A stretch of DNA of 64,000 nucleotides, from the UHGV virus genome UHGV-1364441, one strand, 5' to 3'. Below, one piece after another: positions 1-64,000 of the stretch. Both the position numbers and the translations under genes were made by a program. This DNA is from a virus. How positions within the stretch are numbered: the first letter of the stretch is position 1; each line of letters begins with the position of its first letter. The notes under the pieces were generated by a model. That model had not been told where the DNA came from, ran no database searches, and worked only from the letters and a program-made list of their open reading frames with translations.

Positions 1-185
1 GGTGAACCATGGAACGGTTTCAGCTACCAGTCGCGGCGGAAATCCTCCGTGACCGGAACAAAGTGTGTCGCTGGTGGCTATTGCGCTCATTCTTCATCTC
101 CTGGTTATTCGCCTATTGTCATCACTTTGTTATTTCGTCACTCAAAGAGAGAGTGAAATCACGGAACATTTACAATTCCCGTTTT

Positions 186-344
186 GTTCTCAAATTGTTC
201 TCAAATTGTTCTCACTTCTATCCAAGTGCCCAGCAGGCGATTAAAGATATTCTCAAAACAACCTCAATTATGACTCTTATTTATCTCTAATTATGTGGAT
301 TTTCGATGCCTTCTCTTTTAAAATCATGATTTGATTCTCAAATG
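186..344. repeat. parC-like centromere candidate: direct repeats GTTCTCAAATT x3 (186-215) plus related copies near 249-258 and 333-344, upstream of parM
   Basis: Tandem and dispersed TTCTCAAA repeats read directly; position upstream of the ParM/ParR operon is where type II parC sites lie. Confidence 0.45.
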
Positions 345-367
345 TGTCTCAGAAGTGGAGCAAGAAG

Positions 368-1324
368 ATGCGCATTTTTATCGACGATGGTTCAACAAAT
401 ATCAAAATGCTGTGGGAACACGACGGGGAAACTCGCACGCACATCAGCCCTAACAGCTTTAAGCGCGGATGGTCAGCAACATTTGGTGCTGGCAAGACAT
501 TTAACTATGTCATTGACGACGAAAAGTATTCGTATGATTTGATCTCGCCAGATGTTCTGCCGACGAATAACGTTGAATGGCAATACAGCCCGCTTAACGT
601 CCTGGCTGTTCACCACGCCCTGCTGACAAGTGGCATTGAGCCGCAGGAAGTAGAAATTGTGGTTACGCTGCCACTGGCGGAGTTTTACGACGACGACGCG
701 CAATACAATCTCGATAACATCGAGCGCAAGAAAGCCAGCCTTATGCGCCCCGTCACGCTGAATAAAGGCAATGTATTCACGATTAAGAAAGTCACGGTAC
801 GCCCGGAGTCTATTCCGGCAGGAATTGGCCTGTGCGACAATCTGACCCCTGCCCACTCTGTTCTTATCGTCGATTTGGGTGGAACTACCCTTGATGTTTC
901 AATGGTCGCCGGGCAAATGACGGCAGTTTCCCGTGTTTTTGGCGATTCGAATCTTGGCGTCTCTCTGGTTACCAGGGAAGTAAGGCAAGCACTTGCCAGA
1001 GCCAATACCGAAACGTCAAATTACAATGTCGATCAGCTCATTATTAACCGCCACGATGAAGATTATCTGAACGACAATATCAATGACCCATCAGCTATTG
1101 GTGATGTGAAAAAGGCCATTGCTGCAAGTATTGACCGTCTGCGTACCCGCGTTCTTGATGTGATTGGCGATTTTAAAGGATATACGCATGTCATGGTGAT
1201 CGGTGGCGGCGCACCGCTGGTGGCTGATGCAATTCGCGAGCAAGTTAATATTCGCGATGACCGTTTCTTCGTGGCGGATGACCCGCAACTTGCTCTTGTT
1301 CATGGCCTGAAAGCAATCGGTTAA
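368..1324 (+). CDS. parM: ParM/StbA-like actin-type plasmid segregation ATPase
   Basis: N-terminus MRIFIDDGSTNIK and overall similarity to R1 ParM/StbA; start moved from track 344 to ATG 368 (GGAG about 8 nt upstream). Confidence 0.8.
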   Translation: MRIFIDDGSTNIKMLWEHDGETRTHISPNSFKRGWSATFGAGKTFNYVIDDEKYSYDLISPDVLPTNNVEWQYSPLNVLAVHHALLTSGIEPQEVEIVVTLPLAEFYDDDAQYNLDNIERKKASLMRPVTLNKGNVFTIKKVTVRPESIPAGIGLCDNLTPAHSVLIVDLGGTTLDVSMVAGQMTAVSRVFGDSNLGVSLVTREVRQALARANTETSNYNVDQLIINRHDEDYLNDNINDPSAIGDVKKAIAASIDRLRTRVLDVIGDFKGYTHVMVIGGGAPLVADAIREQVNIRDDRFFVADDPQLALVHGLKAIG

Positions 1325-1336
1325 CGAGGTATGTCC

Positions 1337-1675
1337 ATGTCTCAGGAACGTAAGAAAGTGATGATTTATCTTCGCCCAGGGGCTTATGCCAATGAAAAGG
1401 CGGCGAGCGAGAAGATAAAAAAACATAGCGATATGGCAAGAACTGCATTGTTGGCAGGGCTTGCGCTGGGAGAAGTCGATAGCAGGCTTCCTGGATTACT
1501 GGCTTCCCTGCTGACCGAAGTCAATAACCCGGAGCAGATCCGAAAAATGCTGGCATCCTTCCTGGAATTACCTGCTGCTGTTGAGGAGCACCCTGCCGCC
1601 ATTGAGCCAGCGAAGGAGCAAGTTGTTGCCAAAAGCGCGTCGGCGCGTAATCTTGCTGATTCTCTACCTGATTGA
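1337..1675 (+). CDS. parR: ParR/StbB-like centromere-binding partner of ParM
   Basis: Small protein directly after parM with TALLAGLAL segment resembling ParR; ATG 1337 has better SD spacing than 1331. Confidence 0.55.
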   Translation: MSQERKKVMIYLRPGAYANEKAASEKIKKHSDMARTALLAGLALGEVDSRLPGLLASLLTEVNNPEQIRKMLASFLELPAAVEEHPAAIEPAKEQVVAKSASARNLADSLPD

Positions 1676-1695
1676 TGGTCAAAACTCTATTTTAA

Positions 1696-1718
1696 GGCTG
1701 CAAATTGCAGCCTTTTTT
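1696..1718 (+). terminator. Rho-independent terminator after parMR
   Basis: GGCTGCA-AATT-TGCAGCC hairpin followed by TTTTTT. Confidence 0.6.
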
Positions 1719-1734
1719 GTTCCTTTTTGGTGTT

Positions 1735-1935
1735 AAAATGGCATCAAAGCGACACCAAATGGGAGTCGTTAATGTACTGGTGCATACTTGGTGCTAATTT
1801 AGTGCTATTCAGGCGCAAAACGTGTACCAGTATCCATCGGATTTGATGTTATAGTTCCGGCATTAAGAATGGTGCTATTGCTGTACCGTTGATGTGTAAA
1901 TGTGGTGCCGTTTTAGTGTAAAAATAGAGCCAAAA
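1735..1935. repeat. Iteron-like short repeats (GGTGCTA / GTGTACC / AGTGCTAT / GTGTAAA family) upstream of parA; parC1-like centromere candidate
   Basis: Many closely spaced copies of related 6-8 bp words in both orientations, seen directly. Confidence 0.45.
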
Positions 1936-1953
1936 TAAAGCCGAGGTATGGAC

Positions 1954-2595
1954 ATGATTATCCTGGTAGCAAGTCAAAAGGGAGGCTGTGGCAAGTCAAC
2001 CACCAGCGTCAATATTTGTGCCGAGCTGGCCCGAAAAAACAAAGATGTCGTCTTGATTGATGCTGATAAGCAGGGAACGGCAGCTCGATGGGCGTCAGAC
2101 CGTAATTCGTCCGAAGTGACACCAGTTATTCATTGCGTCCAGAAGTTTGGAAATATTCGAGAAACTCTGCTCGATCTTAACAATCGATATGAATACGTGG
2201 TTGTTGATACCGCAGGTCGTGATAGTAAAGAGATGCGCACAGGTATAACGGCGGCGGATATTCTATTGGTTCCATTCAGGCCGTCTCAGCCAGATTTGGA
2301 CACGCTGGCACACTTTGTTGAGGTGTTTGAAGAGGCTTTGGATCTGATGCCTAATCCCAATATTAAGGCGTGCGCAGTCTTAACGATGGCCCCGTCAAAT
2401 CCGGTTGTGAATGAAGCAAATGAGGCCAAAGAGTATCTGGCAGAATATCCGCAACTGAAATTGCTGAAAACCATTATTCGCGATCGCAAGGTTTACCGCG
2501 ACTGCATGGCTGAAGGAAAGGGTGTTGTTGAGATGGATAACGGTAAGGCGAAAGGTGAAATTCAGATGTTAGTTAAGGAGTTGCTAAGTGATTAA
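1954..2595 (+). CDS. parA: ParA-family partition ATPase (small, type Ib)
   Basis: Deviant Walker A KGGCGKST near N-terminus, ~213 aa; ATG 1954 has 7-nt SD spacing. Confidence 0.85.
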   Translation: MIILVASQKGGCGKSTTSVNICAELARKNKDVVLIDADKQGTAARWASDRNSSEVTPVIHCVQKFGNIRETLLDLNNRYEYVVVDTAGRDSKEMRTGITAADILLVPFRPSQPDLDTLAHFVEVFEEALDLMPNPNIKACAVLTMAPSNPVVNEANEAKEYLAEYPQLKLLKTIIRDRKVYRDCMAEGKGVVEMDNGKAKGEIQMLVKELLSD

Positions 2596-2872
2596 ACGTC
2601 GAGAACCAGCTAAAGCGCCTAAGGCTACTGATCCGGAACTTGAGCGAAGAATTGAAGAGTTCGCCAGCAAAGCGGATTTAATCCCGGATGAAATTACAAC
2701 GGGGAAGGTGCTTGATAAAGATGCGCCGCGCGACTTTAAATCCATACGCGTGAGCTTTAATGAATATGAGTACGGCGTACTCGATGATTTAAGCAAAAAA
2801 CTGAACCGCAGCAAATTGAACTTGATTCGGCATGCAATCCTCATGTTAGCGGAGTCTGAGGAAGCAAAATAA
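2588..2872 (+). CDS. Ribbon-helix-helix centromere-binding protein (ParG/ParB-like partner of ParA)
   Basis: Overlaps parA 3' end (GTG start); C-terminal RHH-like segment IRVSFNEYEYGVLDDLSKKLNRSKLNLIRHAILML after a basic disordered N-terminus. Confidence 0.5.
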   Translation: MIKRREPAKAPKATDPELERRIEEFASKADLIPDEITTGKVLDKDAPRDFKSIRVSFNEYEYGVLDDLSKKLNRSKLNLIRHAILMLAESEEAK

Positions 2873-2894
2873 TGTCTTTCAGGTTGGTTTTAGA

Positions 2895-3000
2895 ACTTAA
2901 AAATTCTTGAATCAAAGGTGTACCAATGTAGCACCGATTTGGTGCACCTTTACATCCTTTTTGGTGCCAATTGTGTACCATATAGCACTGGTTTACTTAT
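2895..3000. repeat. Second iteron-like array downstream of the ParA/RHH operon (parC2-like)
   Basis: GGTGTACC, TGTAGCACC, TGGTGCACC, TGGTGCCA, TGTGTACCA, AGTGCTATA words of the same family as 1735-1935. Confidence 0.4.
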
Positions 3001-3140
3001 GAGCAGAAGTGGGCTTGATGAAAAAGCTCATTATTGAAATAACGATAGAAAGCAATTTCTAATCAACTAGTGGTTGTCAGCCTATTCGGCTTATAAGATC
3101 ATACGCTGTTATACGTTTTTTACGCTTTGAGGAATCCACA

Positions 3141-4802
3141 ATGAGTGAGGCAGAAGCCCGCCCGACTAACTTTATTCGTCAGATCATCGATGAAGATCTG
3201 GCAAGTGGTAAGCACACCACAGTACATACCCGTTTCCCGCCGGAACCGAATGGCTATCTGCATATTGGTCATGCGAAATCTATCTGCCTGAACTTCGGGA
3301 TCGCCCAGGACTATAAAGGCCAGTGCAACCTGCGTTTCGACGACACTAACCCGGTAAAAGAAGATATCGAGTACGTCGAGTCGATTAAAAACGACGTTGA
3401 ATGGTTAGGTTTTCACTGGTCTGGTAACGTCCGTTACTCCTCCGATTATTTTGATCAGCTCCACGCCTATGCTGTTGAACTGATCAACAAAGGCCTGGCG
3501 TATGTTGACGAACTGACGCCGGAACAGATCCGCGAATACCGCGGCACCCTGACGCAGCCGGGTAAAAACAGCCCGTACCGCGATCGCAGCGTTGAAGAGA
3601 ACCTGGCGCTGTTCGAAAAAATGCGTGCCGGTGGTTTTGAAGAAGGTAAAGCCTGCCTGCGTGCGAAAATCGACATGGCGTCGCCGTTTATCGTGATGCG
3701 CGATCCGGTGCTGTACCGCATTAAGTTTGCTGAACACCACCAGACTGGCAACAAGTGGTGCATCTACCCGATGTACGACTTCACCCACTGCATCAGCGAT
3801 GCGCTGGAAGGTATTACGCACTCTCTGTGTACGCTTGAGTTCCAGGACAACCGTCGCCTGTACGACTGGGTGCTGGACAACATCACCATTCCTGTTCACC
3901 CGCGCCAGTACGAATTCTCGCGCCTGAATCTGGAATACACTGTGATGTCCAAGCGTAAGCTGAACCTGCTGGTGACCGACAAGCACGTTGAAGGCTGGGA
4001 TGACCCGCGTATGCCGACCATTTCCGGTCTGCGTCGTCGTGGTTACACTGCGGCTTCTATTCGTGAGTTCTGCAAACGCATCGGCGTGACCAAGCAGGAC
4101 AACACCATTGAGATGGCGTCGCTGGAATCCTGCATCCGTGAAGATCTCAACGAAAATGCGCCGCGCGCAATGGCGGTTATCGATCCGGTGAAACTGGTCA
4201 TCGAAAACTATCAGGGAGAAGGCGAAATGGTCACCATGCCGAACCATCCAAACAAACCGGAAATGGGTAGCCGTCAGGTGCCGTTTAGCGGTGAGATTTG
4301 GATCGACCGCGCCGATTTCCGAGAAGAAGCTAACAAGCAGTACAAACGTCTGGTGCTGGGTAAAGAAGTGCGTCTGCGTAATGCTTACGTCATTAAGGCT
4401 GAACGCGTGGAGAAAGATGCCGAAGGCAATATCACCACCATCTTCTGTACTTATGACGCCGACACCTTAAGCAAAGATCCGGCAGATGGTCGTAAAGTGA
4501 AAGGCGTTATTCACTGGGTGAGCGCGGCACATGCGCTGCCGGTTGAAATCCGCCTGTACGATCGTCTGTTCAGCGTGCCGAACCCAGGTGCTGCTGATGA
4601 TTTCCTGTCGGTGATTAACCCGGAATCGCTGGTGATCAAACAGGGTTTTGCTGAACCGTCGCTGAAAGAAGCGGTAGCGGGTAAAGCATTCCAGTTTGAG
4701 CGTGAAGGTTATTTCTGCCTCGACAGCCGCCATTCTACGGCGGAAAAACCGGTATTTAACCGCACCGTTGGGCTGCGTGATACCTGGGCGAAGTTAGGTT
4801 AA
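3141..4802 (+). CDS. glnS: Glutaminyl-tRNA synthetase (class I aaRS), full length 553 aa
   Basis: HIGH motif (HIGHAKS), KMSKS-type motif (VMSKR), and end-to-end resemblance to enterobacterial GlnRS as I recall it. Confidence 0.95.
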
Positions 4803-4819
4803 TAGGTATTTCGCCACAT

Positions 4820-4853
4820 AAAAAAGTAAACGCCGCTACTGCGGCGTTTTTTA
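4820..4853. terminator. Bidirectional rho-independent terminator between glnS and the convergent Dam-like gene
   Basis: CGCCGC-TACT-GCGGCG hairpin flanked by an A-run upstream and T-run downstream. Confidence 0.7.
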
Positions 4854-5756
4854 CTTCATTATTGCAATTATATCGTTAGCAACTACACGTGTTGACGCCT
4901 TGCAGGACACCGACCGTCTGGCTGCCATATGATGTACTTTAAACCCGTTTCCTTCATATAGTTCACGGATGTTTGGCGCACCACTATTTGTTATCACTAC
5001 CTTAGCGCCGCGCTGGTGGGCTTCCACCAATAGAGATACCAGCCGTTTCTGTTCGTCGAAACGGAAGCTATTTCCTGAATAACTGGTAAACCCTTCTGTA
5101 TCCGGCAGCGGTTCATACGGCGGATCGCAAAAAATCACATCGCCTTCACCAGCCGCCTCGATGACGCCAGCAAAGTCACCTGATACAAAGGACGTGTTTT
5201 TGAGTACGTCATCAGCCAAAAATGCCTCCATCTCTGCATGTGGGAAGTAGGGCGCTTTGTATTTGCCATACCCCACGTTGAACTCGCCATTTTGGTTGTA
5301 CCGCGTTACGCCATTAAAACAGTGCCGATTAAGGTACAAAAAGGCGGCAGCATGATGTAGCTGGTCATACTTTCCTCTGTTAAATGCCTCACGCACTTCG
5401 AGGTAAGCGTCAGCGTTGTTGTAATTTTTGAAAAAACTATATGACAGCGTGACGAGCGAATGTCCTTCTCGCTGCAATGTCTGATAGAAGTTAATCAGGT
5501 CACCGTTAATATCATTAAGCAGGTTGTGGCGAAATCCTGCATTCGTAAATACGGAACCGCCACCAACGAATGGTTCTATTAACCGCTTACCGTGTGGTAG
5601 ATGCTCAAGCACTGTAGGCAATTCTGAGAATTTACCACCTACCCATTTGAATATCGGACGCTCATATTCATCCGGAGTCCGAATGGTGCGCATATAGCTA
5701 ATTTCAGCCATCGTATCCTGTTTTTCTATGGCTATGCGTGCTATAGATTTACTCAT
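4851..5756 (-). CDS. DNA N6-adenine methyltransferase (Dam/T4 Dam-like)
   Basis: FKWVGGK, EPFVGGGSV and DPPY motifs; ATG 5756 preceded by AAGGGGG RBS; overlaps the upstream gene stop by 8 nt. Confidence 0.8.
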   Translation of the reverse strand: MSKSIARIAIEKQDTMAEISYMRTIRTPDEYERPIFKWVGGKFSELPTVLEHLPHGKRLIEPFVGGGSVFTNAGFRHNLLNDINGDLINFYQTLQREGHSLVTLSYSFFKNYNNADAYLEVREAFNRGKYDQLHHAAAFLYLNRHCFNGVTRYNQNGEFNVGYGKYKAPYFPHAEMEAFLADDVLKNTSFVSGDFAGVIEAAGEGDVIFCDPPYEPLPDTEGFTSYSGNSFRFDEQKRLVSLLVEAHQRGAKVVITNSGAPNIRELYEGNGFKVHHMAARRSVSCKASTRVVANDIIAIMK

Positions 5757-6501
5757 AGAGCACCCCCTTATTCGCTTCGAAAACTGCCTTTGCGAATCCA
5801 TGTGGAGTAGCACTTCGAAAATTAGCCCTGTCAGGCCCTGGTGGCGCGGCATGGATTCTGTTATCTGGCTTGCCTAATGATTCGTCCATTAGGGCATCAG
5901 GCATGACAAAGCCCTGGCCGCTCCAGAGGCATGTTTTTTTGGTGTAGTTATCTTCCTGACAATATGCAGTGAAGAAGTAAGGGTGAAAGATGTGATCTGG
6001 CTTACGCCAGAATGTCGATATTTTGCTGACCGGATTTTCAATCATGTACGGACAACCGATCATCTTTGCAATGTCATAACACTGCCAGACAACCTGCATT
6101 GCTTTGAACTGGAAAACCGGATCTTTATTAGCCTTGTCCGAAAACCAGCGCGCGCCGGAAACAGCCAGGTCAGTACACGGTGGGAACCCGGCCAGAAACA
6201 CGATGCGCTGCAAATTCTTACGGAGAAAAGCGTATACTTCATCGCTATCGATGATCGCACTAATACGCGTCAGAACGGCACCTGATTGCATCCGCTCGTC
6301 ACTGGTCGATAAGTGCTGTGGATCGACGATAGCGGCATCGACACCGTATTCCAGCCAGGGGGCAACCATTGCCCCCGTAAAATCACAAAGACTCACAACA
6401 AGCGGTCGGTTATTATCGTTCTGCTTCACCGCCAATGGCCTCCACCAGCGCGTTAAACAGTGCAGATAATTCGCCCGTAAAGAGCACGAAATCAGCATCA
6501 A
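5749..6501 (-). CDS. DNA cytosine-C5 methyltransferase-like protein (compact, ~250 aa)
   Basis: AGFPPC (PCQ-like catalytic Cys motif) and ENP (ENV-like) motifs; much shorter than canonical Dcm, so function uncertain; 5' end overlaps the rdgC 3' end. Confidence 0.5.
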
Positions 6502-7318
6502 ATCGTTGTGCTACATCCTCCCGGTCGATATCGTCGTTCTGGTCATAGAGATCATCACAGAATGTCAGGGCTTTGATACTCATATCATCGTTGACTCTGA
6601 ACGACGCACGGTCCATCCAGTTAATTGCAACGGTCGTAGCTACTTTCCCCGCCTCAATGTGAGACATAATCTCGTCGGACTGTAGATCAACTTTGTTGCA
6701 GCGAACGGCACCACCATTATCGAGCAGACCCTTTAATGTGGCGTCTTCACCTGCTGTAAATCCGGCAGGGAAGCCGCTTTTAAACCACTCGGTCATTGTA
6801 ATCTCCAGCGGTTCGCGTGGTGTGAATGGAATGACAGGCAGGCTGCCGAGCGACTTTCGCAATAAAGCCAGCTGGTCCTCTGCCTTTTTGGCGCTGCTTG
6901 CCTCAACGAATACCAGATGGTTGCTGCGGTCGATCAGGATTTTGGCGAGTGATTTTCTCGTGAACGCGCGAGGCAAAAGTGAATGCAGGACTTCATCTTT
7001 AAGACTGTCTCTTTCCGTTTTCTTCAGCTTGCGGGCTTGCTCTTCTTCGAGTTTCAGGACTTTTTTCTGCAACTCTTCCTTGAGCACCTGCGAGGGGAGA
7101 ATTTTTTCTTCTCGCTTATGCTGTATTAGCAGAAAACCCTGGTATTCATGGGTGAGGTTGTCACCAAGAACAGGTGTCCAACCGACTTTAGCTGTGTCCT
7201 GAGAACCGCAAGGAGTAAACACGAATTTGCTAAGAGCATCGGATACTTCTGCGGCACTCCAGTTAACTTCACGTGAAAGACGATAGATGAAGATGTTTTT
7301 GAAAGCGACTGATCTCAT
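6413..7318 (-). CDS. rdgC: Recombination-associated protein RdgC homolog
   Basis: 301 aa with RdgC-like blocks along its length ([32 protein letters not shown]). Confidence 0.85.
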
Positions 7319-7324
7319 GTTTCA

Positions 7325-7368
7325 CCAATTATGTTAGAAAATTCTATTCAATTATCTAACATAATTGG
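7325..7368. promoter_or_regulatory. Palindromic operator-like site: perfect 14-bp inverted repeat CCAATTATGTTAGA (16-bp spacer), upstream of the rdgC operon
   Basis: Read directly; carries the TGTTAGA core that recurs across the window. Confidence 0.55.
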
Positions 7369-7377
7369 ATGTATTTT

Positions 7378-8031
7378 CTATCCCTTCTTGAAATCAAAGT
7401 TGCTTGCGATAGCCTGGAAGGTGCCTCCAGCCTTGAAATCAATATTTTCGTCGGCTGTCACAGTAATGTTTTTGCCATTAACGCTGATGTTATCGGCTGA
7501 TTTGACGTTAACACTCCCTCCCGCATTCACTACTACATCAGCCGGACCAATGATGTATATCTGCCCTGATTCATTCATTCCAATCCTTGAGCCTGCTGCC
7601 GTATTCGCTATTTCATATCCACCGCCAGCCGTTCGCACTTCGAGCACATTGTTGCGGTGAATCACGAAATCTTTTGTCGCCGAAAATTGCGGGCGGGGAG
7701 GCGCTCCGTCTACTTCTGGTGGCGTCCAGCCGCTACCATTGCCTGACGCCTCCGGCGCGACGTTTGGTACTCCGCCAGGCGCATCCTGAGCTGCGCCAAC
7801 TATCATTGGGCGTCTGGTATCAATTCGACCATTAACATCCAGATAAGGAAACTCTACCCATACCAGGTCGCCTTTTACTGTAGGTACAAACGCGTTACCT
7901 ATGGGTAACAGGTATTCTGCCCAGGGTAGATCGTCATCAGGAACGCCATTCCAGTCTGGTAAAACACGGACCTGAGCACGCATAAGCCCTGCCGGGTGCA
8001 CAGTTCCAACAATTTGCGCTCTACGCTTCAT
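7378..8031 (-). CDS. Baseplate central spike-like protein (gpV/gp5 OB-fold plus beta-helix type)
   Basis: N-terminal OB-fold-like region and C-terminal V-x-V-N-G/K repeats (SVNVKSADNISVNGKNITV); ATGA-coupled to upstream gene. Confidence 0.4.
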   Translation of the reverse strand: MKRRAQIVGTVHPAGLMRAQVRVLPDWNGVPDDDLPWAEYLLPIGNAFVPTVKGDLVWVEFPYLDVNGRIDTRRPMIVGAAQDAPGGVPNVAPEASGNGSGWTPPEVDGAPPRPQFSATKDFVIHRNNVLEVRTAGGGYEIANTAAGSRIGMNESGQIYIIGPADVVVNAGGSVNVKSADNISVNGKNITVTADENIDFKAGGTFQAIASNFDFKKG

Positions 8032-9008
8032 TTGTTCGGCACTCCTAATATCATTCGTGTTGTGTAGCCTACGCGGTCTTCAAAGTGCGCAACATTTTTT
8101 ACTATCAGCTTGCGGGGCATTGATTCATCAATGCGGTTTTCCTGGTCATAGCGGTATACGATAATCTCTATTACCATTCCCGGTTTTATATCCGGATTGC
8201 CTGCGACTTCTATATCCATTTTGGGGACGAGAGACAGCTGCATATTGCGAAGAGTTTCCATATCAGAGTCGGATATATAACGCACTGGGAGTGAGCTATC
8301 GCCATATTCGACGTAGCCATCGGTCATGGAATACCCAACAAAACGATATTGATTCTTTGCTGTTGTCGCATGTTCCTGTTGGAGTAGGCGCATTTTGGAC
8401 AAAGTGTATTCTGCTTTAGGGTTATTCCCCTCGTAGGTAAATGATGGCGTTTGCTTCATCAGATCAGCCAGGGTGTAAAAGTTAAATTCCCCCCGGCATA
8501 CCCAACATAATGCACCTTTGTCTCGCGCTATCTGCGAGAGCATTTTTGACGGTTTGTCGCCTGCGTTCAGGTGATATGTAACCGCACGCTTTAAGACACT
8601 GCTGGAAATTTTAAGATTGCCGCTATACGCCTTGAATATGGTGTCCGGCGTTTTGTTCGTGTGTAGATTGGTGCGAGGGGAGGGGATCTTAAACCGATGC
8701 ACGTCTTCACTGACCGCAATAACGGTAACTACATCCCCAGCCAGCATTGCTGACGTAACAAAAAAAGTTGTTTTAAAAGTGCCTGCATTACCGTTTGGAT
8801 CGCCCATTTCAGCCACCAGCGATGCACCGTATTTAGCTTTCCAGTCATCAATTATGGTGCCTGTCATGTCATGAATTTCCAGCTTCAATAACGGCGCTTT
8901 AAGGCTGCTCTTTTCCACGTACACTGCGGTAAAAATCCAGTCTCGTGGCACTTTGTTATCGTTAATTGTGACTGACTGGAGGAAGTATTGTTGTAACTCC
9001 TGGGACAT
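8028..9008 (-). CDS. Hypothetical protein (in operon with spike-like gene)
   Basis: 326-aa ORF, translationally coupled both sides. Confidence 0.5.
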   Translation of the reverse strand: MSQELQQYFLQSVTINDNKVPRDWIFTAVYVEKSSLKAPLLKLEIHDMTGTIIDDWKAKYGASLVAEMGDPNGNAGTFKTTFFVTSAMLAGDVVTVIAVSEDVHRFKIPSPRTNLHTNKTPDTIFKAYSGNLKISSSVLKRAVTYHLNAGDKPSKMLSQIARDKGALCWVCRGEFNFYTLADLMKQTPSFTYEGNNPKAEYTLSKMRLLQQEHATTAKNQYRFVGYSMTDGYVEYGDSSLPVRYISDSDMETLRNMQLSLVPKMDIEVAGNPDIKPGMVIEIIVYRYDQENRIDESMPRKLIVKNVAHFEDRVGYTTRMILGVPNK

Positions 9009-9011
9009 TGA

Positions 9012-9779
9012 TTACCCCATAGCCAGCGAGGTTTCAGTAACAACGCGTTTCGCGTCCAATTCCCAGGCTGTGATTACATCCGCAATGACGCTTACAGGTG
9101 CCTGAGTAGCATAAATCCTCTCTTCTCCCACTGGTGCCGAAACATCCGTAAATCCAACGTCTTTAGCATCCTGAATGGAGCAAATCAGAGGAACAGGAAC
9201 ACGCACCAGGTTAGTGTTTGCCTCAAATTGTGTTCCGGTCATCAGGCGGAGCCGCGCGCCCAGCGAATTACACATCAGACTCATGGTTGCTTTATCAGTA
9301 GCCATTAACGTAACGTCATAAGTCAGGATAGCCTGGGTGTATTCCAGAGTCGCTAAAGGCATTCCAGTATCCGGGTTGCAAAAACTGGCAGTTTGCCTGC
9401 GGTCTATCTGCTGATCATCATTGATATAGCTGATATCCATAGACCGGGAGATGTTGATCAACGGCAAGGCATCGCGATTAATGTTCTGGTTTTCCGGTTT
9501 TCTTCCTTGCCCAGCATTTGCGCGACGAACTGCTTTAAGAAACTCGATCGCATTGTCGAAACGGGCCACATAGACACGCTCTGCTGGTGGACGATTCAGG
9601 AATGACGCAAAGCGTTTTTCTTCCGGCGCGGGGGCCACCAGTAAGATATCAGAAAAGATATTGCTGATTAGCGTAGCAAACGCGTTATCCACGTTTTCAA
9701 AGCCCGTGGTCTGGAATTTCCCTGTGCGTGAGGTTTGCCATTCACCTGTTCGCGCCAGGAGGGTTTTATTTGAAGTCAT
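9012..9779 (-). CDS. Hypothetical protein
   Basis: 255-aa ORF, start overlaps the upstream stop. Confidence 0.5.
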   Translation of the reverse strand: MTSNKTLLARTGEWQTSRTGKFQTTGFENVDNAFATLISNIFSDILLVAPAPEEKRFASFLNRPPAERVYVARFDNAIEFLKAVRRANAGQGRKPENQNINRDALPLINISRSMDISYINDDQQIDRRQTASFCNPDTGMPLATLEYTQAILTYDVTLMATDKATMSLMCNSLGARLRLMTGTQFEANTNLVRVPVPLICSIQDAKDVGFTDVSAPVGEERIYATQAPVSVIADVITAWELDAKRVVTETSLAMG

Positions 9780-10567
9780 TCGATCACTCCGTTTTGAGTC
9801 GTATCAAAATTCCTGGCAGGTATGCAGTAGTAAAGCGAACCAACATGCTGTGTGCCGTAGCTAAAAATACGGTGCACGTACCACCAGCGGCGGGCTACGC
9901 CGTTTACCATCTCTTCATTCCATTCAAGAATTGACCCGACGGGGACGTTATTTGCTGCAATACGCAGAATCAGAACATCATCGGTTAAGCCATCCTGCTC
10001 ACCGTCTGCGTCAATCGCATGGAAAGAGTCACGCCCGTCCGGGTTATCCAGCACATAAACGATTTCAGGTTCCTGGTAAGTCAGTTCGCGCTGGTTGTTA
10101 TCCAGTTCAGTGAATGACTCTTCTCCTGTTTCGTCGCTGACTACCCCATATGTGCCAACATCTGGTCGATATAAGAGAGCCTGAAACGCGTCTGGGCTGG
10201 ATTCAATAATCAGCATCCAGTCTGCGCGGATTTGGTCGTTAAAGGCTTTATGCCCGTTATAGCGCGCTTTTAGCTGTGGAGTTGGTTCTCTGCCTGCCAG
10301 GGAAGGTGGAAGTATGGCTATATCTGATTCGCCAGCATCTGGAGTAAGGCCACCGTTGCTATCAGCAAAATTATCATGGCTATCAGCTTTGGCGGCGGGT
10401 TGCTCTTCCAGAATGCTGAATGAATCCGAACTGGTATTGCCATGTTCCGGCGCGCCTCCTGCATTCGCTTCAATCGGCGCTGGCGTTTCTCTCTGCGTGC
10501 TGTCATGTTCTGACCCCTTACTTGCCAGGTTTGCATCGTCAGAAAACCATTCGTCAAAACGGCCCAT
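9776..10567 (-). CDS. Hypothetical acidic protein
   Basis: Start set at MGRFDEWF (GAGGA 6 nt upstream) rather than track start 10690. Confidence 0.45.
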   Translation of the reverse strand: MGRFDEWFSDDANLASKGSEHDSTQRETPAPIEANAGGAPEHGNTSSDSFSILEEQPAAKADSHDNFADSNGGLTPDAGESDIAILPPSLAGREPTPQLKARYNGHKAFNDQIRADWMLIIESSPDAFQALLYRPDVGTYGVVSDETGEESFTELDNNQRELTYQEPEIVYVLDNPDGRDSFHAIDADGEQDGLTDDVLILRIAANNVPVGSILEWNEEMVNGVARRWWYVHRIFSYGTQHVGSLYYCIPARNFDTTQNGVIE

Positions 10568-10873
10568 AAGCATCCTCAAAGGTCGATTTATCAGGTATCG
10601 AGGGGCATTGTCTGGAGATTGTGATTTCACATGAACAAGCTCAAGTTGCACTTGCACTTGCGCATGGTGAATTGGGTTACAATTCATCACAAAGCCATCT
10701 TTTATGCTACATTTGCATTTTTTTATTGTTATTATATCATTATTCGTGTCTTAGGCTGATTGTTGTACTATTGCTTGTTGCGAAGTGAATTTGTGCATAA
10801 GTAACCAGTTGAGTAGAGAGACACGTCGCTCAGAGCGTGGAAAGTATTGAGTGCAATAGAGAGATAATACAAA

Positions 10874-11074
10874 ATGAGGAAGATTCTTTTGACATCAGAG
10901 GTCAAGACCTTGCTACGCATCAAGTCTGATCGGACCCTGACGAAGATGATTAATAGAGGCGAGTTCCCCAAAGGATTCCGTATCGGGCTGCGTCGCATTG
11001 GCTGGTATGAAGACGAGGTGCTAGCTTGGTTGAAAGAGCGTGAGGAAGAAGCTCGTGGCGGAGAGATGTCATAA
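10874..11074 (+). CDS. AlpA-family small HTH regulator / excisionase-like protein
   Basis: 66 aa, EVKTLLRIKSDRTLTKMINRGEFPKGFRIGLRRIGWYEDEVLAWL matches the AlpA pattern. Confidence 0.7.
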   Translation: MRKILLTSEVKTLLRIKSDRTLTKMINRGEFPKGFRIGLRRIGWYEDEVLAWLKEREEEARGGEMS

Positions 11075-11131
11075 TCTCCAACCAGAAGAACTGGAATGAG
11101 TTCATCCCCGCCCAGAAGGGCGGGGATGACG

Positions 11132-12334
11132 TTAAGTTTTAGCATTGTTCTTCACATATTCCACAAACATCTTTTCTGCTTGTGCTGGTGGCGTGCCCGT
11201 CATGATAAGAGCATCAATAAACGCCTGCTTCTTCAGTGCGAACTGATCAGCAAGGCGTTGCTGAAGTTCCTTGTTTTTCTGTTTCTCTCGTTGCAAAGCT
11301 GCTTCTTTTGCCTCCGCCCGTTTTTTCTGTGCGTCTGACAACTTTCTGGCCCTGGTCAGTTGGTCACGTAGCTTGTCGATCTTGCCGTTGTCCTTTGCCA
11401 GTTTTGTACTTAAAGCGGTCTGGCGCTTCTGATAGAGCCTCCATTCGCGCTTGGCGGCGTCAACGTTCGTTTTACTGCTACGATTGCGATTAAACTCCTT
11501 CTCGTCTTCTTTTGAGAAGTGTTTGGTTGTACGGCGCCGATCGTCACCAAATGCAATTTGCGTTGCGGCCTTTTGTAACGCACGAGCAATACTCATTTGC
11601 CAACTGGCGGACTGTAACCGCGTCATTGAGTGGATCACGTGTTTACAGGCGACGCCTTGTAGCTTAGGGTTACGAACTTTTGGATAGGCGTATTCTTTTG
11701 GCGGGGCCAGGGCAAAGTTACCCGCAGTAGCAATGTAACGATACCAGTATTGATGACGACCACAGTCACAATCGAAAGACACTCGCCCGGCGCACAGTGA
11801 TTTAGTGATTTTGAGAGCTGATTTATCGTCTTCTGCGATGTCATCAACCATCTGATCCCATTCTTCAAAGCGTATACGGACGATATGGTGCTGGTGGACG
11901 GATATATCCGATGCTTCTACGCGGATATTAATCACATTGTGGCGAAGAGATACGGGTGTAGCTCTTTTGATACCAGATCCGTCATCCACGGCGTTATTTG
12001 CACGCTTAATATCGATTGCCTGGCTGGATGCCACCAGCTGGGCGTATGTGATGCCAGCCGTCTTGCTGTCATATTTTTCGCGCGTTTTACTCCGTAGCTT
12101 TTCGAAACCTTTCAGGTCGTCTCGCGTGAAGAACGTGCCGCCTTTTTTCTTCCCTAACTTGAGAATATCTTCGGCGGATTTGTTCCTCAGTCTACCTGGC
12201 GTCAGCGTCCGGTGAGCTTGTCGGCGCTTACGGGTTTGTTCTTTCCTGATAAGCTCGAATAAACGCGTGAAGTCCTTAGAGGACAGGCCGTCAGTGATAT
12301 AGCGCCCGTCCTGGTTTTTCAGGAAATCAGGCAT
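11132..12334 (-). CDS. SWIM zinc-finger protein with basic coiled-coil C-terminus
   Basis: CDCGRH...CKH (CxCx(n)CxH) motif; K/R/E/Q-rich tail. Confidence 0.55.
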   Translation of the reverse strand: MPDFLKNQDGRYITDGLSSKDFTRLFELIRKEQTRKRRQAHRTLTPGRLRNKSAEDILKLGKKKGGTFFTRDDLKGFEKLRSKTREKYDSKTAGITYAQLVASSQAIDIKRANNAVDDGSGIKRATPVSLRHNVINIRVEASDISVHQHHIVRIRFEEWDQMVDDIAEDDKSALKITKSLCAGRVSFDCDCGRHQYWYRYIATAGNFALAPPKEYAYPKVRNPKLQGVACKHVIHSMTRLQSASWQMSIARALQKAATQIAFGDDRRRTTKHFSKEDEKEFNRNRSSKTNVDAAKREWRLYQKRQTALSTKLAKDNGKIDKLRDQLTRARKLSDAQKKRAEAKEAALQREKQKNKELQQRLADQFALKKQAFIDALIMTGTPPAQAEKMFVEYVKNNAKT

Positions 12335-12656
12335 TTTCTATCTCCGGTTCCGCGCTCGCGTAATCACGGATCTTGTTCCTCAGCCATGCGACATCAGGAA
12401 GAGTTAACGTGGTCCCGGCGGGCATTTCTTCCATTTCTGACTCATGGCCCACCAGCACCCGGAATACCCAGCGCAAATCTGCATTGCCATACGCCCTGTA
12501 GGCTGCAAGGTCTGAACGATATACTTCATCAATCTTTATCGTGTACTGGAAATTATCAGAGTGATACTCCGATACCCGCTTAATCATTTCCTGGTGAAAC
12601 AGCGCACGAAAAATATCGTCTTCAATGTACCTATCGTCGAGTCTGCTATAGCCCAT
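12327..12656 (-). CDS. Hypothetical protein (coupled upstream partner of the SWIM gene)
   Basis: 109-aa ORF overlapping the SWIM gene start by 8 nt. Confidence 0.45.
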   Translation of the reverse strand: MGYSRLDDRYIEDDIFRALFHQEMIKRVSEYHSDNFQYTIKIDEVYRSDLAAYRAYGNADLRWVFRVLVGHESEMEEMPAGTTLTLPDVAWLRNKIRDYASAEPEIENA

Positions 12657-12747
12657 AACAAAGCTCCTCAGTCATAACCTGGGGAAACTTTATGGAGGAT
12701 GTGAAATGCGAGAAAGCAGCGTCACCAGGGCGGGTGACGCTGTGAAA

Positions 12748-13041
12748 TTAAGCGTGGAAAAATAACGGGCGGATATTTGGGCGAGCGGTTTGTGAAGCGA
12801 CCCAAAGCTCATACTGGGATTGCATACCAGTCCACATCTCGGCACTGGTTCCCAGAGCAGATTCCAGACGAAGCGCCATATCAGCAGAAATCCCTGCTTT
12901 CTCGTTCAGAATCCGAGAAAGCGCCGTGCGAGTAATGCCTAATGCGGCAGCTGCATCTGTGACTGATATGTCTCCCAGATACTCACGAAGAACCGCGCCA
13001 GGATGCGCGGGATTATGCATACGACTCATAGTGTTCCTCAA
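12748..13041 (-). CDS. higA: HigA-like HTH antitoxin
   Basis: XRE-type HTH ([22 protein letters not shown]); ATGA overlap with the toxin gene stop. Confidence 0.75.
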
Positions 13042-13319
13042 TGATAATCCTGATAGTCAACAAGAATTGCGTCTTCGCCTTCAAATCGGAAGGTAAGTCG
13101 CCAGTTACCGTTTACTGATATTGCCCAGTGACCTTTAAGGTCTGCCCCCTTTAGTGGGTGCAATTCCCATCCCGGCGCAGACATATCGTCCGGGCGTTTA
13201 GCTGCATTAAGAGCAGTCAATTGAATGCGTAGCTTAATCGCATGTTTAGCTTGAATGCCTGCTGTTGATCCTGTCTTGAAAAATCGTTCAAGCCCTTTAT
13301 GGCGAAATGACTTAATCAA
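13038..13319 (-). CDS. higB: HigB-like toxin (RelE/ParE superfamily)
   Basis: (M)[13 protein letters not shown] ... HPLKGD ... YQDYH; start proposed at in-frame TTG 13319 giving 93 aa. Confidence 0.7.
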
Positions 13320-13655
13320 AATAACTTCATCCGTGCCTGTATCCTGTGTATACACAGTACACACGGAGAGGGCAAAGTGCAAGCACTATTCGGATGAACA
13401 GAGTTAGTTCGTTGTTCTGGAATTTATTGATTGTCAACAAGTGACTTTCATTAAACTTAAGGCATGGACCAGCTCGATAGTGAGCTGGTTGTTATCTACA
13501 GATCGAAGGGATTCGACAAGATGAATACTTTTAATAAGCTGATTGATTTATTGAATAAATTCATTAGCGCCTCTTTAACTAAGCAGGTGTCCACGTCAGT
13601 GTTTTTGTTACTCTTCTACCTGGTATTGCGGGAGTTAACAAAGCTACTGATGTGA

Positions 13656-14309
13656 TCAAAGTATCACTGTATCTTCATCAACTTCTTTCCCAGCCAGTGA
13701 ATTTGGCTGGGGACTGCCTGCTTTAACCTTTTCATGCCCAATAATGGACAGGAACGAAGCGAGGATGCCTGTTTTGTGCTCTTTCTCGACTGTACCTGTC
13801 ATCTGTTCCACGTAATCCGCACTGGCAACGTTGTGGTATACGGTCGCGTAGCAACACAGGATCATAAGAATATGTTCCGGCCTGATGTCCTGCCAGTTCA
13901 CCCGGTAGACTTCTTCTCCGTTACCGTTGTATTCGGTGTCAACGATGGAGTCGGGGATTTCGAAAGCACCTTTGTTATTTTGCGGCAGGGATAATAGCTT
14001 CTGGAGTTTTAGCTCTCTGTATCTTTCCATCCCGACGATGATCGCAGCTCTGCCGTCGGCATGACGTGTCTTGAGTGTTACCTGGCTTGCTCCGGTGCCA
14101 GCGGAGATCGTTGGCGTAATTTCGTCTACCAGCACCTTAAATTTGCTTTTCCGCAGGGCTGCTATAGCTGGAGGAATTTTTTGCTTTTGTTCCAATGCTG
14201 ACGCGGGAAGGGGTTTTACTTCGTTAATCACGAGAGCGCCGTCTTTCAGTATTGCAGTGAGCATTTGCGGTTTGCTGGTGGTCAGGCTGAATATTGCGAT
14301 CTTTTCCAT
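13656..14309 (-). CDS. Hypothetical protein
   Basis: Start at MEKIAIFSL with strong GGAGGAAGG RBS. Confidence 0.55.
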   Translation of the reverse strand: MEKIAIFSLTTSKPQMLTAILKDGALVINEVKPLPASALEQKQKIPPAIAALRKSKFKVLVDEITPTISAGTGASQVTLKTRHADGRAAIIVGMERYRELKLQKLLSLPQNNKGAFEIPDSIVDTEYNGNGEEVYRVNWQDIRPEHILMILCCYATVYHNVASADYVEQMTGTVEKEHKTGILASFLSIIGHEKVKAGSPQPNSLAGKEVDEDTVIL

Positions 14310-14334
14310 TGTCCTTCCTCCACGGATGACGGAT

Positions 14335-14360
14335 ACAAAAAAAGGCCGCACATGGCGGCC
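14335..14360 (-). terminator. Terminator-like hairpin plus T-run about 30 nt upstream of the 13656-14309 start
   Basis: GGCCGC-ACATG-GCGGCC followed on the minus strand by TTTTTT. Confidence 0.45.
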
Positions 14361-14577
14361 TGCTTTGGCGTTATGACTCCCTACCGCGCTTCGGCTGAAA
14401 GTTAATCGTCAAAAGAACCTTCAACGGGAGCCGTTAGCGCGATGGATTATGTGCAGTTTGTGATTTCCAGAATAGTGTCAACTACTTTTTTGTGGATTTT
14501 TTATTTGCCTGAAATTTGGCCTAAATCATGTTGATGTAGCTTGTTGTTTTTATAACATAAAACTTCATTTTGTTTAC

Positions 14578-15201
14578 ATGAAGGACGGTGTAGTGAAGTT
14601 AAGGGTTTTGGGGGCCGCGCTCGCGGCTATGCTGGGATGTGTATCTGTAAATACAGCCACTGCAACTGCGTTACCCGCACAATTCAGGGCAGGGAAGCAG
14701 GTTATGAATAATGCTGGCGGGGATCGTTCGCAGGCGGCGATATTGGACTTTTGCAAGAGGGAGGGCATCCCATTGCGGCCTGTTGGCACTCAGTTTGTTG
14801 GCAATTCTGACTTTTGCGTTTTTGCATATACAGCGTATCTGACTGATAAAGCTATAACAAAAACAGGTTATTCAACTAAAGATACTCTTGCCAGATTAAG
14901 TCAGGGATGGCAGCAATTCGAAGTGTATCGCCAGCAAGGATTAGGTGAGCTATTGCAGCCACTTTTTATGCTTGCCTTGGTGCCAGAAGGGCAGCAATTT
15001 TTGGTTAAAAAGAGAATGCTTCGCCAAAGCGATGTTGCCGGGTTCGATAGCATGATGGCTTATGAGCGCCAACTAACTGAGCAGCGCAATAAAAAACCAT
15101 CTGCATCATGTGTGCAAAGTAAAACAGCAGAATACAGTGCAGTGGCTGGTCCTTTAGCCAAACAAATGGCAGAGCAATGGTGTAAAAAGTACGGGCAATA
15201 A
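14578..15201 (+). CDS. Secreted or lipoprotein-like hypothetical protein
   Basis: N-terminal signal peptide (LRVLGAALAAMLGC...); true start may be the GTG near 14593. Confidence 0.5.
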   Translation: MKDGVVKLRVLGAALAAMLGCVSVNTATATALPAQFRAGKQVMNNAGGDRSQAAILDFCKREGIPLRPVGTQFVGNSDFCVFAYTAYLTDKAITKTGYSTKDTLARLSQGWQQFEVYRQQGLGELLQPLFMLALVPEGQQFLVKKRMLRQSDVAGFDSMMAYERQLTEQRNKKPSASCVQSKTAEYSAVAGPLAKQMAEQWCKKYGQ

Positions 15202-15221
15202 GTTACGTAGCGGAGGCAAAA

Positions 15222-15614
15222 TTGAAAAAATTAGCTATTGCTTTATTGGCTGCTTTTCCTTTGCTGGCAGACGCTGGGAATCTGCAAGTGAAATGCGGTC
15301 AGTTTGATATAAAAATCTATCCAAACGCTATATTTCTGAACGGGAATAAGGTCGATAACGCACATCGTAAAACTGAATCTGACGTAATGAGTTATGTGTT
15401 CCAGGAATATGCAGAGATGGGAGGCACTTATACGCTGTACTCGCTTGATGTTCCTTCTCGCGGTGATATGACATTATCCCATCAATGGCAGAATGCCGAT
15501 GGCGAAGCTCTGCGCGAGGTGAAGACAGAAAAATGTGGCACTTTCCATTCTTTTGAGGGTAAAGCGCCAAATGTTAAATCTGTGCTTGAAAAACAGCGTG
15601 CAGGTGAGTTTTAA
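15222..15614 (+). CDS. Secreted hypothetical protein
   Basis: Signal peptide MKKLAIALLAAFPLLADA; GGAGG RBS; TTG start. Confidence 0.6.
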   Translation: MKKLAIALLAAFPLLADAGNLQVKCGQFDIKIYPNAIFLNGNKVDNAHRKTESDVMSYVFQEYAEMGGTYTLYSLDVPSRGDMTLSHQWQNADGEALREVKTEKCGTFHSFEGKAPNVKSVLEKQRAGEF

Positions 15615-15671
15615 CCAGTATTAATTATGCCGCCCCACCTTATAGCGGAGTGGGGCGGATTGTTCCCATTG

Positions 15672-15839
15672 TTATTTTTTTCTTTTCATTTTCATGGATT
15701 GTTTACAGGCATAAGCCAACGCCTTAGCTTTCACTTCATCCAGTTTCCCTGTAATCACTTCTTTTCCGAGAGTGACAAACCAGTCATAGCAACCGCCAGT
15801 GATGTTCTGGATTTGATAATTCAGGTAGCGAACGGTCAT
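15672..15839 (-). CDS. Small protein, 55 aa (MTVRYLNYQIQNITGG...KRKK), not in ORF track
   Basis: Own translation; ATGA-coupled to an upstream 31-aa ORF. Confidence 0.4.
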   Translation of the reverse strand: MTVRYLNYQIQNITGGCYDWFVTLGKEVITGKLDEVKAKALAYACKQSMKMKRKK

Positions 15840-15931
15840 TTTGATACTCCCTCCAGTTTTGATGGGAGCAAAGAACGCAGGTTATTGCGTGAGTAGACGG
15901 TGAGTGATGGGAAAAGTTTGTAATTGTTCAT
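15836..15931 (-). CDS. Tiny ORF, 31 aa (MNNYKLFPSLTVYSRNNLRSLLPSKLEGVSK)
   Basis: Canonical AAGGAG 6 nt upstream; stop overlaps the next ATG. Confidence 0.3.
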   Translation of the reverse strand: MNNYKLFPSLTVYSRNNLRSLLPSKLEGVSK

Positions 15932-15979
15932 AGTGACTCCTTGCTTTCGAAGCCGTCACAGACTGTTCCACGGTCTGGT

Positions 15980-16046
15980 GGCGGCGCAATACAGGTTGGA
16001 ACACCGTGAGTCAACGGGGGCTTTTAGCCACCTGTATTGCGCTGCC
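15980..16046. repeat. 17-bp inverted repeat (GGCGGCGCAATACAGGT / ACCTGTATTGCGCTGCC, 1 mismatch) with 33-nt spacer
   Basis: Read directly; lies between the Ref-like gene and the small ORF pair. Confidence 0.4.
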
Positions 16047-16156
16047 ATAACTATGACATTGGCAATCATACGAAATCCTTGAGGATTTGTCTCGTTGCGT
16101 CGAGCGGTGAACCAATCTAATCAAAATGTACAATCAGTAAATTTCAAACTCAACAT

Positions 16157-16177
16157 AAAATGTTAGAAAATTAATTC
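16157..16177 (+). promoter_or_regulatory. Operator-like motif AAAATGTTAGAAAATTAATT overlapping the Ref-like gene stop
   Basis: Instance of the recurrent TGTTAGAAA motif. Confidence 0.5.
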
Positions 16178-16749
16178 ACCATTTCTTGCACCGTCTGATA
16201 GAGCGTCATCTCTTCGGCATTGTGCCGTATAAAATCTGCTTTCCCGCCTATTTTTCCATCAGCATGAACAGGAACCAACCAGGGATATTGTTCGCGGATC
16301 TCTGCTGGCGCTGCGTGCTGGTGGTGCCATTTACACAAAGGGAGAACGTATTTATGGGCATCTTTAGCCGTTCTGCCAAATATGTGGTGGAGAGATACGA
16401 CAGGGCTATGCTTCCCGTGAAGATGGCAGGCAATACAGGGGAGTTTGCCTATAGCGTCCTGTATCCGGCGCTCTTCTGCTGTGAGTGATCTCCCTTTTAA
16501 TCCGCGTGACGGGCGCGTTTTTTTGGGGAGGGCTGACGCCGCCCTCTCTCTTCTGCGCTGTTCACTTTGCCTCACTTTTTCAAGTTTCTTTTGACGATAT
16601 TCAGGCGATGCGGCTTTTTCCCTTGCGCGTTGCTGCTGGCGTTGAGCCTGCTGAAGACGTTTTGCCCTTTGCTCTTCCCGCCATTCCGGATCAGCCAGTT
16701 TTTGCATGGCTTTTTGTCTCTGTTTCTCCCAATAACTCTGTCTCTGCAT
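16171..16749 (-). CDS. Ref-like HNH endonuclease (P1 recombination enhancement function type)
   Basis: Highly basic, K/R/E/Q-rich N-terminal half; C-terminal Cys/His cluster (CIACHLHG ... HHIFGR ... LPLCKWHH). Confidence 0.6.
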   Translation of the reverse strand: MQRQSYWEKQRQKAMQKLADPEWREEQRAKRLQQAQRQQQRAREKAASPEYRQKKLEKVRQSEQRRRERAASALPKKTRPSRGLKGRSLTAEERRIQDAIGKLPCIACHLHGKHSPVVSLHHIFGRTAKDAHKYVLPLCKWHHQHAAPAEIREQYPWLVPVHADGKIGGKADFIRHNAEEMTLYQTVQEMVN

Positions 16750-16795
16750 GTTGGCTGCCTCTTACTTATCAGCGATTTTTTTATGATTGATCATC

Positions 16796-16830
16796 TTTGT
16801 TAGATATTCAAAATTGATTTTCTAACATAA
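16796..16830. promoter_or_regulatory. Operator-like inverted pair TTGTTAGA-N15-TCTAACA upstream of the Ref-like gene
   Basis: Read directly, 45-80 bp upstream of start 16749. Confidence 0.5.
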
Positions 16831-17022
16831 AACATTAATATCAGTCGCTGTTTACTGTTTGGAGGACATGATGCTTATAGCCTTAAGTGCGATCCACCAG
16901 CCACCTGTGAATGAGATCGGCCTGTTTTATGTGCTGTTTTTCGGCGCGTTGGCGCTACTTGAGCTTGGTATTGAGCTTTTTGCAGTGCTTATGTTTTGCG
17001 TCACGATGCTGGGGAAATTTTG

Positions 17023-17646
17023 ATGGTGAAACGTGTTTTGAAAATTTACATCGCGGGTCCGATGACTGGTTATCCAGATTACAACCGCGCGGCGTTTAAT
17101 GCGAAGGCGAGTGAGCTGACGGCTGAAGGGCATATCGTTCTGAATCCAGCGGTGTTACCTGGTGGCCTTTGTCAGAGTGAATACATGGATATTTGCCTGG
17201 CAATGGTGCGTTCTGCTGATGCTATCTATCTGCTTAAGGGCTGGGAAGCGTCCGCAGGAGCACGAGCAGAACACGCCCTGGCTGAAAAACTGGAGCTGAC
17301 GGTAATTTATGAAGCGCCATCTGACACAGATTGCAGAATGGCAGCGCATATTTACCGCGAACTGGTCGATGCGTTACGTGATGTTGCTATTGAATGTCAC
17401 GGCACGGATCAGCTTCGCGCTCGCTTAAGCAATACCCTTTCCAGTTACCTGTCTTTAGCCGAAGGATACAACCTCCGACAGCGGAGAATGGTCAAATTAA
17501 TCACGCGTTTATCTCAATCCCTGGCAAATGCCGAACCAACTAATCCGCTACCTAATGACGCAATGAATTATCTGAAGTCATGCGGCGTTGTTTCTGAAGA
17601 TGCAGTTCGTTTTGTGGAGTTTATGTCTCAGAGGATGTCGGCGTGA
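17023..17646 (+). CDS. DUF4406 / nucleoside 2-deoxyribosyltransferase-like protein
   Basis: KIYIAGPMTGYPDYNRAAF ... NPA ... AIYLLKGWEASAGARAEHALA pattern; ATG 17023 preferred over track TTG 16996. Confidence 0.65.
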   Translation: MVKRVLKIYIAGPMTGYPDYNRAAFNAKASELTAEGHIVLNPAVLPGGLCQSEYMDICLAMVRSADAIYLLKGWEASAGARAEHALAEKLELTVIYEAPSDTDCRMAAHIYRELVDALRDVAIECHGTDQLRARLSNTLSSYLSLAEGYNLRQRRMVKLITRLSQSLANAEPTNPLPNDAMNYLKSCGVVSEDAVRFVEFMSQRMSA

Positions 17647-17960
17647 GCTGGCGGGGATGGGGAAGGGCGGAAATCATGATACTCCGCCAGTGCGCCGGAA
17701 CTATGACAGTCGAGACTATTGGGAGACTGATCGGACGTACCGGTGGCGCAGTCAGGACTAAAGCGCGGCAACTGCGGATCAGCATGATTCTGAAAGGAGA
17801 CTTTCACCAGTCAGCCAAATACCGGCAGAGCGATATAGAACTGGCGCGGCAGCTTCATCAGTGTGGTGTTCCCCGCCGTGAGATCGCAGAAAAACTCGAA
17901 ATGCCCCTGGGAATGATTAATCAGTACGTTTATTTCGAAAGGAGAGTGCATGAAGTCTGA
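17643..17960 (+). CDS. Small HTH DNA-binding protein
   Basis: Two HTH-like segments; GTG start overlapping the upstream stop. Confidence 0.45.
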
Positions 17961-18312
17961 AGGTTTAACGCCCGCACAACTGGCAGAGCGTAACGCTGAA
18001 TTACCCAGGATTACCCAGGAAAAAGCCTTCCACATACTCGAACGATTAGAAACGCTCGCTACGGAGGAGAAGATATCCCCGGAGATGCTGGTCGAGTGCA
18101 GCCGTGTGATATTGCGTCGCAAGAACGACATCGCGCGGCTGACATCTGGCGCACCATCCGTATCAGCCAGTCCAACGCTTTATTGCAGCTTCTGCAACAA
18201 ATCCCAGCACACCGTTAAAAAGTTAATTGCCGGGGACAACGTTTTCATCTGCAACGAGTGCGTGAAAGATTGCAACAACATTATCCAGGAAGAGCAAAGG
18301 GAATCAGCATGA
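17950..18312 (+). CDS. Protein with C-terminal ClpX-type C4 zinc-finger domain
   Basis: [39 protein letters not shown] closely parallels the ClpX N-terminal zinc-binding domain; no AAA+ module follows. Confidence 0.65.
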
Positions 18313-19025
18313 AATTTTCCAAATTTTCTGAGTTGGTGAATCGTATTTTGTCCAACAACCACAGCCATCGTCGCGATATGGATGTAACGATCGTTGTTCA
18401 TTCGCCTGGCAGCATTGGTTCAACACCTTCAGTTGAGGTTCAGTCAATTCACGCTGGTTTTGATTGGGATTCCGGGAAAGTGCTGATTTTCCCAGCACAG
18501 CCACTGACCACGCTAACACCAGAACAGATTACTGATATCACGGATAGTGTGCGCAAAGGTCAGTCTTGGCACGCATATCAGGAATACAAGAAGCATAAAG
18601 AGCAGTTGGAAAAATTATCGATTGAACTTGATGCCGCAAAACAGCGCATTGCAGAACTGGAGAGCGAACGCGTGGTGCTGGCGGCGGAGAATGTGGAGCT
18701 GAAGTCTGTGCACCCTCAACCATTCGGAGCTGAGATGATGAAGGCTCTTGATGCGTATGAGAAGCATCAGGATGAAGTGCCAGAGACAGGAATGCTCAAT
18801 GCATTTTTCATCTTGCGCGACAGCATCCGTGTTGAAACCCCAGCCACCGACGCTTTCCTGGCTGAAGTGCGTGCGCAGGGGGTAGAGATGTACGCAGATA
18901 ACCTCGACAACGCAGCAGACGACGCAGAACGAGGTGGTTTTGATTATGCCGTTAAGTTTCTACGCAGTGAAGCGTCTGGTGTACGTTTGTTCGCCGACCA
19001 GCTTCGCAAAGGAGGCAACCAGTGA
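18309..19025 (+). CDS. Coiled-coil protein sharing a C-terminal [11 protein letters not shown] block with the 22301-22999 product
   Basis: Start at ATG 18309 (ATGA overlap with upstream stop). Confidence 0.5.
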
Positions 19026-19297
19026 ATATCGACACGACAATAACGATCGATACGCTCCTAAATACCGGTCTGGCACTTCTCGGTTGGTTTTACATCATGT
19101 TCAGTGCGGGGAAGTGGGCGGCCTCTGTTTTTCTAAAGCAGTGGGGAAAGCGCCGCAAACAGGAAAAACGCCAGAAAGCGTTGGAGGCGTTCTATGACGC
19201 ATTTGAACTTAGCCGCATTGAACCAGGCACAACAGCGAGGATAGCGACAAAAGGCGACCTGATGATAGTGATGTTCAGACAGGAGAAAACCAAATGA
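19022..19297 (+). CDS. Small membrane protein
   Basis: One predicted TM helix; GTG start. Confidence 0.4.
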   Translation: MNIDTTITIDTLLNTGLALLGWFYIMFSAGKWAASVFLKQWGKRRKQEKRQKALEAFYDAFELSRIEPGTTARIATKGDLMIVMFRQEKTK

Positions 19298-19518
19298 CAG
19301 AACAGACGATGACAAATCGCGAACTTGTTGATGCCGCGATTGAACTTGCTGGCGATTTTTATTCCATGATGGGTTACGAGCATCGACCTGGTTTTAAGTA
19401 TTGGGAGTCACCGCATCCGCAAGAACAACAGGTGTTTGAAATGGCCTGCCGTGCTTTTGAGGTTATTCGCGGTTCTGATGTGATGGATGCCGTTGCCGAC
19501 TTGGAGGATGAAGAGTGA
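19294..19518 (+). CDS. Hypothetical protein (74 aa)
   Basis: Coupled ORF in same operon. Confidence 0.45.
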   Translation: MTEQTMTNRELVDAAIELAGDFYSMMGYEHRPGFKYWESPHPQEQQVFEMACRAFEVIRGSDVMDAVADLEDEE

Positions 19519-19826
19519 GCATCATTAAAGAAATGCCGGTAGAACGTGATGAATATGGCTGCTGGACACATCCGGAGTATGAAAAGTTTTGCGCAGGTCG
19601 TGAATATATATCCACTGAGGAATTTGACGCCTGGATGAAGGAAAATAATCTTCAGTGGACTATTCGCAGTATGGATGAAGATGATTTTGATCTGGACGCA
19701 GCTGGTCCCGATATTGCCGCCTGGGAACCGGAGCGACCAGAGGGTGAAGGCTGGTTTGTTGGCTCTATTCATGACACTGAAGATGGTCCAGTTTGTATCT
19801 GGCTGCGGGAGAAGGTTGCCGCATGA
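19515..19826 (+). CDS. Hypothetical acidic protein (103 aa)
   Basis: Coupled ORF in same operon. Confidence 0.45.
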
Positions 19827-20515
19827 TCCAGGCTCTGCATGAAGTGAATTTATATAGCCGTATTGATGGTTCAGGCTACAGAAACATATGGGTTGTTGGT
19901 GATTTGCACGGTTGCTACACCCTACTTATGAATGAACTCCATCGTGTGGATTTTGACCCGACACAGGATTTACTGATATCGGTTGGCGACCTTATCGATC
20001 GCGGCGCCGAAAATGTTGAATGCCTGGAGCTATTGCAGATGCCCTGGTTCAGGGCAGTAGTGGGGAACCATGAGCTGTTGATGCTCGATGCGTTAAGTCC
20101 TGATGGCAACGTGAATAACTGGCTAATGAATGGCGGTCAATGGTTCTTCATGCTGGACGCTGATCAGGAAATATTAGCCAGGGCGCTGGTGGAGTTGGTA
20201 AGACGACTGCCCTATATCATTGAGTTGAACACCGGGCAAGAAACTATCGTTATAGCCCATGCCGACTATCCGGATAATGAATATCAATTCGGTAAGGAGG
20301 TGCCGCTTTTCAACGTTGTCTGGGCGCGCGAGCGTATCAGTGATTCGATAGATGGCATTGGTGGAGAAATCACAGGCGCAGATCGCTTTATCTTTGGGCA
20401 CACACCGGTACGAAGACCAAAAGCATACTGGAATCAGCACTACATAGACACGGGCGCGGTTTTTTGCGGAAATCTGACGCTAATGCAGGTGAAGGGAGGA
20501 CAGCTTAAAGTCTGA
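19823..20515 (+). CDS. Serine/threonine protein phosphatase (lambda PP / PrpA-like metallophosphatase)
   Basis: GDLHG, GDLIDRG, GNHE motifs; ATG 19823 overlaps upstream stop. Confidence 0.85.
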
Positions 20516-20535
20516 TCAAATCATTTACGCACTCA

Positions 20536-20574
20536 AAATGTGTTAGAACATTGATTTTAGTTTTCTAACATATT
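20536..20574. promoter_or_regulatory. Operator-like inverted pair TGTTAGA-N16-TCTAACA between the phosphatase and DUF968-like genes
   Basis: Read directly. Confidence 0.5.
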
Positions 20575-20612
20575 ATTTTACCGCTCGGAACAAAACAGAG
20601 TCGGTATACATT

Positions 20613-21608
20613 ATGAGTGCAATAATCACACCTCATTTCGTAAACGGAGCTGGTGTGGCTGTCTTTCCGGTAGACAAGCCCACCAGTAACTACATTGGCG
20701 TAGGTCGCCGTTTCATTATCTCCCCACTTCCGCGTGAACAGGCTGAAAACACGCCAGATGGCGTAGTGGATCTGAATTATTCGCTGGTTGCCAACCAGTC
20801 TCTGAAACCGTTTTTTCAAAGCGAGCGCGTATTTAACGCGTTGGGCGGTGAAGATTCGCTTGTTCATTGGGTAAGTTCCAATATCCACGATTGCCAGGCG
20901 CACGATAAGCGCGATTGCAGCCACCAGCTAACCACTCATTTCTATAACGGCTCTGCCGTTCGCCTGTGCTGGAAGCATGATGCGGAATACATGATGAAGG
21001 GGTACAGCAAGCTGGACGACCAGTTATCCCTGAATCGTGCCAACTGGGTTATGAACTGGGCTGCGAGCGAGTTAAAACTACCGCCAGAACGCGATCTGAG
21101 CATGGTTGAACTCACTTTTTGGGCCATTCGCCGGAATCTGAAAGATGAGCTGCCAGATGAAGCCGGTCGCATTGCATTTTGTCAGCCAAAAACTGAAATC
21201 CCTACCGGTACGCTGAAAGAATCAGATATCACCTGGGAGCACAGTACCCGCGAGCTGGTGGACATAACCGCAGAGCAGATCGTCAACCTGTCTGTAGATG
21301 AGGATTCCGGCCTGCTTTATATGCGCCGACCAAAAGCGGTCCTCGGTAAAAGCCCGGCTTATCTCCGGTTTGTGGTTTCTCGTCCGTGCATCGGATGCGG
21401 TGGCAAAGTTAACCACCCGTTCATATACCGCGCCCGCTCGTTAAACGAACACGACCGCTGGGCTGTTCCTCTTTGCGATGACTGCGCCAGAAGCGCAGAA
21501 AACGATGTCCGGGCATGGGAAAAAGCACATGGCATACGCCTTTACGTAGCCGCTAACCAGCTTTTTGACTTCGCCATCGAGCGCGGAGTGATCACTTTCA
21601 ATAACTGA
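20613..21608 (+). CDS. DUF968-like prophage protein with C-terminal Cys/His (HNH-like) cluster
   Basis: CIGCGG ... H ... CDDC motif; general resemblance to YdfU-type lambdoid proteins. Confidence 0.5.
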   Translation: MSAIITPHFVNGAGVAVFPVDKPTSNYIGVGRRFIISPLPREQAENTPDGVVDLNYSLVANQSLKPFFQSERVFNALGGEDSLVHWVSSNIHDCQAHDKRDCSHQLTTHFYNGSAVRLCWKHDAEYMMKGYSKLDDQLSLNRANWVMNWAASELKLPPERDLSMVELTFWAIRRNLKDELPDEAGRIAFCQPKTEIPTGTLKESDITWEHSTRELVDITAEQIVNLSVDEDSGLLYMRRPKAVLGKSPAYLRFVVSRPCIGCGGKVNHPFIYRARSLNEHDRWAVPLCDDCARSAENDVRAWEKAHGIRLYVAANQLFDFAIERGVITFNN

Positions 21609-21624
21609 TGAGGTGGATCAAAAA

Positions 21625-22314
21625 ATGAAAGAACGCGGGATGATTTTTAACGATGAGATGGTCAGGGCCATCCTCGAAGGAGGGAAGACGCAGACTCGCC
21701 GACCTGTAAAAAATGTCAGGGCCGATAACTGCCTGGTTATCCGTAAACCGACAAAGAAACGCAATGGTGTCTATACCCACGTTATGGATGCACCTGAACA
21801 TGGTTTATGCCCGTTCGGTAACGTTGGTGATCGCATATGGGTCCGTGAGGCGTGGGCGATATTAGGCAATGAGGATGGTTGCAGTGTGGACTGGAACGAC
21901 AACCTTTGTCGTGGCGATGAGAAGAACGCAGCAAGGATTTATCGGGCCAGTTGTGAGCAAAAGCCGGGTGATTACGGCTTGTGGTCGATACCCGATGATG
22001 CCGACTGGAAACCTCACACTGTGAATGAAAAATTTGATGGCGGGTGGTGTCCATCAATTCACATGCCGCGCTGGGCATCGCGCATTCTTCTGGAAATTAC
22101 CAACGTGCGCGTTGAGCGGTTGAACGATATCAGCGAATGCGATGCAAGGGCTGAGGGCGCACCAACAGAATCGACCCTCATTGGCGATAAGCATTACCCA
22201 AGTTTCCGTAGCCTATGGAAATCAATTTATGGCGAAGATAGTTGGAACGCTAATCCCTGGGTGTGGGTAATCGAGTTTAAGCGTATTCAGGGGGCAACCA
22301 GTGAGCAAAATTAA
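21625..22314 (+). CDS. Conserved prophage hypothetical protein
   Basis: EMVRAILEGGKTQTRR N-terminal pattern; ATG 21625 with GAGGTGGA RBS. Confidence 0.5.
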   Translation: MKERGMIFNDEMVRAILEGGKTQTRRPVKNVRADNCLVIRKPTKKRNGVYTHVMDAPEHGLCPFGNVGDRIWVREAWAILGNEDGCSVDWNDNLCRGDEKNAARIYRASCEQKPGDYGLWSIPDDADWKPHTVNEKFDGGWCPSIHMPRWASRILLEITNVRVERLNDISECDARAEGAPTESTLIGDKHYPSFRSLWKSIYGEDSWNANPWVWVIEFKRIQGATSEQN

Positions 22315-22999
22315 CTATCAAGAACTGCGCGAGGCGGCGGAACAGGCAACGCAAGATGAATGGGTAGCATATATTTTGCCGGGTCATAACGGCATTTATC
22401 CTGCGCGCACGTCTGAGGGTAGGCATTGCGGATACTTTATTGACTGGCCTGGCATTGATGGACAAAGGAATGCTGGTGCTAATGCCCGTTATATCGCGGC
22501 CATCCCACCAAAAGTTGCGCTGGCACTCCTGGGCGAAATTAAGCGCCTGGAGGACACAAATATTGATGCTATGTGCCGAATAGCACCGCTTGAGACTAAG
22601 CTCGCGGCTCTGGTGGCAGAGAACGCCGGGCTGAAACTCGCAATGGCTGTAACTCTTGATCATGTGTCGGTCACGGATGCAGGGCAGGCCGGAGTTGCTG
22701 CAATGATTATCAACGATGCTCTGCACCACAGCGAAACCCCAGCCACCGATGCTTTTCTGGCTGAAGGGAAGACTGAAGCACGCAAGGAAGGCGCTTATTT
22801 TGTGGCGAACAGAATGTTGGCAGCCTGGAAAGCTGGTTTTATTGATGATACTGCGAAGAACGCTGCGGATATTGCCCGGATGATCCTTACCTCTACTGAG
22901 TTTATGACTAATGCGCCGGAAAGCCATTTTGATCGCTCATTCTCTGATGGCGTTCTCGAAGATATCGCCGAACAGCTTCGTAAAGGAGTCATCCAATGA
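22301..22999 (+). CDS. Ea22-like prophage protein (paralog 1)
   Basis: N-terminus MSKINYQELREAAEQATQDEW; coiled-coil middle. Confidence 0.5.
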   Translation: MSKINYQELREAAEQATQDEWVAYILPGHNGIYPARTSEGRHCGYFIDWPGIDGQRNAGANARYIAAIPPKVALALLGEIKRLEDTNIDAMCRIAPLETKLAALVAENAGLKLAMAVTLDHVSVTDAGQAGVAAMIINDALHHSETPATDAFLAEGKTEARKEGAYFVANRMLAAWKAGFIDDTAKNAADIARMILTSTEFMTNAPESHFDRSFSDGVLEDIAEQLRKGVIQ

Positions 23000-23499
23000 G
23001 CAAGATTGACTATCAGGCACTGCGTGAGGCGGCAGAGAAAGCAACGTGGGGAGACTGGGACTCATATAAACCACACCGTGGCGCACGTGGTTATGAGGTC
23101 CGACTAAGTAGTCAGGCCATCGCGCAACACGTTCTGAAAAACAACGCTGAATTTATTGCTGCCTTTAATCCAAAGATTGCATTGGCACTACTGGATGAAC
23201 GGGAAAGGAACCAGCAATACATCAAATCCCGCGACCAGGAGAACGAGGATATTGCGCTAACGGTAGGGAAGCTGCGCGAGAAGCTGGAAGCCGCAGAGAA
23301 GCGCATTGCAGAGTTAGAAAGTGGTTCTCAGGCACAAAAGTTAGTTGAAGCAATCATTGTTGCGATAGAAAACGAACAGGAAAGGCTTTTTGATGAAGAT
23401 TACCTAATGGATTCGAAAGAATGCATTGACGTAATTCGTGAAGAAGTAAAGCGATGGAATGATTCCCGTGCCGCTGGCATTCGCATCAAAGGAGAGTGA
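22996..23499 (+). CDS. Ea22-like prophage protein (paralog 2)
   Basis: N-terminus MSKIDYQALREAAEKATWGDW, nearly identical to paralog 1. Confidence 0.5.
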   Translation: MSKIDYQALREAAEKATWGDWDSYKPHRGARGYEVRLSSQAIAQHVLKNNAEFIAAFNPKIALALLDERERNQQYIKSRDQENEDIALTVGKLREKLEAAEKRIAELESGSQAQKLVEAIIVAIENEQERLFDEDYLMDSKECIDVIREEVKRWNDSRAAGIRIKGE

Positions 23500-23500
23500 T

Positions 23501-23695
23501 ATGGCAACCAACAACCGTAAAGCAAAGATTCTGTTAGTTCGTAGAAACGCTCCTGGCGTCTGGCAGTGGGTGAGACTCAGCAACCGACGGATGGGGTTGA
23601 TGAAATATTACGGGATGATGGATTGTGGTTTTTGCAAAAAGCCCAGCGCGGCGCAAAACCGCTGGAAAAACCATTTGCGCACTAAAGGAGAGTGA
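23501..23695 (+). CDS. Small hypothetical protein (64 aa)
   Basis: ATG preceded by AAAGGAGAGTGAT RBS block that is duplicated at 23697. Confidence 0.35.
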   Translation: MATNNRKAKILLVRRNAPGVWQWVRLSNRRMGLMKYYGMMDCGFCKKPSAAQNRWKNHLRTKGE

Positions 23696-23696
23696 T

Positions 23697-23906
23697 ATGG
23701 CTATTGCCGCAAGTTACACCATGCATCTCTATTGTGACTGCCGCCAGTGTACGGAAGGTGTATATCCAGTGCCAGACTTCGGTGAATATATCGGTACGTC
23801 ATGGGCTGGCTGTGCAAAAGAGGCACGTAAGGATGGCTGGCGAATAAGCAAAGACAAAACACGTGCTTTTGCGCCCGGGCATAAAGTTTTGAGGATTAAC
23901 AAATGA
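23697..23906 (+). CDS. Small Cys-rich protein (69 aa)
   Basis: CDCRQC ... C motif; same duplicated RBS block upstream. Confidence 0.4.
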   Translation: MAIAASYTMHLYCDCRQCTEGVYPVPDFGEYIGTSWAGCAKEARKDGWRISKDKTRAFAPGHKVLRINK

Positions 23907-24592
23907 CCACTTTAACCGACAAAGAACTGATTAAAGAAATCAAAGAGCGTATCAGCAGCCTGGACGTTCGAGACAATATTGAACGCCGGGCTTATGAAAT
24001 TGCACTGGCATCGCTGGAAGCAGATCCAGTTGCTTATATTTTCAAACATCCGGCCGGGAAATTATTCTGGGCTTTAACGGATGAAAGCAATAAAGAGCAA
24101 CCGGACGTTATTCCTGTTTATGCTGCCGCGCCTGCGTCGGTTGTGCCGGATAATGCATCAGAGCCTCTTGCTTATGCTTACAAAGAGCTTACGCCTGAGA
24201 TTATGCGCAACCAGGCTGCCGAATCCAATCGCGGTAATGAGTGGACCGGCAATCCTGATATTGATAACGCCATCATCATGCTCGACCGCATAGATACGCT
24301 GGAAAATTGCGATGATGACCGTATTGAGGCTGTTAAGGCTGTTTTGCGTAGACTGGCTGGCAACTCTCCGGTAACTCCGGATGGTTGGATAAGCTGTAGT
24401 GAGCGAATGCCGGATAGCAAAACAGCCGTTCTTGTTGCCAGGGAGTTTGACAGGAAAGGTGACTGGCGAATGAAATGGGCGACTTACATCCCGGGGCATC
24501 CTGACGCTAATGATGGGTGGATAATTCCAGGTGCGTCGTGGATACCATCACACTGGATGCCGCTACCAGAACCGCCGCAGGAGGCGAAATGA
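23903..24592 (+). CDS. DUF551-like prophage protein
   Basis: C-terminal W...HWMPLPEPP pattern. Confidence 0.5.
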   Translation: MTTLTDKELIKEIKERISSLDVRDNIERRAYEIALASLEADPVAYIFKHPAGKLFWALTDESNKEQPDVIPVYAAAPASVVPDNASEPLAYAYKELTPEIMRNQAAESNRGNEWTGNPDIDNAIIMLDRIDTLENCDDDRIEAVKAVLRRLAGNSPVTPDGWISCSERMPDSKTAVLVAREFDRKGDWRMKWATYIPGHPDANDGWIIPGASWIPSHWMPLPEPPQEAK

Positions 24593-24849
24593 TGGATGTA
24601 AAAGAGAAGGTTTTGCAGGTGATGCGTTCCCGGGCTGCCCTGCAAGATAAAGCTCTCGGCGGGGAATATCCATTCAGGATGGCAACCTGGAATTTGCGGT
24701 TGGCAATGGAGAAGGAATTTCCTGATGAAGAATGGCGCTCGGCAGATTTGCGCAAAATTCTTATGGAGCTGGCTAAAGACGGAACAGTATCCAAAGATAC
24801 CCATGCCAGCCGGATTGGTCAGGCGGTATGGAGACTGGAGGTGAGGTAA
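24589..24849 (+). CDS. Hypothetical protein (86 aa)
   Basis: ATGA-coupled start. Confidence 0.4.
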   Translation: MMDVKEKVLQVMRSRAALQDKALGGEYPFRMATWNLRLAMEKEFPDEEWRSADLRKILMELAKDGTVSKDTHASRIGQAVWRLEVR

Positions 24850-25130
24850 TGGCTAACCTGCAACTTGCCGTCAAAGGTGAATACTTCGATGACATGATTC
24901 GCGGGGAGAAAACGGAAGAGTATCGCCTGTGTAATGGCTACTGGAATAAGCGAATCATGTTCCGGGAATATGACCGCCTGATTATCACAAAGGGATATCC
25001 GAAGCGCGACGATTCCAGTCGCAGAATAGACGTCCCGTATAACGGATATGAAATCAAGACAATCACACATCCGCACTTCGGTGATAAACCGGTAAAGGTG
25101 TACGCGATAAAGGTGAATATCAATGGCTAA
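24849..25130 (+). CDS. Hypothetical protein (93 aa)
   Basis: TAATG-coupled start at MANLQLAVKGE. Confidence 0.4.
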   Translation: MANLQLAVKGEYFDDMIRGEKTEEYRLCNGYWNKRIMFREYDRLIITKGYPKRDDSSRRIDVPYNGYEIKTITHPHFGDKPVKVYAIKVNING

Positions 25131-25575
25131 ATTTCAAAGAGCTATTATTTTTCTGGCTATGTTATCAGCCAGTCATTTATCCCACGCGTCAGTTATTGCC
25201 GCTGGAGCGGCGGCAACAGCGGCGGCAACAGCGGCGGCAACAGCAGCGGCAACAGCAGCGACCACGGCGGCAGTAAATGCTTCTATCGCCAGCGAGCAAG
25301 CGCGGCGTGCTGCAACCAATGCTTCCGCAAACACCACCACGGTATCAGTCACACAATCAAAACCGAATATAGGCTTTGTTACTTGCGGAAAGAGGAATAG
25401 CGAAATGGTTGGTTCTCTTGGTTGTGTAATGTGGCAAGAGGACGATAGACCTGAAATCCCGTGGAACTCATGGCCTGGTTACATTCTTGGTAAGAAGATA
25501 CCCACCAGCTATGAAGTAAATGCTATTTCATTCGACCAATATAACGGTGTTGCAACGGTGTATTTTCTGTATTAA
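25123..25575 (+). CDS. Secreted protein with Ala/Thr repeat (AAAT)n
   Basis: Signal peptide then AAATAAATAAATAAAT encoded by a 12-bp tandem repeat. Confidence 0.5.
   Translation: MAKFQRAIIFLAMLSASHLSHASVIAAGAAATAAATAAATAAATAATTAAVNASIASEQARRAATNASANTTTVSVTQSKPNIGFVTCGKRNSEMVGSLGCVMWQEDDRPEIPWNSWPGYILGKKIPTSYEVNAISFDQYNGVATVYFLY
25207..25260 (+). repeat. Tandem 12-bp repeat GCGGCGGCAACA x3 plus GCAGCGGCAACA and a partial unit
   Basis: Read directly inside the 25123-25575 CDS. Confidence 0.7.
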
Positions 25576-25587
25576 CACGGAGTAATT

Positions 25588-25881
25588 ATGTGGCGTGGTA
25601 ATAGTCATGGCAGAAGCCAGATGATACTTACCGAATATACGTTAGACCACAAAACCAATAAATCACGCTCAGTATATTTGCTTCGGCACAATAGCCGCGT
25701 AAGGAATACCGTGCTGGAGCAAAATCTGACCGTTGAAATGGATAATTTTGGGAACTTCAAGCCAACAATAGCGCTTGATGATTTTCCGCGTGGTTTAAGC
25801 GAAAGAGAAGCAATGCTTAAATTAGCAGAATGGCTACAGAGATTAAGTATTGCTATTGAAGATAACTGGAGCAATCCGTAA
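25588..25881 (+). CDS. Hypothetical protein (97 aa)
   Basis: ORF with downstream coupled small ORF. Confidence 0.4.
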   Translation: MWRGNSHGRSQMILTEYTLDHKTNKSRSVYLLRHNSRVRNTVLEQNLTVEMDNFGNFKPTIALDDFPRGLSEREAMLKLAEWLQRLSIAIEDNWSNP

Positions 25882-26039
25882 TGAAAAATAAAAAGTTTTG
25901 GTCTACGTTTTTATTTGTCTGTGTTTGTGGCTTTTTTGTTGCTTTAGCTGGTGGCGTAGAATGGGGAACGGAGAACTGCGGCGTAATGGTTGGTGACACC
26001 TTATTACTCGCGGGCATGTTAGCTTTTATTCGTTCATGA
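25881..26039 (+). CDS. Small membrane protein, 52 aa (MKNKKFWSTFLFVCVCGFFVALAGG...), not in ORF track
   Basis: Own translation; TAATG overlap with upstream stop. Confidence 0.35.
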   Translation: MKNKKFWSTFLFVCVCGFFVALAGGVEWGTENCGVMVGDTLLLAGMLAFIRS

Positions 26040-26121
26040 GAAAGATTCAAACCACCAGCAATATTATTACCCCTGTCGTTACGGCAGGGGGCTGCAACAC
26101 TGTGTAATTGAGTAATTTTAT

Positions 26122-26496
26122 ATGATGACATTCAAACATTTTCTTGACCGTCCATTATGGGCGGCAGCCGCAGGCTATGACTTTAATTATATGGATTGCA
26201 TGTCTTATACCGCCAATGCATACGACCATTCCTTCAGTCTGCTGTTTAATTCTTTAAGAATATTGCCGCAAACAGAAGTTGGAGAGCTTCATTTATGGCT
26301 ATTGGGCTTTATCGCGGCTGGAGTTGGTATTGCTGTATGGCCTTTTATTTTCTGGCTGGTGGCTGTTGTAGTGTGGTTTAAGTGCAAGGCATACCGGAAT
26401 AAGTATTTCTTAGGTGATGGAATGACTGATATTGCCAAAAGGAACATTGAAAATTGGACCAAAGAATGCGAAAAGAAATGGAGCAACAAGAAATGA
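26122..26496 (+). CDS. Membrane protein
   Basis: Hydrophobic segment LHLWLLGFIAAGVGIAVWPFIFWLVAVVVWF. Confidence 0.45.
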   Translation: MMTFKHFLDRPLWAAAAGYDFNYMDCMSYTANAYDHSFSLLFNSLRILPQTEVGELHLWLLGFIAAGVGIAVWPFIFWLVAVVVWFKCKAYRNKYFLGDGMTDIAKRNIENWTKECEKKWSNKK

Positions 26497-27209
26497 CCAG
26501 AATCACTAAATTGCGCATATCAGAGATTATTGCACGCATCGAAATGTATGGACACGGTGCTGGATATACGGCAGATGAGGTGTTGGAGCTTGCCAAAATA
26601 GCGTTAGCAACCTGCAAGGATGGTGAAACCATAAAGCTGATTGACTTGTTGGTGCAGGAGCTGCCAAAGCGTGGAGGGTGGCCTGATGATGTGCTCGATT
26701 GTCGCATGGTTAGAGAGGACGAGTATGAACCATCATATGGCCTCTTTGCTTTTGGCTCTGACCCAGCAAAAAGCCTGCGAGGACGCCATTTTTGCCTTGA
26801 GGTCAGACTCCCGATAAGTAACCTTGATCGTGAGGAATACACGGAAATAATTTCGCGCAAACAATACGAAGAGGCTCTAGAAGCATCCAGTAAGTTAAAT
26901 TTTGAGCAATGGCTGGAACAGCAACGCGGGAAAATCGATGTGGACTGTGGTTGTGTGTCCACTGAAACATTCATGCACTGGCTGCGGGTAGCTTACGAGG
27001 CTGGCAACCATCCGGATTTTCCGGATAGTTCCCAACAATCGCCCAAGAAAAGCGTAAAAACCACTCTGGAAAGAGGCTATCTTGAGGCCGCATTAAAGAT
27101 TAAGCCGGGCCATACGCTAGGCGTCATTGATGCCATGTTGGTTCATGAAATGGCGAAGGCTTTATTGCCGCTGGTGGCTGATAAAATTCCGAATAAAGCC
27201 GATATCTGA
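26493..27209 (+). CDS. Hypothetical protein (238 aa)
   Basis: ATGA-coupled start at MTRITKLRI. Confidence 0.5.
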   Translation: MTRITKLRISEIIARIEMYGHGAGYTADEVLELAKIALATCKDGETIKLIDLLVQELPKRGGWPDDVLDCRMVREDEYEPSYGLFAFGSDPAKSLRGRHFCLEVRLPISNLDREEYTEIISRKQYEEALEASSKLNFEQWLEQQRGKIDVDCGCVSTETFMHWLRVAYEAGNHPDFPDSSQQSPKKSVKTTLERGYLEAALKIKPGHTLGVIDAMLVHEMAKALLPLVADKIPNKADI

Positions 27210-27248
27210 TCACCATGCTAAAATCCCCTCAATTCACAGAGGGGATTT

Positions 27249-27521
27249 TTGTATATGTTGCATAGAGTTTTATGGAAAAGCGTTATTGTCGGCGCGATCT
27301 TGGCTATGTCTGGGTGTGCTATGGTGCAATACAATGACGGAGAAAAGGTTAGCATCCAGTCAGATGGTTGGTATGGCCTGGATAGCCTGCAAAAAACAGC
27401 GGATAAAGCCTGCCAGCAATACGGAAAGTCTAAAGCCGTATATCAGCATAGTGCTAACGCTAATCCTCATCTTGCGCCCGGAACAGGCGTTCAGAATACC
27501 ATCTGGAAATGTGAGCCTTAA
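27249..27521 (+). CDS. Small lipoprotein
   Basis: Signal peptide with lipobox-like LAMSGC. Confidence 0.5.
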
Positions 27522-27523
27522 AT

Positions 27524-27775
27524 ATGAGCGACTGGAATATTGCAGCTAAAAGTCAGGAAGAACGGGATAAGGTTAACGTTGATCTGGCTGCCAGCGGTGT
27601 GGCGTACAAAGAGCGATTGAACATACCTGTCATAGCTGAACAGGTAGCCCGCGAGCAACCAGAGAATCTGCGCACCTATTTCATGGAACGGCTACGGCAC
27701 TACCGGCAGTTAAGCCTCCAGTTGCCAAAAGGGAGCGATCCGGTGTATCAGAACGAGGATGCACCAAAAAAATAA
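27524..27775 (+). CDS. Hypothetical protein (83 aa)
   Basis: ORF directly after the lipoprotein gene. Confidence 0.4.
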
Positions 27776-27860
27776 CGGCAAGATGGGGGAGAAATGTGAT
27801 TAGCCCCCAGCGTGGCGCGCCTACAAACCCAGCTTTCACAAACTATGCCTTTTCAATGTA

Positions 27861-27880
27861 TACTGTATGAATAAACAGTA
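27861..27880. promoter_or_regulatory. LexA (SOS) box TACTGTATGAATAAACAGTA
   Basis: Perfect CTGT-N8-ACAG palindrome about 20 bp upstream of the HumD-like start. Confidence 0.7.
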
Positions 27881-27898
27881 TCATTAAGGTAAAACGCT

Positions 27899-28288
27899 AT
27901 GGGCTTCCCTTCTCCTGCGGCGGATTATGCAGAGAGCCGCATTTCTCTTGATCAGCAACTAATCAGACATCCTTCCGCGACCTACTTCATGCGGGCGGCA
28001 GACAGCCATCACCGTGAGGGAATATTGCAAGGTGCTTTGCTGGTGGTTGATTCCTCACTTACTCCGGTTGATGGTTCACTGCTTATATGCGCTATGGAGG
28101 GTGAATATCGCATAAAGAGATACAGGAAATATCCGCGCCAGCACCTGGAGGATTTAAGCACCGGGAAGAAAGAGGCGTTACCAGTAGATGACGATGGATG
28201 CACGGGCAGTAATGCTGTTTTTGGTGTGATCACTTATGTCATTAATGATGCCAGAAGTGGGGAGTTTGATTATAGACCTGTGATTTAA
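27899..28288 (+). CDS. humD: UmuD'-like protein (P1 HumD type, S24 LexA/UmuD fold)
   Basis: FPSPAADY ... SATYF ... LLVVDS ... EYRIKR pattern parallel to UmuD without the N-terminal cleaved tail. Confidence 0.7.
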   Translation: MGFPSPAADYAESRISLDQQLIRHPSATYFMRAADSHHREGILQGALLVVDSSLTPVDGSLLICAMEGEYRIKRYRKYPRQHLEDLSTGKKEALPVDDDGCTGSNAVFGVITYVINDARSGEFDYRPVI

Positions 28289-28333
28289 GGCGCATAAAGA
28301 AGCCCGCCAGACCAGGCGGGCTTTTTGTTGATA

Positions 28334-29428
28334 TCATTCAATGATTTTTTCGGCTGTCAGCCAGCTAATTTCATGCCTGTCTTTCGGCGGTTTTAGCATG
28401 TGAGCATATTCAGCGACATGCTCCCACGGAATTGTTTTTGCCCACTCAACGATAGCATTGTGATCTGCAGTGAAGAGTGGAATAGTGTGCGATTTCAACC
28501 ATTCTAATGTCGTGACGCCATGTTTTTTGGCGTGGTGCTGCGCATGATGCCGGGCTATCACTCGTAATGGCATTGTCCATTCACTACCATCAGGCATCGA
28601 AAAGCGCATTGTCTTCGGCATATCTGATTCAAGAACAGCCTCCCTAATACCAGGGAACTCACCAAGAATCATACGACGATAGTCATCACTATTTCGCCCG
28701 CCATACCTTTCGGCAAAATGATCAAGATATTCTTGGGTAATAAATGGTGAATCCTCCGCACTCAGCTTAATGGCTTTATATACACCACTCGTATTATCTT
28801 CAGCTAAAGCACGTCCATGATGTGAATCATAAAAAAAGCCTATTTCCTCTGGTGACGGAATTGAAGTGAGCAATATGCGTGAATCACCACTAGTCATGCT
28901 TGCCCACACAATGCTGTATGCCCGATCGCTGATATGTGCGGAATCCACAATAATGAATAAAAGATGGTCGGCGTAGTGACCTGCAATGCTATCTTCATAG
29001 TTAAGGCGGTAGTTACAAAAGCACATTCCCCAAAATTCATTGAACATCAGACCGCTATCACCGACCTTAAAATACTCAATGATAAAAGGTTGTTTTTTCA
29101 GCAATGCCTCCCAACATTGCCACACATATGCAACAATTCCTCTTTTGCAAGCATTTGATTTTGGATAAACAATTACTGTCCGGGAATCAGGATACATAAT
29201 CGTATAAAGGGTACTAATAACAGCAAGCACTTGCGGTCGTCCGATCCCATACGGAGTGGTGACAGTAGCTTTTGCATTATTGGGCTGTATAGCTTCAACA
29301 ATTTGTTGTTGCTGGTGGCTTAAATCAATATCAAACAATTCTTTTGCTGCCAGTACCCAATTGTCTTTATATTTCTCCACCAGCGACAGCCAGCGCGGAT
29401 CTTTATAAATATTGCTCTTAGTCGCCAT
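28334..29428 (-). CDS. Terminase-large-subunit paralog with degenerate ATPase motifs
   Basis: Resembles the PacB-like protein at 34728-36236 (shared FYDSHH block), but Walker A is TTPYGIGRPQV (no GKS/T) and Walker B is IIVDSAH. Confidence 0.55.
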   Translation of the reverse strand: MATKSNIYKDPRWLSLVEKYKDNWVLAAKELFDIDLSHQQQQIVEAIQPNNAKATVTTPYGIGRPQVLAVISTLYTIMYPDSRTVIVYPKSNACKRGIVAYVWQCWEALLKKQPFIIEYFKVGDSGLMFNEFWGMCFCNYRLNYEDSIAGHYADHLLFIIVDSAHISDRAYSIVWASMTSGDSRILLTSIPSPEEIGFFYDSHHGRALAEDNTSGVYKAIKLSAEDSPFITQEYLDHFAERYGGRNSDDYRRMILGEFPGIREAVLESDMPKTMRFSMPDGSEWTMPLRVIARHHAQHHAKKHGVTTLEWLKSHTIPLFTADHNAIVEWAKTIPWEHVAEYAHMLKPPKDRHEISWLTAEKIIE

Positions 29429-30185
29429 CTGCCACTTCCTTAACTTCTTCTTTGGCCTGTTCTGCAATCGCCGCACGGCATTTCGCCCTGGCTGTAGCGA
29501 TTGCTTCAGCTCGCACATCGTCTGGAATCGTTGACGTGATATACATATCCAGTTCTTCGGCACGGAATACTGTTTGGTCCAGATATTCGCGTAGCATCCA
29601 GGTAAATTCGAAATCACACGCGATAATCTCTGCGCTACCTTCTGCACCATTTGGGAAATGAATAAATGCCTGTTTAGCCAAACCGATAACACGACATGCG
29701 GTTGCCAAAACAGCGACAACCAGGTTTACATTTTCACACGCTACGGGCTGATTAACGCCGGAGATTACTCCATTTAACTGTCGGTTATATGGAAGGTAGT
29801 TTGAGATGCGTTCTACGCGCCATGTGCCAGTCAGGCTGCCATTTTTAAATATAATTGGTGTAACGGATAGCCCAAGCTCGCGTATAAGTCGTTGCGCTAT
29901 AGCAGGATCATTAAACAGGTCTAATGCTACACATTCGAAAGACTGCGCAAGGGCAAACAGTTCTTCCAGAGAGTAGTCTTTGCCCCTGGCGGTGATGTAA
30001 CGACGAACGCCGCTGTCTGCATCACTCCATATAGCTACGCCATGCTCTTCATTCAGCTCTTCATTAAAGCCGAGATACGTCATGATAGTGCGTTCAATCG
30101 TGTCAAACGGCAGTGACATGTCGGCGTTAACAGCCACCAGCAGGCCATTACGCAAGCGGTATTGAATTGTTTTAGTGCTTTCCAT
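29418..30185 (-). CDS. Hypothetical protein (255 aa)
   Basis: Stop overlaps the start of the terminase paralog. Confidence 0.5.
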   Translation of the reverse strand: MESTKTIQYRLRNGLLVAVNADMSLPFDTIERTIMTYLGFNEELNEEHGVAIWSDADSGVRRYITARGKDYSLEELFALAQSFECVALDLFNDPAIAQRLIRELGLSVTPIIFKNGSLTGTWRVERISNYLPYNRQLNGVISGVNQPVACENVNLVVAVLATACRVIGLAKQAFIHFPNGAEGSAEIIACDFEFTWMLREYLDQTVFRAEELDMYITSTIPDDVRAEAIATARAKCRAAIAEQAKEEVKEVADGD

Positions 30186-30191
30186 GTCAAA

Positions 30192-30854
30192 TCACTCCAC
30201 AACAAACCAGTCACAGGCCAGCAGGTCGCCAACTGAAGGCACCCACGGAACAACTACACCTTGTGCATTTTTTAAGGCGAAATAAGCACCATACGGAACG
30301 AGGTCGCCGGGGAAATATCCCTTAATGGCTTCCATTCGTGCCGGGTACTGTCCTTCGGGAACCAGCCAGCAGAATTGGTTTTCGCCGTTCCACCCGCGTC
30401 GAGCAACTTTCTTGCCATCCTTCAACCACATCAGCGCGTCAGAAAAGTCGGCTGCTTCAAGGTCGATTTCTTCTTGTAGAGTAGCGATACCGCCAGCAGA
30501 AATAGTTACGTCCCTGGCTGTAATGAATGTCACCCCATTGTGACCTTCAATGCTGAGCGATACCCCATTTTCGGAGGCGTCGTTAACCCGGCTATAGCAT
30601 TTTTCAAATGCTTTCTCTGGCACATAGACCAGATAACCATTTTCAGCAGTGACGAGATATCCTCCTATTTGCGGTCGGAACTTTTCCAAGAACACACCAT
30701 CAACACGAAGCGTCATTCCTTTTGGCTCCACGACTTCGATGCTGCCAAAAATGGGCGCATAAGCTTTGCCGACAATAACAATATCTTTGATTTTCGATGC
30801 CCGAATGATGCTGTGGCATTTGTATTTGGGGAACACCTGAAAAGTGCTGGCCAT
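30192..30854 (-). CDS. Protein with C-terminal DUF2829-like domain
   Basis: ALMWLKDGKKVARRGWNG ... PWVPSVGDLLACDWFVVE pattern. Confidence 0.5.
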   Translation of the reverse strand: MASTFQVFPKYKCHSIIRASKIKDIVIVGKAYAPIFGSIEVVEPKGMTLRVDGVFLEKFRPQIGGYLVTAENGYLVYVPEKAFEKCYSRVNDASENGVSLSIEGHNGVTFITARDVTISAGGIATLQEEIDLEAADFSDALMWLKDGKKVARRGWNGENQFCWLVPEGQYPARMEAIKGYFPGDLVPYGAYFALKNAQGVVVPWVPSVGDLLACDWFVVE

Positions 30855-30868
30855 AATCCTTCCTCTAC

Positions 30869-31363
30869 TTAAAACTTTGCGTACTGAAGCGGTGTACGCT
30901 TGATTTCAACGCGGCCTTCCGATGTGCTACCAAAGCCACCAGCACCACGCTCCGTTTCGTTGAGTTCCTCAACCTCGACTAGTGAGACTTGTTCAACACG
31001 CTCAAAAATTCCTTGCATGACAGCCATTCCAGGCTTGAGACAAACGCCTTCCCCGCCTGGATCAGTAATCAGTTTTGCCATGATTTCGCCGCGATAATCG
31101 GAGTCGATAATTCCTACGCAGTTAGCCAGGCGAGTATGTTTTTTGCAGCCCAATCCTGATCGCGGATAGAGTTTCAGACACCAGCCGGGCGGGATCTCCA
31201 TAGCCAGTCCGGTATACACCCACCAGCTTGAGGAAATTGCACCATTGCTATCGACGCATGGTTTTATTTCAACAGCCTCAAAATCCATCGCCGCCGATCC
31301 GGAGGTGGCATAAGCTGGAAGTTTTGCTGCCGGATGTAGGCGTTTCACTTTTACGTAAATCAT
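30869..31363 (-). CDS. dut: dUTP diphosphatase
   Basis: dUTPase motifs RSGLG, GIIDSDYRGE, GFGSTS. Confidence 0.85.
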   Translation of the reverse strand: MIYVKVKRLHPAAKLPAYATSGSAAMDFEAVEIKPCVDSNGAISSSWWVYTGLAMEIPPGWCLKLYPRSGLGCKKHTRLANCVGIIDSDYRGEIMAKLITDPGGEGVCLKPGMAVMQGIFERVEQVSLVEVEELNETERGAGGFGSTSEGRVEIKRTPLQYAKF

Positions 31364-31836
31364 TGTTTTTTAGCTCTCTGCGTGAAGGTGTAAACCCGAC
31401 GTTTGATATGTGGAACGGTAGGAACAGGAAGACAGGAACTTTCAATAACTCCTTGCTCCTCCAGCGATCGCACCGCCCGCAAGAACTGCGACGTGTCGCC
31501 GCCAAACTGGCGGGCATAGGTGCTGCCGTTATGAAGTATTTGAGCTATTACCCGAGCTTTTGTCTGGCTGTCACGATATGCGAATAGCCGCACGGCCTCT
31601 TCTGGCGCAATCGCTAACTGATAGCCTTTCCCGGCACGGTGTCGAATGAATCCATGCGCCAGTAGGTTTTTGAGTTCGTTACGAGTGCGAACAGATCCGT
31701 AATCCAGGAAGTGTGGATTGATAACGACTGGCTTAAACCATTCCGTAGGTGCTTTAGCTAATAGAGCTAACAGCTTCCCGGACAATTCTGGATAGGAAGA
31801 CGGGTAACAATTCAGAGATGGGTAATAAGTTTTCAC
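31360..31836 (-). CDS. Hypothetical protein, possible winged-helix DNA-binding
   Basis: 158-aa ORF coupled to dut. Confidence 0.45.
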   Translation of the reverse strand: MKTYYPSLNCYPSSYPELSGKLLALLAKAPTEWFKPVVINPHFLDYGSVRTRNELKNLLAHGFIRHRAGKGYQLAIAPEEAVRLFAYRDSQTKARVIAQILHNGSTYARQFGGDTSQFLRAVRSLEEQGVIESSCLPVPTVPHIKRRVYTFTQRAKKQ

Positions 31837-32177
31837 CGACGCCCCCTTGCCGGATATCGACCTGCATTAGTATCCGGTGCAATAAAGCCGGTAGTGGGGC
31901 GAGTGAAAGCGAGATTAATCTTCTCGACCATAGTGCGATAATTTTCCTGATAGTGGGCCAGGAGTTTTTCGGCGGCAATGATGGTTACTTTCCGGACGTA
32001 GCTTTCTGCTTCCTCCAGATTTCGCCAGTTTTTTTCGAGGGTAAACACAGGGACGGCCTCAAGCCCGGTCATGATGCCGAACACAACGACAGCATGACTG
32101 TTCTTAACACCAGCGGCGAAGGTTACGGTGTAACCATCCACCTTGAAGCGTCTTGATTCCGTGATTTGACTCTGCAA
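31833..32177 (-). CDS. Hypothetical protein (114 aa)
   Basis: First gene after the operator-like site at 32233-32252. Confidence 0.45.
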   Translation of the reverse strand: MQSQITESRRFKVDGYTVTFAAGVKNSHAVVVFGIMTGLEAVPVFTLEKNWRNLEEAESYVRKVTIIAAEKLLAHYQENYRTMVEKINLAFTRPTTGFIAPDTNAGRYPARGRR

Positions 32178-32232
32178 AGCACCCTCCTAAATAGGCGAGG
32201 GTACTTTACAGCAAAGGCGTTAATCTAAAAAG

Positions 32233-32252
32233 ATGTGTTAGAAATTTAATTT
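32233..32252 (+). promoter_or_regulatory. Operator-like motif ATGTGTTAGAAATTTAATTT at the 3' end of the recombinase gene
   Basis: Instance of the recurrent motif. Confidence 0.45.
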
Positions 32253-33279
32253 ACGAATCCATCAGGCGGCTATTAGCCCCCACAGACACGCCACCACGGC
32301 GAAGATACCGCATAAGTGTTTCCGGTTTCTTCCAGGTTCCTTCCTGCATGATCTCCACCATAGACACCTGCTTTTCAGCCATATCAATAGCGGCCCCGAC
32401 GCGTGCACTATGCCCGGTCCACGTCCGGTATCTTCCTTTGTTTGGCGTAGCATCTCTTTTATTCAGCAACACCCAGGCGTCGCTGAATATTTTCTCCATT
32501 GCAGGTGCAGTAAGGGGCGTTGTCGTGATCCTGGCCTTATTGCTACGGTGTATCGGCGGGAACAGCACTGCGTCAGGATGTTCGCGAAGCCCGGAAACAT
32601 CCAGCCAGTCATTCAGCACAGCGGTAGTGCGACGGGAAAGCACCTTATCAAGCCCGGCGGCGGTCGTTATTGTCTTCGTGTGTGAAATATGTAGCGTGAC
32701 AGTGTCACCTGTTTGGTCCAGATCTCCTACACGAATACGCGAGATTTCCGACATACGCATCAGCGTATTGTATGCAACAAAGAGAAAAGCCCGGTTGCGC
32801 AGATCCACCAGCCGTTCTGACCTGGACAACAGGACGTCGAGCAGTTTCAGATCGTCCCACCGCAGCGGTATAGCCTGGCCTGTTCGTTCGCCTTTTTCAG
32901 TTGCCGCTTCGCGCCGGATGCGCCGCATAGCCAGAGAAACACTTTTATCATCCGAAAGTGGCGGAAGGCCACAATGCGAAAGCAGCATGTTCAGCATGGC
33001 GTAGTGCTTATCAATGGTGGTCGAAGCCAGATCGGCATCATGCAGCTGAAGAAAATACTCGCGGGCCATTTCTGGTGAGATCGGAAACCAGGCAAGCTGG
33101 CGAGCGTGACACCAGCGCGCCCAGGAATGAAACACCAAACGGAGGTCGCGCAGAGTATTCGGCGCATAAGCTCCCTGGTCATTCATGAACCGCATAAAGT
33201 TTTCTGCGGCTTCCTGGTACTCTTTGCCAATGTTGCGCAGAAAACCACCGGAACTGCCAGAGATAATTAATTCACTCAT
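32251..33279 (-). CDS. dre: Cre-family tyrosine recombinase, Dre-like
   Basis: 342 aa, colinear with P1 Cre (WFP, LSxxGLP, VSLxMRRIR, YNTL, WxGHSARVGAA, EIMQ blocks); adjacent rox-like site. Confidence 0.85.
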   Translation of the reverse strand: MSELIISGSSGGFLRNIGKEYQEAAENFMRFMNDQGAYAPNTLRDLRLVFHSWARWCHARQLAWFPISPEMAREYFLQLHDADLASTTIDKHYAMLNMLLSHCGLPPLSDDKSVSLAMRRIRREAATEKGERTGQAIPLRWDDLKLLDVLLSRSERLVDLRNRAFLFVAYNTLMRMSEISRIRVGDLDQTGDTVTLHISHTKTITTAAGLDKVLSRRTTAVLNDWLDVSGLREHPDAVLFPPIHRSNKARITTTPLTAPAMEKIFSDAWVLLNKRDATPNKGRYRTWTGHSARVGAAIDMAEKQVSMVEIMQEGTWKKPETLMRYLRRGGVSVGANSRLMDS

Positions 33280-33431
33280 GAAACTATTTAACCTCTATAT
33301 ACAGATGACGCTACGCGAAAAATATAAAAATGACAGGGTAGCTATAAGTTAATTTTCAAGATTCAAGCCTTTGATTCGAGGCACGTATTTTCAGTGATGT
33401 CAATACTGATCATCTACCCATGATTATAGCC

Positions 33432-33463
33432 TAACTTTAAATAATGCCAATTATCTAAAGTTA
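33432..33463. other. rox-like recombination site TAACTTTAAATAAT-GCCA-ATTATCTAAAGTTA
   Basis: 14-bp inverted arms (1 mismatch) around a 4-bp spacer, about 150 bp upstream of the recombinase start; 31/32 identical to the rox site as I recall it. Confidence 0.75.
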
Positions 33464-33634
33464 GAAATTTAGGAATTTTTTTTCTTTCCGCGCAGATGGG
33501 CAATGCATTGCTGGTGTGGGCTTTAAGTTATGCCTGGCAGTTTTTAAGCAGAATTTTCTAAATTGGATGATAAAAAAATGCATCTTGATCCTTTACTCAC
33601 CCTGTTATTCGGCATAGATTTGTCATAGTAATTT

Positions 33635-33652
33635 TATGTTAGAAAACTAAAT
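33635..33652 (+). promoter_or_regulatory. Operator-like motif TATGTTAGAAAACTAAAT about 15 bp upstream of the 33665 start
   Basis: Instance of the recurrent motif. Confidence 0.45.
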
Positions 33653-33664
33653 CGAGTAGGAATA

Positions 33665-34702
33665 ATGAGTAAGAAGTCGATCGAGAAAGAGTACAAACGG
33701 TTCCTGCAAACCGCTGAACGGTGGAAAGAGCTGGTGGTCGCAAACTCTGTTTTCCATGATACCAGTTATTCCGGCGAGGAATTCCGCCATGTTGCACTAA
33801 CACATGATCAGAATGTGCTAGAAGAAGCTGAAAAGTGCCTCACAGAATGGAAAGCCTTTGTTGACTTGTGCCGTAACGCTGACGGCAAAGCGTCTAACAT
33901 TGTTGAGTCTGTATATTCTCCGATCCCATTCATTATCGAGGACACAAATCAAAGCACGCATATTGTTGTGCAAAGCGCGACCACCACCCGCTCATTTACG
34001 CGCGAAAATCTGCTCAAAAAATATGATGCAATTATAAAGAAAAGCCTGAAAAACAAGATATTTTCGCAGATTGTTGGTGCACTTGAAGAAGAGCGCCGTT
34101 TTTTCGCATCAGAACCTGAAGGGGAAGTTTACCGGGCGCGCAAAGATGGATACACAGATGTAGTGCTTACAACAAACATTGAAGGCAGCAATGCTCTGTC
34201 ACGATTCAGGGTAGGCGCACACGGAGCCTTAGTGTTCGCAAAACTTCCGAACACCACAGTGCCCGTTGTTAATAATGTCGGCGAACGTCGCAGCATTACT
34301 ATTTATTCTGGGGTTGAGTCGATACCTTGCGGCCTGCTTGGTGACTTTAGTCTCTATCGCGTTCGCGATCTGGAGAAACACCAACCAAGCTATGTTGCGA
34401 AGTCATACATCTTGCGAAACATCGACATCCGCAATGAGAGCTTAAAGAACAAATCAGCCAAAATGCTTGAGGAAGCCGATCCGGCTATTCGCCATATCAT
34501 TGAGCGTAAAATACAGACAGCACGCGAAGCGATGGCGCGACTGAATAAAATGGATCTGGAGTTGTTAGACGTAATGATGACATCCGGAGATGACCTGACA
34601 GGCATAAAACTGACAGACGCGCGGAAAAGATACGGTAAAACCATAGAAGAACGTTACGGGTTCACTTTCTCCCAAACACAGCACGCCGCTAAACTCTGGT
34701 AA
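33665..34702 (+). CDS. Hypothetical protein; candidate C1-like master repressor (by position only)
   Basis: Sits between the rox site and pacB, convergent with pacB, as c1 does in P1; operator-like motif just upstream; no sequence-level assignment made. Confidence 0.4.
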   Translation: MSKKSIEKEYKRFLQTAERWKELVVANSVFHDTSYSGEEFRHVALTHDQNVLEEAEKCLTEWKAFVDLCRNADGKASNIVESVYSPIPFIIEDTNQSTHIVVQSATTTRSFTRENLLKKYDAIIKKSLKNKIFSQIVGALEEERRFFASEPEGEVYRARKDGYTDVVLTTNIEGSNALSRFRVGAHGALVFAKLPNTTVPVVNNVGERRSITIYSGVESIPCGLLGDFSLYRVRDLEKHQPSYVAKSYILRNIDIRNESLKNKSAKMLEEADPAIRHIIERKIQTAREAMARLNKMDLELLDVMMTSGDDLTGIKLTDARKRYGKTIEERYGFTFSQTQHAAKLW

Positions 34703-34727
34703 TCATAAGCCCCGCATTGCCGGGGCT

Positions 34728-36236
34728 TTATATATCCAGATCTGGCATTTCCACATCTGCAAGAACCTGATCGCGGAAGGTAGCCATTTCAGCGCCGATA
34801 TCTTCATTAGCAGGAACATAGTCCACCAGCATTGTAAAGCAGTAGGTATCCCATCGGTCAGGTGATTTGATGTTCAGCTTTTGCCGCATGTGCTCCTTGC
34901 GCATCATCGCCATCTTCCCTTCTTCATTAAGTAAAAAGGGGATTTTTGACGCTTGCTCTGCCGTTTTAGGGTCACTGTCTATTCGCATACGACCTGACTT
35001 TATGGCATCACGAGCCATAATATTTGCGTAGGCACGCTGGTTAACAAAACGCTCCTTGTCTTTGTTCGAAAACATGGGTTTCCCCCACCGAATCCGTACC
35101 GGATTAGCCCCACGGCGCACCAGCTGCGCACAGGTATCTGAACCAAAACCGTCTGCGTCAACCGCGATTGTAATATTCGGGTATTTATCCGGCGTGCATT
35201 CGTTGTATATAAAGTCAGCAAAAGCCAGCGGGTCCATAGTCCCTGGCATTTCCATTACCTTAAAGTTAACAACACGCCGCTTTTCCCGGTGACCAGACAC
35301 TTTACAGATATTAAGAACTGACTTGTCTCGCCCGTTACCAACGTCAGCAGTAGCCACCCATCCCCAGTTTTTCTCCAACAACACCTTGCGCCGCGCAGCG
35401 CGATCGCATTCATCACGACCAAGCAAATAGCCGTTAATCTCCCGAGGAAACTGACCAAGAACCTTGACCATGTACTCAATAGAATCGCGCCCGCCATATT
35501 CCAGGAGTTTCTGCCTGATGAATTGTGGTGTGACGAACGGTGATTCTTCTGAGTTAAGAACAATTGCTGTCCAGATCCCTTTCGGGTTGTCTGGGGTTTT
35601 AGCTTGAGAATGGTGCGAATCGTAGAAATAACCACTTGGCCTTGTTGGCTGGGATAGCATCAACATTCGGTTATCTTCTTCAGTCAGAGCGCCAGTCATT
35701 ACGCCGATCGCTTTATCAGATATACCTGATGCTTCATCCAGAATTAGAAGCAAATGTGCCGCGTGCTCCCCCGCCAGAGCTTCTTCGTTACCGAGTCGAT
35801 AGCCTTTGCAGAGAACTTCCCAGATCCCCTTTCGAGAGCGTTCATAAAACATGGTGTCAGACAGGACAAAATAGGTCTGTAACCACCCATGACGCTTAAC
35901 GGCATTCGCCCAATACTGTTTAACGTATTTAAATACACCTGTCTTAACCTGACCTATTTTGTTAGCAACAATGATGACACGGGCATCGGGGAACAGAATC
36001 AAATAAATCAGCAACAACATAGCCGTTAGCGACGATTTCCCTGTACCGTGACCAGAGGTAACAGTGGTTCTGCTCCCTTTTTGCTGTACGGACTGGATAA
36101 TCTCCTGCTGCTGGTGGGAGGGAAACATCCCGAATATATCAACAACAGCCTGGGTAAAGTTGTAGCGGTATTTGATTACCATATCGCGCCAGCGTGGATC
36201 GCTGGTGACGCATTTAATCTTGCGCCCACCAGCCAT
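34728..36236 (-). CDS. pacB: Terminase large subunit (PacB-like)
   Basis: Walker A TSGHGTGKSS and Walker B LLILDEASGI; 502 aa; coupled to upstream small-subunit-like gene. Confidence 0.7.
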   Translation of the reverse strand: MAGGRKIKCVTSDPRWRDMVIKYRYNFTQAVVDIFGMFPSHQQQEIIQSVQQKGSRTTVTSGHGTGKSSLTAMLLLIYLILFPDARVIIVANKIGQVKTGVFKYVKQYWANAVKRHGWLQTYFVLSDTMFYERSRKGIWEVLCKGYRLGNEEALAGEHAAHLLLILDEASGISDKAIGVMTGALTEEDNRMLMLSQPTRPSGYFYDSHHSQAKTPDNPKGIWTAIVLNSEESPFVTPQFIRQKLLEYGGRDSIEYMVKVLGQFPREINGYLLGRDECDRAARRKVLLEKNWGWVATADVGNGRDKSVLNICKVSGHREKRRVVNFKVMEMPGTMDPLAFADFIYNECTPDKYPNITIAVDADGFGSDTCAQLVRRGANPVRIRWGKPMFSNKDKERFVNQRAYANIMARDAIKSGRMRIDSDPKTAEQASKIPFLLNEEGKMAMMRKEHMRQKLNIKSPDRWDTYCFTMLVDYVPANEDIGAEMATFRDQVLADVEMPDLDI

Positions 36237-37600
36237 TAGTCATCCTCCGGCGGTTCTATCGCAATATCATCATCTCCGGCGTCATACCCTGCATCTGATG
36301 CATCATAATCACCGTAAATTTCAGCCGTTGCCGAAGGGTCAATGTCCAACTCTTCATCGTTGGCCTCGAATTCCCCAGCCTTACGCTCGCCATTGTGGTC
36401 GTAATCTCCGCACCCCAGATCTTCAACAATGGTTGCCACATCCGCCCGGCGCTCTGCCAGCCATTGCGGATGGTTAGCCTGAAGCGATGCAAACTCCTTC
36501 GCTTCTTTGTCCAGCTGTTCATCATCAACATCATTGATGTCAGAAACTGGAGGTTCGAGAAGAGTGATAGCTTTCGCCGCGCGCGCCGCGAGGATAGCCG
36601 GGACACTGACACCCTGACGCTCGATGTATTCAGCAACACCGATATCGTCCAGCTCCTCGCGCTCACGCATACGTATAGCGGCGGCGATAACTCTGGCTGC
36701 GCGTGCGTCAGCGCCAATGCGATATTCAATCTCTTTGCCACGCTGTTCGGCCTGTAGGCGTGCTAATTCGAGTTTTTCTCTGGCCTCGGCCTCTCTGAAT
36801 GCTTGCTGGCGAGCACCCTGACGAAGTTTTTCATCACCCTGTCGCAGCTTTTGTTCGGACTGATATATCGCTGCCAACCTACTGATAAAATCGTTCATGT
36901 AGTAGGCCGCGTCACTGATTAGACCGAGAAGTCGCTGCCCAGGGTGCATTCCTTCTGGCTGTTCATCACCCAGGGCGTCTATCTCCGCCTGTAGGCGTTC
37001 GGCCTCCTGATCAACAATGCTTTGGTACTGAAGTGCGCGTTCTTGCGCCATTTGAATTGCTAACCGCAGGTGCTCTTCTGCGCCGTTCTTCATCATGTCG
37101 CGAGCCACACTCGTAGTGGGCAACGTGGCACGCTGCACAGCACCGCCAGGGATCATTGCTGAAGATCCCTCGATTTTTGAGGCGCATTTATCTTCGGTGG
37201 GGATCATTTTCGCCATTTTTTCGCGCAATGATCTCCTGACAGATTCTTTTATCTCATTGTTATTATTTGCATTATTTTCATGATCCGAAGTTTTCTTTCT
37301 CGGCATACTTCGGAAAGAACCTGTGCCCTGTGAATTGTCAATTTCTGTAAATTTTGTTGTTTCTGTACCCTCTTCTGGTCTTTTTTTTGCTCTTCCTGCC
37401 CGTTTTTTTTGAGGTGATTTGGTGCTTTTTTTTGTAGTCTTCACCTGCGACCGCACCTCATTTTTTTTCATATTGAGATGCTTTCTGGCGGTATTGAAGC
37501 TAAGGTCGTGTTGCTCGCAGTATTCCTTTACGGTGATCCCTTTTTCTTCACGCAACGCTATAAATTTGGCGCGGTGCTCTTCCCAATTAACCAGACTCAT
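36236..37600 (-). CDS. pacA: Terminase small subunit / pac-recognition protein (PacA-like)
   Basis: N-terminal HTH (ITVKEYCEQHDLSFNTARKHL), acidic C-terminus, immediately upstream of pacB-like gene. Confidence 0.55.
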   Translation of the reverse strand: MSLVNWEEHRAKFIALREEKGITVKEYCEQHDLSFNTARKHLNMKKNEVRSQVKTTKKSTKSPQKKRAGRAKKRPEEGTETTKFTEIDNSQGTGSFRSMPRKKTSDHENNANNNNEIKESVRRSLREKMAKMIPTEDKCASKIEGSSAMIPGGAVQRATLPTTSVARDMMKNGAEEHLRLAIQMAQERALQYQSIVDQEAERLQAEIDALGDEQPEGMHPGQRLLGLISDAAYYMNDFISRLAAIYQSEQKLRQGDEKLRQGARQQAFREAEAREKLELARLQAEQRGKEIEYRIGADARAARVIAAAIRMREREELDDIGVAEYIERQGVSVPAILAARAAKAITLLEPPVSDINDVDDEQLDKEAKEFASLQANHPQWLAERRADVATIVEDLGCGDYDHNGERKAGEFEANDEELDIDPSATAEIYGDYDASDAGYDAGDDDIAIEPPEDD

Positions 37601-37989
37601 AAAGCAACACCACGCTTTTTAACGGCGGCATTCCACAGCTTATTCGCCATGTCCACCAGCTCTCGTTGCTCTTTTCGCGCCTGTTCGACTGATTTCCTGC
37701 TACAGTTTTTAACCAGTAAGCTACCGTATTCAGGGGTGCGCCCGCGCACCTTGAACTGATATCCGTTCAGGCCATGCAACCAGTATTTCCGTGGGTAAAC
37801 ACGATCATCAAGCTCACAAATAGCTCGGCTTGACCGCACAAAATGCCGAATGATGTTGGTTACACTTACTCGTGAAACATGAAGGTGAGGATATTTTTCT
37901 TTAGCTAGAGTGGTGATTTCGGTGACTGTCAGATAGCAGTCAGCCCTAATCATGATATCCGCAATTTCTGCGCTGCTGATATGCTCCAT
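37597..37989 (-). CDS. Hypothetical protein (130 aa)
   Basis: ATGA-coupled to the pacA-like gene. Confidence 0.45.
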   Translation of the reverse strand: MEHISSAEIADIMIRADCYLTVTEITTLAKEKYPHLHVSRVSVTNIIRHFVRSSRAICELDDRVYPRKYWLHGLNGYQFKVRGRTPEYGSLLVKNCSRKSVEQARKEQRELVDMANKLWNAAVKKRGVAL

Positions 37990-38065
37990 TAATCCCCCAG
38001 GCAGGAAATGACCGAGGGGATGATAATGAGAATGTTATTTCTGTATAGACTGGCAAAAAGTTGGT

Positions 38066-38097
38066 TATATTAGAAAATTAATTCCATTCATCTAACG
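38066..38097. promoter_or_regulatory. Operator-like pair TATTAGAAAATTAATT ... TCTAACG (degenerate)
   Basis: Variant of the recurrent motif between two minus-strand genes. Confidence 0.4.
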
Positions 38098-38490
38098 CTA
38101 CCAGCGAGATAAGCGAACGACGTGTTTTACCTTAGCGATCCACTTACCACGTGAGTTATTAATTACGGCCTGCGCCACCTTTAAGCTGACTTCAAAATCA
38201 GCCTTACGACCATCAGAATCCACCAGCGTTGCACCGTCTATTTCCGGCAGGCTTAAATAATCCTGTTCTACCTCTAATGGCATTGACGGCTCTCTGAATG
38301 GTGTCAATTGCCGAGCTTTCCAGATAAAGCGAACTCTCAATCCCCTATAAGCCATTACCATGTAGCCTGTTATCGTGCTCTTATGGCCTGCATCAGTACG
38401 CGCAGCATTACACGATACAATCTTACAGGTGACGATATTCCACTCCACGTTGGAGACTTCGTGAATGCTTAATTTTGTTGTCTCGTACAT
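38098..38490 (-). CDS. Hypothetical protein (130 aa)
   Basis: ORF coupled to the upstream gene. Confidence 0.45.
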   Translation of the reverse strand: MYETTKLSIHEVSNVEWNIVTCKIVSCNAARTDAGHKSTITGYMVMAYRGLRVRFIWKARQLTPFREPSMPLEVEQDYLSLPEIDGATLVDSDGRKADFEVSLKVAQAVINNSRGKWIAKVKHVVRLSRW

Positions 38491-39065
38491 CAGAATGCCT
38501 CCCAGTCAGTTGCGATAATATCCACGCCAGTTGCGAACCAGTCTGTCTGCGCCTGTAAATCCCCATTCATCATTACCAGGCGAGGCATAACCATCACATC
38601 GCACCCTTCCACAATATCGAATGCCTCTTCCGGCAAGAATTCGAAGAGCTTTTCTTTGCTGCCAATGCTGCCACGGAACATCGATAAATAGCTCCCTTTA
38701 GGCCATGATGCCCGGCGGGCATCCAGCCCCTTCATCATCCAGAACATGGCGGCAGAAAAATTGATGTTCTTTTTGGCGATGAAAACATTATTGGCTTCTG
38801 TTTGCTTCAGAAACTTAATTAGCCTTGCCATCGACTCGGATAACGCTACGTATGGCTCATGATTGGCTGCGGACACGCTCACACCATGTAATCCAACACT
38901 GACTACCGTCATATCGCCGCTTTGAGCGGTTTCAATGTTGACACCTTTGCGAACTAACGAGGCATAAAGTTCCTCTCGCTTTTGTGTCCAGCGTTCCCGC
39001 TGACCGATGAAGTCACTCAATATGAGGTCTGCTTCTGCATACGCGTTATCGTTCGCCGTTAACAT
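38490..39065 (-). CDS. Hypothetical protein with DUF2829-like segment
   Basis: AAMFWMMKGLDARRASWPKGSYL resembles the DUF2829 pattern of 30192-30854. Confidence 0.4.
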   Translation of the reverse strand: MLTANDNAYAEADLILSDFIGQRERWTQKREELYASLVRKGVNIETAQSGDMTVVSVGLHGVSVSAANHEPYVALSESMARLIKFLKQTEANNVFIAKKNINFSAAMFWMMKGLDARRASWPKGSYLSMFRGSIGSKEKLFEFLPEEAFDIVEGCDVMVMPRLVMMNGDLQAQTDWFATGVDIIATDWEAF

Positions 39066-39519
39066 AACGTCTCCTTTTTACACGCGCGACCATCCCTCGG
39101 TTAAACCGATAGAGATGTCGAAACTTCGTATTAATTAAGGGTTACAGCCTGAGCGGCTATATGATGAATTGAAAGGAGTTGTGGCGGTGGTGCCTCCACC
39201 TGCCAGGTCAGCCACGCCCGGCGACGACACTTATCAGAACCGCAATTAATGAAAATGGCTTCGTCACGAGCGCATAGCCGCAATTACCACAACGGAAACG
39301 GTGCTCACGCTAATTAAACGCCTTTTCCTGTTGTGCGCCGTGCTCTTCCGGCTGTCACACCGAATCGCCAGGGTGGTGAGTCCTCGGTCCGACGATATGA
39401 ACGGGGCTTGCACATTCCGGCTACCTGGTTTGTTGCCTGAGCTAGGGGAAAAGGTAACCCCTTTAACGTCACCAGACCGCTAACGACGCATGTGCCATAC
39501 GCCGTGTTACAACCAAATA

Positions 39520-39595
39520 TGGTGGCCCCTACCGGACTTGAACCGGTGACCGTGCGATTATGAGTCGCCAGCTCTAACCACTGAGCTAAAGGGCC
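39520..39595 (-). tRNA. tRNA-Ile2 (anticodon CAU, lysidine type) or tRNA-Met-like
   Basis: Manual fold: 7-bp acceptor stem, CCA encoded, anticodon loop CUCAUAA; close to E. coli ileX; one mismatch at the base of the anticodon stem. Confidence 0.75.
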
Positions 39596-39604
39596 AGATT
39601 ACTG

Positions 39605-39733
39605 TTAATTCCGCTTACGCTTTTTGCCAGAACCGCGTAAGGCTTTTGCCGCTTGCTCGATCCCATATGCAACCACCAGCAGAAATAAAAATGTCCAACC
39701 AGGGTTCTTATCGGCAAAGGCCCAAAAATCCAT
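39605..39733 (-). CDS. Possible 42-aa membrane peptide (MDFWAFADKNPGWTFLFLLVVAYGIEQAAKALRGSGKKRKRN)
   Basis: Own translation; one TM helix plus basic tail; weak RBS. Confidence 0.25.
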   Translation of the reverse strand: MDFWAFADKNPGWTFLFLLVVAYGIEQAAKALRGSGKKRKRN

Positions 39734-40007
39734 CACTTGCAGCTACCTTTTAAGACAAAACGCCATTGCTGTTAGATTGCGGTGCCTGGTGCCTCCAGGT
39801 GACGTTAACCAGTTAACAATTAACGCCGGGATGTTTGACTTCACTATTGAGGAAAATTGTTTTAACTGTTCCGCGTGCGCTTAGCCGCATTCACCGCAAT
39901 GGTAAGAGCACTTGGCTGGCTGGGCGGCGATGACGCCTGTACGCATTTGGTGATCCGGTTCTGCTTCCGGCATTCGCTTAATTAGCCAAATACTCTTAAC
40001 GTTGCGC

Positions 40008-40094
40008 TGGCGGAGAGTAATGGAATCGAACCATCATCGCTTGCGCAATGGGACGGTTTTCAAGACCGCTTGAGCACCATGCTCCCTACTCTCC
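40008..40094 (-). tRNA. tRNA-Ser (anticodon UGA), type II with long variable arm
   Basis: Manual fold: 7-bp acceptor, 3-bp D-stem, anticodon loop CUUGAAA, variable-arm hairpin with GCAA loop, T-loop TTCGATT, CCA encoded. Confidence 0.65.
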
Positions 40095-40478
40095 GGCCGT
40101 TGTGGTGGCCGGTACTGAATCTCCGGCATACGGTGCAGCCAATTAGGACTACGGACGATCACCGCTCGCGAAAGGGAAGGTTTGCGGCCGCATTTCCCTA
40201 ACATCCAAGAAAGCTATCGCATCAGTCTGCGAATCCACCACAACGTTGAGAACACTGGTTGTCACGCTGCAACGCAACATTTATTCGTAGATTGGGATAT
40301 GACCCCGTTACGTCAGTGTTCTCAACGTTGTAGTACCGGTTACGGTTCCGGCCAGGCCTCTTCCTCAACGGGGTATTCTCCATACGGACTACCGTTTATT
40401 GGTCGTTCCTGCGGTTTATGTTGTGAAGCCAGATGCTTATCTTCTGGTTGCTTCAAAGAGCTGCACTTCATCACAACG

Positions 40479-40552
40479 GTAAGGGTACTTCGTAGGGATT
40501 CGAACCCTCTGCCAAGCACGGCGATCTCCGACGTCGCAAAATACCCTTACCT
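40479..40552 (-). other. tRNA-like fragment or structured element (T-arm-like GGGTTCGAATCCC inside a 10-bp closing stem)
   Basis: Does not fold as a canonical cloverleaf (no D or anticodon arm in register, no CCA). Confidence 0.3.
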
Positions 40553-40559
40553 GTTGTGT

Positions 40560-40635
40560 TGGTGCCGATTAACGGACTCGAACCGCTGACATCCTGCTTA
40601 CAAGGCAGGCGCTCTACCAACTGAGCTAAACCGGC
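40560..40635 (-). tRNA. tRNA-Thr (anticodon UGU)
   Basis: Manual fold: canonical cloverleaf, anticodon loop CUUGUAA, CCA encoded. Confidence 0.85.
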
Positions 40636-40637
40636 AT

Positions 40638-40714
40638 TGGCGATGGTGGGTGGATTCGAACCACCGACCGACAGCTTAGAAGGCTGCTGCTCTATCCTAC
40701 TGAGCTACACCATC
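40638..40714 (-). tRNA. tRNA-Arg (anticodon UCU)
   Basis: Manual fold: canonical cloverleaf, anticodon loop CUUCUAA, CCA encoded; 2 nt from tRNA-Thr. Confidence 0.85.
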
Positions 40715-41220
40715 ACTTGCCGGGTACGTCTCCGGCGAGGGCTTCCACCTCCGTATGCTTTTCGGCGCACCGCGCCCTGGCTGCAATTCAGTAACAGGGG
40801 ATGCATAACCCTGGCTTCCAGCGTGATAAGCGCCTTCAGCATGACGGGATATACCCGTAACCAACAAACTTTCCCATATACCATCAAACAATGGCTGTTA
40901 CGCGGGAGGGACGTAACAGGTAAGGGCGCTGACCAGAAAGACCTGACCCTTCTCATTCATCTGGTTAATCACACCAGCGCCCTTGCCTGTTATGCCTCCC
41001 CGTTCCCTAATACACAGACGGGGTCACTCTGCGGTCGATTTTTTGACGGGGGACGACTCATACCCCGTGGCGTCTGGCTTCTTAGGCCGCTACCATCATC
41101 AGATCATCGTTTGCATTTACTTTAATGGTCGGTTTCTAAACCGCCGCAAAGCCGCTAACCATGACGAAAACCCTAAAAAAGCCCACCCGAAGATGGGCAA
41201 ATACGCTACATCTCACACAA

Positions 41221-41293
41221 GAAAGAAGCCGACTGCCTGAGCTGGATTCACTTTCAAATGCCCGCAGAAAGGGAACACAAGTCGGCTTCTTTC
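41221..41293. repeat. Perfect 14-bp inverted repeat GAAAGAAGCCGACT / AGTCGGCTTCTTTC with 45-nt spacer
   Basis: Read directly in the non-coding stretch. Confidence 0.5.
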
Positions 41294-41512
41294 TTGATGC
41301 GGCACTCTCTCCGCCCGTCACCGCTCTGTCTCGGTTGTCGCGTTTGCCACGCCAGCCATAACGAGGTTTAAAGTCTTTGCACGTTTCCATCACTCGACTG
41401 CCGTCTGTGGCTGTTCGTTGCAGCGGGGGTGCCTCCCCCTGGGGATATCCCCGGCCTTACCCCATTCTTTCAAGACACAATGCAAGGCCGCATCCGCATA
41501 GGTGCATTACCG

Positions 41513-41579
41513 CAACATTAAGGAGACTTAGGGCAAAAGGTAATCGCCACAAAAAAATCCCTATGCCTCCTTAATGTTG
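41513..41579. repeat. Perfect 13-bp inverted repeat CAACATTAAGGAG / CTCCTTAATGTTG with 41-nt spacer
   Basis: Read directly; spacer contains a nested TAGGG/CCCTA pair. Confidence 0.5.
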
Positions 41580-41783
41580 AGGATGTGCATTGATGATGAT
41601 TCGATGCGGCGAGTCCCGTTACTCTCTGCCGGACCATCATCAATGAACATCTTAAAAAGACCTTCCGTGGCTCAACATGTCTTGTCGTTTACTCCGTAAA
41701 GTGCTCTCTCTGAAACCACTTTACGCACTAAACCTGCTGAACTTTGGCTTGCTCGGTGCCAAAGCAAATCCCTGTATGCATGT

Positions 41784-41805
41784 AATTTTCTAACACTTTA
41801 ATTTG
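41784..41805 (-). promoter_or_regulatory. Operator-like motif (minus strand GTGTTAGAAAATTAC)
   Basis: Instance of the recurrent motif. Confidence 0.45.
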
Positions 41806-41937
41806 TTATTTGCTGGTGGGCGAACAACAACCAATAAGTGACTATCAAGCCCAGCAAGCGAAATGTGGCAACGCTCCACCAGCAAGGAAAATTCTAAGTT
41901 AAGTTACTCTCACAATCAATATGTTCGTTTGGTGAAA

Positions 41938-41960
41938 TTAGATTTCTAACACATTATTTC
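41938..41960 (-). promoter_or_regulatory. Operator-like motif (minus strand GTGTTAGAAATCTAA) overlapping the 41954 stop
   Basis: Instance of the recurrent motif. Confidence 0.45.
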
Positions 41961-43174
41961 CCATAAAGATCTTCTACGCCCCCATTCTTCTTGTCCCATT
42001 CGTTAGCCCACACCCGGCAGGCATCAATAATTTCTTGACGACGGTCGCCCTGCATAAAGGGGATGCTTTCATGAAAACTACTTGGGATACAGGCCACGCT
42101 GAATACGGTATCAAACGCAGTCTGTTTGATAGCTTCCAACGTCTCTGGGCGCATTTTCAATTCATCGATCGGCGCATCCTTAGAGTCCATAATCCGGCGA
42201 TGCAGGCGCGGGAAATCAGTCTCCAGGTACGCCATAATTTTATCTGCCAGGCATTCGTCTATATCGGTATTCCAGTCCGTTTCGAAGCCGGGCAGGCGAT
42301 AGTAAAGCGGCGTTCCCCATACTGATGGGATCACATCCATCGTCAGCAGGCGGTTGGTTCTAATTTGTTGATGGTAATTAGCCGTCAACAGAGCTTCACC
42401 ACGCTGACCAGTCTCCGCAACCAGACCATGCGGGTACTCATGGATATAGGCAATAGCATCCACCCCGTCATACATGAGCGGGAATGTCTCTGGCCTTTGT
42501 CCCATACCACAAGCGCGGTTCAGATCATGACCAAGCTGTGAGCACTCTCGTTTCAGCGTTTCAATAATGTTCTGCGCTGCTGCTAACTTTTTACGCAGTG
42601 TGACGCCTTCGCCTTGATACTTAATGCATTGCTGATTCAGCTCTGTTAAACGCTCTTTTAGTTCCCGACGCTCTCTTTTCAGCGCACGGTTATCCTTCTC
42701 CGCAACATCCAGTCGTTTTGACAGACTGGCTGGATAGTCTTTTTTGTAACGACTCAAATCGGCTTCTGCGGATTTGCGCAGTGTGTTTGCCTGTTCAAGA
42801 CGCGCTTCCAGATTGCCGATCTCACTACGCATATTCGCGGCAAATTGATTAACAGCATTGCCAAGACTTTCAACTGTCGCTGATACGCCTGTGACTTGTG
42901 AAAAACGGATCAAGCCATCATTAACGGCTTGTTGATATTCCTCAAACTGATCCACCAGCTTGTTGTAATCAACCGTCCCTTCCTCAAGTAGCTGGTTGAT
43001 CTCCGCGACCAGGTTATCAGTAGTGGCAATGACGCTCTCATGTAGCCGTCTAGACAGGTCATCCCCCGGATTCCGCTTTTGAATAAGGGCGATCTGTGTC
43101 CGCAGCGTTTCAATCGCGGCTGAGATGATTTCCAGATTAGAAGTATCAGTTTGTTGACTCATTGCAGTTCCCAT
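41954..43174 (-). CDS. Coiled-coil hypothetical protein (406 aa)
   Basis: N-terminal coiled coil, C-terminal globular region; start could be ATG 43162. Confidence 0.5.
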   Translation of the reverse strand: MGTAMSQQTDTSNLEIISAAIETLRTQIALIQKRNPGDDLSRRLHESVIATTDNLVAEINQLLEEGTVDYNKLVDQFEEYQQAVNDGLIRFSQVTGVSATVESLGNAVNQFAANMRSEIGNLEARLEQANTLRKSAEADLSRYKKDYPASLSKRLDVAEKDNRALKRERRELKERLTELNQQCIKYQGEGVTLRKKLAAAQNIIETLKRECSQLGHDLNRACGMGQRPETFPLMYDGVDAIAYIHEYPHGLVAETGQRGEALLTANYHQQIRTNRLLTMDVIPSVWGTPLYYRLPGFETDWNTDIDECLADKIMAYLETDFPRLHRRIMDSKDAPIDELKMRPETLEAIKQTAFDTVFSVACIPSSFHESIPFMQGDRRQEIIDACRVWANEWDKKNGGVEDLYGK

Positions 43175-43183
43175 TGTTTTTGC

Positions 43184-43207
43184 AAAATTAGTTTTCTAAC
43201 ATATTTT
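43184..43207 (-). promoter_or_regulatory. Operator-like motif (minus strand ATATGTTAGAAAACTAATTT), 10-25 bp upstream of the 43174 start
   Basis: Instance of the recurrent motif. Confidence 0.5.
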
Positions 43208-43276
43208 ATTAGTATGAGAACAAGATCGAAAGATGTGATAAACAAAAAACCCGCTAATCGGCGGGTTTTTGAGCGG

Positions 43277-43591
43277 TTATTGTGTCATTGCCTGGTAGAT
43301 AAAATACACGATGCATACCGGTACGATAGCCCATTGCAGCAATGAAAGCAGCCTCATGGCTGTCATTGGAGTAACTCCGTCTACGTATTCCTTCTCTGAC
43401 ATTTTCCCTAACCAACTAACCGACAAAAGGGTCGAGTTCTCCCCCATTTCCAGCTCCCTGAGGGCTTCCCGGATTAAAGGCGCTGTTACCACCTTGCGGG
43501 CAGTGTTGAGCGTAATGCTCCGCGTCCTCCCGGCGTCATCGGCAAACGCCAGGTTCACATGATATTTTTTGCTCAATGTACAAACTCCCAA
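43277..43591 (-). CDS. Small membrane protein (104 aa)
   Basis: Hydrophobic C-terminal segment. Confidence 0.4.
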   Translation of the reverse strand: MGVCTLSKKYHVNLAFADDAGRTRSITLNTARKVVTAPLIREALRELEMGENSTLLSVSWLGKMSEKEYVDGVTPMTAMRLLSLLQWAIVPVCIVYFIYQAMTQ

Positions 43592-43773
43592 TCATCAGCG
43601 CCTGTACTTTCCGGGGTAATGTGAACCTTATCACCAGTGACAATATTCCGAGCCTCTATTGTTCCATTGCTGTGTTTCAACAACTCAACACACAATGGTT
43701 GCTGCCAGGAACGACGGCGAGCAACAACGTTAGCACCAGCAGGGATAAGTTCAGCCACGTTAAGTAAACGCAA
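43573..43773 (-). CDS. Hypothetical protein (66 aa)
   Basis: Overlaps downstream gene start. Confidence 0.35.
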   Translation of the reverse strand: MRLLNVAELIPAGANVVARRRSWQQPLCVELLKHSNGTIEARNIVTGDKVHITPESTGADDWEFVH

Positions 43774-43787
43774 AACGATTTCTCCGT

Positions 43788-44252
43788 TTAATCAAGACAA
43801 ACATATTCCGTGATAGCTTTTATGGCTTCAGCGGCACTGCGCGCCTCAAAGCAGTAGTAACCCGCTTCGGTGAGGCGAGTCATCCAGACGAGTTGTTCGG
43901 GAGTCAGGCGATTTCTCCCATGTTTCATCTCAATGCGCATTCCGTGGTATCCACCGCAAGCAAGGTCTATAGAAAGATCGGGATATCCCTTCTTTTGCCC
44001 TTCTGCCACCATCTTTATTGCCGTCCTTATGCCTCGCAGACCGCCGTTTGGAGTGGCGTGTGTATGCTCATACACATAGCGCATATTGCGATACAACCAA
44101 TCCAGGACGCGTACCTGCTCGTAATGCTCATGGTTCCTTTTTATTAGATCTGGGTTTTTCTCCAGTTCTCTGAGAGCTGCGGCATGTGGGGATGTTTCAG
44201 AATATTCACTGCGACGCCTTCTTTTTCGCGCTATTTTTTCTAACACACCCAT
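43788..44252 (-). CDS. VRR-NUC domain nuclease
   Basis: Q..V..WL ... NGG ... GYPDL ... E.K pattern. Confidence 0.6.
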   Translation of the reverse strand: MGVLEKIARKRRRRSEYSETSPHAAALRELEKNPDLIKRNHEHYEQVRVLDWLYRNMRYVYEHTHATPNGGLRGIRTAIKMVAEGQKKGYPDLSIDLACGGYHGMRIEMKHGRNRLTPEQLVWMTRLTEAGYYCFEARSAAEAIKAITEYVCLD

Positions 44253-44420
44253 TGATAGTAAATAAGCGAAATAATAACAACTGCGTTAGATTTGTAAAAC
44301 AAGAGAAATACTACTCAAGGCTGGGCTATATGCAACAGGTCGGATTTGCTTTTAGAGTAAAGAGTGACCTTAATCAACAAGGAGGGTAAATCGCATGGTA
44401 TTTACCCAACTTGTTATTTT

Positions 44421-44681
44421 TTAAATGTTTATTTTATCCGGTTCGGATATTTCTGTGATTGTCTTGTCGATTGCGATCAACCACCCTTCATAGGTTAAAT
44501 CGTCAACAAGCTCTACCAGTTTGTCTTCTGTATGAGGGAAGTATACCCAGCTCCAGCTCGCCGGGTTTTCTGCTTTTCGCAGCGTAAAAACCTTCTTGTA
44601 ACGGTGGAACTCAAGGACATACCCCTTCGATATGGAATATTCCTTTAGGTCTTCGAGCGTAAACCGACGGTTCTTTCGCAT
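44421..44681 (-). CDS. Hypothetical protein (86 aa)
   Basis: ORF adjacent to the next gene. Confidence 0.4.
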   Translation of the reverse strand: MRKNRRFTLEDLKEYSISKGYVLEFHRYKKVFTLRKAENPASWSWVYFPHTEDKLVELVDDLTYEGWLIAIDKTITEISEPDKINI

Positions 44682-44683
44682 GA

Positions 44684-45118
44684 CTACCCCATAATTCGAT
44701 ATTTCTCTATAGACTCATCGTAGCTTGTGTATACATATGGCTCTGTATCATCGGCATAAGCCGCGACTTCCAGAGCATGAACGGGATTGTATACCGCGTC
44801 ATTTTCCAGGCGATCGCTCGAATACAGATGTCCAGCTAAAACCGTAAGCGCCGGGCGACTCATTCTGTAGATCTCTGCCACATCGCTATCTACAACCTGT
44901 CCAAATGATGTGTCGCCGCGCTCCAGCAATATCGTTTTAAGCGCAGGCCACCACGGACCATAAAGGTGATAAAGCTGTGGATCTTTCTTTAGTCTTTCAA
45001 CCATCCCAGCGAGATATACTGTCAGGAACTCGTCTTCACTCCTGCCATTGAGCGCCTGCGGCAAAATTTCTTCAAGGTAAGATTCTGTCGGTTTAACTGT
45101 ATCAATTAATGTCGTCAT
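44684..45118 (-). CDS. Hypothetical protein (144 aa)
   Basis: ORF immediately downstream of the DarB-like gene. Confidence 0.45.
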   Translation of the reverse strand: MTTLIDTVKPTESYLEEILPQALNGRSEDEFLTVYLAGMVERLKKDPQLYHLYGPWWPALKTILLERGDTSFGQVVDSDVAEIYRMSRPALTVLAGHLYSSDRLENDAVYNPVHALEVAAYADDTEPYVYTSYDESIEKYRIMG

Positions 45119-45154
45119 TCAAATTCGGCCCCGGCTGGGGCCGCTCCTTATCTG

Positions 45155-48100
45155 TTAAGCCGCATCGGCGATTATTTTACGTAGTTCATCTACCGAGTAA
45201 CGAGTAGATACCATCCATGCCGGACGGTCAAAGTTCACATCAGCAACCGGGTTTGCTTCAAAATTCCAGAAACGCCCGCCAATCTTCTTAATCGCGTCCT
45301 TGGCGTTCCGTATTGTCGAGGAACCTGGCTGATCGGCAATGAGATAAACGGCACCCACATCTTCACTGACACTCCACCAGCGCCCGCGAACACGGGCTTT
45401 AGCGCGAATCGGCTTATCATTAACCACAATGATATAATCATCGTTCGCAGCTTCTTCAGCTCTGGCTTCAGCCACTGCCGCCTGCTCTTCTCTTTTGCTT
45501 TCAGCCTGCTCAAGTCTTTCTGCGATCTCTGATTCGGTGGCTCCGCCGTTTTTCAGCGATACATAGTCTTGCCACGTTGCCGATTTGAGCGCATCTGGTA
45601 ACTCATTCACATAGTCCCCGTCTTTCAAAGCTCGAGCACGGCGGACAGCCATTTCGACCAGGCGGTTAACAGAAACAGCATCAGCAAAATCGTCCTTACT
45701 AATGTGTTTTTCATCAAATGCATTGATGACAGCCCCCACCTTAATCCACTGTGCTGCTGGCGAATCCAGAGGATTATCGGCCTGAACAATGGCTAATTTC
45801 GCTCCATCGACACCATTATTAGCCAGCTGCTCCAATGCCGACCAGCCATCGGCATCGCTGAGTGATTTATATTGCTCAAACAATGCATCGCGCCAGGCCA
45901 CCAGCGCAGCTCGTGTTTTCTCAATTTTCGCCGTAATTTTCGCGGCCTTCACCTGATTAAACATCCGTTCAATGTCATCAGTGTTGCTAAAGGCTTTCAT
46001 CCTGCCCTGGAATAAACGGTATGCCACCACGGTCTTCCAGAAAGATTCCAGCCCTTCTCCGGACGGTTTACGGAACAGGCTAAGAATATCTTCAGAAGTA
46101 ACTTTATTAAGTGAGCGACCGGACAAACCACGCCCTGCCATCCAGTTTTCAAACTCCTGGGAAACATCATCCATCGTGGCCTGTGACCCCCATGCCTGCA
46201 TTCCCTGGATGTAATCATATCCATACAATGCCTGGAGGAATCCCTCGCCGTCCACGACATTCAGCGGGTTATCACTGGCTTGTATTTTTGCCACTTCACG
46301 CTTCAGCGCCTCATCGTTGCCATCAGGGTAAATCCACCGCTCAGGCGCTATATCCGATGCTCGCCCGATTTTTTGACCTATTACGCCATCATAAGCCGAT
46401 GACAGTGCAATCTGACCATCATCGGTGCGATAAGCCCAGTATTTAATAGCTGAACCACCGCCCCATACTCTACCAGGCTTCCCGGCAGTGACATTCATTA
46501 CCCCATTGCGAATAGCATCATAGAACTGATCGCGCGTAAGTGTTGTTGATAGCTGGTGGCATTGAACACCACGTGCAGCTGTTTCACGCGATTCTGCAAC
46601 TCCCTCTTCAAAGGTTACCGATTCAATTATCAGGTTAAAGGGCAAAAATAATGCCGTCCCCGGAGAACGAGAGTAACGACTAGCCACATCCAGCCAGGAT
46701 ATGCGGCACGTACACCCGCCCCTTTCCGCATCAATGGCGGTAACACGAACAATTGCTGTCGTATTGTGATTCTCATCGATGATCGCGCGATAATGGCTGC
46801 CCTTGTGCAACAAGATATTTTTCTCAGTGCGTACATACTCCTGTGGGTTCTGCAATACATCGGCATCAAGCTCCAGAACCCCGGCTTTAATCGCACGTTC
46901 CAGATCACCACGAGAACGTTTCATAACGGTGTCAGCGTCTTTAGCTCTGGTGATCGCAAAGCGTAGCTCCCGCACACGTTTTCTGTAGTCTCGCAACTGT
47001 TCCAGAACATATTTCTGCCCGTTCCTGTTCGTCCCCGCTTTAATCAGGTCGTCAAGATTGCGCTGGTAATGCTCTACCTGCTCCATCGCGCTTTTCAGTT
47101 CTGTCTCCATCATGCCGATATCTTTCCCGGCAGCATTCGCCGCTTTCAGGTAGTTATCGAGAGCATTATTGGCTTCGCGTAGGGCTTTCAGTTTCAGACG
47201 TTCTTCACGCTCTTGCGCCTGACGACTCATGATTGCACGGCGTTCTTCCGGATTTGCCGCCAGCATAATGGCGCGTTCATCTGCGTCATCCGCATCACCA
47301 TTGGCGATCTCTGACATGTCGGAGGTCATCACCATATTGATCCAGTCCTTCTTACGTTTCAGCGTATCCAGACGGAAGTCATCAAATGTGCCTTTGCCAC
47401 AATAGTAGTGAACATTGACCTTTTCTTGTGGTGAGCCTACCCGAGCGCCGCGCCCATTACGTTGGTCGATACTGGCAGGAGTCCAGGGTAGTGTCAGATG
47501 GTGGATATCGGTTGTCCCGATGTGCAAGTTAATACCTACTTCAGCCTTCTTGTTACAGATTATGATGCGCGTGCGACCTTCGTTATAGTCGGCGGCAATA
47601 CCTTCCATGCCCTCAAGGCCAGCATCATTTTTAGCTGAGAGATAATCCTCATATTGGGCAAGTTTGCTGTAGTAGGTTTCCCATGCACCTTCTTTGTATT
47701 CACCGTTTTTATTTGGCGTAGGTTCAGTCGGCTTATTCACCTTCTTCAGCTTGACGCCGCCAGCCTGGCTAACTGTCGTCGCATTGATAATGCCTATCTC
47801 CTGCTCCGGCATTTGCAGTGCACTGGCAATAATACGGCGCAGCTTCTGGTGCTGGGCTTTTTCATCAATGAAGACGATTTGTTTACCGTTCTTCAGACCT
47901 TCACGAAGGTTTTCGATCAGCGCGGCATACTTCGGCGGGATGGGGTGTGATACCTGCTGCATATCAATACCGGCAGCCGCAATGGCCTTCAGTATTTCAG
48001 CTTCCAGTTCAATGCCAGCACGTATTTCAACATGCGACGGATGTTCGCTAAAGGTGGTCTTCACTACCTTGCTGGTACGCGTACTGACCAGCCCACCAGC

Positions 48101-51100
48101 GCCATCTTCTTCGGCCTCGTCTACATCATCTGCCACTTTACCGCCAGCTACTTTTGGCAGGGCATCAGCAATAGCTTTTACCTTGTCTGCAAGCTCAACG
48201 GGGAACTGGAATGTAATCGCACTGGCATACAGATCAGGATCTATAGCAACCTTATCCATGTCGCGGATGATGGAGAAGATGAAATCATCCGGTTTTTCGT
48301 TTGTGATATGCCCGTTTTCATCGACCGTCAGCGCATCTTTACTACTTAACTCCTGTGCACGCTTACGAAGTTCTTCGTAAATGGCCTCTTGCTCTCCTGT
48401 CATCGGGATCTGCAAGGTATTCTCGACAATATCAGGGATTTTTACCGTCGCCCCGACGTCCGCAGCAGTCTTCAGAGTAGTCCAGCGATGGAAAATACCA
48501 CGCAGACCATCCAGGTTCTGGAAGCCCACCAGTCCCTGCTTCTCTTCCACCTCACCGGAAATTTTCTGAACCTGAACTGTGGCTGTTTTACCGAACACGC
48601 GAACGAAATCATCCGGCGTAACAATACCCATGCGCATCCACTCTTCCTGCGGAATGACAGTAGACAGCATGTTGAAAGCATCAATCGGGCTGTTCACCAG
48701 CGGTGTTGCCGTCAGCATAACCACACCACGCCCGTTGTTGCGTTTCATCATGTACGCAGCTTTTACAGCCATGTCGCGGGCCATTTTGGATACTGCCGGG
48801 TTAGGCAAATATGCCAGTTGCCCCGCTTCGCGCCCGGCGCTAAAGGAGTTGCGGTAGTTATGCCCTTCGTCGGCAATTACGCTATCGAAGTTCATATCCT
48901 CAAAGTACGGGATATTCTGCTTCTTCGTTGTACCGGTATTTGCGGCCTGGTCCTTAATCTTGTTCTTCTTCTGCGCGTCACGGTGTTTGCCAGATGCCAG
49001 GTCAAGACGCCCCATTTCCACAGCATTAAAGACCGCTTGCTGTGAGTTTTCCTCAATGGTTTCTTCTCGTAGCGGGATAGACGCGAATTGCTCTTTTGTC
49101 ATGATGACCGTTCGCCAATTTGACGACGGGATCATGTTCATGCGCTGAACGATAACGGCGCTGGCGGACTCTTTCACAACATTTCTGGTAAGAGCCTGCC
49201 CGTTACTGTCGAGGCGTGGTTCGCCATTTTCATCAAGCACCGGCGCGGTCAGAATATTTCCGCTGTCATCACGAACTTCATCCAAACCGATAAACATCAT
49301 ATTGGCGAAGGCATCAGCACTGTAGAAACTCTGTGCCTCGTGATACCAGTTCTGATAAACCGCCTTCGGAACAACAATACACGTGCGTTTAGTGCGACCT
49401 GTTTCGAAGTTATACGCCTCAAGCGCAAGCGCGGTCGTGGTTTTACCCAGCCCGGTGCCAAATCCCATGATGCCGCGCCCATCTTCTGATAAGCGACGAA
49501 CTTCTTCATTCTGATAAGTCAGAGGAATGCGCTTCCCACTAATCCCCTCCAGGCCAAGCGGTGCGTCAGAATGCGTAAACGGGATGAAGCCATTAAATGC
49601 GTCGTTATAGTCGCGGGCTATCTGATCAGCCTGCGGGTGAGTGCGTAACCAGTCGTTGAAGCTAATTTCCAGTTGAGCAATCTTATCCAGGTACTCGTTA
49701 GCGTTCTGCCCACGCGGTTTAATGCCGTTCAGGTAGTTTTCTAACTGGTTCAGGAAGCCGTCTTTATTGTTGGCCTTCTTGAACTCATTCCCGTTTTTGC
49801 CGTTTACGGTTCGTAGTTGATAGCCAGTAAATACCCCGTCCTTACCTTCGTAATCGTCCGGAGATACCAGAATGCCGTCCTCAACCTTAAGGTCGGGTTC
49901 TGTATACTTAAACTCGTCATAGCCTTGCTCTGCCAGGAACTCTTTTATCAAGCGGCGATCCAGCCAGCGGGCGTTCAGATTAACGGTGACTTTATTTAGT
50001 GGCGTGAAAATGCGTTTCTCTTCGATTTTCGCCAACTGACGCTCAAAGTTCGCTTTCTGCTCACCTGTTGACGCATCACGCCAGCCCACCAGCAATGCTG
50101 TTTTGGTTGCAATATCGCCGCTGGTGGCGCGGTCCATAGGCAGCAGGCAGCCATACCCATCAATAGCGATATCATCAAATTTCGCCAGGTATTCCAGAGC
50201 AGCATCGTCGTCTCCTGGCAGTTCGCCAGCAAACGCCTCACGAAAATAGTCCAGTGTGATTGGATTAAGTGCCACGTCACTGAAAAGGTGGGTTACAACT
50301 TGTTCCGGGCGTGTAAAGTCAATACCGGCAGCACCATCCGTTACATCAAGTCGTCCAGCAAGGAGGTCAGAAGCAGAGCCGTCCTGTTTCACGTTGCCAG
50401 TGAAAGTCATCCAGTTTTTAGCGCCAGCTTCAGCAATCCCATTCAGCTTAATCGCGTGCGGCGGACCATACTTCGCAATTTCGGCTTCCGCCAGGCGCGC
50501 GGCATCAGCAAGTTCATCATCAACATTTTCCCCCAGATTACGCTTATCAAGCGCCTTGTTGATCAACTGCCCTATCAGTGCGCCGCGCATAACGCGTTCT
50601 CTGTCTTTTTCTCTCTGCTTGCCAGCAAAGCGAATCATTGCCGCTACTTCATCACTGATAACCGACGGATAGTCGGACGCGATCGCCGATATCTGGTCCC
50701 ATGACAACGCCAGAATGCCATTTGTTGACTGAAACGCGATCTGCAGATCACCAAACGTCGTAACACCATATCGATTTACATCAAGCGCGGAGGATTTGGT
50801 TGTCGCGTCCTTGACCCATTTCAGACCATCAAACTCATGCCAGATGCCGCCTACAAGGCGTTTATCGCCCACTTTCGCGCCCTGCCATGCCTGAGTAGTT
50901 ACGCCAAGCAAATCCCAATTAATGCGGCTTTCAAAGCGGCGCGATAGAGCGGTTTTCATCGACTCATTGGATACACGACCGTCCTTTTTCACCACCAGGG
51001 TATTGCGGAAGCTGGTACGCTCCATATCGCCGTAAACAAATCGCTTCCCTTCGGTTGTAAACCATTTCCCTTTGAGGAAGGTATCCCAAAGGACGTTTGC

Positions 51101-51994
51101 CGACTTGAGCGTTGCATCATCCGTGTCGGGGATCATCTCCAGGAAGGTTTCCGGGTGTTTACGCAATACCCATACGTCCACCACTGTATCTGTACCGGAT
51201 TCGCTGAACGTACCAGAAGGCATACGATGTGCGCCCAAAAATTCCGCTTTACGGCTGACTTTATCGCGCAATTTTTTGTATTTCGTACCATCGGTCATGC
51301 CATTCGGCACCACCAATACAATTAGTCCACCAGGCTTAACCTTGTCGATCGTGCGCAGCACAAAATAATTGCCAACGTTCTTCTCGTTTGCATATGCCGG
51401 ATCAAGCCCGGCGACACCGGAACGCCCTTCGCCAAACGGTACGTTACCAACAGCATGGTCATACATTGCGTCTTTCGCCGCCAGAGCTTCAAACGCCCCG
51501 ATATTCACATCGTCTTCCGGGTGCAAAAGCTGGTTTATTCGACCGGAAATCGGAGACAGTTCGGCGCTGGTCATTATCATGCCCTGCCGTTTTGTCTCCT
51601 GGAAAATACCTGTGCCCGCTGATGGTTCCAGTACGTGCCCACCATCAATACCGTAGTCAGCAAACAGATCCCATATACCTTCAGCCATAAACTGTGGCGT
51701 GTAGTATTCGTATTGGCTGCCCTCACCATCTGTCAGGCCACCTTCACCGGTATACCCGGCAAGAATCTGACGTTGTTCGTCAGTTAATTTCGCCCCATCG
51801 AAGCCGGGCGGAAGGGAATTAAGAAGATTTACTGCGGCATTGTTTGCTGCCCGGCGTGTTTTCTGAATACTGACGCCATCGGCTTTCCTGACGCCAAAGG
51901 TCGCAACAGCACGTAATTTATGCAACCGACTAACAATTTCAATCAGTTCGCCTAAGCTGGAGGCTTCACTGATTGAATGAAGTAGTTTGTCCAA
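45155..51994 (-). CDS. darB: DarB-like giant anti-restriction protein: N6-adenine methyltransferase plus SF2 (DEGH/SNF2-like) helicase, 2279 aa
   Basis: SAM-binding LEPSAGTG, NVPFG motif, helicase Walker A GTGLGKT, DEGH box, LTATP, QRNGRGAR; size matches P1 DarB. Confidence 0.8.
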   Translation of the reverse strand: MDKLLHSISEASSLGELIEIVSRLHKLRAVATFGVRKADGVSIQKTRRAANNAAVNLLNSLPPGFDGAKLTDEQRQILAGYTGEGGLTDGEGSQYEYYTPQFMAEGIWDLFADYGIDGGHVLEPSAGTGIFQETKRQGMIMTSAELSPISGRINQLLHPEDDVNIGAFEALAAKDAMYDHAVGNVPFGEGRSGVAGLDPAYANEKNVGNYFVLRTIDKVKPGGLIVLVVPNGMTDGTKYKKLRDKVSRKAEFLGAHRMPSGTFSESGTDTVVDVWVLRKHPETFLEMIPDTDDATLKSANVLWDTFLKGKWFTTEGKRFVYGDMERTSFRNTLVVKKDGRVSNESMKTALSRRFESRINWDLLGVTTQAWQGAKVGDKRLVGGIWHEFDGLKWVKDATTKSSALDVNRYGVTTFGDLQIAFQSTNGILALSWDQISAIASDYPSVISDEVAAMIRFAGKQREKDRERVMRGALIGQLINKALDKRNLGENVDDELADAARLAEAEIAKYGPPHAIKLNGIAEAGAKNWMTFTGNVKQDGSASDLLAGRLDVTDGAAGIDFTRPEQVVTHLFSDVALNPITLDYFREAFAGELPGDDDAALEYLAKFDDIAIDGYGCLLPMDRATSGDIATKTALLVGWRDASTGEQKANFERQLAKIEEKRIFTPLNKVTVNLNARWLDRRLIKEFLAEQGYDEFKYTEPDLKVEDGILVSPDDYEGKDGVFTGYQLRTVNGKNGNEFKKANNKDGFLNQLENYLNGIKPRGQNANEYLDKIAQLEISFNDWLRTHPQADQIARDYNDAFNGFIPFTHSDAPLGLEGISGKRIPLTYQNEEVRRLSEDGRGIMGFGTGLGKTTTALALEAYNFETGRTKRTCIVVPKAVYQNWYHEAQSFYSADAFANMMFIGLDEVRDDSGNILTAPVLDENGEPRLDSNGQALTRNVVKESASAVIVQRMNMIPSSNWRTVIMTKEQFASIPLREETIEENSQQAVFNAVEMGRLDLASGKHRDAQKKNKIKDQAANTGTTKKQNIPYFEDMNFDSVIADEGHNYRNSFSAGREAGQLAYLPNPAVSKMARDMAVKAAYMMKRNNGRGVVMLTATPLVNSPIDAFNMLSTVIPQEEWMRMGIVTPDDFVRVFGKTATVQVQKISGEVEEKQGLVGFQNLDGLRGIFHRWTTLKTAADVGATVKIPDIVENTLQIPMTGEQEAIYEELRKRAQELSSKDALTVDENGHITNEKPDDFIFSIIRDMDKVAIDPDLYASAITFQFPVELADKVKAIADALPKVAGGKVADDVDEAEEDGAGGLVSTRTSKVVKTTFSEHPSHVEIRAGIELEAEILKAIAAAGIDMQQVSHPIPPKYAALIENLREGLKNGKQIVFIDEKAQHQKLRRIIASALQMPEQEIGIINATTVSQAGGVKLKKVNKPTEPTPNKNGEYKEGAWETYYSKLAQYEDYLSAKNDAGLEGMEGIAADYNEGRTRIIICNKKAEVGINLHIGTTDIHHLTLPWTPASIDQRNGRGARVGSPQEKVNVHYYCGKGTFDDFRLDTLKRKKDWINMVMTSDMSEIANGDADDADERAIMLAANPEERRAIMSRQAQEREERLKLKALREANNALDNYLKAANAAGKDIGMMETELKSAMEQVEHYQRNLDDLIKAGTNRNGQKYVLEQLRDYRKRVRELRFAITRAKDADTVMKRSRGDLERAIKAGVLELDADVLQNPQEYVRTEKNILLHKGSHYRAIIDENHNTTAIVRVTAIDAERGGCTCRISWLDVASRYSRSPGTALFLPFNLIIESVTFEEGVAESRETAARGVQCHQLSTTLTRDQFYDAIRNGVMNVTAGKPGRVWGGGSAIKYWAYRTDDGQIALSSAYDGVIGQKIGRASDIAPERWIYPDGNDEALKREVAKIQASDNPLNVVDGEGFLQALYGYDYIQGMQAWGSQATMDDVSQEFENWMAGRGLSGRSLNKVTSEDILSLFRKPSGEGLESFWKTVVAYRLFQGRMKAFSNTDDIERMFNQVKAAKITAKIEKTRAALVAWRDALFEQYKSLSDADGWSALEQLANNGVDGAKLAIVQADNPLDSPAAQWIKVGAVINAFDEKHISKDDFADAVSVNRLVEMAVRRARALKDGDYVNELPDALKSATWQDYVSLKNGGATESEIAERLEQAESKREEQAAVAEARAEEAANDDYIIVVNDKPIRAKARVRGRWWSVSEDVGAVYLIADQPGSSTIRNAKDAIKKIGGRFWNFEANPVADVNFDRPAWMVSTRYSVDELRKIIADAA

Positions 51995-52145
51995 AGGATT
52001 TCCCCCTCTAAACCGTAAAAATTTCCGCTATGCGGTACGGTTGAGAGGGTATGGAGAATGTTATTTTCATGGGGACGATACTACCGTCAAAATCACATAC
52101 TCCCCATAGTTTGCCTACTTATTAACCCATGACCGGGAGAAAAAT

Positions 52146-52631
52146 ATGGCAAATATTGAACCTCGCTGGCTAATTGAAGCCCGTAAGCACATTGGCCTGA
52201 CTGAAATAAAAGGCGCTAAACACAACCCTGAAATCGTTCAGTTCTGGCGCGACATCAAGCGCGGCGGAATTAAAGACGATGAAACGCCGTGGTGCGCAGC
52301 ATTTGTCGGTGCAATGCTGGAACGTGTAGGCATCCGCTCAACAAGATTTGAGTCGGCAAAATCCTATCTGGATTGGGGCGAGAAATTAGATACACCGGCA
52401 TACGGATGTATCGTTGTATTTACCCGCGTAGGCGGTGGGCACGTAGGCTTCGTTGTCGGACGCCGTGCCAATGGCGATCTGCTTGTCCTGGGTGGGAACC
52501 AGGGGGATGCGGTTAATATTCGCGCATTCCCAACATCAAGAGTGTCTGGCTATCGCTGGCCTGCTGGCGAACCACGCAATACCGCTCTGTTACCAGTCGG
52601 AGACGCAGCAACCTCAACTAATGAGGCATGA
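52146..52631 (+). CDS. CHAP/NlpC-P60-like cysteine peptidase (putative cell-wall hydrolase)
   Basis: Conserved Cys (TPWCAAFV) and His (GGGHVGFVV) arrangement; divergent from DarB-like gene. Confidence 0.55.
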   Translation: MANIEPRWLIEARKHIGLTEIKGAKHNPEIVQFWRDIKRGGIKDDETPWCAAFVGAMLERVGIRSTRFESAKSYLDWGEKLDTPAYGCIVVFTRVGGGHVGFVVGRRANGDLLVLGGNQGDAVNIRAFPTSRVSGYRWPAGEPRNTALLPVGDAATSTNEA

Positions 52632-52663
52632 AAAAAGCCCCGGCTTGGCCGGGGCATCACGCT

Positions 52664-52864
52664 TCAAGTCACGATCCAATCATTACCGACTATATCAGCC
52701 GTCGATAAATCAACTTCCCGGATCTGGAGTCCATTAATACAAAACCATCCGGTAGTAGAGTAATTATCAGGCCAGGCCCATACACCAACACTCCATGCTT
52801 TACGGCGGCACACTTCAGCCTGTTCTTCCCTGATTTTTTTTACCGCCTGCATGATGTCCATCAC
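52664..52864 (-). CDS. Hypothetical protein (66 aa)
   Basis: ORF coupled downstream of the Rha-like gene. Confidence 0.35.
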   Translation of the reverse strand: MMDIMQAVKKIREEQAEVCRRKAWSVGVWAWPDNYSTTGWFCINGLQIREVDLSTADIVGNDWIVT

Positions 52865-53553
52865 TCACCTCCCCAACCGATCACCTGGAATTGCCCCATT
52901 TTTGGGTGATACCAGCGTTTTCCTCGGTGTTCAGCCTCCGACATCATCCGGTTAAAAGCATTCATGAAGGGAGATAAGGCCACGATGGATCGACGCGACA
53001 ATACCCCCTCTGGAGTTAAAAACTCATGTGTATCGGTGGGAATCCGGTAAGCGTTGACCAGGTTGCGACATTTGGCTTTGGTCAGGCCGCATTTTGCCGC
53101 CAGCTGGCGGTAGCCAATGTAGCCTTCCGGCATATTGCCTTTCTTGATTTGCTCAACGGTTTCAGCGACCTGGCTAACCTTTGACTCAACAGCATGAAGC
53201 CGCTTTTGCTGCTGAACTGCATTTGCAGCCATTGCGGCGATCTTCTCTATTTCGGTCAACGGCTGGCGTACTTGTTCTTCCAGTTCGCGCCAGCGGTCCA
53301 CCAGCCGGGCGGTGAATTCCGGAGAGAGCTGCGCAACGACAATAATGCTGTCTCGTTTGCCTTGCTCGCCTTCGAAGACGTAATAGCTCGCCGGGCGGCC
53401 TGCGGTGGGCTTTTCCTCAATTTGAGGAAAAGATATTACGCCCCGTTCCGCTAGGTGTTCAATGGTGCGTTTAACGTTATCAGGGCGCTTACCTACCAGT
53501 TCCGCGATCTCAATGCTGGTCATTGATGGCTTTTCAAGAATGCAGATATCCAT
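52861..53553 (-). CDS. Rha-family phage regulatory protein (antirepressor-like)
   Basis: N-terminal Rha/Bro-N-like HTH region; ATG 53553 with GGAGG RBS, ATGA overlap with upstream ORF. Confidence 0.65.
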   Translation of the reverse strand: MDICILEKPSMTSIEIAELVGKRPDNVKRTIEHLAERGVISFPQIEEKPTAGRPASYYVFEGEQGKRDSIIVVAQLSPEFTARLVDRWRELEEQVRQPLTEIEKIAAMAANAVQQQKRLHAVESKVSQVAETVEQIKKGNMPEGYIGYRQLAAKCGLTKAKCRNLVNAYRIPTDTHEFLTPEGVLSRRSIVALSPFMNAFNRMMSEAEHRGKRWYHPKMGQFQVIGWGGE

Positions 53554-53975
53554 CAGTGTGCCTCCGCAATTCCGGAATTGGTAATATTGCGATACCAAGG
53601 ATTAGTGTTTGGTTGTGATGAAGAAGAGAAACGGCCAGTAAGGACGCCATGTTGATCAGGGATCAGAGAACGGGCTTCTTTTTCAGTTGCGGCAATTGCG
53701 AAGTGATCACAGTGTTTTTGCAGGGAGTGGAAACGCCAGATAAATTCCGGGCGCGAGCAAGGATTGGCATTAACCATAGTTACGGCCTCATTCGTAGGTT
53801 TAACAACCTGCGCCCCGCTGCTAAACGGGTGGCAGGACGTGACGGGGTTAGCAGACTGGCACGAATGAAACCAGCAGGCCGAAGCCTCCCCATCACGCCC
53901 CACCATAATTCGGGCGTAACGTGGTTTTACGGACACAAAAATACCGCAATATCGGATATCTGCGGTTGTCCGCAT
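53553..53975 (-). CDS. Hypothetical protein upstream of the Rha-like gene
   Basis: Coupled ORF; an antisense ORF 53649-53993 competes, so the coding frame is uncertain. Confidence 0.3.
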   Translation of the reverse strand: MRTTADIRYCGIFVSVKPRYARIMVGRDGEASACWFHSCQSANPVTSCHPFSSGAQVVKPTNEAVTMVNANPCSRPEFIWRFHSLQKHCDHFAIAATEKEARSLIPDQHGVLTGRFSSSSQPNTNPWYRNITNSGIAEAH

Positions 53976-54120
53976 TCGTATTCAGGCTGCTAAACCCGGT
54001 CGCAGAATTTGCTACGACGACATGAATATAAGCCTGAAAACATGGAAGATCAACTAAAAATTTCAGCAATGGATGACTTCAGTCGATGATGCAGATCATA
54101 CATTCCGATTTAGAAACGGC

Positions 54121-54144
54121 AAATTAATTTTCTAACACAAAATG
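54121..54144 (-). promoter_or_regulatory. Operator-like motif (minus strand TTTTGTGTTAGAAAATTAATTT), ~150 bp upstream of the 53975 start
   Basis: Instance of the recurrent motif. Confidence 0.5.
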
Positions 54145-54191
54145 TCGAGCGAGCATTTTCCGATCATTGGGATGTTTTGTAGACGCACAGG

Positions 54192-55154
54192 TCATCCCCT
54201 AAAGCCAGCCGGGATTGACCAATCCTCACGGTCAAATTCAGACCGATAGCCACGCTGTTTCATCAGGTCAAAGGCTTCACCAATGGTTGCACACCCCTGG
54301 GAGCCAGAATAATCCATTGAGAAATCCAGGGCACTGGATTGTTTAGGCTTATTCACTGCGGTAGCGGCACTACGTATCCATGCAAATTTTTTTGCCAGCT
54401 TTTCAGCGGTACGATACAGAGCCTGCCGTTTTGTGTGCCCCTCGTCTGAACGACGCTTTGCAGCTCTCGCTTTTGCCGCCGCCAGGCAGTGGTTGGTCTG
54501 TTCTTCCCTGATTACTGTTTTTTTATCCAGTACCCCGTTATCCGTTTGAGAACTATCTGCTGGTGAAGCCTTTGGCTGAACCGCGCATGATCTTTCTCTT
54601 CTTTTGGCTATAGAGTGACTCTTATTTTCTATTGGCTGTTCATTTTGAACATGGGGGGACTTGTTCAATTTGAACAGGGGGTTCCCAGTTTCAAAAAAAT
54701 AACGAACCTTTGAAATCAACTGCTTAACCAGTTTTGTGGCGTTGGCAAATTTGATGCCCTGCTTACCCCCTATCTCCATTGCTACATGAATGAAGTGGAG
54801 AAATTGTGTCGTAAACCGATATACGTTACACACCTGGGCATTGTTATTCGCTACCTGATGTTGCTTAACAAGCATTCCGCACTTCGTCGCTTCAGCAAAT
54901 GCCCGGCGTACAGTAGAAATACTGCGTCCTGTAATCTCGGACATATCAGCATATGAGCGACGGATCATGTATTCATCGGTAGACCCTGCCAGGTTGGCGA
55001 ACTCGGCAATAATGGCGCTATGTGAAGGGGAAAGAAGACCGCTATGACGAGCAAAAAAACTCAACTGATGACCTTTGATTTTTTTGTGGTATTCAGTGTT
55101 GTTTTTATACTCAGAAGTGTTGAAAGTTACTGAAACTGAATTTAAAATATTCAT
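54192..55154 (-). CDS. Hypothetical DNA-binding protein, possibly replication-associated
   Basis: N-terminal HTH-like segment ITGRSISTVRRAFAEATKCGMLV; 320 aa. Confidence 0.45.
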   Translation of the reverse strand: MNILNSVSVTFNTSEYKNNTEYHKKIKGHQLSFFARHSGLLSPSHSAIIAEFANLAGSTDEYMIRRSYADMSEITGRSISTVRRAFAEATKCGMLVKQHQVANNNAQVCNVYRFTTQFLHFIHVAMEIGGKQGIKFANATKLVKQLISKVRYFFETGNPLFKLNKSPHVQNEQPIENKSHSIAKRRERSCAVQPKASPADSSQTDNGVLDKKTVIREEQTNHCLAAAKARAAKRRSDEGHTKRQALYRTAEKLAKKFAWIRSAATAVNKPKQSSALDFSMDYSGSQGCATIGEAFDLMKQRGYRSEFDREDWSIPAGFRG

Positions 55155-55214
55155 CAGATAGTTCCGTGCAAAAATCTATCTACCGTATAAATCTATGCCA
55201 GTGGATTTATACAC

Positions 55215-55249
55215 CAAAAAGCCGCTTCTCAGCGGCTTTTGCTTTTTTT
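55215..55249. terminator. Bidirectional rho-independent terminator
   Basis: GCCGC-TTCTCA-GCGGC hairpin with T-runs on both strands. Confidence 0.65.
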
Positions 55250-55324
55250 GGCAGTCGCTACCGGAGCAGTGACCGCGATCCTACTCGATCACATCGGACA
55301 GGATCAACAGTGTATATAAATACA

Positions 55325-55345
55325 CTATGTTAGAAATTTAATTTC
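55325..55345 (+). promoter_or_regulatory. Operator-like motif CTATGTTAGAAATTTAATTTC
   Basis: Instance of the recurrent motif between the late-operon end and the terminator. Confidence 0.5.
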
Positions 55346-55354
55346 ATGCAGCGG

Positions 55355-56353
55355 TTATCCCCGTCGCGAAACGAAGAGTAATGGGGTAGTATTTTTGCTC
55401 TCCTTCGGCGATAACTCCGGCTCTTTCTTGCCTGATATCGGCAAGCCATAAGTCGCATTTGCCCCCAGAGATTCAAGCATCGCAGCCACTATGCGAGCAT
55501 CATCTTCAGACTGCATACGGCAGAGCGCCCGACGCTGTTCTGCGCTGATAAAAACAGGCAGCTCCTGGATAGCATCACGCAAAATCCTACGGCATTTCTT
55601 CGCATCTTCGCCCTGGCTTTCCATCATTGCGGCCTGGTTGCGTAATTTGTCGCGAAGTTGCATATTTTCCACTTCAAGGAGCATCAATTCTGACTCAAGG
55701 GCTTCACGCTGTGCTGACTCGAAAATAGCCTGCTGATTCTTCATTGCTGAAAAGTGGTGAACAAGATCCGTAGCCGCGTTATCGGTAAAACCTTGTTCGA
55801 TAAGTGCCGCATGAATAGCCGCGTCGCGCTCTTCTGCTGATTCAAGCATCAGGCTTTTCTTGTCGAGGCTGATATAGTTAGGAACAGTTACGTAATCAAA
55901 GCCGTGGAAAGACTTTACCAGGGATACCGATGAATCTGGACCAGATGTAGCCCACGACCAACCACCAGCACCAGAGTTAATCATGCCCTGAACAATACGC
56001 CCGGTGTCTGTATCCAGTATTTCCTGCGTATGAGTAACAATGCCGTTGTCGTCAATCGAAATGTCGATAGTCCTGTTTGACGGCACGTTCTCCAATACAA
56101 CAGGCTTCCCATCTACCATCACAACAGAGACTTCCGGCAAGTTCAGGCTTTTCGTTTTGTTATAGTGCATCGCCCGGCGACCATGACCGTAATAACCATA
56201 CATCTCACCCAGCGCGATACGCTCTTTTGTTTCTGGCGAGTTGAATGTGTCTCGTACCGACTGAATGACGTAATTTCGGTTGTTCTGCGGTGTGTGTTTG
56301 CGGATTTTCTCTACCAGGGAGAAGCGATCCGTAACAGTATTCAGTGATTGCAT
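55355..56353 (-). CDS. Hypothetical protein (332 aa), last gene of a long minus-strand operon
   Basis: Coiled-coil C-terminal half; possible head-assembly role is inference only. Confidence 0.45.
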   Translation of the reverse strand: MQSLNTVTDRFSLVEKIRKHTPQNNRNYVIQSVRDTFNSPETKERIALGEMYGYYGHGRRAMHYNKTKSLNLPEVSVVMVDGKPVVLENVPSNRTIDISIDDNGIVTHTQEILDTDTGRIVQGMINSGAGGWSWATSGPDSSVSLVKSFHGFDYVTVPNYISLDKKSLMLESAEERDAAIHAALIEQGFTDNAATDLVHHFSAMKNQQAIFESAQREALESELMLLEVENMQLRDKLRNQAAMMESQGEDAKKCRRILRDAIQELPVFISAEQRRALCRMQSEDDARIVAAMLESLGANATYGLPISGKKEPELSPKESKNTTPLLFVSRRG

Positions 56354-56366
56354 TATTTCCCTCCGG

Positions 56367-58049
56367 TTAATTGCTCATCACAAATTTTGCAAAGTTTATT
56401 AACTGTTCTGGCGTCCAGTTTTCCGGATCGTCACCGGACGACAACGGCGCGGATTCGTACATACCATGCTCGTTGTTTTGCTCTGATTCATTCGCCTTAA
56501 ACTCTTTGATCATGGTGTTGAGAGTGTCATCGTCGATGTGCAACTGCTCAGTGAACAGATAACGCATAAACGCGTCGCTACCAGCCAGTTTCGGGTTGTT
56601 CTGGATCTGGTCCATAATTTGGGAGATGACAGCAACAAAGTTGGCGCGTGCATCCAGTTCTCGGTTTTCCTCTTCCTGGATAGCAGTGTTCATTGAGTTG
56701 AATTGCACGTCATAAGGGCGGTTTGTTTCGGTGTAAACCTTGCCGTATTTATAAGCGAGGTGAATGTCCAGAAGCCGATAAATAGTTCGCTGGGCGGCCT
56801 GTCTGATCCAGTTCGCACGCAATGCAGCCTGGATAGCAGTTTGCTGCCAGCCGCCTTCTCCAAGCCCTCCGCTCATCTGATCAGCCCAGCCAAGCATTGT
56901 TGCGTCAATGCCGAGGCTTGCAGCAAGCTGCCGGAGGTGAAACATAACGTCTTCGATACCACTGATATCTGCGGGTATGGATTGCGTATCAATGGTGATG
57001 CCGTTCTTCCCGTCTCCCATAACAGGTATCAGATGGTTAAGCACAGTCGGAATAGCGTTGGCATTAATCGACCTTTGCGCCACCAGGTCACTATGACGCT
57101 TCAATGCCTGGCTGACGCCACGCGTATAGTTCGCCGCATTAACCGGGTCCAGTGTGTTCGTCGTAAGAGCAATCAGGCGGTCAATTTTGGCTGCATTATT
57201 TCGCGTTGATTTCAGCGCGGCGAGCGAAGCACATAAATTAAGGTAAGGTTCATAGCTGTATTCCAGGAATGAAGTTCCGTAATTCTGCGTCTCCATTAAC
57301 GGCTTATCAGCCTGATCACTTAACAGTGAGTACCCTTTTGTGCCGTAGCTAACCGGAATAACTTTATGCTGTGGCGTCCAATAGGGATTTTTCATGGAAA
57401 CCAGATTCCACGGTTCGGTTATTACTCTGCGCAAACTATGCGTATCCAGAATGTAATCACCACTGAAACCTACCAGCTGGCTACCACGATAAAACTCCTG
57501 GACGAAGTGTGGCAGAGTGTAATAACTGGACTCAATGCCTGTTATCCCCCTGCCCTGTTCAGCATAAGGTCGGACATAAGACACCCCAAAGATAGCCATA
57601 ATCATGGCCCATGAAGGAAGTCCGTCATTAATCATCGCCCCCAAATCAGCGGTTAACTCTTCACATCTACTTACTGCCTCAGCATCGGAACCATCCTTTG
57701 GCGAAAGGATGAATGCTTGTCCGGTTTTTTTTGAAGGCGCAAGCGCATGTGCAATGTGAATGTTTAAAGCCGTCGAGATAGTCGGGCTTTTAGCCATCGT
57801 TTCCAGGATGTTGTACTTTTGCAGGCGCTCGCCGGGCAGTTCAGCGGATAAAGAAATTGAATCTGCTGCACTCGTCATGCCATCGCTGTTGCTCCCCAGT
57901 ATACCTGGACGTAAAGCAGACAGGCCGGAACGAGCAACGACACTATGCCCGCTCGTAAAAACGACCGGATCGGCGGGCGTAACATCACCACCGTTGAAGG
58001 CTTTCTTCAATGCTGACAGAAAGCCTTTGTTTTTGTCTTTCGTTGCCAT
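56367..58049 (-). CDS. Hypothetical protein (560 aa), possible virion or portal-class protein
   Basis: Size and operon position only. Confidence 0.45.
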   Translation of the reverse strand: MATKDKNKGFLSALKKAFNGGDVTPADPVVFTSGHSVVARSGLSALRPGILGSNSDGMTSAADSISLSAELPGERLQKYNILETMAKSPTISTALNIHIAHALAPSKKTGQAFILSPKDGSDAEAVSRCEELTADLGAMINDGLPSWAMIMAIFGVSYVRPYAEQGRGITGIESSYYTLPHFVQEFYRGSQLVGFSGDYILDTHSLRRVITEPWNLVSMKNPYWTPQHKVIPVSYGTKGYSLLSDQADKPLMETQNYGTSFLEYSYEPYLNLCASLAALKSTRNNAAKIDRLIALTTNTLDPVNAANYTRGVSQALKRHSDLVAQRSINANAIPTVLNHLIPVMGDGKNGITIDTQSIPADISGIEDVMFHLRQLAASLGIDATMLGWADQMSGGLGEGGWQQTAIQAALRANWIRQAAQRTIYRLLDIHLAYKYGKVYTETNRPYDVQFNSMNTAIQEEENRELDARANFVAVISQIMDQIQNNPKLAGSDAFMRYLFTEQLHIDDDTLNTMIKEFKANESEQNNEHGMYESAPLSSGDDPENWTPEQLINFAKFVMSN

Positions 58050-58113
58050 GAATCACCGCAAATTGTTTCCAGTTTTGCGGCAGCATAATCAGTATGTGAT
58101 TTCAGCGGTTGGC

Positions 58114-59511
58114 TTAGTTTTCCATACTGCAATTATTTAGAACTGTAGAATTTTCAAACATAGCAAAGTTCAGACCTTTCCCTTCGCCAAATTCACCCTC
58201 AATTTCATCAGAAACGGCAGATAAAATGCTACGCAGATCGACATCTCCGCCGCCGAACATATCGCCTAACGCTTGTTGTTGGTGAATAAGTTCATCGTTA
58301 ATTTTTTGCGCCAGTTTCTTGAAAGCGGCCCCCATTCGCTTAGCGCTTCGGTTGTTGGCAACAATAAACAGAGCAAGCGCTTCTGCTTCCGGAGTGCTAT
58401 CTCCAAACAATCCACGCTGTGCGATCACCTCTTCTACTGCCTGACCGTTATCTTTTGCTTCACGAACAAGGTTAATTGCTTCCTGTAGCGCTGCAATAGC
58501 CTGTTTATCCAGGCCATTAACCTGCTCTATACCGTCCACTAAGCCTGTTACTGCGTCATGGTGAGCGTCGCCAGACAGCGACTGCATTTGCGCAAAATCG
58601 CTGGCTGCCGTATTTAATGCGGTCAGGATATTACGCATTTCCGGATCTGGCTCTTCCGACACTAGCCGAACAAGCCTTTCATCCTTGTACGCTTTGGCAA
58701 AAATTGCATTCTGGATGCGATCGATAAGCTGTTTCGTGGGACGCCCATCGGCAGTAAGCAAGCCTGCCGTCGCTGTATCGCCAATTTCGCGCAAAAACGC
58801 ACGAATAAACGCATCATTGGACCGCGCCAGCAGATTTCCATCATCTGAAGGATTAAATAGCGCCATGACGCTCTCAGTGAGAAATTGCGCATCCGCATAC
58901 GCTTTTTCACTTGCTGCCATCTCTTGCAGATCGCTAATGTTTGAATCGCGGGCAAATTGAGCGCGGTCTACATCTGTGAGTCTTTCTCGCACTAGTACGG
59001 GCATAGACATTTGCGAAATTTCGTCAGGATTCAGACCAAACTCTTTCGCATGGTCGATCAGGTACTGGCGATACTCATCCGCCTGTCCTTGCTCATAGGC
59101 ACGCCAGATACCCATACTCCTTCCGTTGCCGGATTCAACAACGTTGTCCGGACCAACTATCGGCGCTCCGTGGCTGCTCATACCGGAATCCGTTAATTGT
59201 GCCGGGCGTAAATTGGAGGCAATACGGTTAACCTGGAGTTTGCTGGATAGCCGGGTACGATCTCGTGGTTGGAGTTCTTCCGGGAAGGCCGGGTTAATCA
59301 TACCGTCAAGGTTGTTCGAAATGATCAGACTGCTGGCATCAACGACCTTAAAAGCCGTCTTTACCTCTGCACCTTTGCTGGTGACTACGTAGCTACTTCG
59401 CCCCAGGCGTGTTTCTTTCCTCTCTAATGAAGAAACCAGAGCAATGACGCTGTTAATATCTGCGGCCTCGGAAAGCGCAGAAGTAACTGATTTGTTCAAA
59501 ATACACTCCAA
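58114..59511 (-). CDS. Hypothetical protein (465 aa) with possible ParB/Srx-like N-terminal motif
   Basis: ELQPRDRTR segment resembles the ParB-like nuclease-domain QPR motif; weak. Confidence 0.4.
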   Translation of the reverse strand: MECILNKSVTSALSEAADINSVIALVSSLERKETRLGRSSYVVTSKGAEVKTAFKVVDASSLIISNNLDGMINPAFPEELQPRDRTRLSSKLQVNRIASNLRPAQLTDSGMSSHGAPIVGPDNVVESGNGRSMGIWRAYEQGQADEYRQYLIDHAKEFGLNPDEISQMSMPVLVRERLTDVDRAQFARDSNISDLQEMAASEKAYADAQFLTESVMALFNPSDDGNLLARSNDAFIRAFLREIGDTATAGLLTADGRPTKQLIDRIQNAIFAKAYKDERLVRLVSEEPDPEMRNILTALNTAASDFAQMQSLSGDAHHDAVTGLVDGIEQVNGLDKQAIAALQEAINLVREAKDNGQAVEEVIAQRGLFGDSTPEAEALALFIVANNRSAKRMGAAFKKLAQKINDELIHQQQALGDMFGGGDVDLRSILSAVSDEIEGEFGEGKGLNFAMFENSTVLNNCSMEN

Positions 59512-59593
59512 CTATAGAGAAAGCTGTGAGTGTAAAAAGAGTGTGATTTATGTGAGAACAGAGAAGTGAAAGGGGCATTTCGCCCCCTTTTGA

Positions 59594-59968
59594 TTACCCG
59601 GCATAACCGTTGGCTTTCACCCAGCTTATGGTCTGTTCTTTAGCCTGCTCCAACGTAAGGAACTCGCCAACATAGTTTGAGATCCCACGCAGCGCATCAA
59701 TAAATTCCATTTGTGTGGACTTTGTGAACACGCCGCCCAGGAAGTCAGTCACTATCTTAGGAACTTCATCTGCAACAGGATCAGACTGTGGTTGTGGTTG
59801 CGGTTCCGACATCGGTTGAGCGGCAGTACCCAACCCCAGTTTAAGCATCAGATCAACAATCTGCTTACCAATGGCGACGCGTTGTAATACTGGCGCGGTT
59901 TTCTGCGCCTGCATTAAATCTGATAGCTCTTTACCCAATTTCAGACGGTCTAAAACAGAGATAGTCAT
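59594..59968 (-). CDS. Hypothetical protein (124 aa)
   Basis: Coupled ORF in same operon. Confidence 0.45.
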   Translation of the reverse strand: MTISVLDRLKLGKELSDLMQAQKTAPVLQRVAIGKQIVDLMLKLGLGTAAQPMSEPQPQPQSDPVADEVPKIVTDFLGGVFTKSTQMEFIDALRGISNYVGEFLTLEQAKEQTISWVKANGYAG

Positions 59969-61905
59969 TAAGCACCTCCCTGCTGAATTTCAGCCAGAAT
60001 GTTGATCAGGTAGTCAACTGCTGCGCCAACCGTTGATTCGTTCTCGTCGTATCGACCAGCACTGATAAGAGCGTTTGCAGCTTCCTGCACATGGTCAAGT
60101 TCGGCACTGATTACCGTCAGATCGCGAGATGTAAACTGCACCGGGACGGATTTAAGGTACTCCAACGCTTTATCTGCTTCCTGATCAGCTTCAGTTGCCG
60201 CTTCTTCAGCGTCTTCCGGCGTTGGCTGTTGCTCTGGTGCTGTTTGTGGGTGTGATTCTGGCTCAACTACAGGTGCTAATTCAGGCTCTGGCGTTACTTC
60301 GTTTGAATGATTTTGAAGGGCGTTATATACGTCCATAATGAAAAGGTTCTCCCCATCACCAAGTGGATACGCCACGTTTGGAAACGCTTTGCGGAAAAGA
60401 ATTTTCACTTGCGCCTTGAATGTTTTCAGGTCACTGCCAAACAGGTCTACATAGCCATCAATATGTTTCGACATGCTGGACACAACCAATTGGCCTGCAA
60501 AATCTTTCAGCTCATCTTCATCAGGAAGATAGAGCAACTCGTACTGGCTGACTTCTTCATCTGTCAGTTTACGGTCATACGTAATGATACCGTGACGAGC
60601 ATATTCGTAATACTGATCAGCCTGGTCAGGACGATCAAGCACGGCTTTATTTCCATCCGGCACAGCACCAACACCAGCCGGGCGAGATTGAAGTGCATAG
60701 TGGTATTTACCTACATCTTGGCTCTCTGGTTGTGATACTGGGTTCGTCTCGGGGTCTGTCTGTGGTGGTTCGGAGTCTTCCTGCTGGCCTGGTAACACAT
60801 CAACTTTATATTTATCTGCGTTATGCTCTCGGTAGGCTTTAAGTAATTTGGTTGCAGCATCTGCCAAACTGCCTCCTTTGACAGCACTGACATCAATACT
60901 GAATTTACCTTCAGGTGCTACTATCGTAACGAAATTGTCACTGCCGGACGTGACATAATTAACTTCAGCGCCATTATCCAGCACTGTTTTTCCGTCAATG
61001 GCAAGATTATGTTTTACATGTCGCAGCTGGTCACTAAACGCTCGTTCCTTCGTTTTTTTACCTTTAGCAGACAACAATTTATCGCGTTTTTCTTGTAATT
61101 CCTCGTTGATGGCTTTCTGGGCATCAAGTTTTTTTTGCATCTCCGTAAGAGCAGCACGCTTTTCAGTCAGCCCACGTTGCGCAACGTCCACCTGATCAAT
61201 CATTATTGACCGTTCTTCTGCCAGTTTATCTGCTTCATTGAGATAACTCTCAATATCTGCCTTCATTTTGTCCTGGCGCTCTTTTGCTTTCTTAAATTTT
61301 TCGCTGTTACGCTCAATCAAATTAGATAGCGCCTGGCATACCTGGCTTAAAGAAACATCTCTCCCACCAATCGGGGCGACAACGTGAGTTACGTTACGCT
61401 TATTAAGTAAAAACTGAAATGCAACAAGCTCGTCGTTACTCTTTATTTTTGCCCCGTCAGCTGTTGGAGAGTGGAAAATTATGCTTGTACTCTGCCCGTC
61501 AGTAAGCGGTATCTGCGCGGTCAAAACAGGGATATTAGCTACCCGACGTACACGACCGATAATCGCACCACCAATACAATTACGTCCATTTTCATCGGTC
61601 CCGGCTTCATCAGTCCCTGCCATAATATTCGTACCATTCAGGCCACGATTCAGCGCACGGACGAAAGCTCGCATTGTTTGAGCTAACCGAATTCTGGTTG
61701 TAGTTATGGACTCAAACATAGCTTCGTCAGACACAACCAGAATTTCATTGCCCATATAGGCAAGCTCAATATCTTCTAAGGTCGCCGCCTCAAAAATCAG
61801 GTCATCTTCGCTTAATTCTTCTGAAGACCAGCGACTTGGCATATAGCCGGGGATCGTATCAGCAAAAGTAGACTGAATATTAATTCGTAAAGGATTGTTA
61901 ATCAT
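59968..61905 (-). CDS. Large hypothetical protein, possible DarA-like internal head protein
   Basis: Size close to P1 DarA and position after LydA/LydB-like genes; start set at ATG 61905 (GGAGG 6 nt upstream). Confidence 0.4.
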   Translation of the reverse strand: MINNPLRINIQSTFADTIPGYMPSRWSSEELSEDDLIFEAATLEDIELAYMGNEILVVSDEAMFESITTTRIRLAQTMRAFVRALNRGLNGTNIMAGTDEAGTDENGRNCIGGAIIGRVRRVANIPVLTAQIPLTDGQSTSIIFHSPTADGAKIKSNDELVAFQFLLNKRNVTHVVAPIGGRDVSLSQVCQALSNLIERNSEKFKKAKERQDKMKADIESYLNEADKLAEERSIMIDQVDVAQRGLTEKRAALTEMQKKLDAQKAINEELQEKRDKLLSAKGKKTKERAFSDQLRHVKHNLAIDGKTVLDNGAEVNYVTSGSDNFVTIVAPEGKFSIDVSAVKGGSLADAATKLLKAYREHNADKYKVDVLPGQQEDSEPPQTDPETNPVSQPESQDVGKYHYALQSRPAGVGAVPDGNKAVLDRPDQADQYYEYARHGIITYDRKLTDEEVSQYELLYLPDEDELKDFAGQLVVSSMSKHIDGYVDLFGSDLKTFKAQVKILFRKAFPNVAYPLGDGENLFIMDVYNALQNHSNEVTPEPELAPVVEPESHPQTAPEQQPTPEDAEEAATEADQEADKALEYLKSVPVQFTSRDLTVISAELDHVQEAANALISAGRYDENESTVGAAVDYLINILAEIQQGGA

Positions 61906-62518
61906 GCTCATCCTCCAGGCGCGCGATTTCTTCTTTAAGAGCACGTGTCTTAGCTACTTCCTGAGACAAGGCAGCTTTAACATTACCCGTATCTTGCATT
62001 ACTTTGTCTGACTTGCTCTGGAGTTTAGACAGTTTGTCGTTAGCATTAGCGATATCTTCACGGAGTGCATCACGTGATTCTTTCGCTTCAGCTAATTTCT
62101 GAGCGTTAGATTTAACTCCCTGCCGCTTCTTATTTCCGTCATCAATATTTTTTGCTGCACGAGCAAGTTTTCGAGCTAATGACTTCTGGAAAGAAGTTGC
62201 TCCACGATTAAATAAAGCCGCAAGAGATTGCCCCAAAGCCGACATTGTTTTTACTGGCTTGAACGGTACTGTTTTACCATTCAGTTTGATCCCAGATATA
62301 TCACCGGTATCGTTAACCTGAACTTCCATTGTCTGTTCATCAATACCAATAAGGGTAAACGTGCGCGTCATGATCCCATCTTTCTTCCTGCCATTACTTG
62401 CAGGGATCACCCTCGCTATCTTGTAACCACCTTTGCTGATTTCTTTGACGAGTTTTGACAGCCCCTTTTCGTTTAACTCATCATAATTAAGAAGAACATA
62501 ATTATTCTTATTTGACAT
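61898..62518 (-). CDS. Coiled-coil hypothetical protein (206 aa)
   Basis: Start at ATG 62518 with AAGGAG RBS. Confidence 0.45.
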   Translation of the reverse strand: MSNKNNYVLLNYDELNEKGLSKLVKEISKGGYKIARVIPASNGRKKDGIMTRTFTLIGIDEQTMEVQVNDTGDISGIKLNGKTVPFKPVKTMSALGQSLAALFNRGATSFQKSLARKLARAAKNIDDGNKKRQGVKSNAQKLAEAKESRDALREDIANANDKLSKLQSKSDKVMQDTGNVKAALSQEVAKTRALKEEIARLEDEHD

Positions 62519-62954
62519 CCCAGTCTCCTTCACGCTTTTCGATCGTAAACTGGCGCTCTATGCAGTCATTGATAGGGAAAATGCGATAAAGCGGATTCAG
62601 TCGACAGTTACCGTTAGTCAATGTGACTTTCAGATCCCACTTCGTTGGTTCAAGATATTTCGTATCGATGAGCAAATACTCTTCTCTCTCACCGCGTTTT
62701 GAGGCGTCAACTGGTCGCGTTTTCCCTGAAATAACCACAGATGGATTTTTCAGGTCTTGCAACCAATATTCGATTTGAGCATTGCTGACCCAGCTTCGCT
62801 TAACACGTAGCGAAACAGGAAATGCTATAGCGGATTCTTTCACTACAGCGTCACCAATACTCAAAATCTCAACACTCTTGCGACGAAAAATGAAACGGTC
62901 AATGATGGCAACAAATGCCATGATAAAAATGAAATAATTTCCAAAGTTACCCAT
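62508..62954 (-). CDS. Membrane-anchored protein, possible LydB-like antiholin
   Basis: N-terminal TM helix; 148 aa; follows a holin-like gene as lydB does in P1. Confidence 0.35.
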   Translation of the reverse strand: MGNFGNYFIFIMAFVAIIDRFIFRRKSVEILSIGDAVVKESAIAFPVSLRVKRSWVSNAQIEYWLQDLKNPSVVISGKTRPVDASKRGEREEYLLIDTKYLEPTKWDLKVTLTNGNCRLNPLYRIFPINDCIERQFTIEKREGDWDVK

Positions 62955-63280
62955 TATTTCTCTCCACCTTTTCCCCCATTCGCTATTACGCTTAAGAGAT
63001 TCAAGACGTTACTAGCTCTGGACTTCAAGCCCTGTAAAATTTCACTACCGTTGTTACTGGCAATCAGAACAACGCAGAAAATGATACCTTCAGGCCATTC
63101 TTGGCTAACCGCCACCCCATACCCCGCAAGCCCGGCTGTTACCGCAGTAAACAATTCACTCGCAAGATTGAGCAGGGACGCAGAAATGCGCCCGTCTCTA
63201 ACTCCGAGAAGGAATACGCCGGTTCCACTTAGTAGGGATGTTATGACTACTACAGCCAGATTTTCATAATCTGCAAACAT
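62954..63280 (-). CDS. Holin-like small membrane protein, possible LydA-like
   Basis: 108 aa with about three hydrophobic helices; first gene of the operon. Confidence 0.4.
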   Translation of the reverse strand: MFADYENLAVVVITSLLSGTGVFLLGVRDGRISASLLNLASELFTAVTAGLAGYGVAVSQEWPEGIIFCVVLIASNNGSEILQGLKSRASNVLNLLSVIANGGKGGEK

Positions 63281-63384
63281 ACCCCTCCAGAAATAACATC
63301 TAATGCGCCACTAACTTAGCCAGTTTGTTATTTCCTTACAGGACATCTTCTAGAATCTCCTTCCTTAACATACAAGGGGGACAT

Positions 63385-63945
63385 ATGCTTATTGGATACA
63401 TTCGCGTATCAACTAATGACCAAAACACTGCTTTACAACGAAACGCTCTTGAAAGCGCAGGATGTGAGCTAATTTTTGAGGACAAGGCGAGCGGCAAAAA
63501 GGCTGAGCGCCCTGGGTTAAAAAAGGTACTCCGTATGCTTTCCAGAGGTGATACCCTGGTCGTATGGAAGTTAGACCGTCTTGGGCGCAGCATGCGTCAC
63601 TTAGTTGTGCTGGTGGAAGAGCTGCGTGACAGAGGCATTAACTTCCGGAGTCTCACTGACTCCATCGACACCAGTACACCAATGGGGCGCTTTTTCTTTC
63701 ACGTAATGGGGGCGCTGGCAGAAATGGAACGTGAGCTTATCGTTGAACGTACACGCGCTGGACTTGATGCAGCTCGCGCAGAAGGTCGTATAGGTGGGCG
63801 TCGACCTAAATACCAAGAAGAAACATGGCAGCAAATGCGGCGATTGCTGGAGAAGGGCATCCCCCGTAAGCAGGTTGCAATCATCTATGATGTGGCTGTT
63901 TCCACGCTTTATAAGAAGTTTCCGGCGTCATCCTTTCAATCCTAA
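63385..63945 (+). CDS. cin: Cin/Hin/Gin-family serine DNA invertase
   Basis: MLIGYIRVSTNDQN ... LVVWKLDRLGRS ... GRRPK, near-colinear with P1 Cin; 186 aa from ATG 63385. Confidence 0.85.
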   Translation: MLIGYIRVSTNDQNTALQRNALESAGCELIFEDKASGKKAERPGLKKVLRMLSRGDTLVVWKLDRLGRSMRHLVVLVEELRDRGINFRSLTDSIDTSTPMGRFFFHVMGALAEMERELIVERTRAGLDAARAEGRIGGRRPKYQEETWQQMRRLLEKGIPRKQVAIIYDVAVSTLYKKFPASSFQS

Positions 63946-64000
63946 ACCTTGGTTTAAGAGAACTCGGTACCAGCGGTGAAAAGATCCCCCTGTTGAGTAC

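Follow-up and report, generated by a model that had tools for sequence, protein, structure and literature searches.

In mycobacteriophage L5 and its cluster A relatives, a single immunity repressor, the helix-turn-helix protein gp71, acts at many short asymmetric "stoperators" located throughout the genome, including within and after operons, and these are oriented with transcription. Phage P1 has 22 dispersed asymmetric 17-bp operators, and its C1 repressor controls repL and lpa (PMC8546580). The DNA analyzed here (the window, 64,000 nucleotides of UHGV virus genome UHGV-1364441) belongs to the D6-like plasmid prophages of E. coli, within the P1 family; its identity is ∼91% with D6 and 97-99% with many plasmids from E. 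coli, Shigella and Salmonella. The original prediction, made from the letters alone, was that an operator-like motif recurring in the window marks a master-repressor regulon resembling that of P1 C1, with altered specificity.

A recurring asymmetric motif

The exact word TGTTAGAAA/TTTCTAACA has 12 matches in the window against 0.56 expected, and 100 dinucleotide shuffles yielded a maximum of 3. Allowing up to 3 mismatches, ATGTTAGAAAAYTAATT has 14 matches against 0.36 expected. A weight matrix of 19 columns, built from the 17-mer consensus RTGTTAGAAAAYTAATT, identifies 14 strong sites over 11 loci, plus a few weak ones. Each strong site scores at least 21.8 bits, whereas only 0.003 sites of at least 20 bits are expected by chance from 300 second-order Markov resamples; the best score per resample had a median of 11.8 bits, and no resample contained more than one comparable match. 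Leave-one-out matrices score the real sites at 15.9-30.5 bits. Unbiased 9-mer enrichment returned only two over-represented word families, Chi and this motif, and the motif ranks first when intergenic DNA is searched de novo with mismatches allowed. With 15 of its 17 positions A or T, and intergenic DNA being A+T-rich, the motif could conceivably be a chance or compositional artefact; however, the exact-word, mismatch and resampling counts refute this, and the core is kept across elements at 70-90% nucleotide identity, leaving that reading a negligible probability.

Every copy listed in the original prediction proved to be real, with the partners at 16799 and 38091 being degenerate arms (13.9 and -3.5 bits), but the list had overlooked 44237-44245(-), a copy of the core alone located at the 5' end of pmgM, which has a poor 3' half and falls below the matrix threshold. 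The perfect 14-bp arms described at 7325-7338 and 7355-7368 (CCAATTATGTTAGA) are indeed present, separated by a 16-bp spacer. At four loci the sites are paired, facing each other at a fixed 15-bp offset (bivalent). The reported confinement to intergenic DNA and gene 3' ends was also borne out: all 14 strong sites are intergenic apart from two that reach into a stop codon, that of ref by 6 bp and that of dre by 1 bp. As the sites are conserved in D6, their location was scored on the D6 annotation, where 15 of 15 site centres are intergenic, with coding sequence making up 89.8% of the genome (binomial P = 1.3e-15).

D6 (Escherichia phage D6, MF356679, AY753669) carries every window site at the same locus and has one extra site outside the window region (D6 54201-54219, upstream of orf52), whereas the window does not have the second icd-antirepressor module that D6 carries downstream of ref. 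Sites are 94% identical between the window and D6, compared with 91% for flanks; for a plasmid with a 72% identical C1 the values are 89% and 78%, respectively. The D6 GenBank records annotate c1, but not the operators, and in the open literature, a coverage that excludes Gilcrease & Casjens 2018 and Sauer & McDermott 2004, we found no paper joining D6-like elements, operators and a repressor.

Site positions and the operators of P1

Table 1. Putative operators and associated features, in window coordinates, with counterparts in P1
Feature	Coordinates	Strand	Sequence	Setting	P1 counterpart
Putative bivalent operator, hrdC	7331..7362		7331-7347(+) ATGTTAGAAAATTCTAT; 7346-7362(-) ATGTTAGATAATTGAAT	12 bp upstream of hrdC (RdgC-family) start 7318; heads minus-strand hrdC-dcm-dam operon	Odmt (Op68), by position
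Putative monovalent operator	16160..16176	+	ATGTTAGAAAATTAATT	Overlaps ref stop codon (ref 16171-16749, minus strand); upstream of small minus-strand genes, 15672-15839 onward	Omat (Op2b), likewise overlapping ref stop
Putative bivalent operator	16797..16828		Strong 16812-16828(-) ATGTTAGAAAATCAATT; weak 16797-16813(+) TTGTTAGATATTCAAAA	Between divergent ref(-) and plus-strand operon reaching ppp; encloses predicted -35 hexamers of both divergent promoters	Oref
Putative bivalent operator	20540..20571		20540-20556(+) GTGTTAGAACATTGATT; 20555-20571(-) ATGTTAGAAAACTAAAA	41 bp upstream of DUF968/pdcB-like gene (20613-21608), then pmgT-like genes	OpmgT (Op88), functional
Putative monovalent operator	32235..32251	+	GTGTTAGAAATTTAATT	Abuts stop of dre recombinase gene (32251-33279, minus strand); upstream of minus-strand orf117-orf116-dut operon (31833-32177 onward)	
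Candidate weak distal c1 operator	33548..33564	-	AATTTAGAAAATTCTGC	Matrix score -2.5 bits, not significant	
Putative c1-proximal operator	33636..33652	+	ATGTTAGAAAACTAAAT	12 bp upstream of c1 ATG; downstream of predicted promoter TTTACT-17-TAGATT	Op99 cluster
c1 (D6-type C1 repressor, 345 aa)	33665..34702	+		PF27008 family; presumed binder of all sites	
Putative lpa operator	38067..38098		Strong 38067-38083(+) ATATTAGAAAATTAATT; degenerate 38082-38098(-) GCGTTAGATGAATGGAA, alone not significant	78 bp upstream of start of late-promoter activator gene lpa (37597-37989, minus strand)	Olpa (Op94)
Putative operator	41780..41796	-	GTGTTAGAAAATTACAT	Proximal of two sites upstream of minus-strand tRNA cluster (39520-40714)	
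Putative operator	41936..41952	-	GTGTTAGAAATCTAATT	1 bp past pmgS stop (41954)	
Putative operator	43186..43202	-	ATGTTAGAAAACTAATT	12 bp upstream of pmgS start (43174), just past predicted -10 hexamer	OpmgR (Op86)
immI module	c4-a1b1 targets 53979-54031; C4 antisense RNA 53825-53910; icd; Rha-family antirepressor 52861-53598	-			
Putative operator	54122..54138	-	GTGTTAGAAAATTAATT	53 bp past repL stop; abuts predicted -35 (TTGCCG) of immI-module promoter	Oc4 (Op51) and Orlf (Op55)
Putative operator	55327..55343	+	ATGTTAGAAATTTAATT	Between pro and repL; 173 bp upstream of start of lytic replication gene repL (54192-55154, minus strand)	OrepL (Op53)

The dispersed operators of the P1/P7 C1 repressor are Op2, Op21, Op51, Op53, Op55, Op68, Op72, Op82-88, Op94 and Op99. 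Window sites stand at the loci of C1 operators that are annotated, and were defined by experiment, in P1, namely Oref, Omat, Odmt, Olpa, OrepL, Orlf/Oc4, OpmgR and OpmgT/Oban, and the loci common to both elements are the hrdC/dmt operon, both sides of ref, lpa, repL, c4-icd-ant, pmgR/S, the tRNA/ban leader and c1. Those at repL, lpa, the immI module and c1, as located from D6 and P1 annotation and Rfam matches to C4/a1b1, are characteristic of a P1-type regulon. The asymmetric 17-bp sites of the two elements are also similar in number and density, and in both, monovalent operators occur alongside bivalent ones (inverted, tail-to-tail). The C4 RNA and its a1b1 targets lie directly downstream of the 54122 site, as in P1 immI; the "Rha/Ant-like operon" of the original prediction is a full P1-type immI module with C4 antisense RNA. 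The 32235..32251 position is also occupied in the Pantoea element described below and in L006. The distal c1 site is entered as a candidate only because relatives carry one in the same orientation, L011 and L012 having a good site ∼83 bp upstream of the proximal one and L013 having one at ∼95 bp.

The operator sequences themselves differ, RTGTTAGAAAAYTAATT in the window versus ATTGCTCTAATAAATTT in P1/P7, the latter having been given correctly in the original prediction (PMC8546580). With up to 3 mismatches allowed, the P1 consensus has no match in the window versus 17 in P1, and the window motif has 0-1 matches in P1, which is the chance level, so that the two operator sets are mutually exclusive and the window belongs to a specificity group other than that of P1/P7. 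The P1 and D6 consensus sequences can be aligned in two ways, either collinear (TGyT..AA.A) or as reverse complements (shared TTAGA), and site orientation at homologous P1 and D6 loci favours neither. Enrichment of the P1 late-promoter -22 box (AAGTTACTT, read from P1) was not seen in the window, making it useless as a contrast class. Other differences include four bivalent operators with a 15-bp offset in the window against the single Oban with an 11-bp offset in P1, and the lack of a window site at an ssb gene, unlike P1. Searches for homologues of the P1 C1 partners Coi (an antirepressor encoded upstream of c1) and Lxc (a corepressor) found neither: between rox and c1 no plus-strand ORF exceeds 33 aa, and BLASTP shows no similarity to Lxc for an 86-aa ORF that occupies the lxc position. 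Remote homologues of both are possible, but the circuit is not simply that of P1.

The c4 and tRNA modules share 86-92% DNA identity with P1, with homology ending just before the operator position, and at these breakpoints P1 and the window each carry their own operator type. The sites at 41936 and 41780 head the tRNA/tci operon, the DNA of which shares 92% identity with the ban-operon leader and tRNA region of P1, this homology starting only downstream of the position of P1 Oban (Op72). With two copies exactly at the ends of homology with P1, the motif might be a recombination "boundary" at mosaic module junctions rather than an operator, or else a shared promoter or UP-like element or a host nucleoid-protein site, as its A+T-rich, intergenic character and the overlap of several copies with predicted -35 or -10 hexamers could suggest. 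Nevertheless, copies occur on both strands and anywhere from 12 to 173 bp from the downstream start codon, four copies are in fixed-offset inverted pairs, some copies lie at 3' ends, and the motif accompanies a single C1 type, with other motifs at the same loci in P1 and the Pantoea element. A host-factor or general promoter site would not change with the phage repressor, and we consider a non-operator function highly improbable.

Promoters were predicted by a crude hexamer scan; no convincing promoter lies beside the sites at 32235, 41780 and 55327, and hexamers predicted near the 41936 and 38067 sites are at least 20 bp away. Four sites are at gene 3' ends, where a role in promoter occlusion is not obvious. 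A polar "roadblock" role for these is not supported, as their orientation to incoming transcription is inconsistent, two being forward and two reverse.

The C1 repressor and motif type in relatives

The gene at 33665-34702, already singled out as the candidate repressor, is annotated "prophage repressor, similar to P1 C1". BLASTP aligns its product to P1 C1 with 20% identity over 239 aa (E 6e-8; 19-20% overall), hhalign gives 98.4% with E 6.5e-15 over 231 columns, and the window protein has ∼100 extra C-terminal helical residues. Judged by sequence, window C1 and P1 C1 are genuinely, though distantly, homologous. The precomputed assignment PF27008 (Phage_P7_repressor_C1) covers all C1 homologues of both subfamilies; at 50% identity the family falls into only 132 clusters in a set of 1.84 billion proteins, and 157 plasmid records carry the window C1 type.

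Across relatives, motif type follows C1 type. The TGTTAGAAA core is retained over a range of C1 identity of 45-100%, and at the same loci in elements whose C1 is 53, 50 and 45% identical. The Pantoea element, with a C1 that is 29% identical, has a different, third motif at these loci, WTTTAGAAWYS, with 11 matches against 0.35 expected, which exact 9-mer enrichment did not pick up and which was then found through the shared TTAGAA core. This pattern supports a C1-type regulon with altered operator specificity, as was proposed originally, and the identity of the element, the homology of C1, the P1 loci and the mutually exclusive motifs support it as well.

We infer that C1 binds the sites, but it has no recognisable classical DNA-binding motif and no helix-turn-helix family match in local Pfam, and the element encodes further DNA-binding proteins, namely the Rha/HTH protein at 52861-53598 and an annotated "transcriptional regulator" near 15300-15600. 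Conceivably, the Rha/winged-helix protein of immI or the small regulator downstream of ref binds the motif, with C1 acting elsewhere. However, the sites are at the loci of P1's C1 operators, one is 12 bp upstream of c1, and the motif switches with C1 type between lineages. Moreover, the "transcriptional regulator" gene lies in the region that differs from D6, where the second icd-antirepressor module is found, yet D6 keeps all sites. Another regulator is therefore unlikely to be the binder, and the motif is very probably the operator set of the resident C1. In a lysogen, C1 would occupy the 14 strong sites and a few weak ones, on or beside the promoters of repL, lpa, the c4-icd-antirepressor module, hrdC-dcm-dam, ref, the pdcB/pmgT and pmgS operons, the tRNA operon and c1, thereby silencing the lytic programme and, presumably through the 33636..33652 site, autoregulating the repressor. 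Given the asymmetry of the 17-mer, a single C1 molecule per site is expected, as reported for P1 C1.

The system appears ordinary in kind, and what is new is the recognition sequence, which, together with the full target list of a D6-like immunity repressor, is now predicted. Isolates of E. coli, Shigella and Salmonella often carry D6-like elements, and the operator set predicts both cross-immunity among them and the promoters that would fire on induction.

Comparison with Tus-Ter and stoperators

The AlphaFold model of window C1 (mean pLDDT 83.7) has a Tus-like predicted fold, and comparison with the Tus fold, in which DNA-binding strands lie between two alpha/beta domains, gave TM-scores of only about 0.4; the model of P1-type C1 (pLDDT 57) was too poor for use. 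Against E. coli Tus, hhalign gave 0.3% for a profile of 12 sequences, and 2.4% when 86 were used. The Tus family PF05472 has no Pfam match in C1 and is missing even from the weakest profile matches, no sequence bridge between C1 and Tus emerged from a profile search of 1.84 billion proteins or with the 86-sequence profile, and the BFVD viral structure library yielded no significant match. A likeness between operator and Ter was also considered, the c1-proximal TATGTTAGAAAACTAAAT (12 bp before the ATG) resembling TerB TATGTTGTAACTAAAGT (11 bp before the tus ATG). It was rejected because none of the consensus sequences (D6, P1, Pantoea), even in its best alignment, matches TerB better than column-shuffled controls do (Monte Carlo P 0.39-0.99).

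In the open literature, we found no paper that deals jointly with P1, the C1 repressor and Tus. [quoted passage not shown] Tentatively, the model suggests that PF27008 C1 repressors could be Tus-like monomers that grip an asymmetric site in a two-domain cleft and share ancestry with Tus-Ter, a possibility we consider less likely than not. If the fold holds, it would give a first structural hint at how C1 recognises an asymmetric site, explaining the long-known asymmetric 17-bp operators, and a candidate relative for Tus; the fork trap and the phage-plasmid immunity repressor might then have a common ancestor, and within PF27008 the P1, D6 and Pantoea types would form a natural series in which specificity has been re-targeted at fixed loci. 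E. coli Tus-Ter differs in being a fork barrier, whereas C1 is a transcriptional repressor with no sequence similarity to Tus, an operator that is not Ter-like beyond chance, and no sign of fork arrest.

Like L5 and cluster A phages, the window combines a single repressor with many scattered short asymmetric sites. Its C1 is unrelated to gp71 and has no helix-turn-helix family match, and unlike stoperators, its sites show mixed orientation relative to flanking genes. Elements of the P1, D6 and Pantoea types retain the same wiring with repressor and operator both changed, providing a natural experiment in the re-targeting of a monomeric repressor.

A dispersed motif in a D6-like plasmid prophage

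The window comes from a P1-family plasmid prophage of the D6-like kind, being 97-99% identical to ~90-kb plasmids of E. coli, Shigella and Salmonella and ~91% identical to phage D6. The ORF at 33665-34702 (+), hereafter c1, carries in D6 the annotation "prophage repressor, similar to P1 C1" and has the recombinase gene dre and the rox site as neighbours; operators are annotated in neither D6 record. The arms of the rox-like site are mismatched at one position (A/G), and the recombination site of this element is therefore an imperfect inverted repeat, the right arm of which overlaps AAGTTAGAAATTTAGGA (33459-33475), a weakly operator-like word. Short stretches covering ppp, pmgT, hot-humD and cin (19877-20478, 21623-22159, 27522-28289 and 63383-63997) share 90-98% identity with P1 and are surrounded by DNA too diverged from P1 for detection by blastn, a pattern that indicates recent module exchange between heteroimmune phage-plasmids.

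The original prediction of a dispersed 17-bp operator-like motif with core TGTTAGAA is borne out by the statistics. Across the 64 kb there are 12 copies of TGTTAGAAA or its complement, where 0.56 would be expected, and none of 100 dinucleotide shuffles yielded more than three. The 17-mer ATGTTAGAAAAYTAATT has 14 occurrences with up to three mismatches (0.36 expected). Scanning with a weight matrix derived from the motif's own sites returned 14 sites scoring 21.8 bits or more and one weaker partner arm of 13.9 bits, with no other match in the window above ~10 bits. Second-order Markov resampling of the window (300 resamples) gave an expectation of 0.003 sites of at least 20 bits and a median best score of 11.8 bits. 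Real sites scored 15.9-30.5 when left out of the matrix, and the result is therefore not circular. A mismatch-tolerant de novo search of intergenic DNA ranked the motif first, and unbiased 9-mer enrichment found only two over-represented word families, the motif and Chi. Chi (GCTGGTGG) is the most enriched family, with 49 copies against 1.84 expected on both strands (for example at 70-77, 33730-33737 and 41812-41819), as it also is in D6-like and Pantoea relatives. A similar excess of Chi has been described for P1.

Site positions and their P1 counterparts

Every site in the window is conserved in D6, and on the D6 annotation the centres of all 15 are intergenic, with coding sequence making up 89.8% of that genome (P = 1.3e-15); two overlap stop codons, those of ref (by 6 bp) and dre (by 1 bp). 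Every coordinate in the original prediction was right, and one core-only copy, at 44237-44245, had been overlooked. That copy (GTGTTAGAAAAAATAGC, within 44229-44301 on the minus strand) extends over the opening codons of the pmgM ORF, with the word TCTAACGC ~50 bp upstream. A 1-nt indel in D6 within the same stretch suggests leader rather than coding sequence. In the related elements L006 and L012 a pmgM-start site lies just inside and just upstream of the annotated ORF, respectively, matching P1 O26 (Op82).

Taking as standard the P1 RefSeq record, which annotates experimentally defined C1 operators, we found that the sites match the P1 operators locus by locus (see table). Facing pairs of 17-mers, that is, bivalent operators, are found at hrdC, ref/orf88, pdcB and, weakly, lpa, with a constant 15-bp offset and 2-bp overlap. 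A crude scan placed predicted promoter hexamers in or beside the sites upstream of hrdC, ref, pdcB, pmgS, c4 and c1, marking candidate promoters there.

Motif sites, their P1 counterparts and neighbouring features of the window
Position	Location or feature	P1 counterpart
7331/7346 pair	upstream of hrdC	Odmt (Op68)
16160	overlaps ref stop, exactly as in P1	Omat
16812 + weak arm 16797	upstream of ref	Oref
20540/20555 pair	head of pdcB-pmgT operon	functional counterpart of OpmgT (Op88)
33433-33464	rox-like site, two 14-bp arms, TAACTTTAAATAATGCCAATTATCTAAAGTTA	
33548-33564	distal c1-upstream site, degenerate	
33636	12 bp before c1 ATG	Op99 cluster
38067	upstream of lpa	Olpa (Op94)
41936, 41780	after pmgS, upstream of tRNA operon	OpmgT / Oban
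43186	upstream of pmgS	OpmgR (Op86)
53825-53910 (-)	C4 antisense RNA, 71.9 bits (Rfam)	
53979-54031 (-)	a1b1 target element, 52.2 bits (Rfam)	
54122	just 3' of repL, upstream of immI module	Orlf (Op55), Oc4 (Op51)
55327	upstream of repL	OrepL (Op53)

The C4 RNA and a1b1 element lie directly downstream of the 54122 site, where a predicted -35 hexamer abuts the operator just as P2c4 does in P1, and upstream of icd and a Rha-family antirepressor gene (52861-53598), making up a complete P1-type immI module. In D6, a second icd-antirepressor (Rha) module is found downstream of ref, whereas the window has unrelated small genes in the corresponding region (13000-16150), one of which is a "transcriptional regulator" in the annotation of CP057755, a 99%-identical plasmid. 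The operon under the 16160 site therefore differs among close relatives. At 39520-40714 (-) the window has genes for four tRNAs (Met-CAT, Ser-TGA, Thr-TGT and Arg-TCT), within a stretch sharing 90-92% identity with the ban-operon leader and tRNA region of P1; the D6 record differs in tRNA content, with Ser, Thr and Asn annotated on the other strand.

C1 as the candidate binder

Window C1 is only 20% identical to P1 C1 (BLASTP, E 6e-8), but profile-profile comparison aligned them over 231 columns with 98.4% probability (E 6.5e-15), and precomputed Pfam matches assign PF27008, Phage_P7_repressor_C1, to both C1 subfamilies. These comparisons point to a genuine but distant homologue. The P1 operator consensus, ATTGCTCTAATAAATTT (PMC8546580), matches P1 at 17 places and the window at none, and the D6-type motif occurs in P1 at chance level only; the two sets of operators are mutually exclusive. 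In two regions the DNA is near-identical to that of P1, with 86% identity in the c4 module and 92% in the tRNA/ban-leader segment, and in both the homology stops just before the operator position, where each phage has its own operator type.

In relatives whose C1 is 72, 53, 50 and 45% identical (L006, L011, L012 and L013), the TGTTAGAAA core persists at the same loci while the 3' half of the motif drifts, and in the plasmid with the 72%-identical C1, operators are 89% conserved against 78% for their flanks. The Pantoea plasmid pPSP-26e, with a C1 of 29% identity, has another motif, WTTTAGAAWYS, whose 3' half is TG-rich and which is present 11 times against 0.35 expected. Here too the copies lie 3' of the integrase gene, upstream of c1 and hrdC, around lpa, flanking pmgS, and beside the capsid gene, the last being the same place as the one D6 site outside the window. 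Across relatives, the motif tracks the repressor type. Homology, exclusive operator sets, homology breaks and motif-repressor tracking converge, and for this reason the sites are very probably C1 operators, in line with the regulon of altered specificity first proposed.

An AlphaFold2 model of window C1 from a 12-sequence alignment (mean pLDDT 83.7, pTM 0.52) gave TM-scores of only 0.37-0.43 against Tus, a monomer that grips an asymmetric ~23 bp site in a cleft between two domains and is autoregulated via TerB, 11 bp upstream of the tus start codon. P1 C1 binds asymmetric 17-bp sites as a monomer, which a Tus-like architecture would explain. Sequence comparison with Tus by hhalign gave 0.3% with a 12-sequence and 2.4% with an 86-sequence profile. 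A C1 profile search of 1.84 billion proteins returned 132 clusters forming a compact family, and the Tus Pfam domain was absent from the ten weakest full-length matches scanned. Similarity between the operators and Ter was no better than chance, and a literature search found no link between C1 and Tus. Overall, a Tus-like fold of C1 is only a tentative reading of the model and, if true, would be the surprising part of the C1 story. According to one proposal (PMC6549158), Tus itself is a plasmid gene that was domesticated recently. R41, P86, P88, R157, R159 and G187 are invariant in both C1 subfamilies and lie in or near predicted beta strands, making them candidate DNA contacts.

Comparison with the P1 regulon

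Window C1 has 345 aa compared with 283 in P1, and the extra ~100 residues, absent from P1 C1, are predicted long helices. The C-terminal extension (residues 243-345) has two long predicted helices (233-270 and 276-307) and short helices, and might pair C1 molecules on the frequent bivalent operators. Upstream of c1, relatives have paired sites 83 bp apart on either side of the predicted c1 promoter; the distal site in the window is degenerate. No ORF of Coi size was found between rox and c1. Immediately 3' of ulx, the position of the lxc corepressor gene in P1, an 86-aa ORF (44421-44681, minus strand; phrog_6844, function unassigned in phrog) has no detectable similarity to Lxc, and could be an analogous corepressor or unrelated. 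Lxc is likewise reported as undetected in a D6-like Salmonella plasmid (PMC6799933).

Compared with P1, in which Oban is the one bivalent operator and has an 11-bp rather than a 15-bp offset, the window has more bivalent operators, with Coi and Lxc undetected. That D6 has operators of its own is what a specialist would expect, and the regulon is of the P1 C1 immunity type in kind, with a new operator sequence and a highly diverged repressor.

What the first reader, a model, noticed from the sequence alone, without database searches (positions are those of the whole stretch)
7378..10567. Isolated four-gene module ending in a baseplate-spike-like protein
Four translationally coupled minus-strand genes end with a 217-aa protein that has an OB-fold-like N-terminus and beta-helix-like VxVNG repeats, typical of gpV/gp5 spikes. 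The module is far from the other candidate virion genes in the window and is flanked by regulatory and methyltransferase genes, so its context is atypical.
Basis: inference. Interest (0 to 1): 0.35.

Follow-up and report, generated by a model that had tools for sequence, protein, structure and literature searches.

The report
P1-type tail spike operon, already known
The four genes are the well-characterised phage P1 tail genes 7, 24, 6 and 5 (neck stopper, tail terminator, baseplate hub and puncturing spike) in a D6-like phage-plasmid of E. coli, and their scattered position is normal for this phage family.

Summary
Four tightly coupled minus-strand genes (7378-10567) end in a 217-aa spike protein. 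It is not new. The window is a D6-like, P1-related phage-plasmid: 92.9% DNA identity to phage D6, and 126 similar E. coli, Salmonella and Shigella plasmids.

The four proteins are orthologs of P1 gp7, gp24, gp6 and gp5. All four have solved cryo-EM structures (9ums, 8jan, 9vzk), with roles as neck stopper, tail terminator, baseplate hub and lysozyme-less trimeric spike. The D6 GenBank record already labels them 'similar to P1 gene 5/6/24/7'. So only two of the four are baseplate parts.

The 'isolation' is not real. Orthologs of P1 genes 25 and 26 (baseplate plug) lie 565 bp upstream. The start of the spike-tip PAAR gene sits at the window's left edge. P1-family virion genes are known to be scattered.

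One detail is specific to this lineage. P1's contiguous 26-25-7-24-6-5 late operon is split here between 25 and 7 by variable opposite-strand cargo, a rare AlpA-like regulator in this window. Gene 7 carries its own late-promoter-like motif (AAATCACAW-N6-nAnnnT). That motif recurs before other late operons and differs from P1's annotated late-promoter pattern.

Interest is low.

The parts
7378..8031 (-). Ortholog of P1 gene 5: lysozyme-less central spike (OB-fold N-terminus, short beta-helix C-terminus), 217 aa
   Evidence: PDB 9vzk_q Gp5, E=5.4e-54, residues 2-202. 46% identical to P1 gp5 and 92% to D6 orf66. PHROG 430 E=7.5e-42. Octad repeats. A profile search gave weak hits to VgrG and central-spike beta-helices.
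8028..9008 (-). Ortholog of P1 gene 6: trimeric baseplate hub (T4 gp27 / Mu gp44-like), 326 aa
   Evidence: PDB 9vzk_1 Gp6, E=1.6e-70. PHROG 1390 E=7.8e-142. Hub role from PMC12810830 and PMC9024508.
9012..9779 (-). Ortholog of P1 gene 24: hexameric tail terminator (T4 gp15-like), 255 aa
   Evidence: PDB 8jan_y Gp24, E=1.3e-15, residues 13-235. PHROG 1767 E=2.5e-109. Terminator role from PMC10304247.
9776..10567 (-). Ortholog of P1 gene 7: hexameric stopper of the head-tail connector, 263 aa, with an acidic low-complexity N-terminal linker
   Evidence: PDB 9ums_B Gp7, E=1.1e-42 over the C-terminal ~158 aa. PHROG 1906 E=2.6e-115. N-terminal motif shared with P1 gp7. Stopper role from PMC12810830.
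10607..10627 (-). Late-promoter-like motif AAATCACAA-tCTcca-GACAAT, 40 nt upstream of the gene 7 ATG
   Evidence: The motif gives 8 hits in the window against 0.235 expected. All hits sit just upstream of late-type operons on the correct strand. The site is conserved in all three cargo variants (alignment A1). Its function is inferred, not shown.
10874..11074 (+). AlpA-family HTH regulator gene (66 aa): opposite-strand cargo that splits the P1-type operon between genes 25 and 7
   Evidence: Pfam Phage_AlpA E=6.9e-6, 26.3 bits against a 21-bit cut-off. The insert 10636-11147 is found in only 2 PLSDB plasmids.
11102..11129 (.). GC-rich hairpin (12-bp stem, 9 GC pairs) between the convergent ends of gene 25 and alpA: candidate bidirectional terminator
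   Evidence: Terminator scan, + strand. Sequence read. Function is inferred.
11132..12334 (-). Ortholog of P1 gene 25 ('tail stability', role unresolved), 400 aa
   Evidence: PHROG 1722 E=2.8e-196. 56% identical to P1 gp25. No PDB relative.
12327..12656 (-). Ortholog of P1 gene 26: baseplate plug (LysM/T4 gp53-like), 109 aa
   Evidence: PDB 9ay5_S/9vzk Gp26, E=1e-16. PHROG 1269 E=2.3e-36. Plug role from PMC12810830.
12687..12707 (-). Two-mismatch variant of the same late-promoter-like motif (ATTTCACAT-cCTcca-TAAAGT) upstream of gene 26
   Evidence: This is weaker evidence than for the gene 7 site.
1..90 (-). First 30 codons of the upfC ortholog (PAAR spike-tip protein), cut by the window edge
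   Evidence: Translation MSAIATSDTLCSGHGGFPP.... The window starts at D6 coordinate 56784, inside D6 upfC at 56589-56873.

Best explanation
The region is the distal two-thirds of the phage P1 '26-25-7-24-6-5' late tail operon, carried by a D6-like (P1-related) phage-plasmid. gp7 forms the hexameric stopper that closes the portal-adaptor channel and docks the head onto the tail. gp24 is the hexameric terminator capping the sheath and tube. gp6 is the trimeric hub that adapts the six-fold tube to three-fold symmetry. gp5 is a trimeric spike whose N-terminal OB-fold sits on the hub and whose C-terminal beta-helix forms the needle. The needle is capped by the PAAR protein UpfC and pierces the outer membrane on sheath contraction. 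gp5 has no lysozyme domain; in P1, peptidoglycan cleavage is attributed to the transglycosylase domain of the tape measure protein Sit. In the D6 lineage the operon is physically split between genes 25 and 7 by opposite-strand accessory cargo. Genes 7-24-6-5 are probably transcribed as their own late unit from a late-type promoter 40 nt upstream of gene 7. What is shown here: the homology and the gene order. What comes from the literature on P1: the protein roles. What is inferred: the promoter and the transcription unit.
For: DNA identity: 92.9% to phage D6, and 126 D6-like plasmids. The D6 record already annotates the genes as 'similar to P1 gene 5, 6, 24, 7, 25, 26'. Matches to solved P1 virion proteins: gp5 E=5e-54, gp6 E=2e-70, gp24 E=1e-15, gp7 E=1e-42, gp26 E=1e-16. 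Roles come from cryo-EM and proteomics in PMC12810830, PMC10304247 and PMC9024508. P1 genes 5, 6, 24 and 7 are essential in a CRISPRi screen (PMC10695390). P1 and Cronobacter phage JK004 keep the six genes in the same order, with genes 25 and 7 adjacent (JK004 has an unannotated ~485-bp gap between 24 and 6). D6-like elements carry three or more different inserts at the 25|7 junction. The motif AAAT[C/A]ACA[W/C]-nCT-nnn-nAnnnT gives 8 hits in the window against 0.235 expected, and 9 in D6. All hits are upstream of late-type operons (prt, lydA, R, pmgB/sit, mat, darB, ddrB, gene 7). The gene 7 site is conserved across the cargo variants.
Against: No experiment on this element was available, so virion incorporation is inferred from P1. 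gp24 is only 22% identical to P1 gp24. The N-terminal ~100 residues of gp7 are not alignable to P1 beyond the first 8 residues. The promoter motif was refined after its first members had been seen, so the enrichment statistic is partly circular. Its -10 hexamer at gene 7 (GACAAT/GAAAAT) is the weakest of the set. A perfect P1-type late element (AAGTGACTT-N4-TAAACT, 13439-13457 +) also exists, so which motif the D6-type Lpa recognises is not settled. My AlphaFold single-sequence model of gp5 failed (pLDDT 37).
Confidence: 0.95

Rival explanations
1. The four genes are a stand-alone or degenerate contractile-injection or T6SS-like remnant (VgrG-like spike plus accessory genes) that is unrelated to a functional virion and was acquired separately from the rest of the element.
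For: A weak Pfam DUF2345 (VgrG C-terminal) hit, E=0.0055. Weak profile hits to VgrG and eCIS spikes.
Against: The whole window is collinear with the viable phage D6. All four proteins are full-length orthologs of P1 virion proteins. GC content matches the surroundings at 0.47-0.49. The hub is a separate gene, not fused as in VgrG. DUF2345 scores 17 bits against a 30.7-bit cut-off.
Confidence: 0.02
2. The 217-aa protein is a carbohydrate-binding or receptor-binding beta-helix protein (NCBI PGAP names the 201-aa version 'carbohydrate-binding domain-containing protein'), not a membrane-piercing spike.
For: PGAP product name in plasmid records. The C-terminus is rich in beta-helix repeats.
Against: The P1 ortholog is located by cryo-EM as the central trimeric spike under the hub, capped by UpfC (PMC12810830). 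No carbohydrate-binding Pfam family hit appeared. PGAP's start codon removes 16 residues that align with P1 gp5.
Confidence: 0.02
3. Genes 7-24-6-5 have no promoter of their own. They are expressed by read-through from the gene 26 promoter across the cargo insert, as in the single P1 LP26 operon.
For: P1 annotates only LP26 for the six genes. The -10 hexamer of the gene 7 motif is weak. No P1-type late promoter lies upstream of gene 7.
Against: A 12-bp GC-rich hairpin and an opposite-strand gene separate 25 from 7, and the insert reaches 2 kb of antisense genes in D6. The motif upstream of gene 7 is conserved in all cargo variants while the flanking sequence is not. The same motif precedes other late operons. 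In P1, knock-down of 25 or 26 is far milder than knock-down of 7, 24, 6 or 5.
Confidence: 0.2

Closest known systems
Phage P1 genes 7, 24, 6, 5 (PDB 9ums, 8jan, 9vzk) within the LP26 late operon
   Same: Same gene order, same tight coupling and same protein families. The roles are stopper, terminator, hub and lysozyme-less spike. Genes 25 and 26 lie upstream.
   Different: Amino-acid identity is 22-46%. In P1 the six genes are contiguous behind one annotated late promoter, while here they are split between 25 and 7. P1's downstream neighbour is dbn/ban, while here it is hrdC (rdgC) and two methyltransferases.
Escherichia phage D6 orf66-orf69 (NC_050154) and D6-like plasmid prophages
   Same: Amino-acid identity is 92-98%, with identical arrangement and flanks. 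The split occurs at the same 25|7 junction.
   Different: The cargo at the junction differs. D6 has RelE/ParE-HigA, a regulator and a hypothetical gene (2 kb). This window has a 0.5-kb AlpA-like insert found in only 2 PLSDB plasmids. The window also has a HigBA pair upstream of gene 26 that D6 lacks.
T4 gp5-gp27-gp5.4 cell-puncturing device
   Same: Architecture is shared: an OB-fold plus octad-repeat beta-helix spike, a separate hub protein and a PAAR-like tip. This rests on the P1 structure and HHpred results in the cited papers.
   Different: There is no lysozyme domain, and the protein is 217 aa against 575 aa (T4 gp5 length recalled from general knowledge, not checked here). No direct sequence hit to T4 gp5 was found here.
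T6SS VgrG / eCIS spikes
   Same: The C-terminal beta-helix gives weak profile matches (E 0.003-0.9).
   Different: VgrG fuses the gp27-like and gp5-like modules. Here the hub and the spike are separate genes, and the Pfam DUF2345 hit is below its threshold.

Membership tests
P1 gp5-type central spike (T4 gp5-like, lysozyme-less) | Significant full-length sequence homology to the structurally located P1 gp5 | tested here: met
   9vzk_q E=5.4e-54, query 2-202 against chain 7-203. 46% identity. The chain sequence is identical to P1 gene 5 translated from NC_005856.
P1 gp5-type central spike (T4 gp5-like, lysozyme-less) | N-terminal OB-fold domain | tested here: inconclusive
   The AlphaFold single-sequence model had pLDDT 37 and was unusable. 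The fold is inferred only from alignment of residues 2-80 to P1 gp5 and from HHpred and cryo-EM statements in PMC9024508 and PMC12810830.
P1 gp5-type central spike (T4 gp5-like, lysozyme-less) | C-terminal beta-helix built from ~8-residue repeats | tested here: met
   About seven repeats with an 8-residue register (two of 7) from residue ~165 to 216. Weak profile hits fall in the beta-helix regions of central spike and VgrG chains.
P1 gp5-type central spike (T4 gp5-like, lysozyme-less) | No lysozyme domain between the OB-fold and the helix | tested here: met
   Total length is 217 aa, and no lysozyme or muramidase Pfam hit appeared.
P1 gp5-type central spike (T4 gp5-like, lysozyme-less) | Adjacent gp27/gp44-like hub gene, and a PAAR tip gene in the genome | tested here: met
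   The hub ortholog is immediately upstream with an ATGA overlap. The start of upfC (PAAR) is at window 1-90, and the full gene is present in D6.
P1 gp5-type central spike (T4 gp5-like, lysozyme-less) | Trimer on the tail axis in virions | not testable with these tools
   Known only for P1 (PMC12810830).
P1 LP26 late operon (26-25-7-24-6-5) | Same six genes in the same order and on the same strand | tested here: met
P1 LP26 late operon (26-25-7-24-6-5) | Contiguous single transcription unit (25 stop and 7 start 3 nt apart) | tested here: not met
   A 565-bp gap holds an opposite-strand alpA-like gene and a strong hairpin.
P1-type Lpa-dependent late promoter (AAGTnACTT-N4-TAnnnT) | Consensus element upstream of gene 7 | tested here: not met
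   The consensus was derived from 5 annotated P1 late promoters. No such site lies upstream of gene 7. A different motif is present instead.
P2 gpV / Mu gp45 spike (Pfam Phage_base_V) | Pfam family match | tested here: not met
   No hit at E<=0.1.
T6SS VgrG | Fused gp27-like and gp5-like modules, with DUF2345 above threshold | tested here: not met
   DUF2345 scores 17 bits against a 30.7-bit cut-off. The hub is encoded separately.

The most novel reading that the evidence does not exclude
In the D6 lineage the ancestral six-gene P1 tail operon has become two late transcription units separated by a cargo hot-spot. That hot-spot exchanges toxin-antitoxin pairs and small regulators. Late genes in this lineage would use a promoter element (AAATCACAW-nCT-N3-nAnnnT) that differs in sequence and spacing from the P1 late promoter. 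This would imply a shift in Lpa specificity between two related phage-plasmid lineages. I could not read the D6 genome paper, so this may already be described.
Probability: 0.5. Interest if true: 0.25.

Novelty: already known. Interest (0 to 1): 0.08.

Why it matters
It matters little. The finding re-identifies tail genes whose P1 orthologs have solved structures, genetic data and, for gp6, gp24 and gp7, virion proteomic detection (gp5 was located by cryo-EM only), and whose D6 orthologs are already annotated.

There are three practical points. First, public annotations are outdated or wrong. The hub is often called 'tail length tape measure protein', the terminator 'baseplate protein', and the spike 'carbohydrate-binding domain-containing protein' with a truncated start. 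Second, the 25|7 junction is a variable cargo site in widespread D6-like phage-plasmids. Third, a lineage-specific late-promoter-like motif could help define late operons in these elements.

Tried and rejected
1. AlphaFold2 on the 217-aa protein without an alignment gave pLDDT 37 and pTM 0.26. The model was unusable, so I ran no fold search. I ran no further search on it because an experimental structure of the ortholog exists.

2. I scanned the window for the P1-type late promoter (AAGTnACTT-N4-TAnnnT). With up to 2 mismatches it gave 9 hits against 9.9 expected, and none upstream of gene 7, prt or lydA. I rejected it as the promoter type used here. The one exception is a perfect site at 13439-13457 on the + strand.

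3. The generic sigma-70 scan gave fewer hits than shuffled sequence (4 against 8.6) and was uninformative. A window-specific TGATATAAT at about 10731-10739 (minus strand) is not conserved in the other cargo variants, so I did not take it as the operon promoter.

4. The P1 genome paper (PMC523184) and my guessed PMC id for the D6 genome paper (PMC5800970) are not held in the library.

5. I considered and rejected the T6SS/eCIS-remnant reading and the carbohydrate-binding reading (see the rival explanations).

6. I searched for a P1-type late promoter in the 3' end of P1 gene 25 and found none. There is one 1-mismatch site about 50 nt inside P1 gene 7, which remains unexplained.
Full report
**What is there.** Between 7378 and 10567 the minus strand carries four ORFs of 263, 255, 326 and 217 aa.
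- The first ORF runs mechanically to a GTG at 10690. Three things support the ATG at 10567: the PHROG profile match begins at residue 41, the D6 annotation uses that start, and the N-terminus MGRFDEWF matches P1 gp7 MAGFFDDMF.
- The junctions are ATGA overlaps (7/24 and 6/5) and a 3-nt gap (24/6). Each is preceded by a GGAG-type ribosome-binding site.

**What the element is.**
- The 6-kb stretch around the finding is 92.9% identical to Escherichia phage D6. It also matches 126 plasmids of E. coli, Salmonella and Shigella, almost all non-mobilisable.
- A local blastn shows the whole window is collinear with D6 from coordinate 56784, through the rox site, to 32199.
- D6 is a P1-related plasmid prophage, and D6-like plasmids are a described group (PMC6799933).

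**What the four proteins are.** All four hit chains of solved phage P1 virion structures.

| Window protein | P1 ortholog (PDB chain) | E-value | Role in P1 |
|---|---|---|---|
| 217 aa | Gp5 (9vzk_q) | 5.4e-54 | trimeric spike |
| 326 aa | Gp6 (9vzk_1) | 1.6e-70 | trimeric hub |
| 255 aa | Gp24 (8jan_y) | 1.3e-15 | hexameric tail terminator |
| 263 aa | Gp7 (9ums_B) | 1.1e-42 | hexameric stopper |

- The printed 9vzk_q sequence equals P1 gene 5 as translated from NC_005856.
- PHROG matches are very strong, from 7.5e-42 to 7.8e-142.
- The D6 GenBank record already labels the genes 'similar to P1 gene 5, 6, 24, 7'.
- The P1 proteome paper reached the same assignments for gp5, gp6 and gp24 by HHpred, and it detected gp6, gp24, gp7 and gp25 in virions (PMC9024508).
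- In a P1 CRISPRi screen, genes 5, 6, 24 and 7 are essential (PMC10695390).

**The spike.**
- The 217-aa protein aligns with P1 gp5 from residue 2 to 202 at 46% identity.
- Its last ~55 residues fall into about seven repeats of ~8 residues with alternating hydrophobic positions. This is the pattern of the gp5/VgrG triple beta-helix.
- A four-sequence profile (window, D6, P1, Cronobacter phage JK004) gives weak matches besides P1 gp5. These fall in 'baseplate central spike protein', 'Gp5/T6SS Vgr OB-fold protein' and several VgrG chains, mostly in their C-terminal helix region.
- No lysozyme domain or any other Pfam domain passes threshold. DUF2345 scores 17 bits against a 30.7-bit cut-off.
- My single-sequence AlphaFold model failed (pLDDT 37). 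The OB-fold is therefore supported only through homology to the solved P1 protein.
- PGAP calls a 201-aa version of this protein 'carbohydrate-binding domain-containing protein'. The 16 residues it omits align with P1 gp5, and the longer start overlaps the stop codon of gene 6. The 217-aa call is the better one.

**Mechanism.** These statements are transferred from the P1 structures and are not shown for this element.
- The gp5 trimer sits beneath the gp6 hub at the tip of the tail tube and is sharpened by UpfC.
- Sheath contraction drives the tube and spike through the outer membrane.
- Peptidoglycan cleavage is attributed in P1 to the transglycosylase domain of the tape measure protein Sit, not to the spike (PMC9024508).
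- gp24 and gp7 act at the other end of the tail. They terminate tail polymerisation and join the tail to the filled head.
- The module is therefore not a baseplate module. It encodes parts from both ends of the tail.

**Context.**
- The claimed isolation does not hold. On the same strand, 565 bp upstream, lie orthologs of P1 gene 25 (400 aa, 56% identical) and gene 26 (109 aa). Gene 26 encodes the baseplate plug, with PDB 9ay5/9vzk at E=1e-16.
- In P1 the order 26-25-7-24-6-5 is one contiguous block behind the annotated late promoter LP26, with the stop of 25 and the start of 7 only 3 nt apart. Cronobacter phage JK004 has the same order with 25 and 7 adjacent, apart from an unannotated ~485-bp gap between genes 24 and 6.
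- The first 30 codons of upfC (PAAR) are at window 1-90.
- The large tail block (fibres, gene 16, bplA, pmgA, sit, tub, bplB, sheath) lies at D6 coordinates 32-52 kb, which is outside the window.
- Scattered virion genes are a known property of P1 (PMC9024508).
- Downstream, the first neighbour is RdgC/HrdC (Pfam E=5e-103), followed by two DNA methyltransferases.

**What is lineage-specific.**
- In D6-like elements the operon is split between 25 and 7 by opposite-strand cargo.
- This window and two PLSDB plasmids carry a 0.5-kb insert with a 66-aa AlpA-family regulator.
- D6 and a few others carry a 2-kb RelE/ParE-HigA-regulator-hypothetical set. Others carry HigB plus an HTH protein. Many records are mosaics of these.
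- A 12-bp GC-rich hairpin lies between the convergent ends of gene 25 and alpA.

**The promoter-like motif.**
- About 62 bp directly upstream of the gene 7 ATG is conserved in every cargo variant, while the sequence beyond it is unrelated.
- This block contains AAATCACAA-tCTcca-GACAAT.
- The P1 late-promoter pattern, derived from five annotated P1 promoters, is AAGTnACTT-N4-TAnnnT. It is absent upstream of gene 7, prt and lydA here.
- The motif AAAT[C/A]ACA[W/C]-nCT-nnn-nAnnnT instead occurs 8 times in the window against 0.235 expected (maximum 2 in 200 shuffles). It occurs 9 times in D6. Every site is just upstream of a late-type operon on the correct strand.
- The operons are gene 7, mat, lpa, darB, a CHAP-domain lysis-type gene, prt, ddrB and lydA, plus R and pmgB/sit in the part of D6 outside the window.
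- Two of these positions (prt, lydA) coincide with P1's annotated LPpro and LPdar.
- A two-mismatch version precedes gene 26.
- I therefore infer that 7-24-6-5 is an autonomous late transcription unit in this lineage.
- Two caveats apply. The pattern was refined after its first members had been seen, and no transcript data exist.
- In P1, knock-down of 25 or 26 is much milder (efficiency of plating ~0.1) than knock-down of 7, 24, 6 or 5. This is compatible with internal starts near the 25/7 junction there too, but it does not prove them.

**Verdict.**
- The 'baseplate module' and 'atypical context' readings are not correct.
- The genes are already known and structurally characterised in P1 and are annotated in D6.
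- Novelty: already known. Interest: low.
- The only mildly new items are the cargo hot-spot that splits the operon and the D6-type late-promoter-like motif. Both may already be in the D6 genome paper, which I could not read.

Noticed in passing
window 10627, 14466, 38040, 52066, 58102, 59549, 63333 (all minus strand), 52090 (plus strand); variant at 12707 (minus): The recurrent motif AAAT[C/A]ACA[W/C]-nCT-nnn-nAnnnT sits immediately upstream of late-type operons (gene 7, mat, lpa, darB, CHAP-domain gene, prt, ddrB, lydA, gene 26). There are 8 hits against 0.235 expected, and it differs from the annotated P1 late promoter AAGTnACTT-N4-TAnnnT. It is probably the late (Lpa-dependent) promoter of the D6 lineage.
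   Followed up: partly
window 10636-11147, compared with L001 12561-14674, L007 4069-4913 and L006: The junction between genes 25 and 7 is a cargo hot-spot in D6-like phage-plasmids. The AlpA-like regulator variant occurs here and in 2 PLSDB records. The RelE/ParE-HigA-regulator-hypothetical variant occurs in 7 records, and the HigB+HTH variant in 24. More than 100 records are mosaics. The cargo is always on the strand opposite the tail genes.
   Followed up: partly
window 12748-13382 (minus strand): A HigB-like toxin (Pfam E=4.8e-21) and an HTH antitoxin pair are inserted between gene 26 and mat. This pair is absent from D6 at that site but present in several plasmids. It marks a second variable cargo site flanking the tail genes.
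   Followed up: partly
window 13439-13457 (plus strand); D6 around 71104: A perfect P1-type late promoter element, AAGTGACTT-tcat-TAAACT, faces away from gene 26 and is conserved in D6. It is the positional counterpart of P1's divergent LP26/LPpmgL element. About 0.03 such sites are expected by chance. How it relates to the AAATCACA motif is unclear.
   Followed up: partly
L003 (P1 NC_005856) position 10799, minus strand: P1 has a 1-mismatch late-promoter-like site, AAGTGACTG-N4-TAACCT, about 50 nt inside gene 7, and none in the end of gene 25. Together with the mild CRISPRi phenotype of genes 25 and 26, this hints at internal transcription starts in the P1 operon.
   Followed up: no
window 7327-7366: A perfect 12-bp inverted repeat (AATTATGTTAGA ... 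TCTAACATAATT, 16-nt loop) lies between the gene 5 stop and the rdgC/hrdC start. It overlaps a sigma-70-like TAGAAA-18-GATAAT site and could be an operator or a weak terminator.
   Followed up: no
window 11132-12334 (minus strand): The gp25 ortholog has a CxC...CxH arrangement (FDCDCGRH ... GVACKHVIH) that looks like a SWIM-type zinc finger by eye, followed by a long charged coiled-coil-like tail. It has no Pfam hit and no PDB relative, and P1 gp25 was not located in the cryo-EM maps, so its role remains open.
   Followed up: no
window 7378-9008 and public records (L002, L006, L008): Annotation errors are propagating in databases. The hub gp6 is often named 'tail length tape measure protein'. 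The terminator gp24 is named 'baseplate protein'. The spike gp5 is named 'carbohydrate-binding domain-containing protein' with a start codon 16 residues too late.
   Followed up: yes
window 3141-4802 (plus strand): A 553-aa ORF corresponds by position to the glutaminyl-tRNA synthetase gene (glnS) that D6-like plasmid prophages carry. This is an unusual phage cargo already noted in PMC6799933.
   Followed up: no
L002 around 12600-12660 compared with window 10640-10665: The hexamer GCAAGT is tandemly repeated upstream of gene 7. Plasmid NZ_CP122510 has five more copies than the window (alignment A1), so this is a small variable tandem repeat inside the AlpA-type insert.
   Followed up: no

Follow-up and report, generated by a model that had tools for sequence, protein, structure and literature searches.

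A candidate c4-type antisense-RNA switch beside ref in a D6-like phage-plasmid

The window analysed here, the whole 64-kb stretch of DNA (64,000 nucleotides), represents a D6-like (P1-related) phage-plasmid and shows 100% identity to E. coli plasmid pTB423. Between the Ref gene and a convergent gene for a 130-aa protein lie two small overlapping ORFs and an inverted repeat, all of them on the minus strand. This locus adjoins ref and is about 38 kb away from the main immI module of the window, a canonical c4-icd-ant module at 53.5-54.0 kb (53.8 kb). The features discussed below are, in the direction of minus-strand transcription:

16171..16749, minus strand: Ref gene
16156..16170, minus strand: operator-like motif TTTTCTAACATTTTA, directly past the Ref stop codon and 2 nt ahead of the -35 hexamer of the upstream promoter
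16125..16153, minus strand: upstream sigma-70-like promoter, putative, read from the sequence (TTGAGT 16148-16153, 17 nt, TACATT 16125-16130)
16065..16093, minus strand: RNA-proximal promoter, putative (GAGACA, 17 nt, TATGAT)
15974..16052, minus strand: c4-like antisense RNA gene, predicted from an Rfam C4 match, fold and covariation
16030-16047 and 15979-15996, minus strand: arms of the closing helix
16019-16029, minus strand: hairpin 1 (GGCU-AAAA-GCC)
16008-16013, minus strand: loop b' of hairpin 2 (UGACUC)
15997-16003, minus strand: single-stranded segment a' (UGUUCCA)
15964..15970, minus strand: target a2 (UGGAACA), complementary to a'
15934-15939, minus strand: target b2 (GAGUCA), complementary to loop b'
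15836..15931, minus strand: 31-codon leader ORF (ATG at 15931), in the slot taken by icd in immI modules
15672..15839, minus strand: 55-aa ORF (orf55), with its own GGAGGGAG Shine-Dalgarno (SD) sequence
15630..15658, no strand assigned: GC-rich hairpin CCGCCCCAC / GTGGGGCGG between the convergent 55-aa and 130-aa genes

An earlier sequence-only reading had described this interval as an unannotated pair of tiny coupled ORFs with an inverted repeat upstream. Its account of the ORFs holds: the AAGGAG ribosome-binding site of the 31-aa ORF (15937-15942) lies 5 nt 5' of the ATG, the two frames overlap by ATGA, and the 55-aa product ends in a lysine/arginine tail (...KQSMKMKRKK). The inverted repeat is also present, a repeat search giving 18-nt arms that are 94% complementary and separated by 33 nt; it is upstream in the minus-strand sense only, its position being between the Ref gene and the 31-aa ORF. 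The word "unannotated" fits the c4-like RNA, which is missing from the annotations of D6 and RefSeq and from the pYU39_89 re-annotation, but not the ORFs. In the annotation of phage D6 the 55-aa ORF is orf85 and the small ORF upstream of it is orf86; the former also has a RefSeq entry (hypothetical protein WP_164847206.1) and belongs to phrog_7786 (unknown function; E 2e-37).

The 79-nt stretch that includes the repeat has a minimum free energy of -36.2 kcal/mol (z = -4.4), and none of 200 shuffled sequences folds as well. Its minimum free energy structure is a long closing helix around two small hairpins. Across the relatives this helix comprises 16 pairs, 92% of the cells being paired as against 30-50% in slid controls; double-sided changes are found at nine of the 16 pairs, with a covariation score of 0.447 versus 0.05-0.12 for the same controls. 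The helix includes G-U pairs, and it therefore fits only the minus strand read as RNA. Hairpin 1 is conserved, without double changes; hairpin 2 varies in lineages L004 and L043, and the RNA of L043 has a single inner hairpin only.

For comparison with known RNAs we used the Rfam motif families C4 (RF01695) and c4-a1b1 (RF03163) (Weinberg et al. 2010, PMC2864571). The window RNA gives a full-length match to RF01695 at 39.7 bits (E 5.8e-6), and the copies in D6 and L004 score 40.2 and 38 bits; all three (38-40 bits) are below the curated gathering score of 45 bits. The L036/L039 counterpart, which has Ref on one side and the orf55 homologue on the other, reaches 48.1-49.4 bits, above this threshold. 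The window RNA shares with the family its helix/hairpin layout and the 3' GCCACC motif, the 3' end reading GCCACCA in the window, D6, L004 and L041; it differs in its shorter hairpin 2, the loop of which has 6 nt. A search with a degenerate DNA pattern of the RNA's 3' half was rejected, its 120 matches being chance ones in unrelated GC-rich genomes. From fold, covariation and family match we conclude that the inverted repeat represents the closing stem of a predicted c4-type antisense RNA of about 70 nt, unannotated so far, and that the locus is, as judged from these features, a further member of the known c4 regulatory family.

In a c4-type system the exposed segments of the RNA should find complements on the mRNA. 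We sought complements to the RNA interior; folding of the whole RNA/mRNA duplex was dropped because it unfolds the closing helix. Both expected sites fall in the approximately 60 nt 3' of the RNA: a2 begins 9 nt past the closing stem, and b2 overlaps the AAGGAG of the leader. The offsets (a2 at +6 to +9, b2 at +36 to +40) equal those in two canonical C4 modules, of the window and of D6, which served as positive controls. A search of both strands of the 64-kb window (128 kb) finds the combination TGGAACA-N15-45-GAGTCA at this one site alone, with 0.13 occurrences expected. The predicted duplexes are 7 + 6 bp long, versus 7 + 8 bp in the canonical module, and the cross-match to the canonical modules is small (<=5 nt in the SD zone).

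Among about 110 D6-like plasmids, the flanks of which differ by about 20%, loops and targets are invariant. In deeper lineages they change together. The a'/a2 pair is altered on both sides in L043 (GUUCCGGC : GCCGGAAC), while the b'/b2 pairs are GUAAGCUCC:GGAGCUUAC in L040, GGCUCC:GGAGCC in L041 and GUUGACUCCG:CGGAGUCAAC in L043. Across lineages there are thus three different b'/b2 and two a'/a2 pairings, each mutually complementary; the deeper lineages behind this co-variation number four or five, and each is represented by one or two sequences. The window loop itself can pair over 8 nt with b2 of the L043 type. The upstream copies of the targets, a1 and b1, were looked for as well: upstream of the window RNA there is no c4-a1b1 match (E<=10, 15500-16300) and no complement of at least 6 nt. 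L036/L039 possess upstream a1/b1 sites (UGGAAC, GUGAAU) with a weak RF03163 match, and other contiguous upstream complements are found in L040 (13 nt) and D6 (6+6 nt). No convincing a2/b2 is present between the RNA and orf56 in the L036-L039 lineage, and control of orf55 is consequently not universal.

Two putative promoters can be placed ahead of the RNA. The RNA-proximal one, with a predicted start about 10 nt 5' of the closing stem, is the only promoter-like site that a scan finds on either strand of 15550-16300. Six lineages have (G/A)AGACA, a spacer of unrelated sequence but of exactly 17 nt, and TATGAT, TATCAT, TATTAT or TAATAT. The conserved GAGACAA had also been considered as a degenerate b1 site; this was dropped in favor of a -35 hexamer since in the six lineages a TATGAT-like hexamer follows at a constant distance of 17 nt. 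The simple promoter scan missed the upstream promoter at 16125..16153, the TTGAGT and TACATT hexamers of which are conserved in D6-like loci and in the distant lineages L040, L041 and L043. The adjacent motif TTTTCTAACATTTTA occurs ten times in the window at <=3 mismatches, versus 2.8 expected, and none of 100 shuffles reaches ten; the eight copies with a TTTCTAACA core are all intergenic and mostly just 5' of gene starts. It agrees at 10/14 positions with the consensus of the P1 C1 operator, and is probably the operator of the element's own C1-type repressor. At the other end of the locus, a scan reports terminator-like sites on the plus strand at 15630..15658, and this hairpin probably acts as a shared transcription stop, which would include the minus strand.

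The two ORFs were compared across 32 loci: the window, D6 and 30 IMG/VR contigs. The frames are conserved, the leader SD, start, frame and ATGA stop/start overlap being kept in 30 of the 32 loci, and the leader indels, of 3, 6 and 3 nt, preserve the frame. The synonymous-rate comparison separates the two products: purifying selection acts strongly on orf55 (18 distinct alleles, pN/pS 0.07), whereas no constraint is seen on the 31-aa peptide (pN/pS 1.3; 2, 6 and 2 variable sites at the three codon positions). The suggested combination of leader and effector comes close to the behavior of the leader and the constraint on the 55-aa gene, but in that reading the inverted repeat was a secondary DNA element, where it appears to be the core of the system. 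The leader RNA is rich in C and poor in G (33-38% C and 8-10% G in 60-nt windows). In the proposed switch the peptide itself would be immaterial, and only the translation of the leader would matter.

In L004, L035, L040, L041 and L043 the leader is exchanged for an Icd-like ORF of 61-64 aa behind the same SD/b2. The L004 version scores 47 bits against NF033153, the L035 gene is annotated as Icd-like, and those of L040, L041 and L043 show the Icd-like C-terminal motif too, as judged by eye. In other relatives the leader is fused or absent. The 31-aa ORF of the window has no NF033153, Pfam or PHROG match; homology of the leader to the icd variant extends over the 5'-UTR, four codons at the start and ~10 nt at the end only, which is suggestive of the leader being a recognizable icd remnant.

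Other phage-plasmids encode homologues of the 55-aa protein, with 36-55% identity, within the same Ref/c4-like/icd arrangement, and the order Ref, c4-like RNA, icd or leader, orf55 is kept in lineages with orf55 at 49-55% identity. In L004, orf55 lies 60 nt past icd; with this gap and an SD of its own, coupling of orf55 to the leader may be partial. Some relatives have a poly-G tract at the leader/orf55 junction. An AlphaFold model from a diverse alignment (pLDDT 86.9) has four strands and a C-terminal helix that is amphipathic and basic; an all-helical model from a shallow alignment (pLDDT 69) was discarded in its favor. The product is predicted to be hydrophilic and soluble, not a membrane toxin. 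Foldseek comparison of the model with PDB and BFVD returned nothing below E 0.3, a profile search of PDB sequences gave no match, and Pfam gave a weak DUF3319 signal only, with no Ant, KilA or Rha domain. The protein is found in Mu-like early operons too. Our guess is that it is a lytic-phase or host-directed accessory factor, harmful or pointless in dormancy.

The closest parallel is immI of P1 and P7, the c4/icd/ant mechanism of which is summarized in PMC8198154, citing Citron & Schuster 1990. There, too, a processed RNA of ~77 nt with a long closing helix exposes two segments, these pair with a2 and b2 just 3' on the same transcript with b2 over the RBS of the first ORF, the stop of this ORF overlaps the start of the following gene, and a repressor-operator-like site and a proximal promoter lie upstream. 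The canonical immI copy of the window (53.5-54.0 kb), with its RNA at 53825-53910, has its sites at the same offsets as the ref-proximal locus. The 5' end of c4 RNA is reportedly generated by RNase P, and its 3' CCA resembles that of a tRNA. The ref-proximal locus differs from P1/P7 immI in that its first ORF is a 31-codon leader without similarity to Icd, its cargo is a 55-aa protein and not an Ant/KilA/Rha antirepressor, and the upstream a1/b1 copy was not found; from the canonical module it differs in pairing sequences, which are orthogonal. By these features the locus would work like immI, yet it is not strictly an immI operon.

Two other systems invite comparison. In hok/mok/sok a small antisense RNA blocks the RBS of the mok leader, the translation of which is required for that of the overlapping hok. 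Only this logic of leader coupling is common to both: the sok gene lies antisense to its target, but here the RNA gene precedes the target on one and the same strand, and pairing involves two short loops; moreover, Hok is a hydrophobic membrane toxin, unlike the predicted soluble 55-aa protein. The second is IsrK in the control region of the Gifsy-1 antirepressor (PMC4825925). D6-type relatives have an isrK-like element and a second C4 directly 3' of the 55-aa gene, all belonging there to one family of phage antisense/immunity cassettes. In contrast, no isrK-like sequence is found beside the c4-like locus of the window, the only isrK-like match of which (46.5 bits; cut-off 50) overlaps a1b1 of the canonical module at 53.9 kb.

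We regard it as likely, with a probability of roughly four in five, that the locus is a self-contained antisense-RNA switch of the P1 c4 (immI) type, separate from the main c4-icd-ant module. Most likely, on our analysis, the c4-type RNA keeps the leader ORF and the 55-aa gene silent while the phage-plasmid is dormant in E. coli. A minus-strand RNA of about 70 nt would be transcribed from the promoter next to it, with a probable contribution of read-through from the operator-linked promoter and ref. Folding and covariation predict that it adopts a closing helix of 17-18 bp holding the two small hairpins; b' and a' would then pair with b2 and a2 on the mRNA directly 3', a step for which complementarity and co-variation are seen and which we infer to take place in the cell. 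The paired RNA would bar ribosomes from loading on the leader. Given the ATGA on the orf55 start and the C-rich, G-poor leader left untranslated, this block should also shut off the 55-aa gene, whether by lost translational coupling, by Rho-dependent termination or by both, in analogy to P1 c4/icd/ant, where a Rho/coupling step has reportedly been described. The 55-aa protein would be made only once target transcripts outrun the RNA, i.e., early in infection or on loss of the repressor. It counts against reading the locus as an antisense switch that RNA and target are equal in number, one of each per transcript.

A skeptic could hold that the RNA gene is what remains of a duplicated immunity module in decay, its RNA no longer made or acting, and that the 55-aa gene uses its own RBS. 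The Rfam score under the 45-bit threshold, the short pairing of 6-7 bp, the replacement of icd by a meaningless leader with icd homology reduced to its first four codons, the separate SD of orf55 and the lack of downstream targets in the L036 lineage would all suit such a relic. We nevertheless consider it unlikely: the helix has stayed paired through nine compensated positions, loops and targets co-vary in deep lineages and are invariant in the ~110 plasmids with diverged flanks, the promoter spacing is exact in six lineages, and the ATGA junction and frame persist in 30/32 loci despite a drifting peptide. Least probable, and very improbable in our view, is that the small ORFs form an autonomous protein pair, toxin/antitoxin or leader/effector, beside a repeat that is a protein-binding palindrome or the ref terminator. 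A toxin/antitoxin-like pair was one option of the sequence-only reading; in favor of this explanation are the overlap of two very small ORFs, their good ribosome-binding sites, one basic tail, and a long palindrome between two genes. A type II pair is contradicted by the contrast in pN/pS (1.3 versus 0.07) and by relatives in which the leader is replaced, fused or absent; PADLOC gives no match, no toxin-antitoxin, defence or Pfam match exceeds a curated cut-off, and the solubility predicted for the product is at odds with a membrane toxin. A Rho-independent terminator of ref would not have 33 nt between its arms or a 3' flank (ACCAGACCGUGG) free of a U run, and the terminator scan is blank there. 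As for a DNA element, the helix varies in sequence while its pairing stays, its G-U pairs would turn into A-C mismatches if the opposite strand or a DNA palindrome were considered, and the 33-nt "loop" contains two hairpins, the second of which varies in L004 and L043.

The RNA might, instead, be real but act mainly in trans, in superinfection immunity or in tuning ref or other genes, local control of orf55 being incidental. The specificity of c4 is said to set the heteroimmunity of P1 and P7; Shigella and E. fergusonii plasmids carry a full icd behind identical a2/b2, which the window RNA would repress, and the 8-nt pairing with L043-type b2 points the same way. Against this, the sole bipartite target within 64 kb is the local one, the canonical module of the window offers no match (<=5 nt, SD zone), and the linkage of RNA, leader or icd, and orf55 is conserved in D6-like elements and three deeper lineages, which argues for the local cargo as the controlled target. 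As the principal role, action in trans is improbable, somewhat more so than a relic; it is compatible with the local switch and does not exclude it.

A wider proposal, which we advance tentatively and hold to be rather doubtful, is that D6-like phage-plasmids run several orthogonal c4-type circuits, of which the ref-proximal one gates a new class of lysogeny-silenced small effectors represented by the 55-aa protein. There would be two such circuits in the window and three each in D6 and pYU39_89. If this were true, the 55-aa protein could be a mini-antirepressor, a host-takeover factor or an anti-defence factor, given its occurrence in Mu-like early operons; the b'/b2 variants would represent "immunity types", comparable to the c4 types of P1 versus P7; and in some relatives coupling would also be phase-variable, through hypermutation of the poly-G tract where leader and orf55 meet.

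The proposed switch would account for a stretch left blank by annotation in about 100 sequenced phage-plasmids of E. coli, Salmonella and Shigella; among complete E. coli genomes the locus is found in 99 of 5,426. It would mean that the P1 type of antisense immunity logic serves again elsewhere, as a portable cassette with different cargo, supply a natural case of a leader ORF selected solely for being translated, and offer ready-made orthogonal RNA/target pairs. Tight silencing of a conserved 55-aa protein in the dormant state suggests an activity in the lytic phase or directed at the host, and, D6-like elements being common in clinical and livestock isolates, a switch between their plasmid and lytic states may be of practical interest.

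The region matches E. coli plasmid pTB423 (NZ_CP034790) at 100% identity; its identity to phage D6, and to about 110 D6-like plasmid prophages from Escherichia, Salmonella and Shigella, is ~80%. Every feature named in the sequence-only reading is present, on the minus strand. That reading had called the ORF pair unannotated, which does not hold for the 55-aa ORF (a hypothetical protein in RefSeq; orf85 in D6; phrog_7786), here called orf55. The features of the locus are the following:

14578-15614 (within), plus strand: genes of a 207-aa protein (phrog_12786) and a 130-aa protein (phrog_13864), convergent on the 55-aa gene
15672..15839, minus strand: orf55, with a K/R-rich C-terminal tail and an ATGA overlap with the 31-aa ORF
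15836..15931, minus strand: the 31-aa ORF (leader), with AAGGAG 5 nt upstream of its ATG
15979-15996 / 16030-16047: arms of the inverted repeat, 18 nt, one mismatch, 33 nt in between
15974..16052, minus strand: match to the C4 antisense RNA

The N-terminus of the 130-aa protein resembles a signal peptide; at the position of the two plus-strand genes D6 carries an isrK-C4-icd-ant block instead.

Judged from its sequence, the inverted repeat is the predicted stem of a c4-type antisense RNA. The only meaningful match in an Rfam scan of 15500-16300 with permissive settings was C4 (RF01695), full-length at 39.7 bits (E 5.8e-6; gathering score 45), while the RNA at the equivalent position in L036 and L039, loci of a more distant phage-plasmid lineage, scores 48-49 bits, above the gathering score. 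The predicted fold (-36.2 kcal/mol, z = -4.4) has the C4 shape, two small hairpins and an unpaired stretch being held within a long closing helix, and it is conserved; in a nine-sequence alignment 92% of the cells of the 16-pair closing helix are paired and nine of the 16 pairs show double-sided changes. Several G-U pairs of this helix are compatible only with the minus strand as RNA, and its covariation score is 0.447, against 0.05-0.12 with the partners slid. Just 5′ of the RNA, six lineages have a predicted promoter in which (G/A)AGACA and a TATGAT-like hexamer are kept exactly 17 nt apart, the sequence between the two being unrelated among lineages.

D6 has two such RNAs in tandem: the c4-like one (40.2 bits) precedes orf86/orf85, and icd/ant is preceded by a canonical C4 (76 bits). 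Two c4/icd regions were noted in the D6-like plasmid pYU39_89, and its annotation table places them next to isrK-icd-rha and repL; the same table has no entry for the 331 nt that separate ref from the 55-aa ORF and contain the c4-like RNA (PMC6799933). The RNA site is also blank in the D6 GenBank record and, in RefSeq, in 99 of the 99 complete E. coli genomes carrying the locus, so that we regard the c4-like RNA as a member of a well-known family that scores below threshold and has gone unannotated. It differs from that family in its cargo and in that a degenerate leader stands where icd would be; the mechanism itself is not new. At 53.8-54.0 kb the window also carries a canonical C4 (71.9 bits) with its a1b1 motif; next come an Icd-like ORF and the gene of a Rha-type antirepressor:

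52861-54069, minus strand: canonical immI-type module
52861..53598, minus strand: Rha-type antirepressor gene, its start overlapped (TGATG) by the stop of the Icd-like ORF
53825-53910, minus strand: canonical C4 RNA, 72 bits
53937-54018, minus strand: isrK-like match overlapping c4-a1b1, 46.5 bits, below its cut-off of 50
53979-54031, minus strand: c4-a1b1 motif, 52 bits
54192..55154: candidate RepL gene, upstream of the module

Here a2 (UUAGCAG) lies directly 3′ of the RNA, and b2 (ACGAAUGA) covers the Shine-Dalgarno sequence (SD) of the Icd-like ORF.

The 110 nt directly downstream of the c4-like RNA were searched for perfect complements of its interior. UGUUCCA:UGGAACA starts 9 nt past the stem and UGACUC:GAGUCA lies at +40, within AAGGAGUCACUAUG; the RNA thereby appears to have a private target on the ribosome-binding site of the leader. 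Two canonical modules served as positive controls, and the same script found their known a2/b2 and a1/b1 sites at identical offsets. A scan of both strands of the 64-kb window for TGGAACA-N15-45-GAGTCA gave a single occurrence, at this locus, where chance predicts 0.13. The unpaired RNA segments (a′, b′) and their targets co-vary between lineages: b′/b2 is GUGACUC:GAGUCAC in L004, GUAAGCUCC:GGAGCUUAC in L040, GGCUCC:GGAGCC in L041 and GUUGACUCCG:CGGAGUCAAC in L043, where a′/a2 is GUUCCGGC:GCCGGAAC. Since loops and targets are invariant within the D6 group, the evidence for this co-variation comes from a few deep lineages. In the SD zone, this circuit and the canonical modules cross-match over 5 nt at most. 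The weak points are that the duplexes span only 7 + 6 bp, that the upstream copies a1/b1 are absent from the window at this locus, that the L036 lineage has a1/b1 upstream of the RNA and no clear downstream target, and that a transcript with one RNA and one target each does not account for relief of repression.

Between a2 and b2 all lineages (D6, L004, L040, L041, L043, L036) keep GGCUCC, the window having GGCUUC (15934-15955). GGCUCC folds onto GGAG(U/C)C in six of seven lineages, sequestering the SD in a 5-7-bp hairpin, and a GUGAC/GUCAC stem in the 5′-UTR of the window does likewise, which suggests that the leader is intrinsically poorly translated. Some 50-60 nt 5′ of the c4-like RNA there is also a contiguous complement to the hairpin-2/a′ region: 13 perfect nt in L040 (~188-200; GAACACCGGGAGC), 6+6 nt in D6 (ACACCG, GUCAAC) and CACCG only in the window (~16100-16112). 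This complement differs in layout from the a1/b1 of canonical modules and may act in the precursor transcript.

Conservation and synonymous rates had been proposed as a check on the ORF pair, and the two ORFs fared differently. Purifying selection on the 55-aa gene is strong (pS 0.177, pN 0.012, ratio 0.07; codons 1-47, 18 alleles), while the leader is unconstrained as a peptide (pN/pS 1.3; variable sites by codon position 2/6/2). The coupling architecture is conserved: the SD, start codon and ATGA overlap of the leader are kept in 30 of 32 loci (the window, D6 and 30 IMG/VR contigs), the exceptions being one in-frame fusion due to an extra A and one locus with icd in the leader's place, and the indels between the window and D6 (3, 6 and 3 nt) leave the frame intact. 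On the mRNA strand the leader has 33-38% C and 8-10% G, a composition such as would be expected of a Rho loading site.

A poly-G tract of variable length lies 5-7 nt 5′ of the orf55 start in the D6 sub-lineage:

L002 (D6), ~3145-3160
L051-L053, ~670-690
L054-L055, ~670-693

With G5 or G7 the leader and orf55 are separate, with the ATGA overlap; G9 and G12, found in several independent assemblies, give in-frame fusions of 84 and 85 aa. The tract could be a slippage hotspot toggling between coupling and fusion, or a homopolymer sequencing error. The window has GGAGGGAG at this position.

We fetched 32 IMG/VR loci encoding the 55-aa protein, together with contigs of homologues (36-55% identity) from an exhaustive profile search. 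In three of the deeper lineages so obtained (L040, L041/42 and L043-45) the order is Ref, c4-like RNA, a 61-64-aa ORF and the orf55 homologue, with one additional gene ahead of orf55 in L041; about 7 of 118 D6-group plasmids share this arrangement, e.g. Shigella dysenteriae NZ_CP026808. The 61-aa ORF of L004 scores 47 bits against NF033153, an Icd-like model, and its C-terminal motif is shared, as judged by eye, by the ORFs of L040, L041 and L043. Apart from the 5′-UTR, homology between the leader and this icd variant is confined to the four initial codons (M-N-x-Y) and the terminal ~10 nt; the leader, which occupies the slot of icd, may be a deletion derivative of it. L036-L039 (~2800-3420) have Ref, a1b1, C4 (48-49 bits) and orf56 with neither leader nor icd, then isrK/a1b1, another C4 (79 bits) and further elements as far as RepL. 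Of the two C4s, the one before orf56 has a1/b1 upstream and no evident a2/b2 downstream.

The Rho/coupling step of P1 immI was reportedly described by Biere et al. in 1992. In our proposal the c4-like RNA would mask the ribosome-binding site of the leader; with the leader untranslated, the overlapping 55-aa gene would lose its coupling, or Rho would terminate the transcript, or both. The proposal is drawn by analogy with P1 immI as summarised in PMC8198154. The fold and its conservation, the co-varying complementarity and the conserved coupling layout come from the sequences analysed; that the RNA is transcribed and processed and pairs with its target in the cell is inferred, as are the Rho step and when repression would be relieved.

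The motif TTTTCTAACAT(A/T)TT occurs 10 times in the window at ≤3 mismatches (2.8 expected), with 15-mers at 7327, 16156, 16818, 20561, 33632, 41786, 41942 and 43192. All eight copies with the TTTCTAACA core are intergenic, mostly just 5′ of gene starts and including both sides of ref, and the motif probably serves the C1-type repressor of D6-like phages as its operator. Three tRNA genes are clustered at 39523-40714 (minus strand; Rfam tRNA, 65-73 bits), in keeping with the tRNA region described for D6-like plasmids.

The 55-aa protein gave only a weak DUF3319 signal in Pfam (6/8 members, best E 0.0012) and no match in PADLOC or in a PDB sequence profile search. Its predicted structure (pLDDT 86.9) has four strands and a long basic C-terminal helix, with no structural neighbour below E 0.3. 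Among proteins matched by the orf55 profile, P0016 (1876 aa) has 30 matches, all via profile positions 12-24 (the N-x-T-G-G-C-Y-D-W region), and is either a repeat protein or artefactual. P0023, the most divergent homologue at 36% identity (L046-L049, ~3001-3174), belongs to a long operon of small genes, all on one strand, with Phage_Mu_gp6, pRha and DUF7740 as neighbours. Since neither Ref nor C4 is present around it in this Mu-like early operon, the orf55 family can be viewed as a mobile early-gene module. As to function, we go no further than to propose an accessory protein, small and soluble, that belongs to the lytic or early phase and must be kept silent in the plasmid state.
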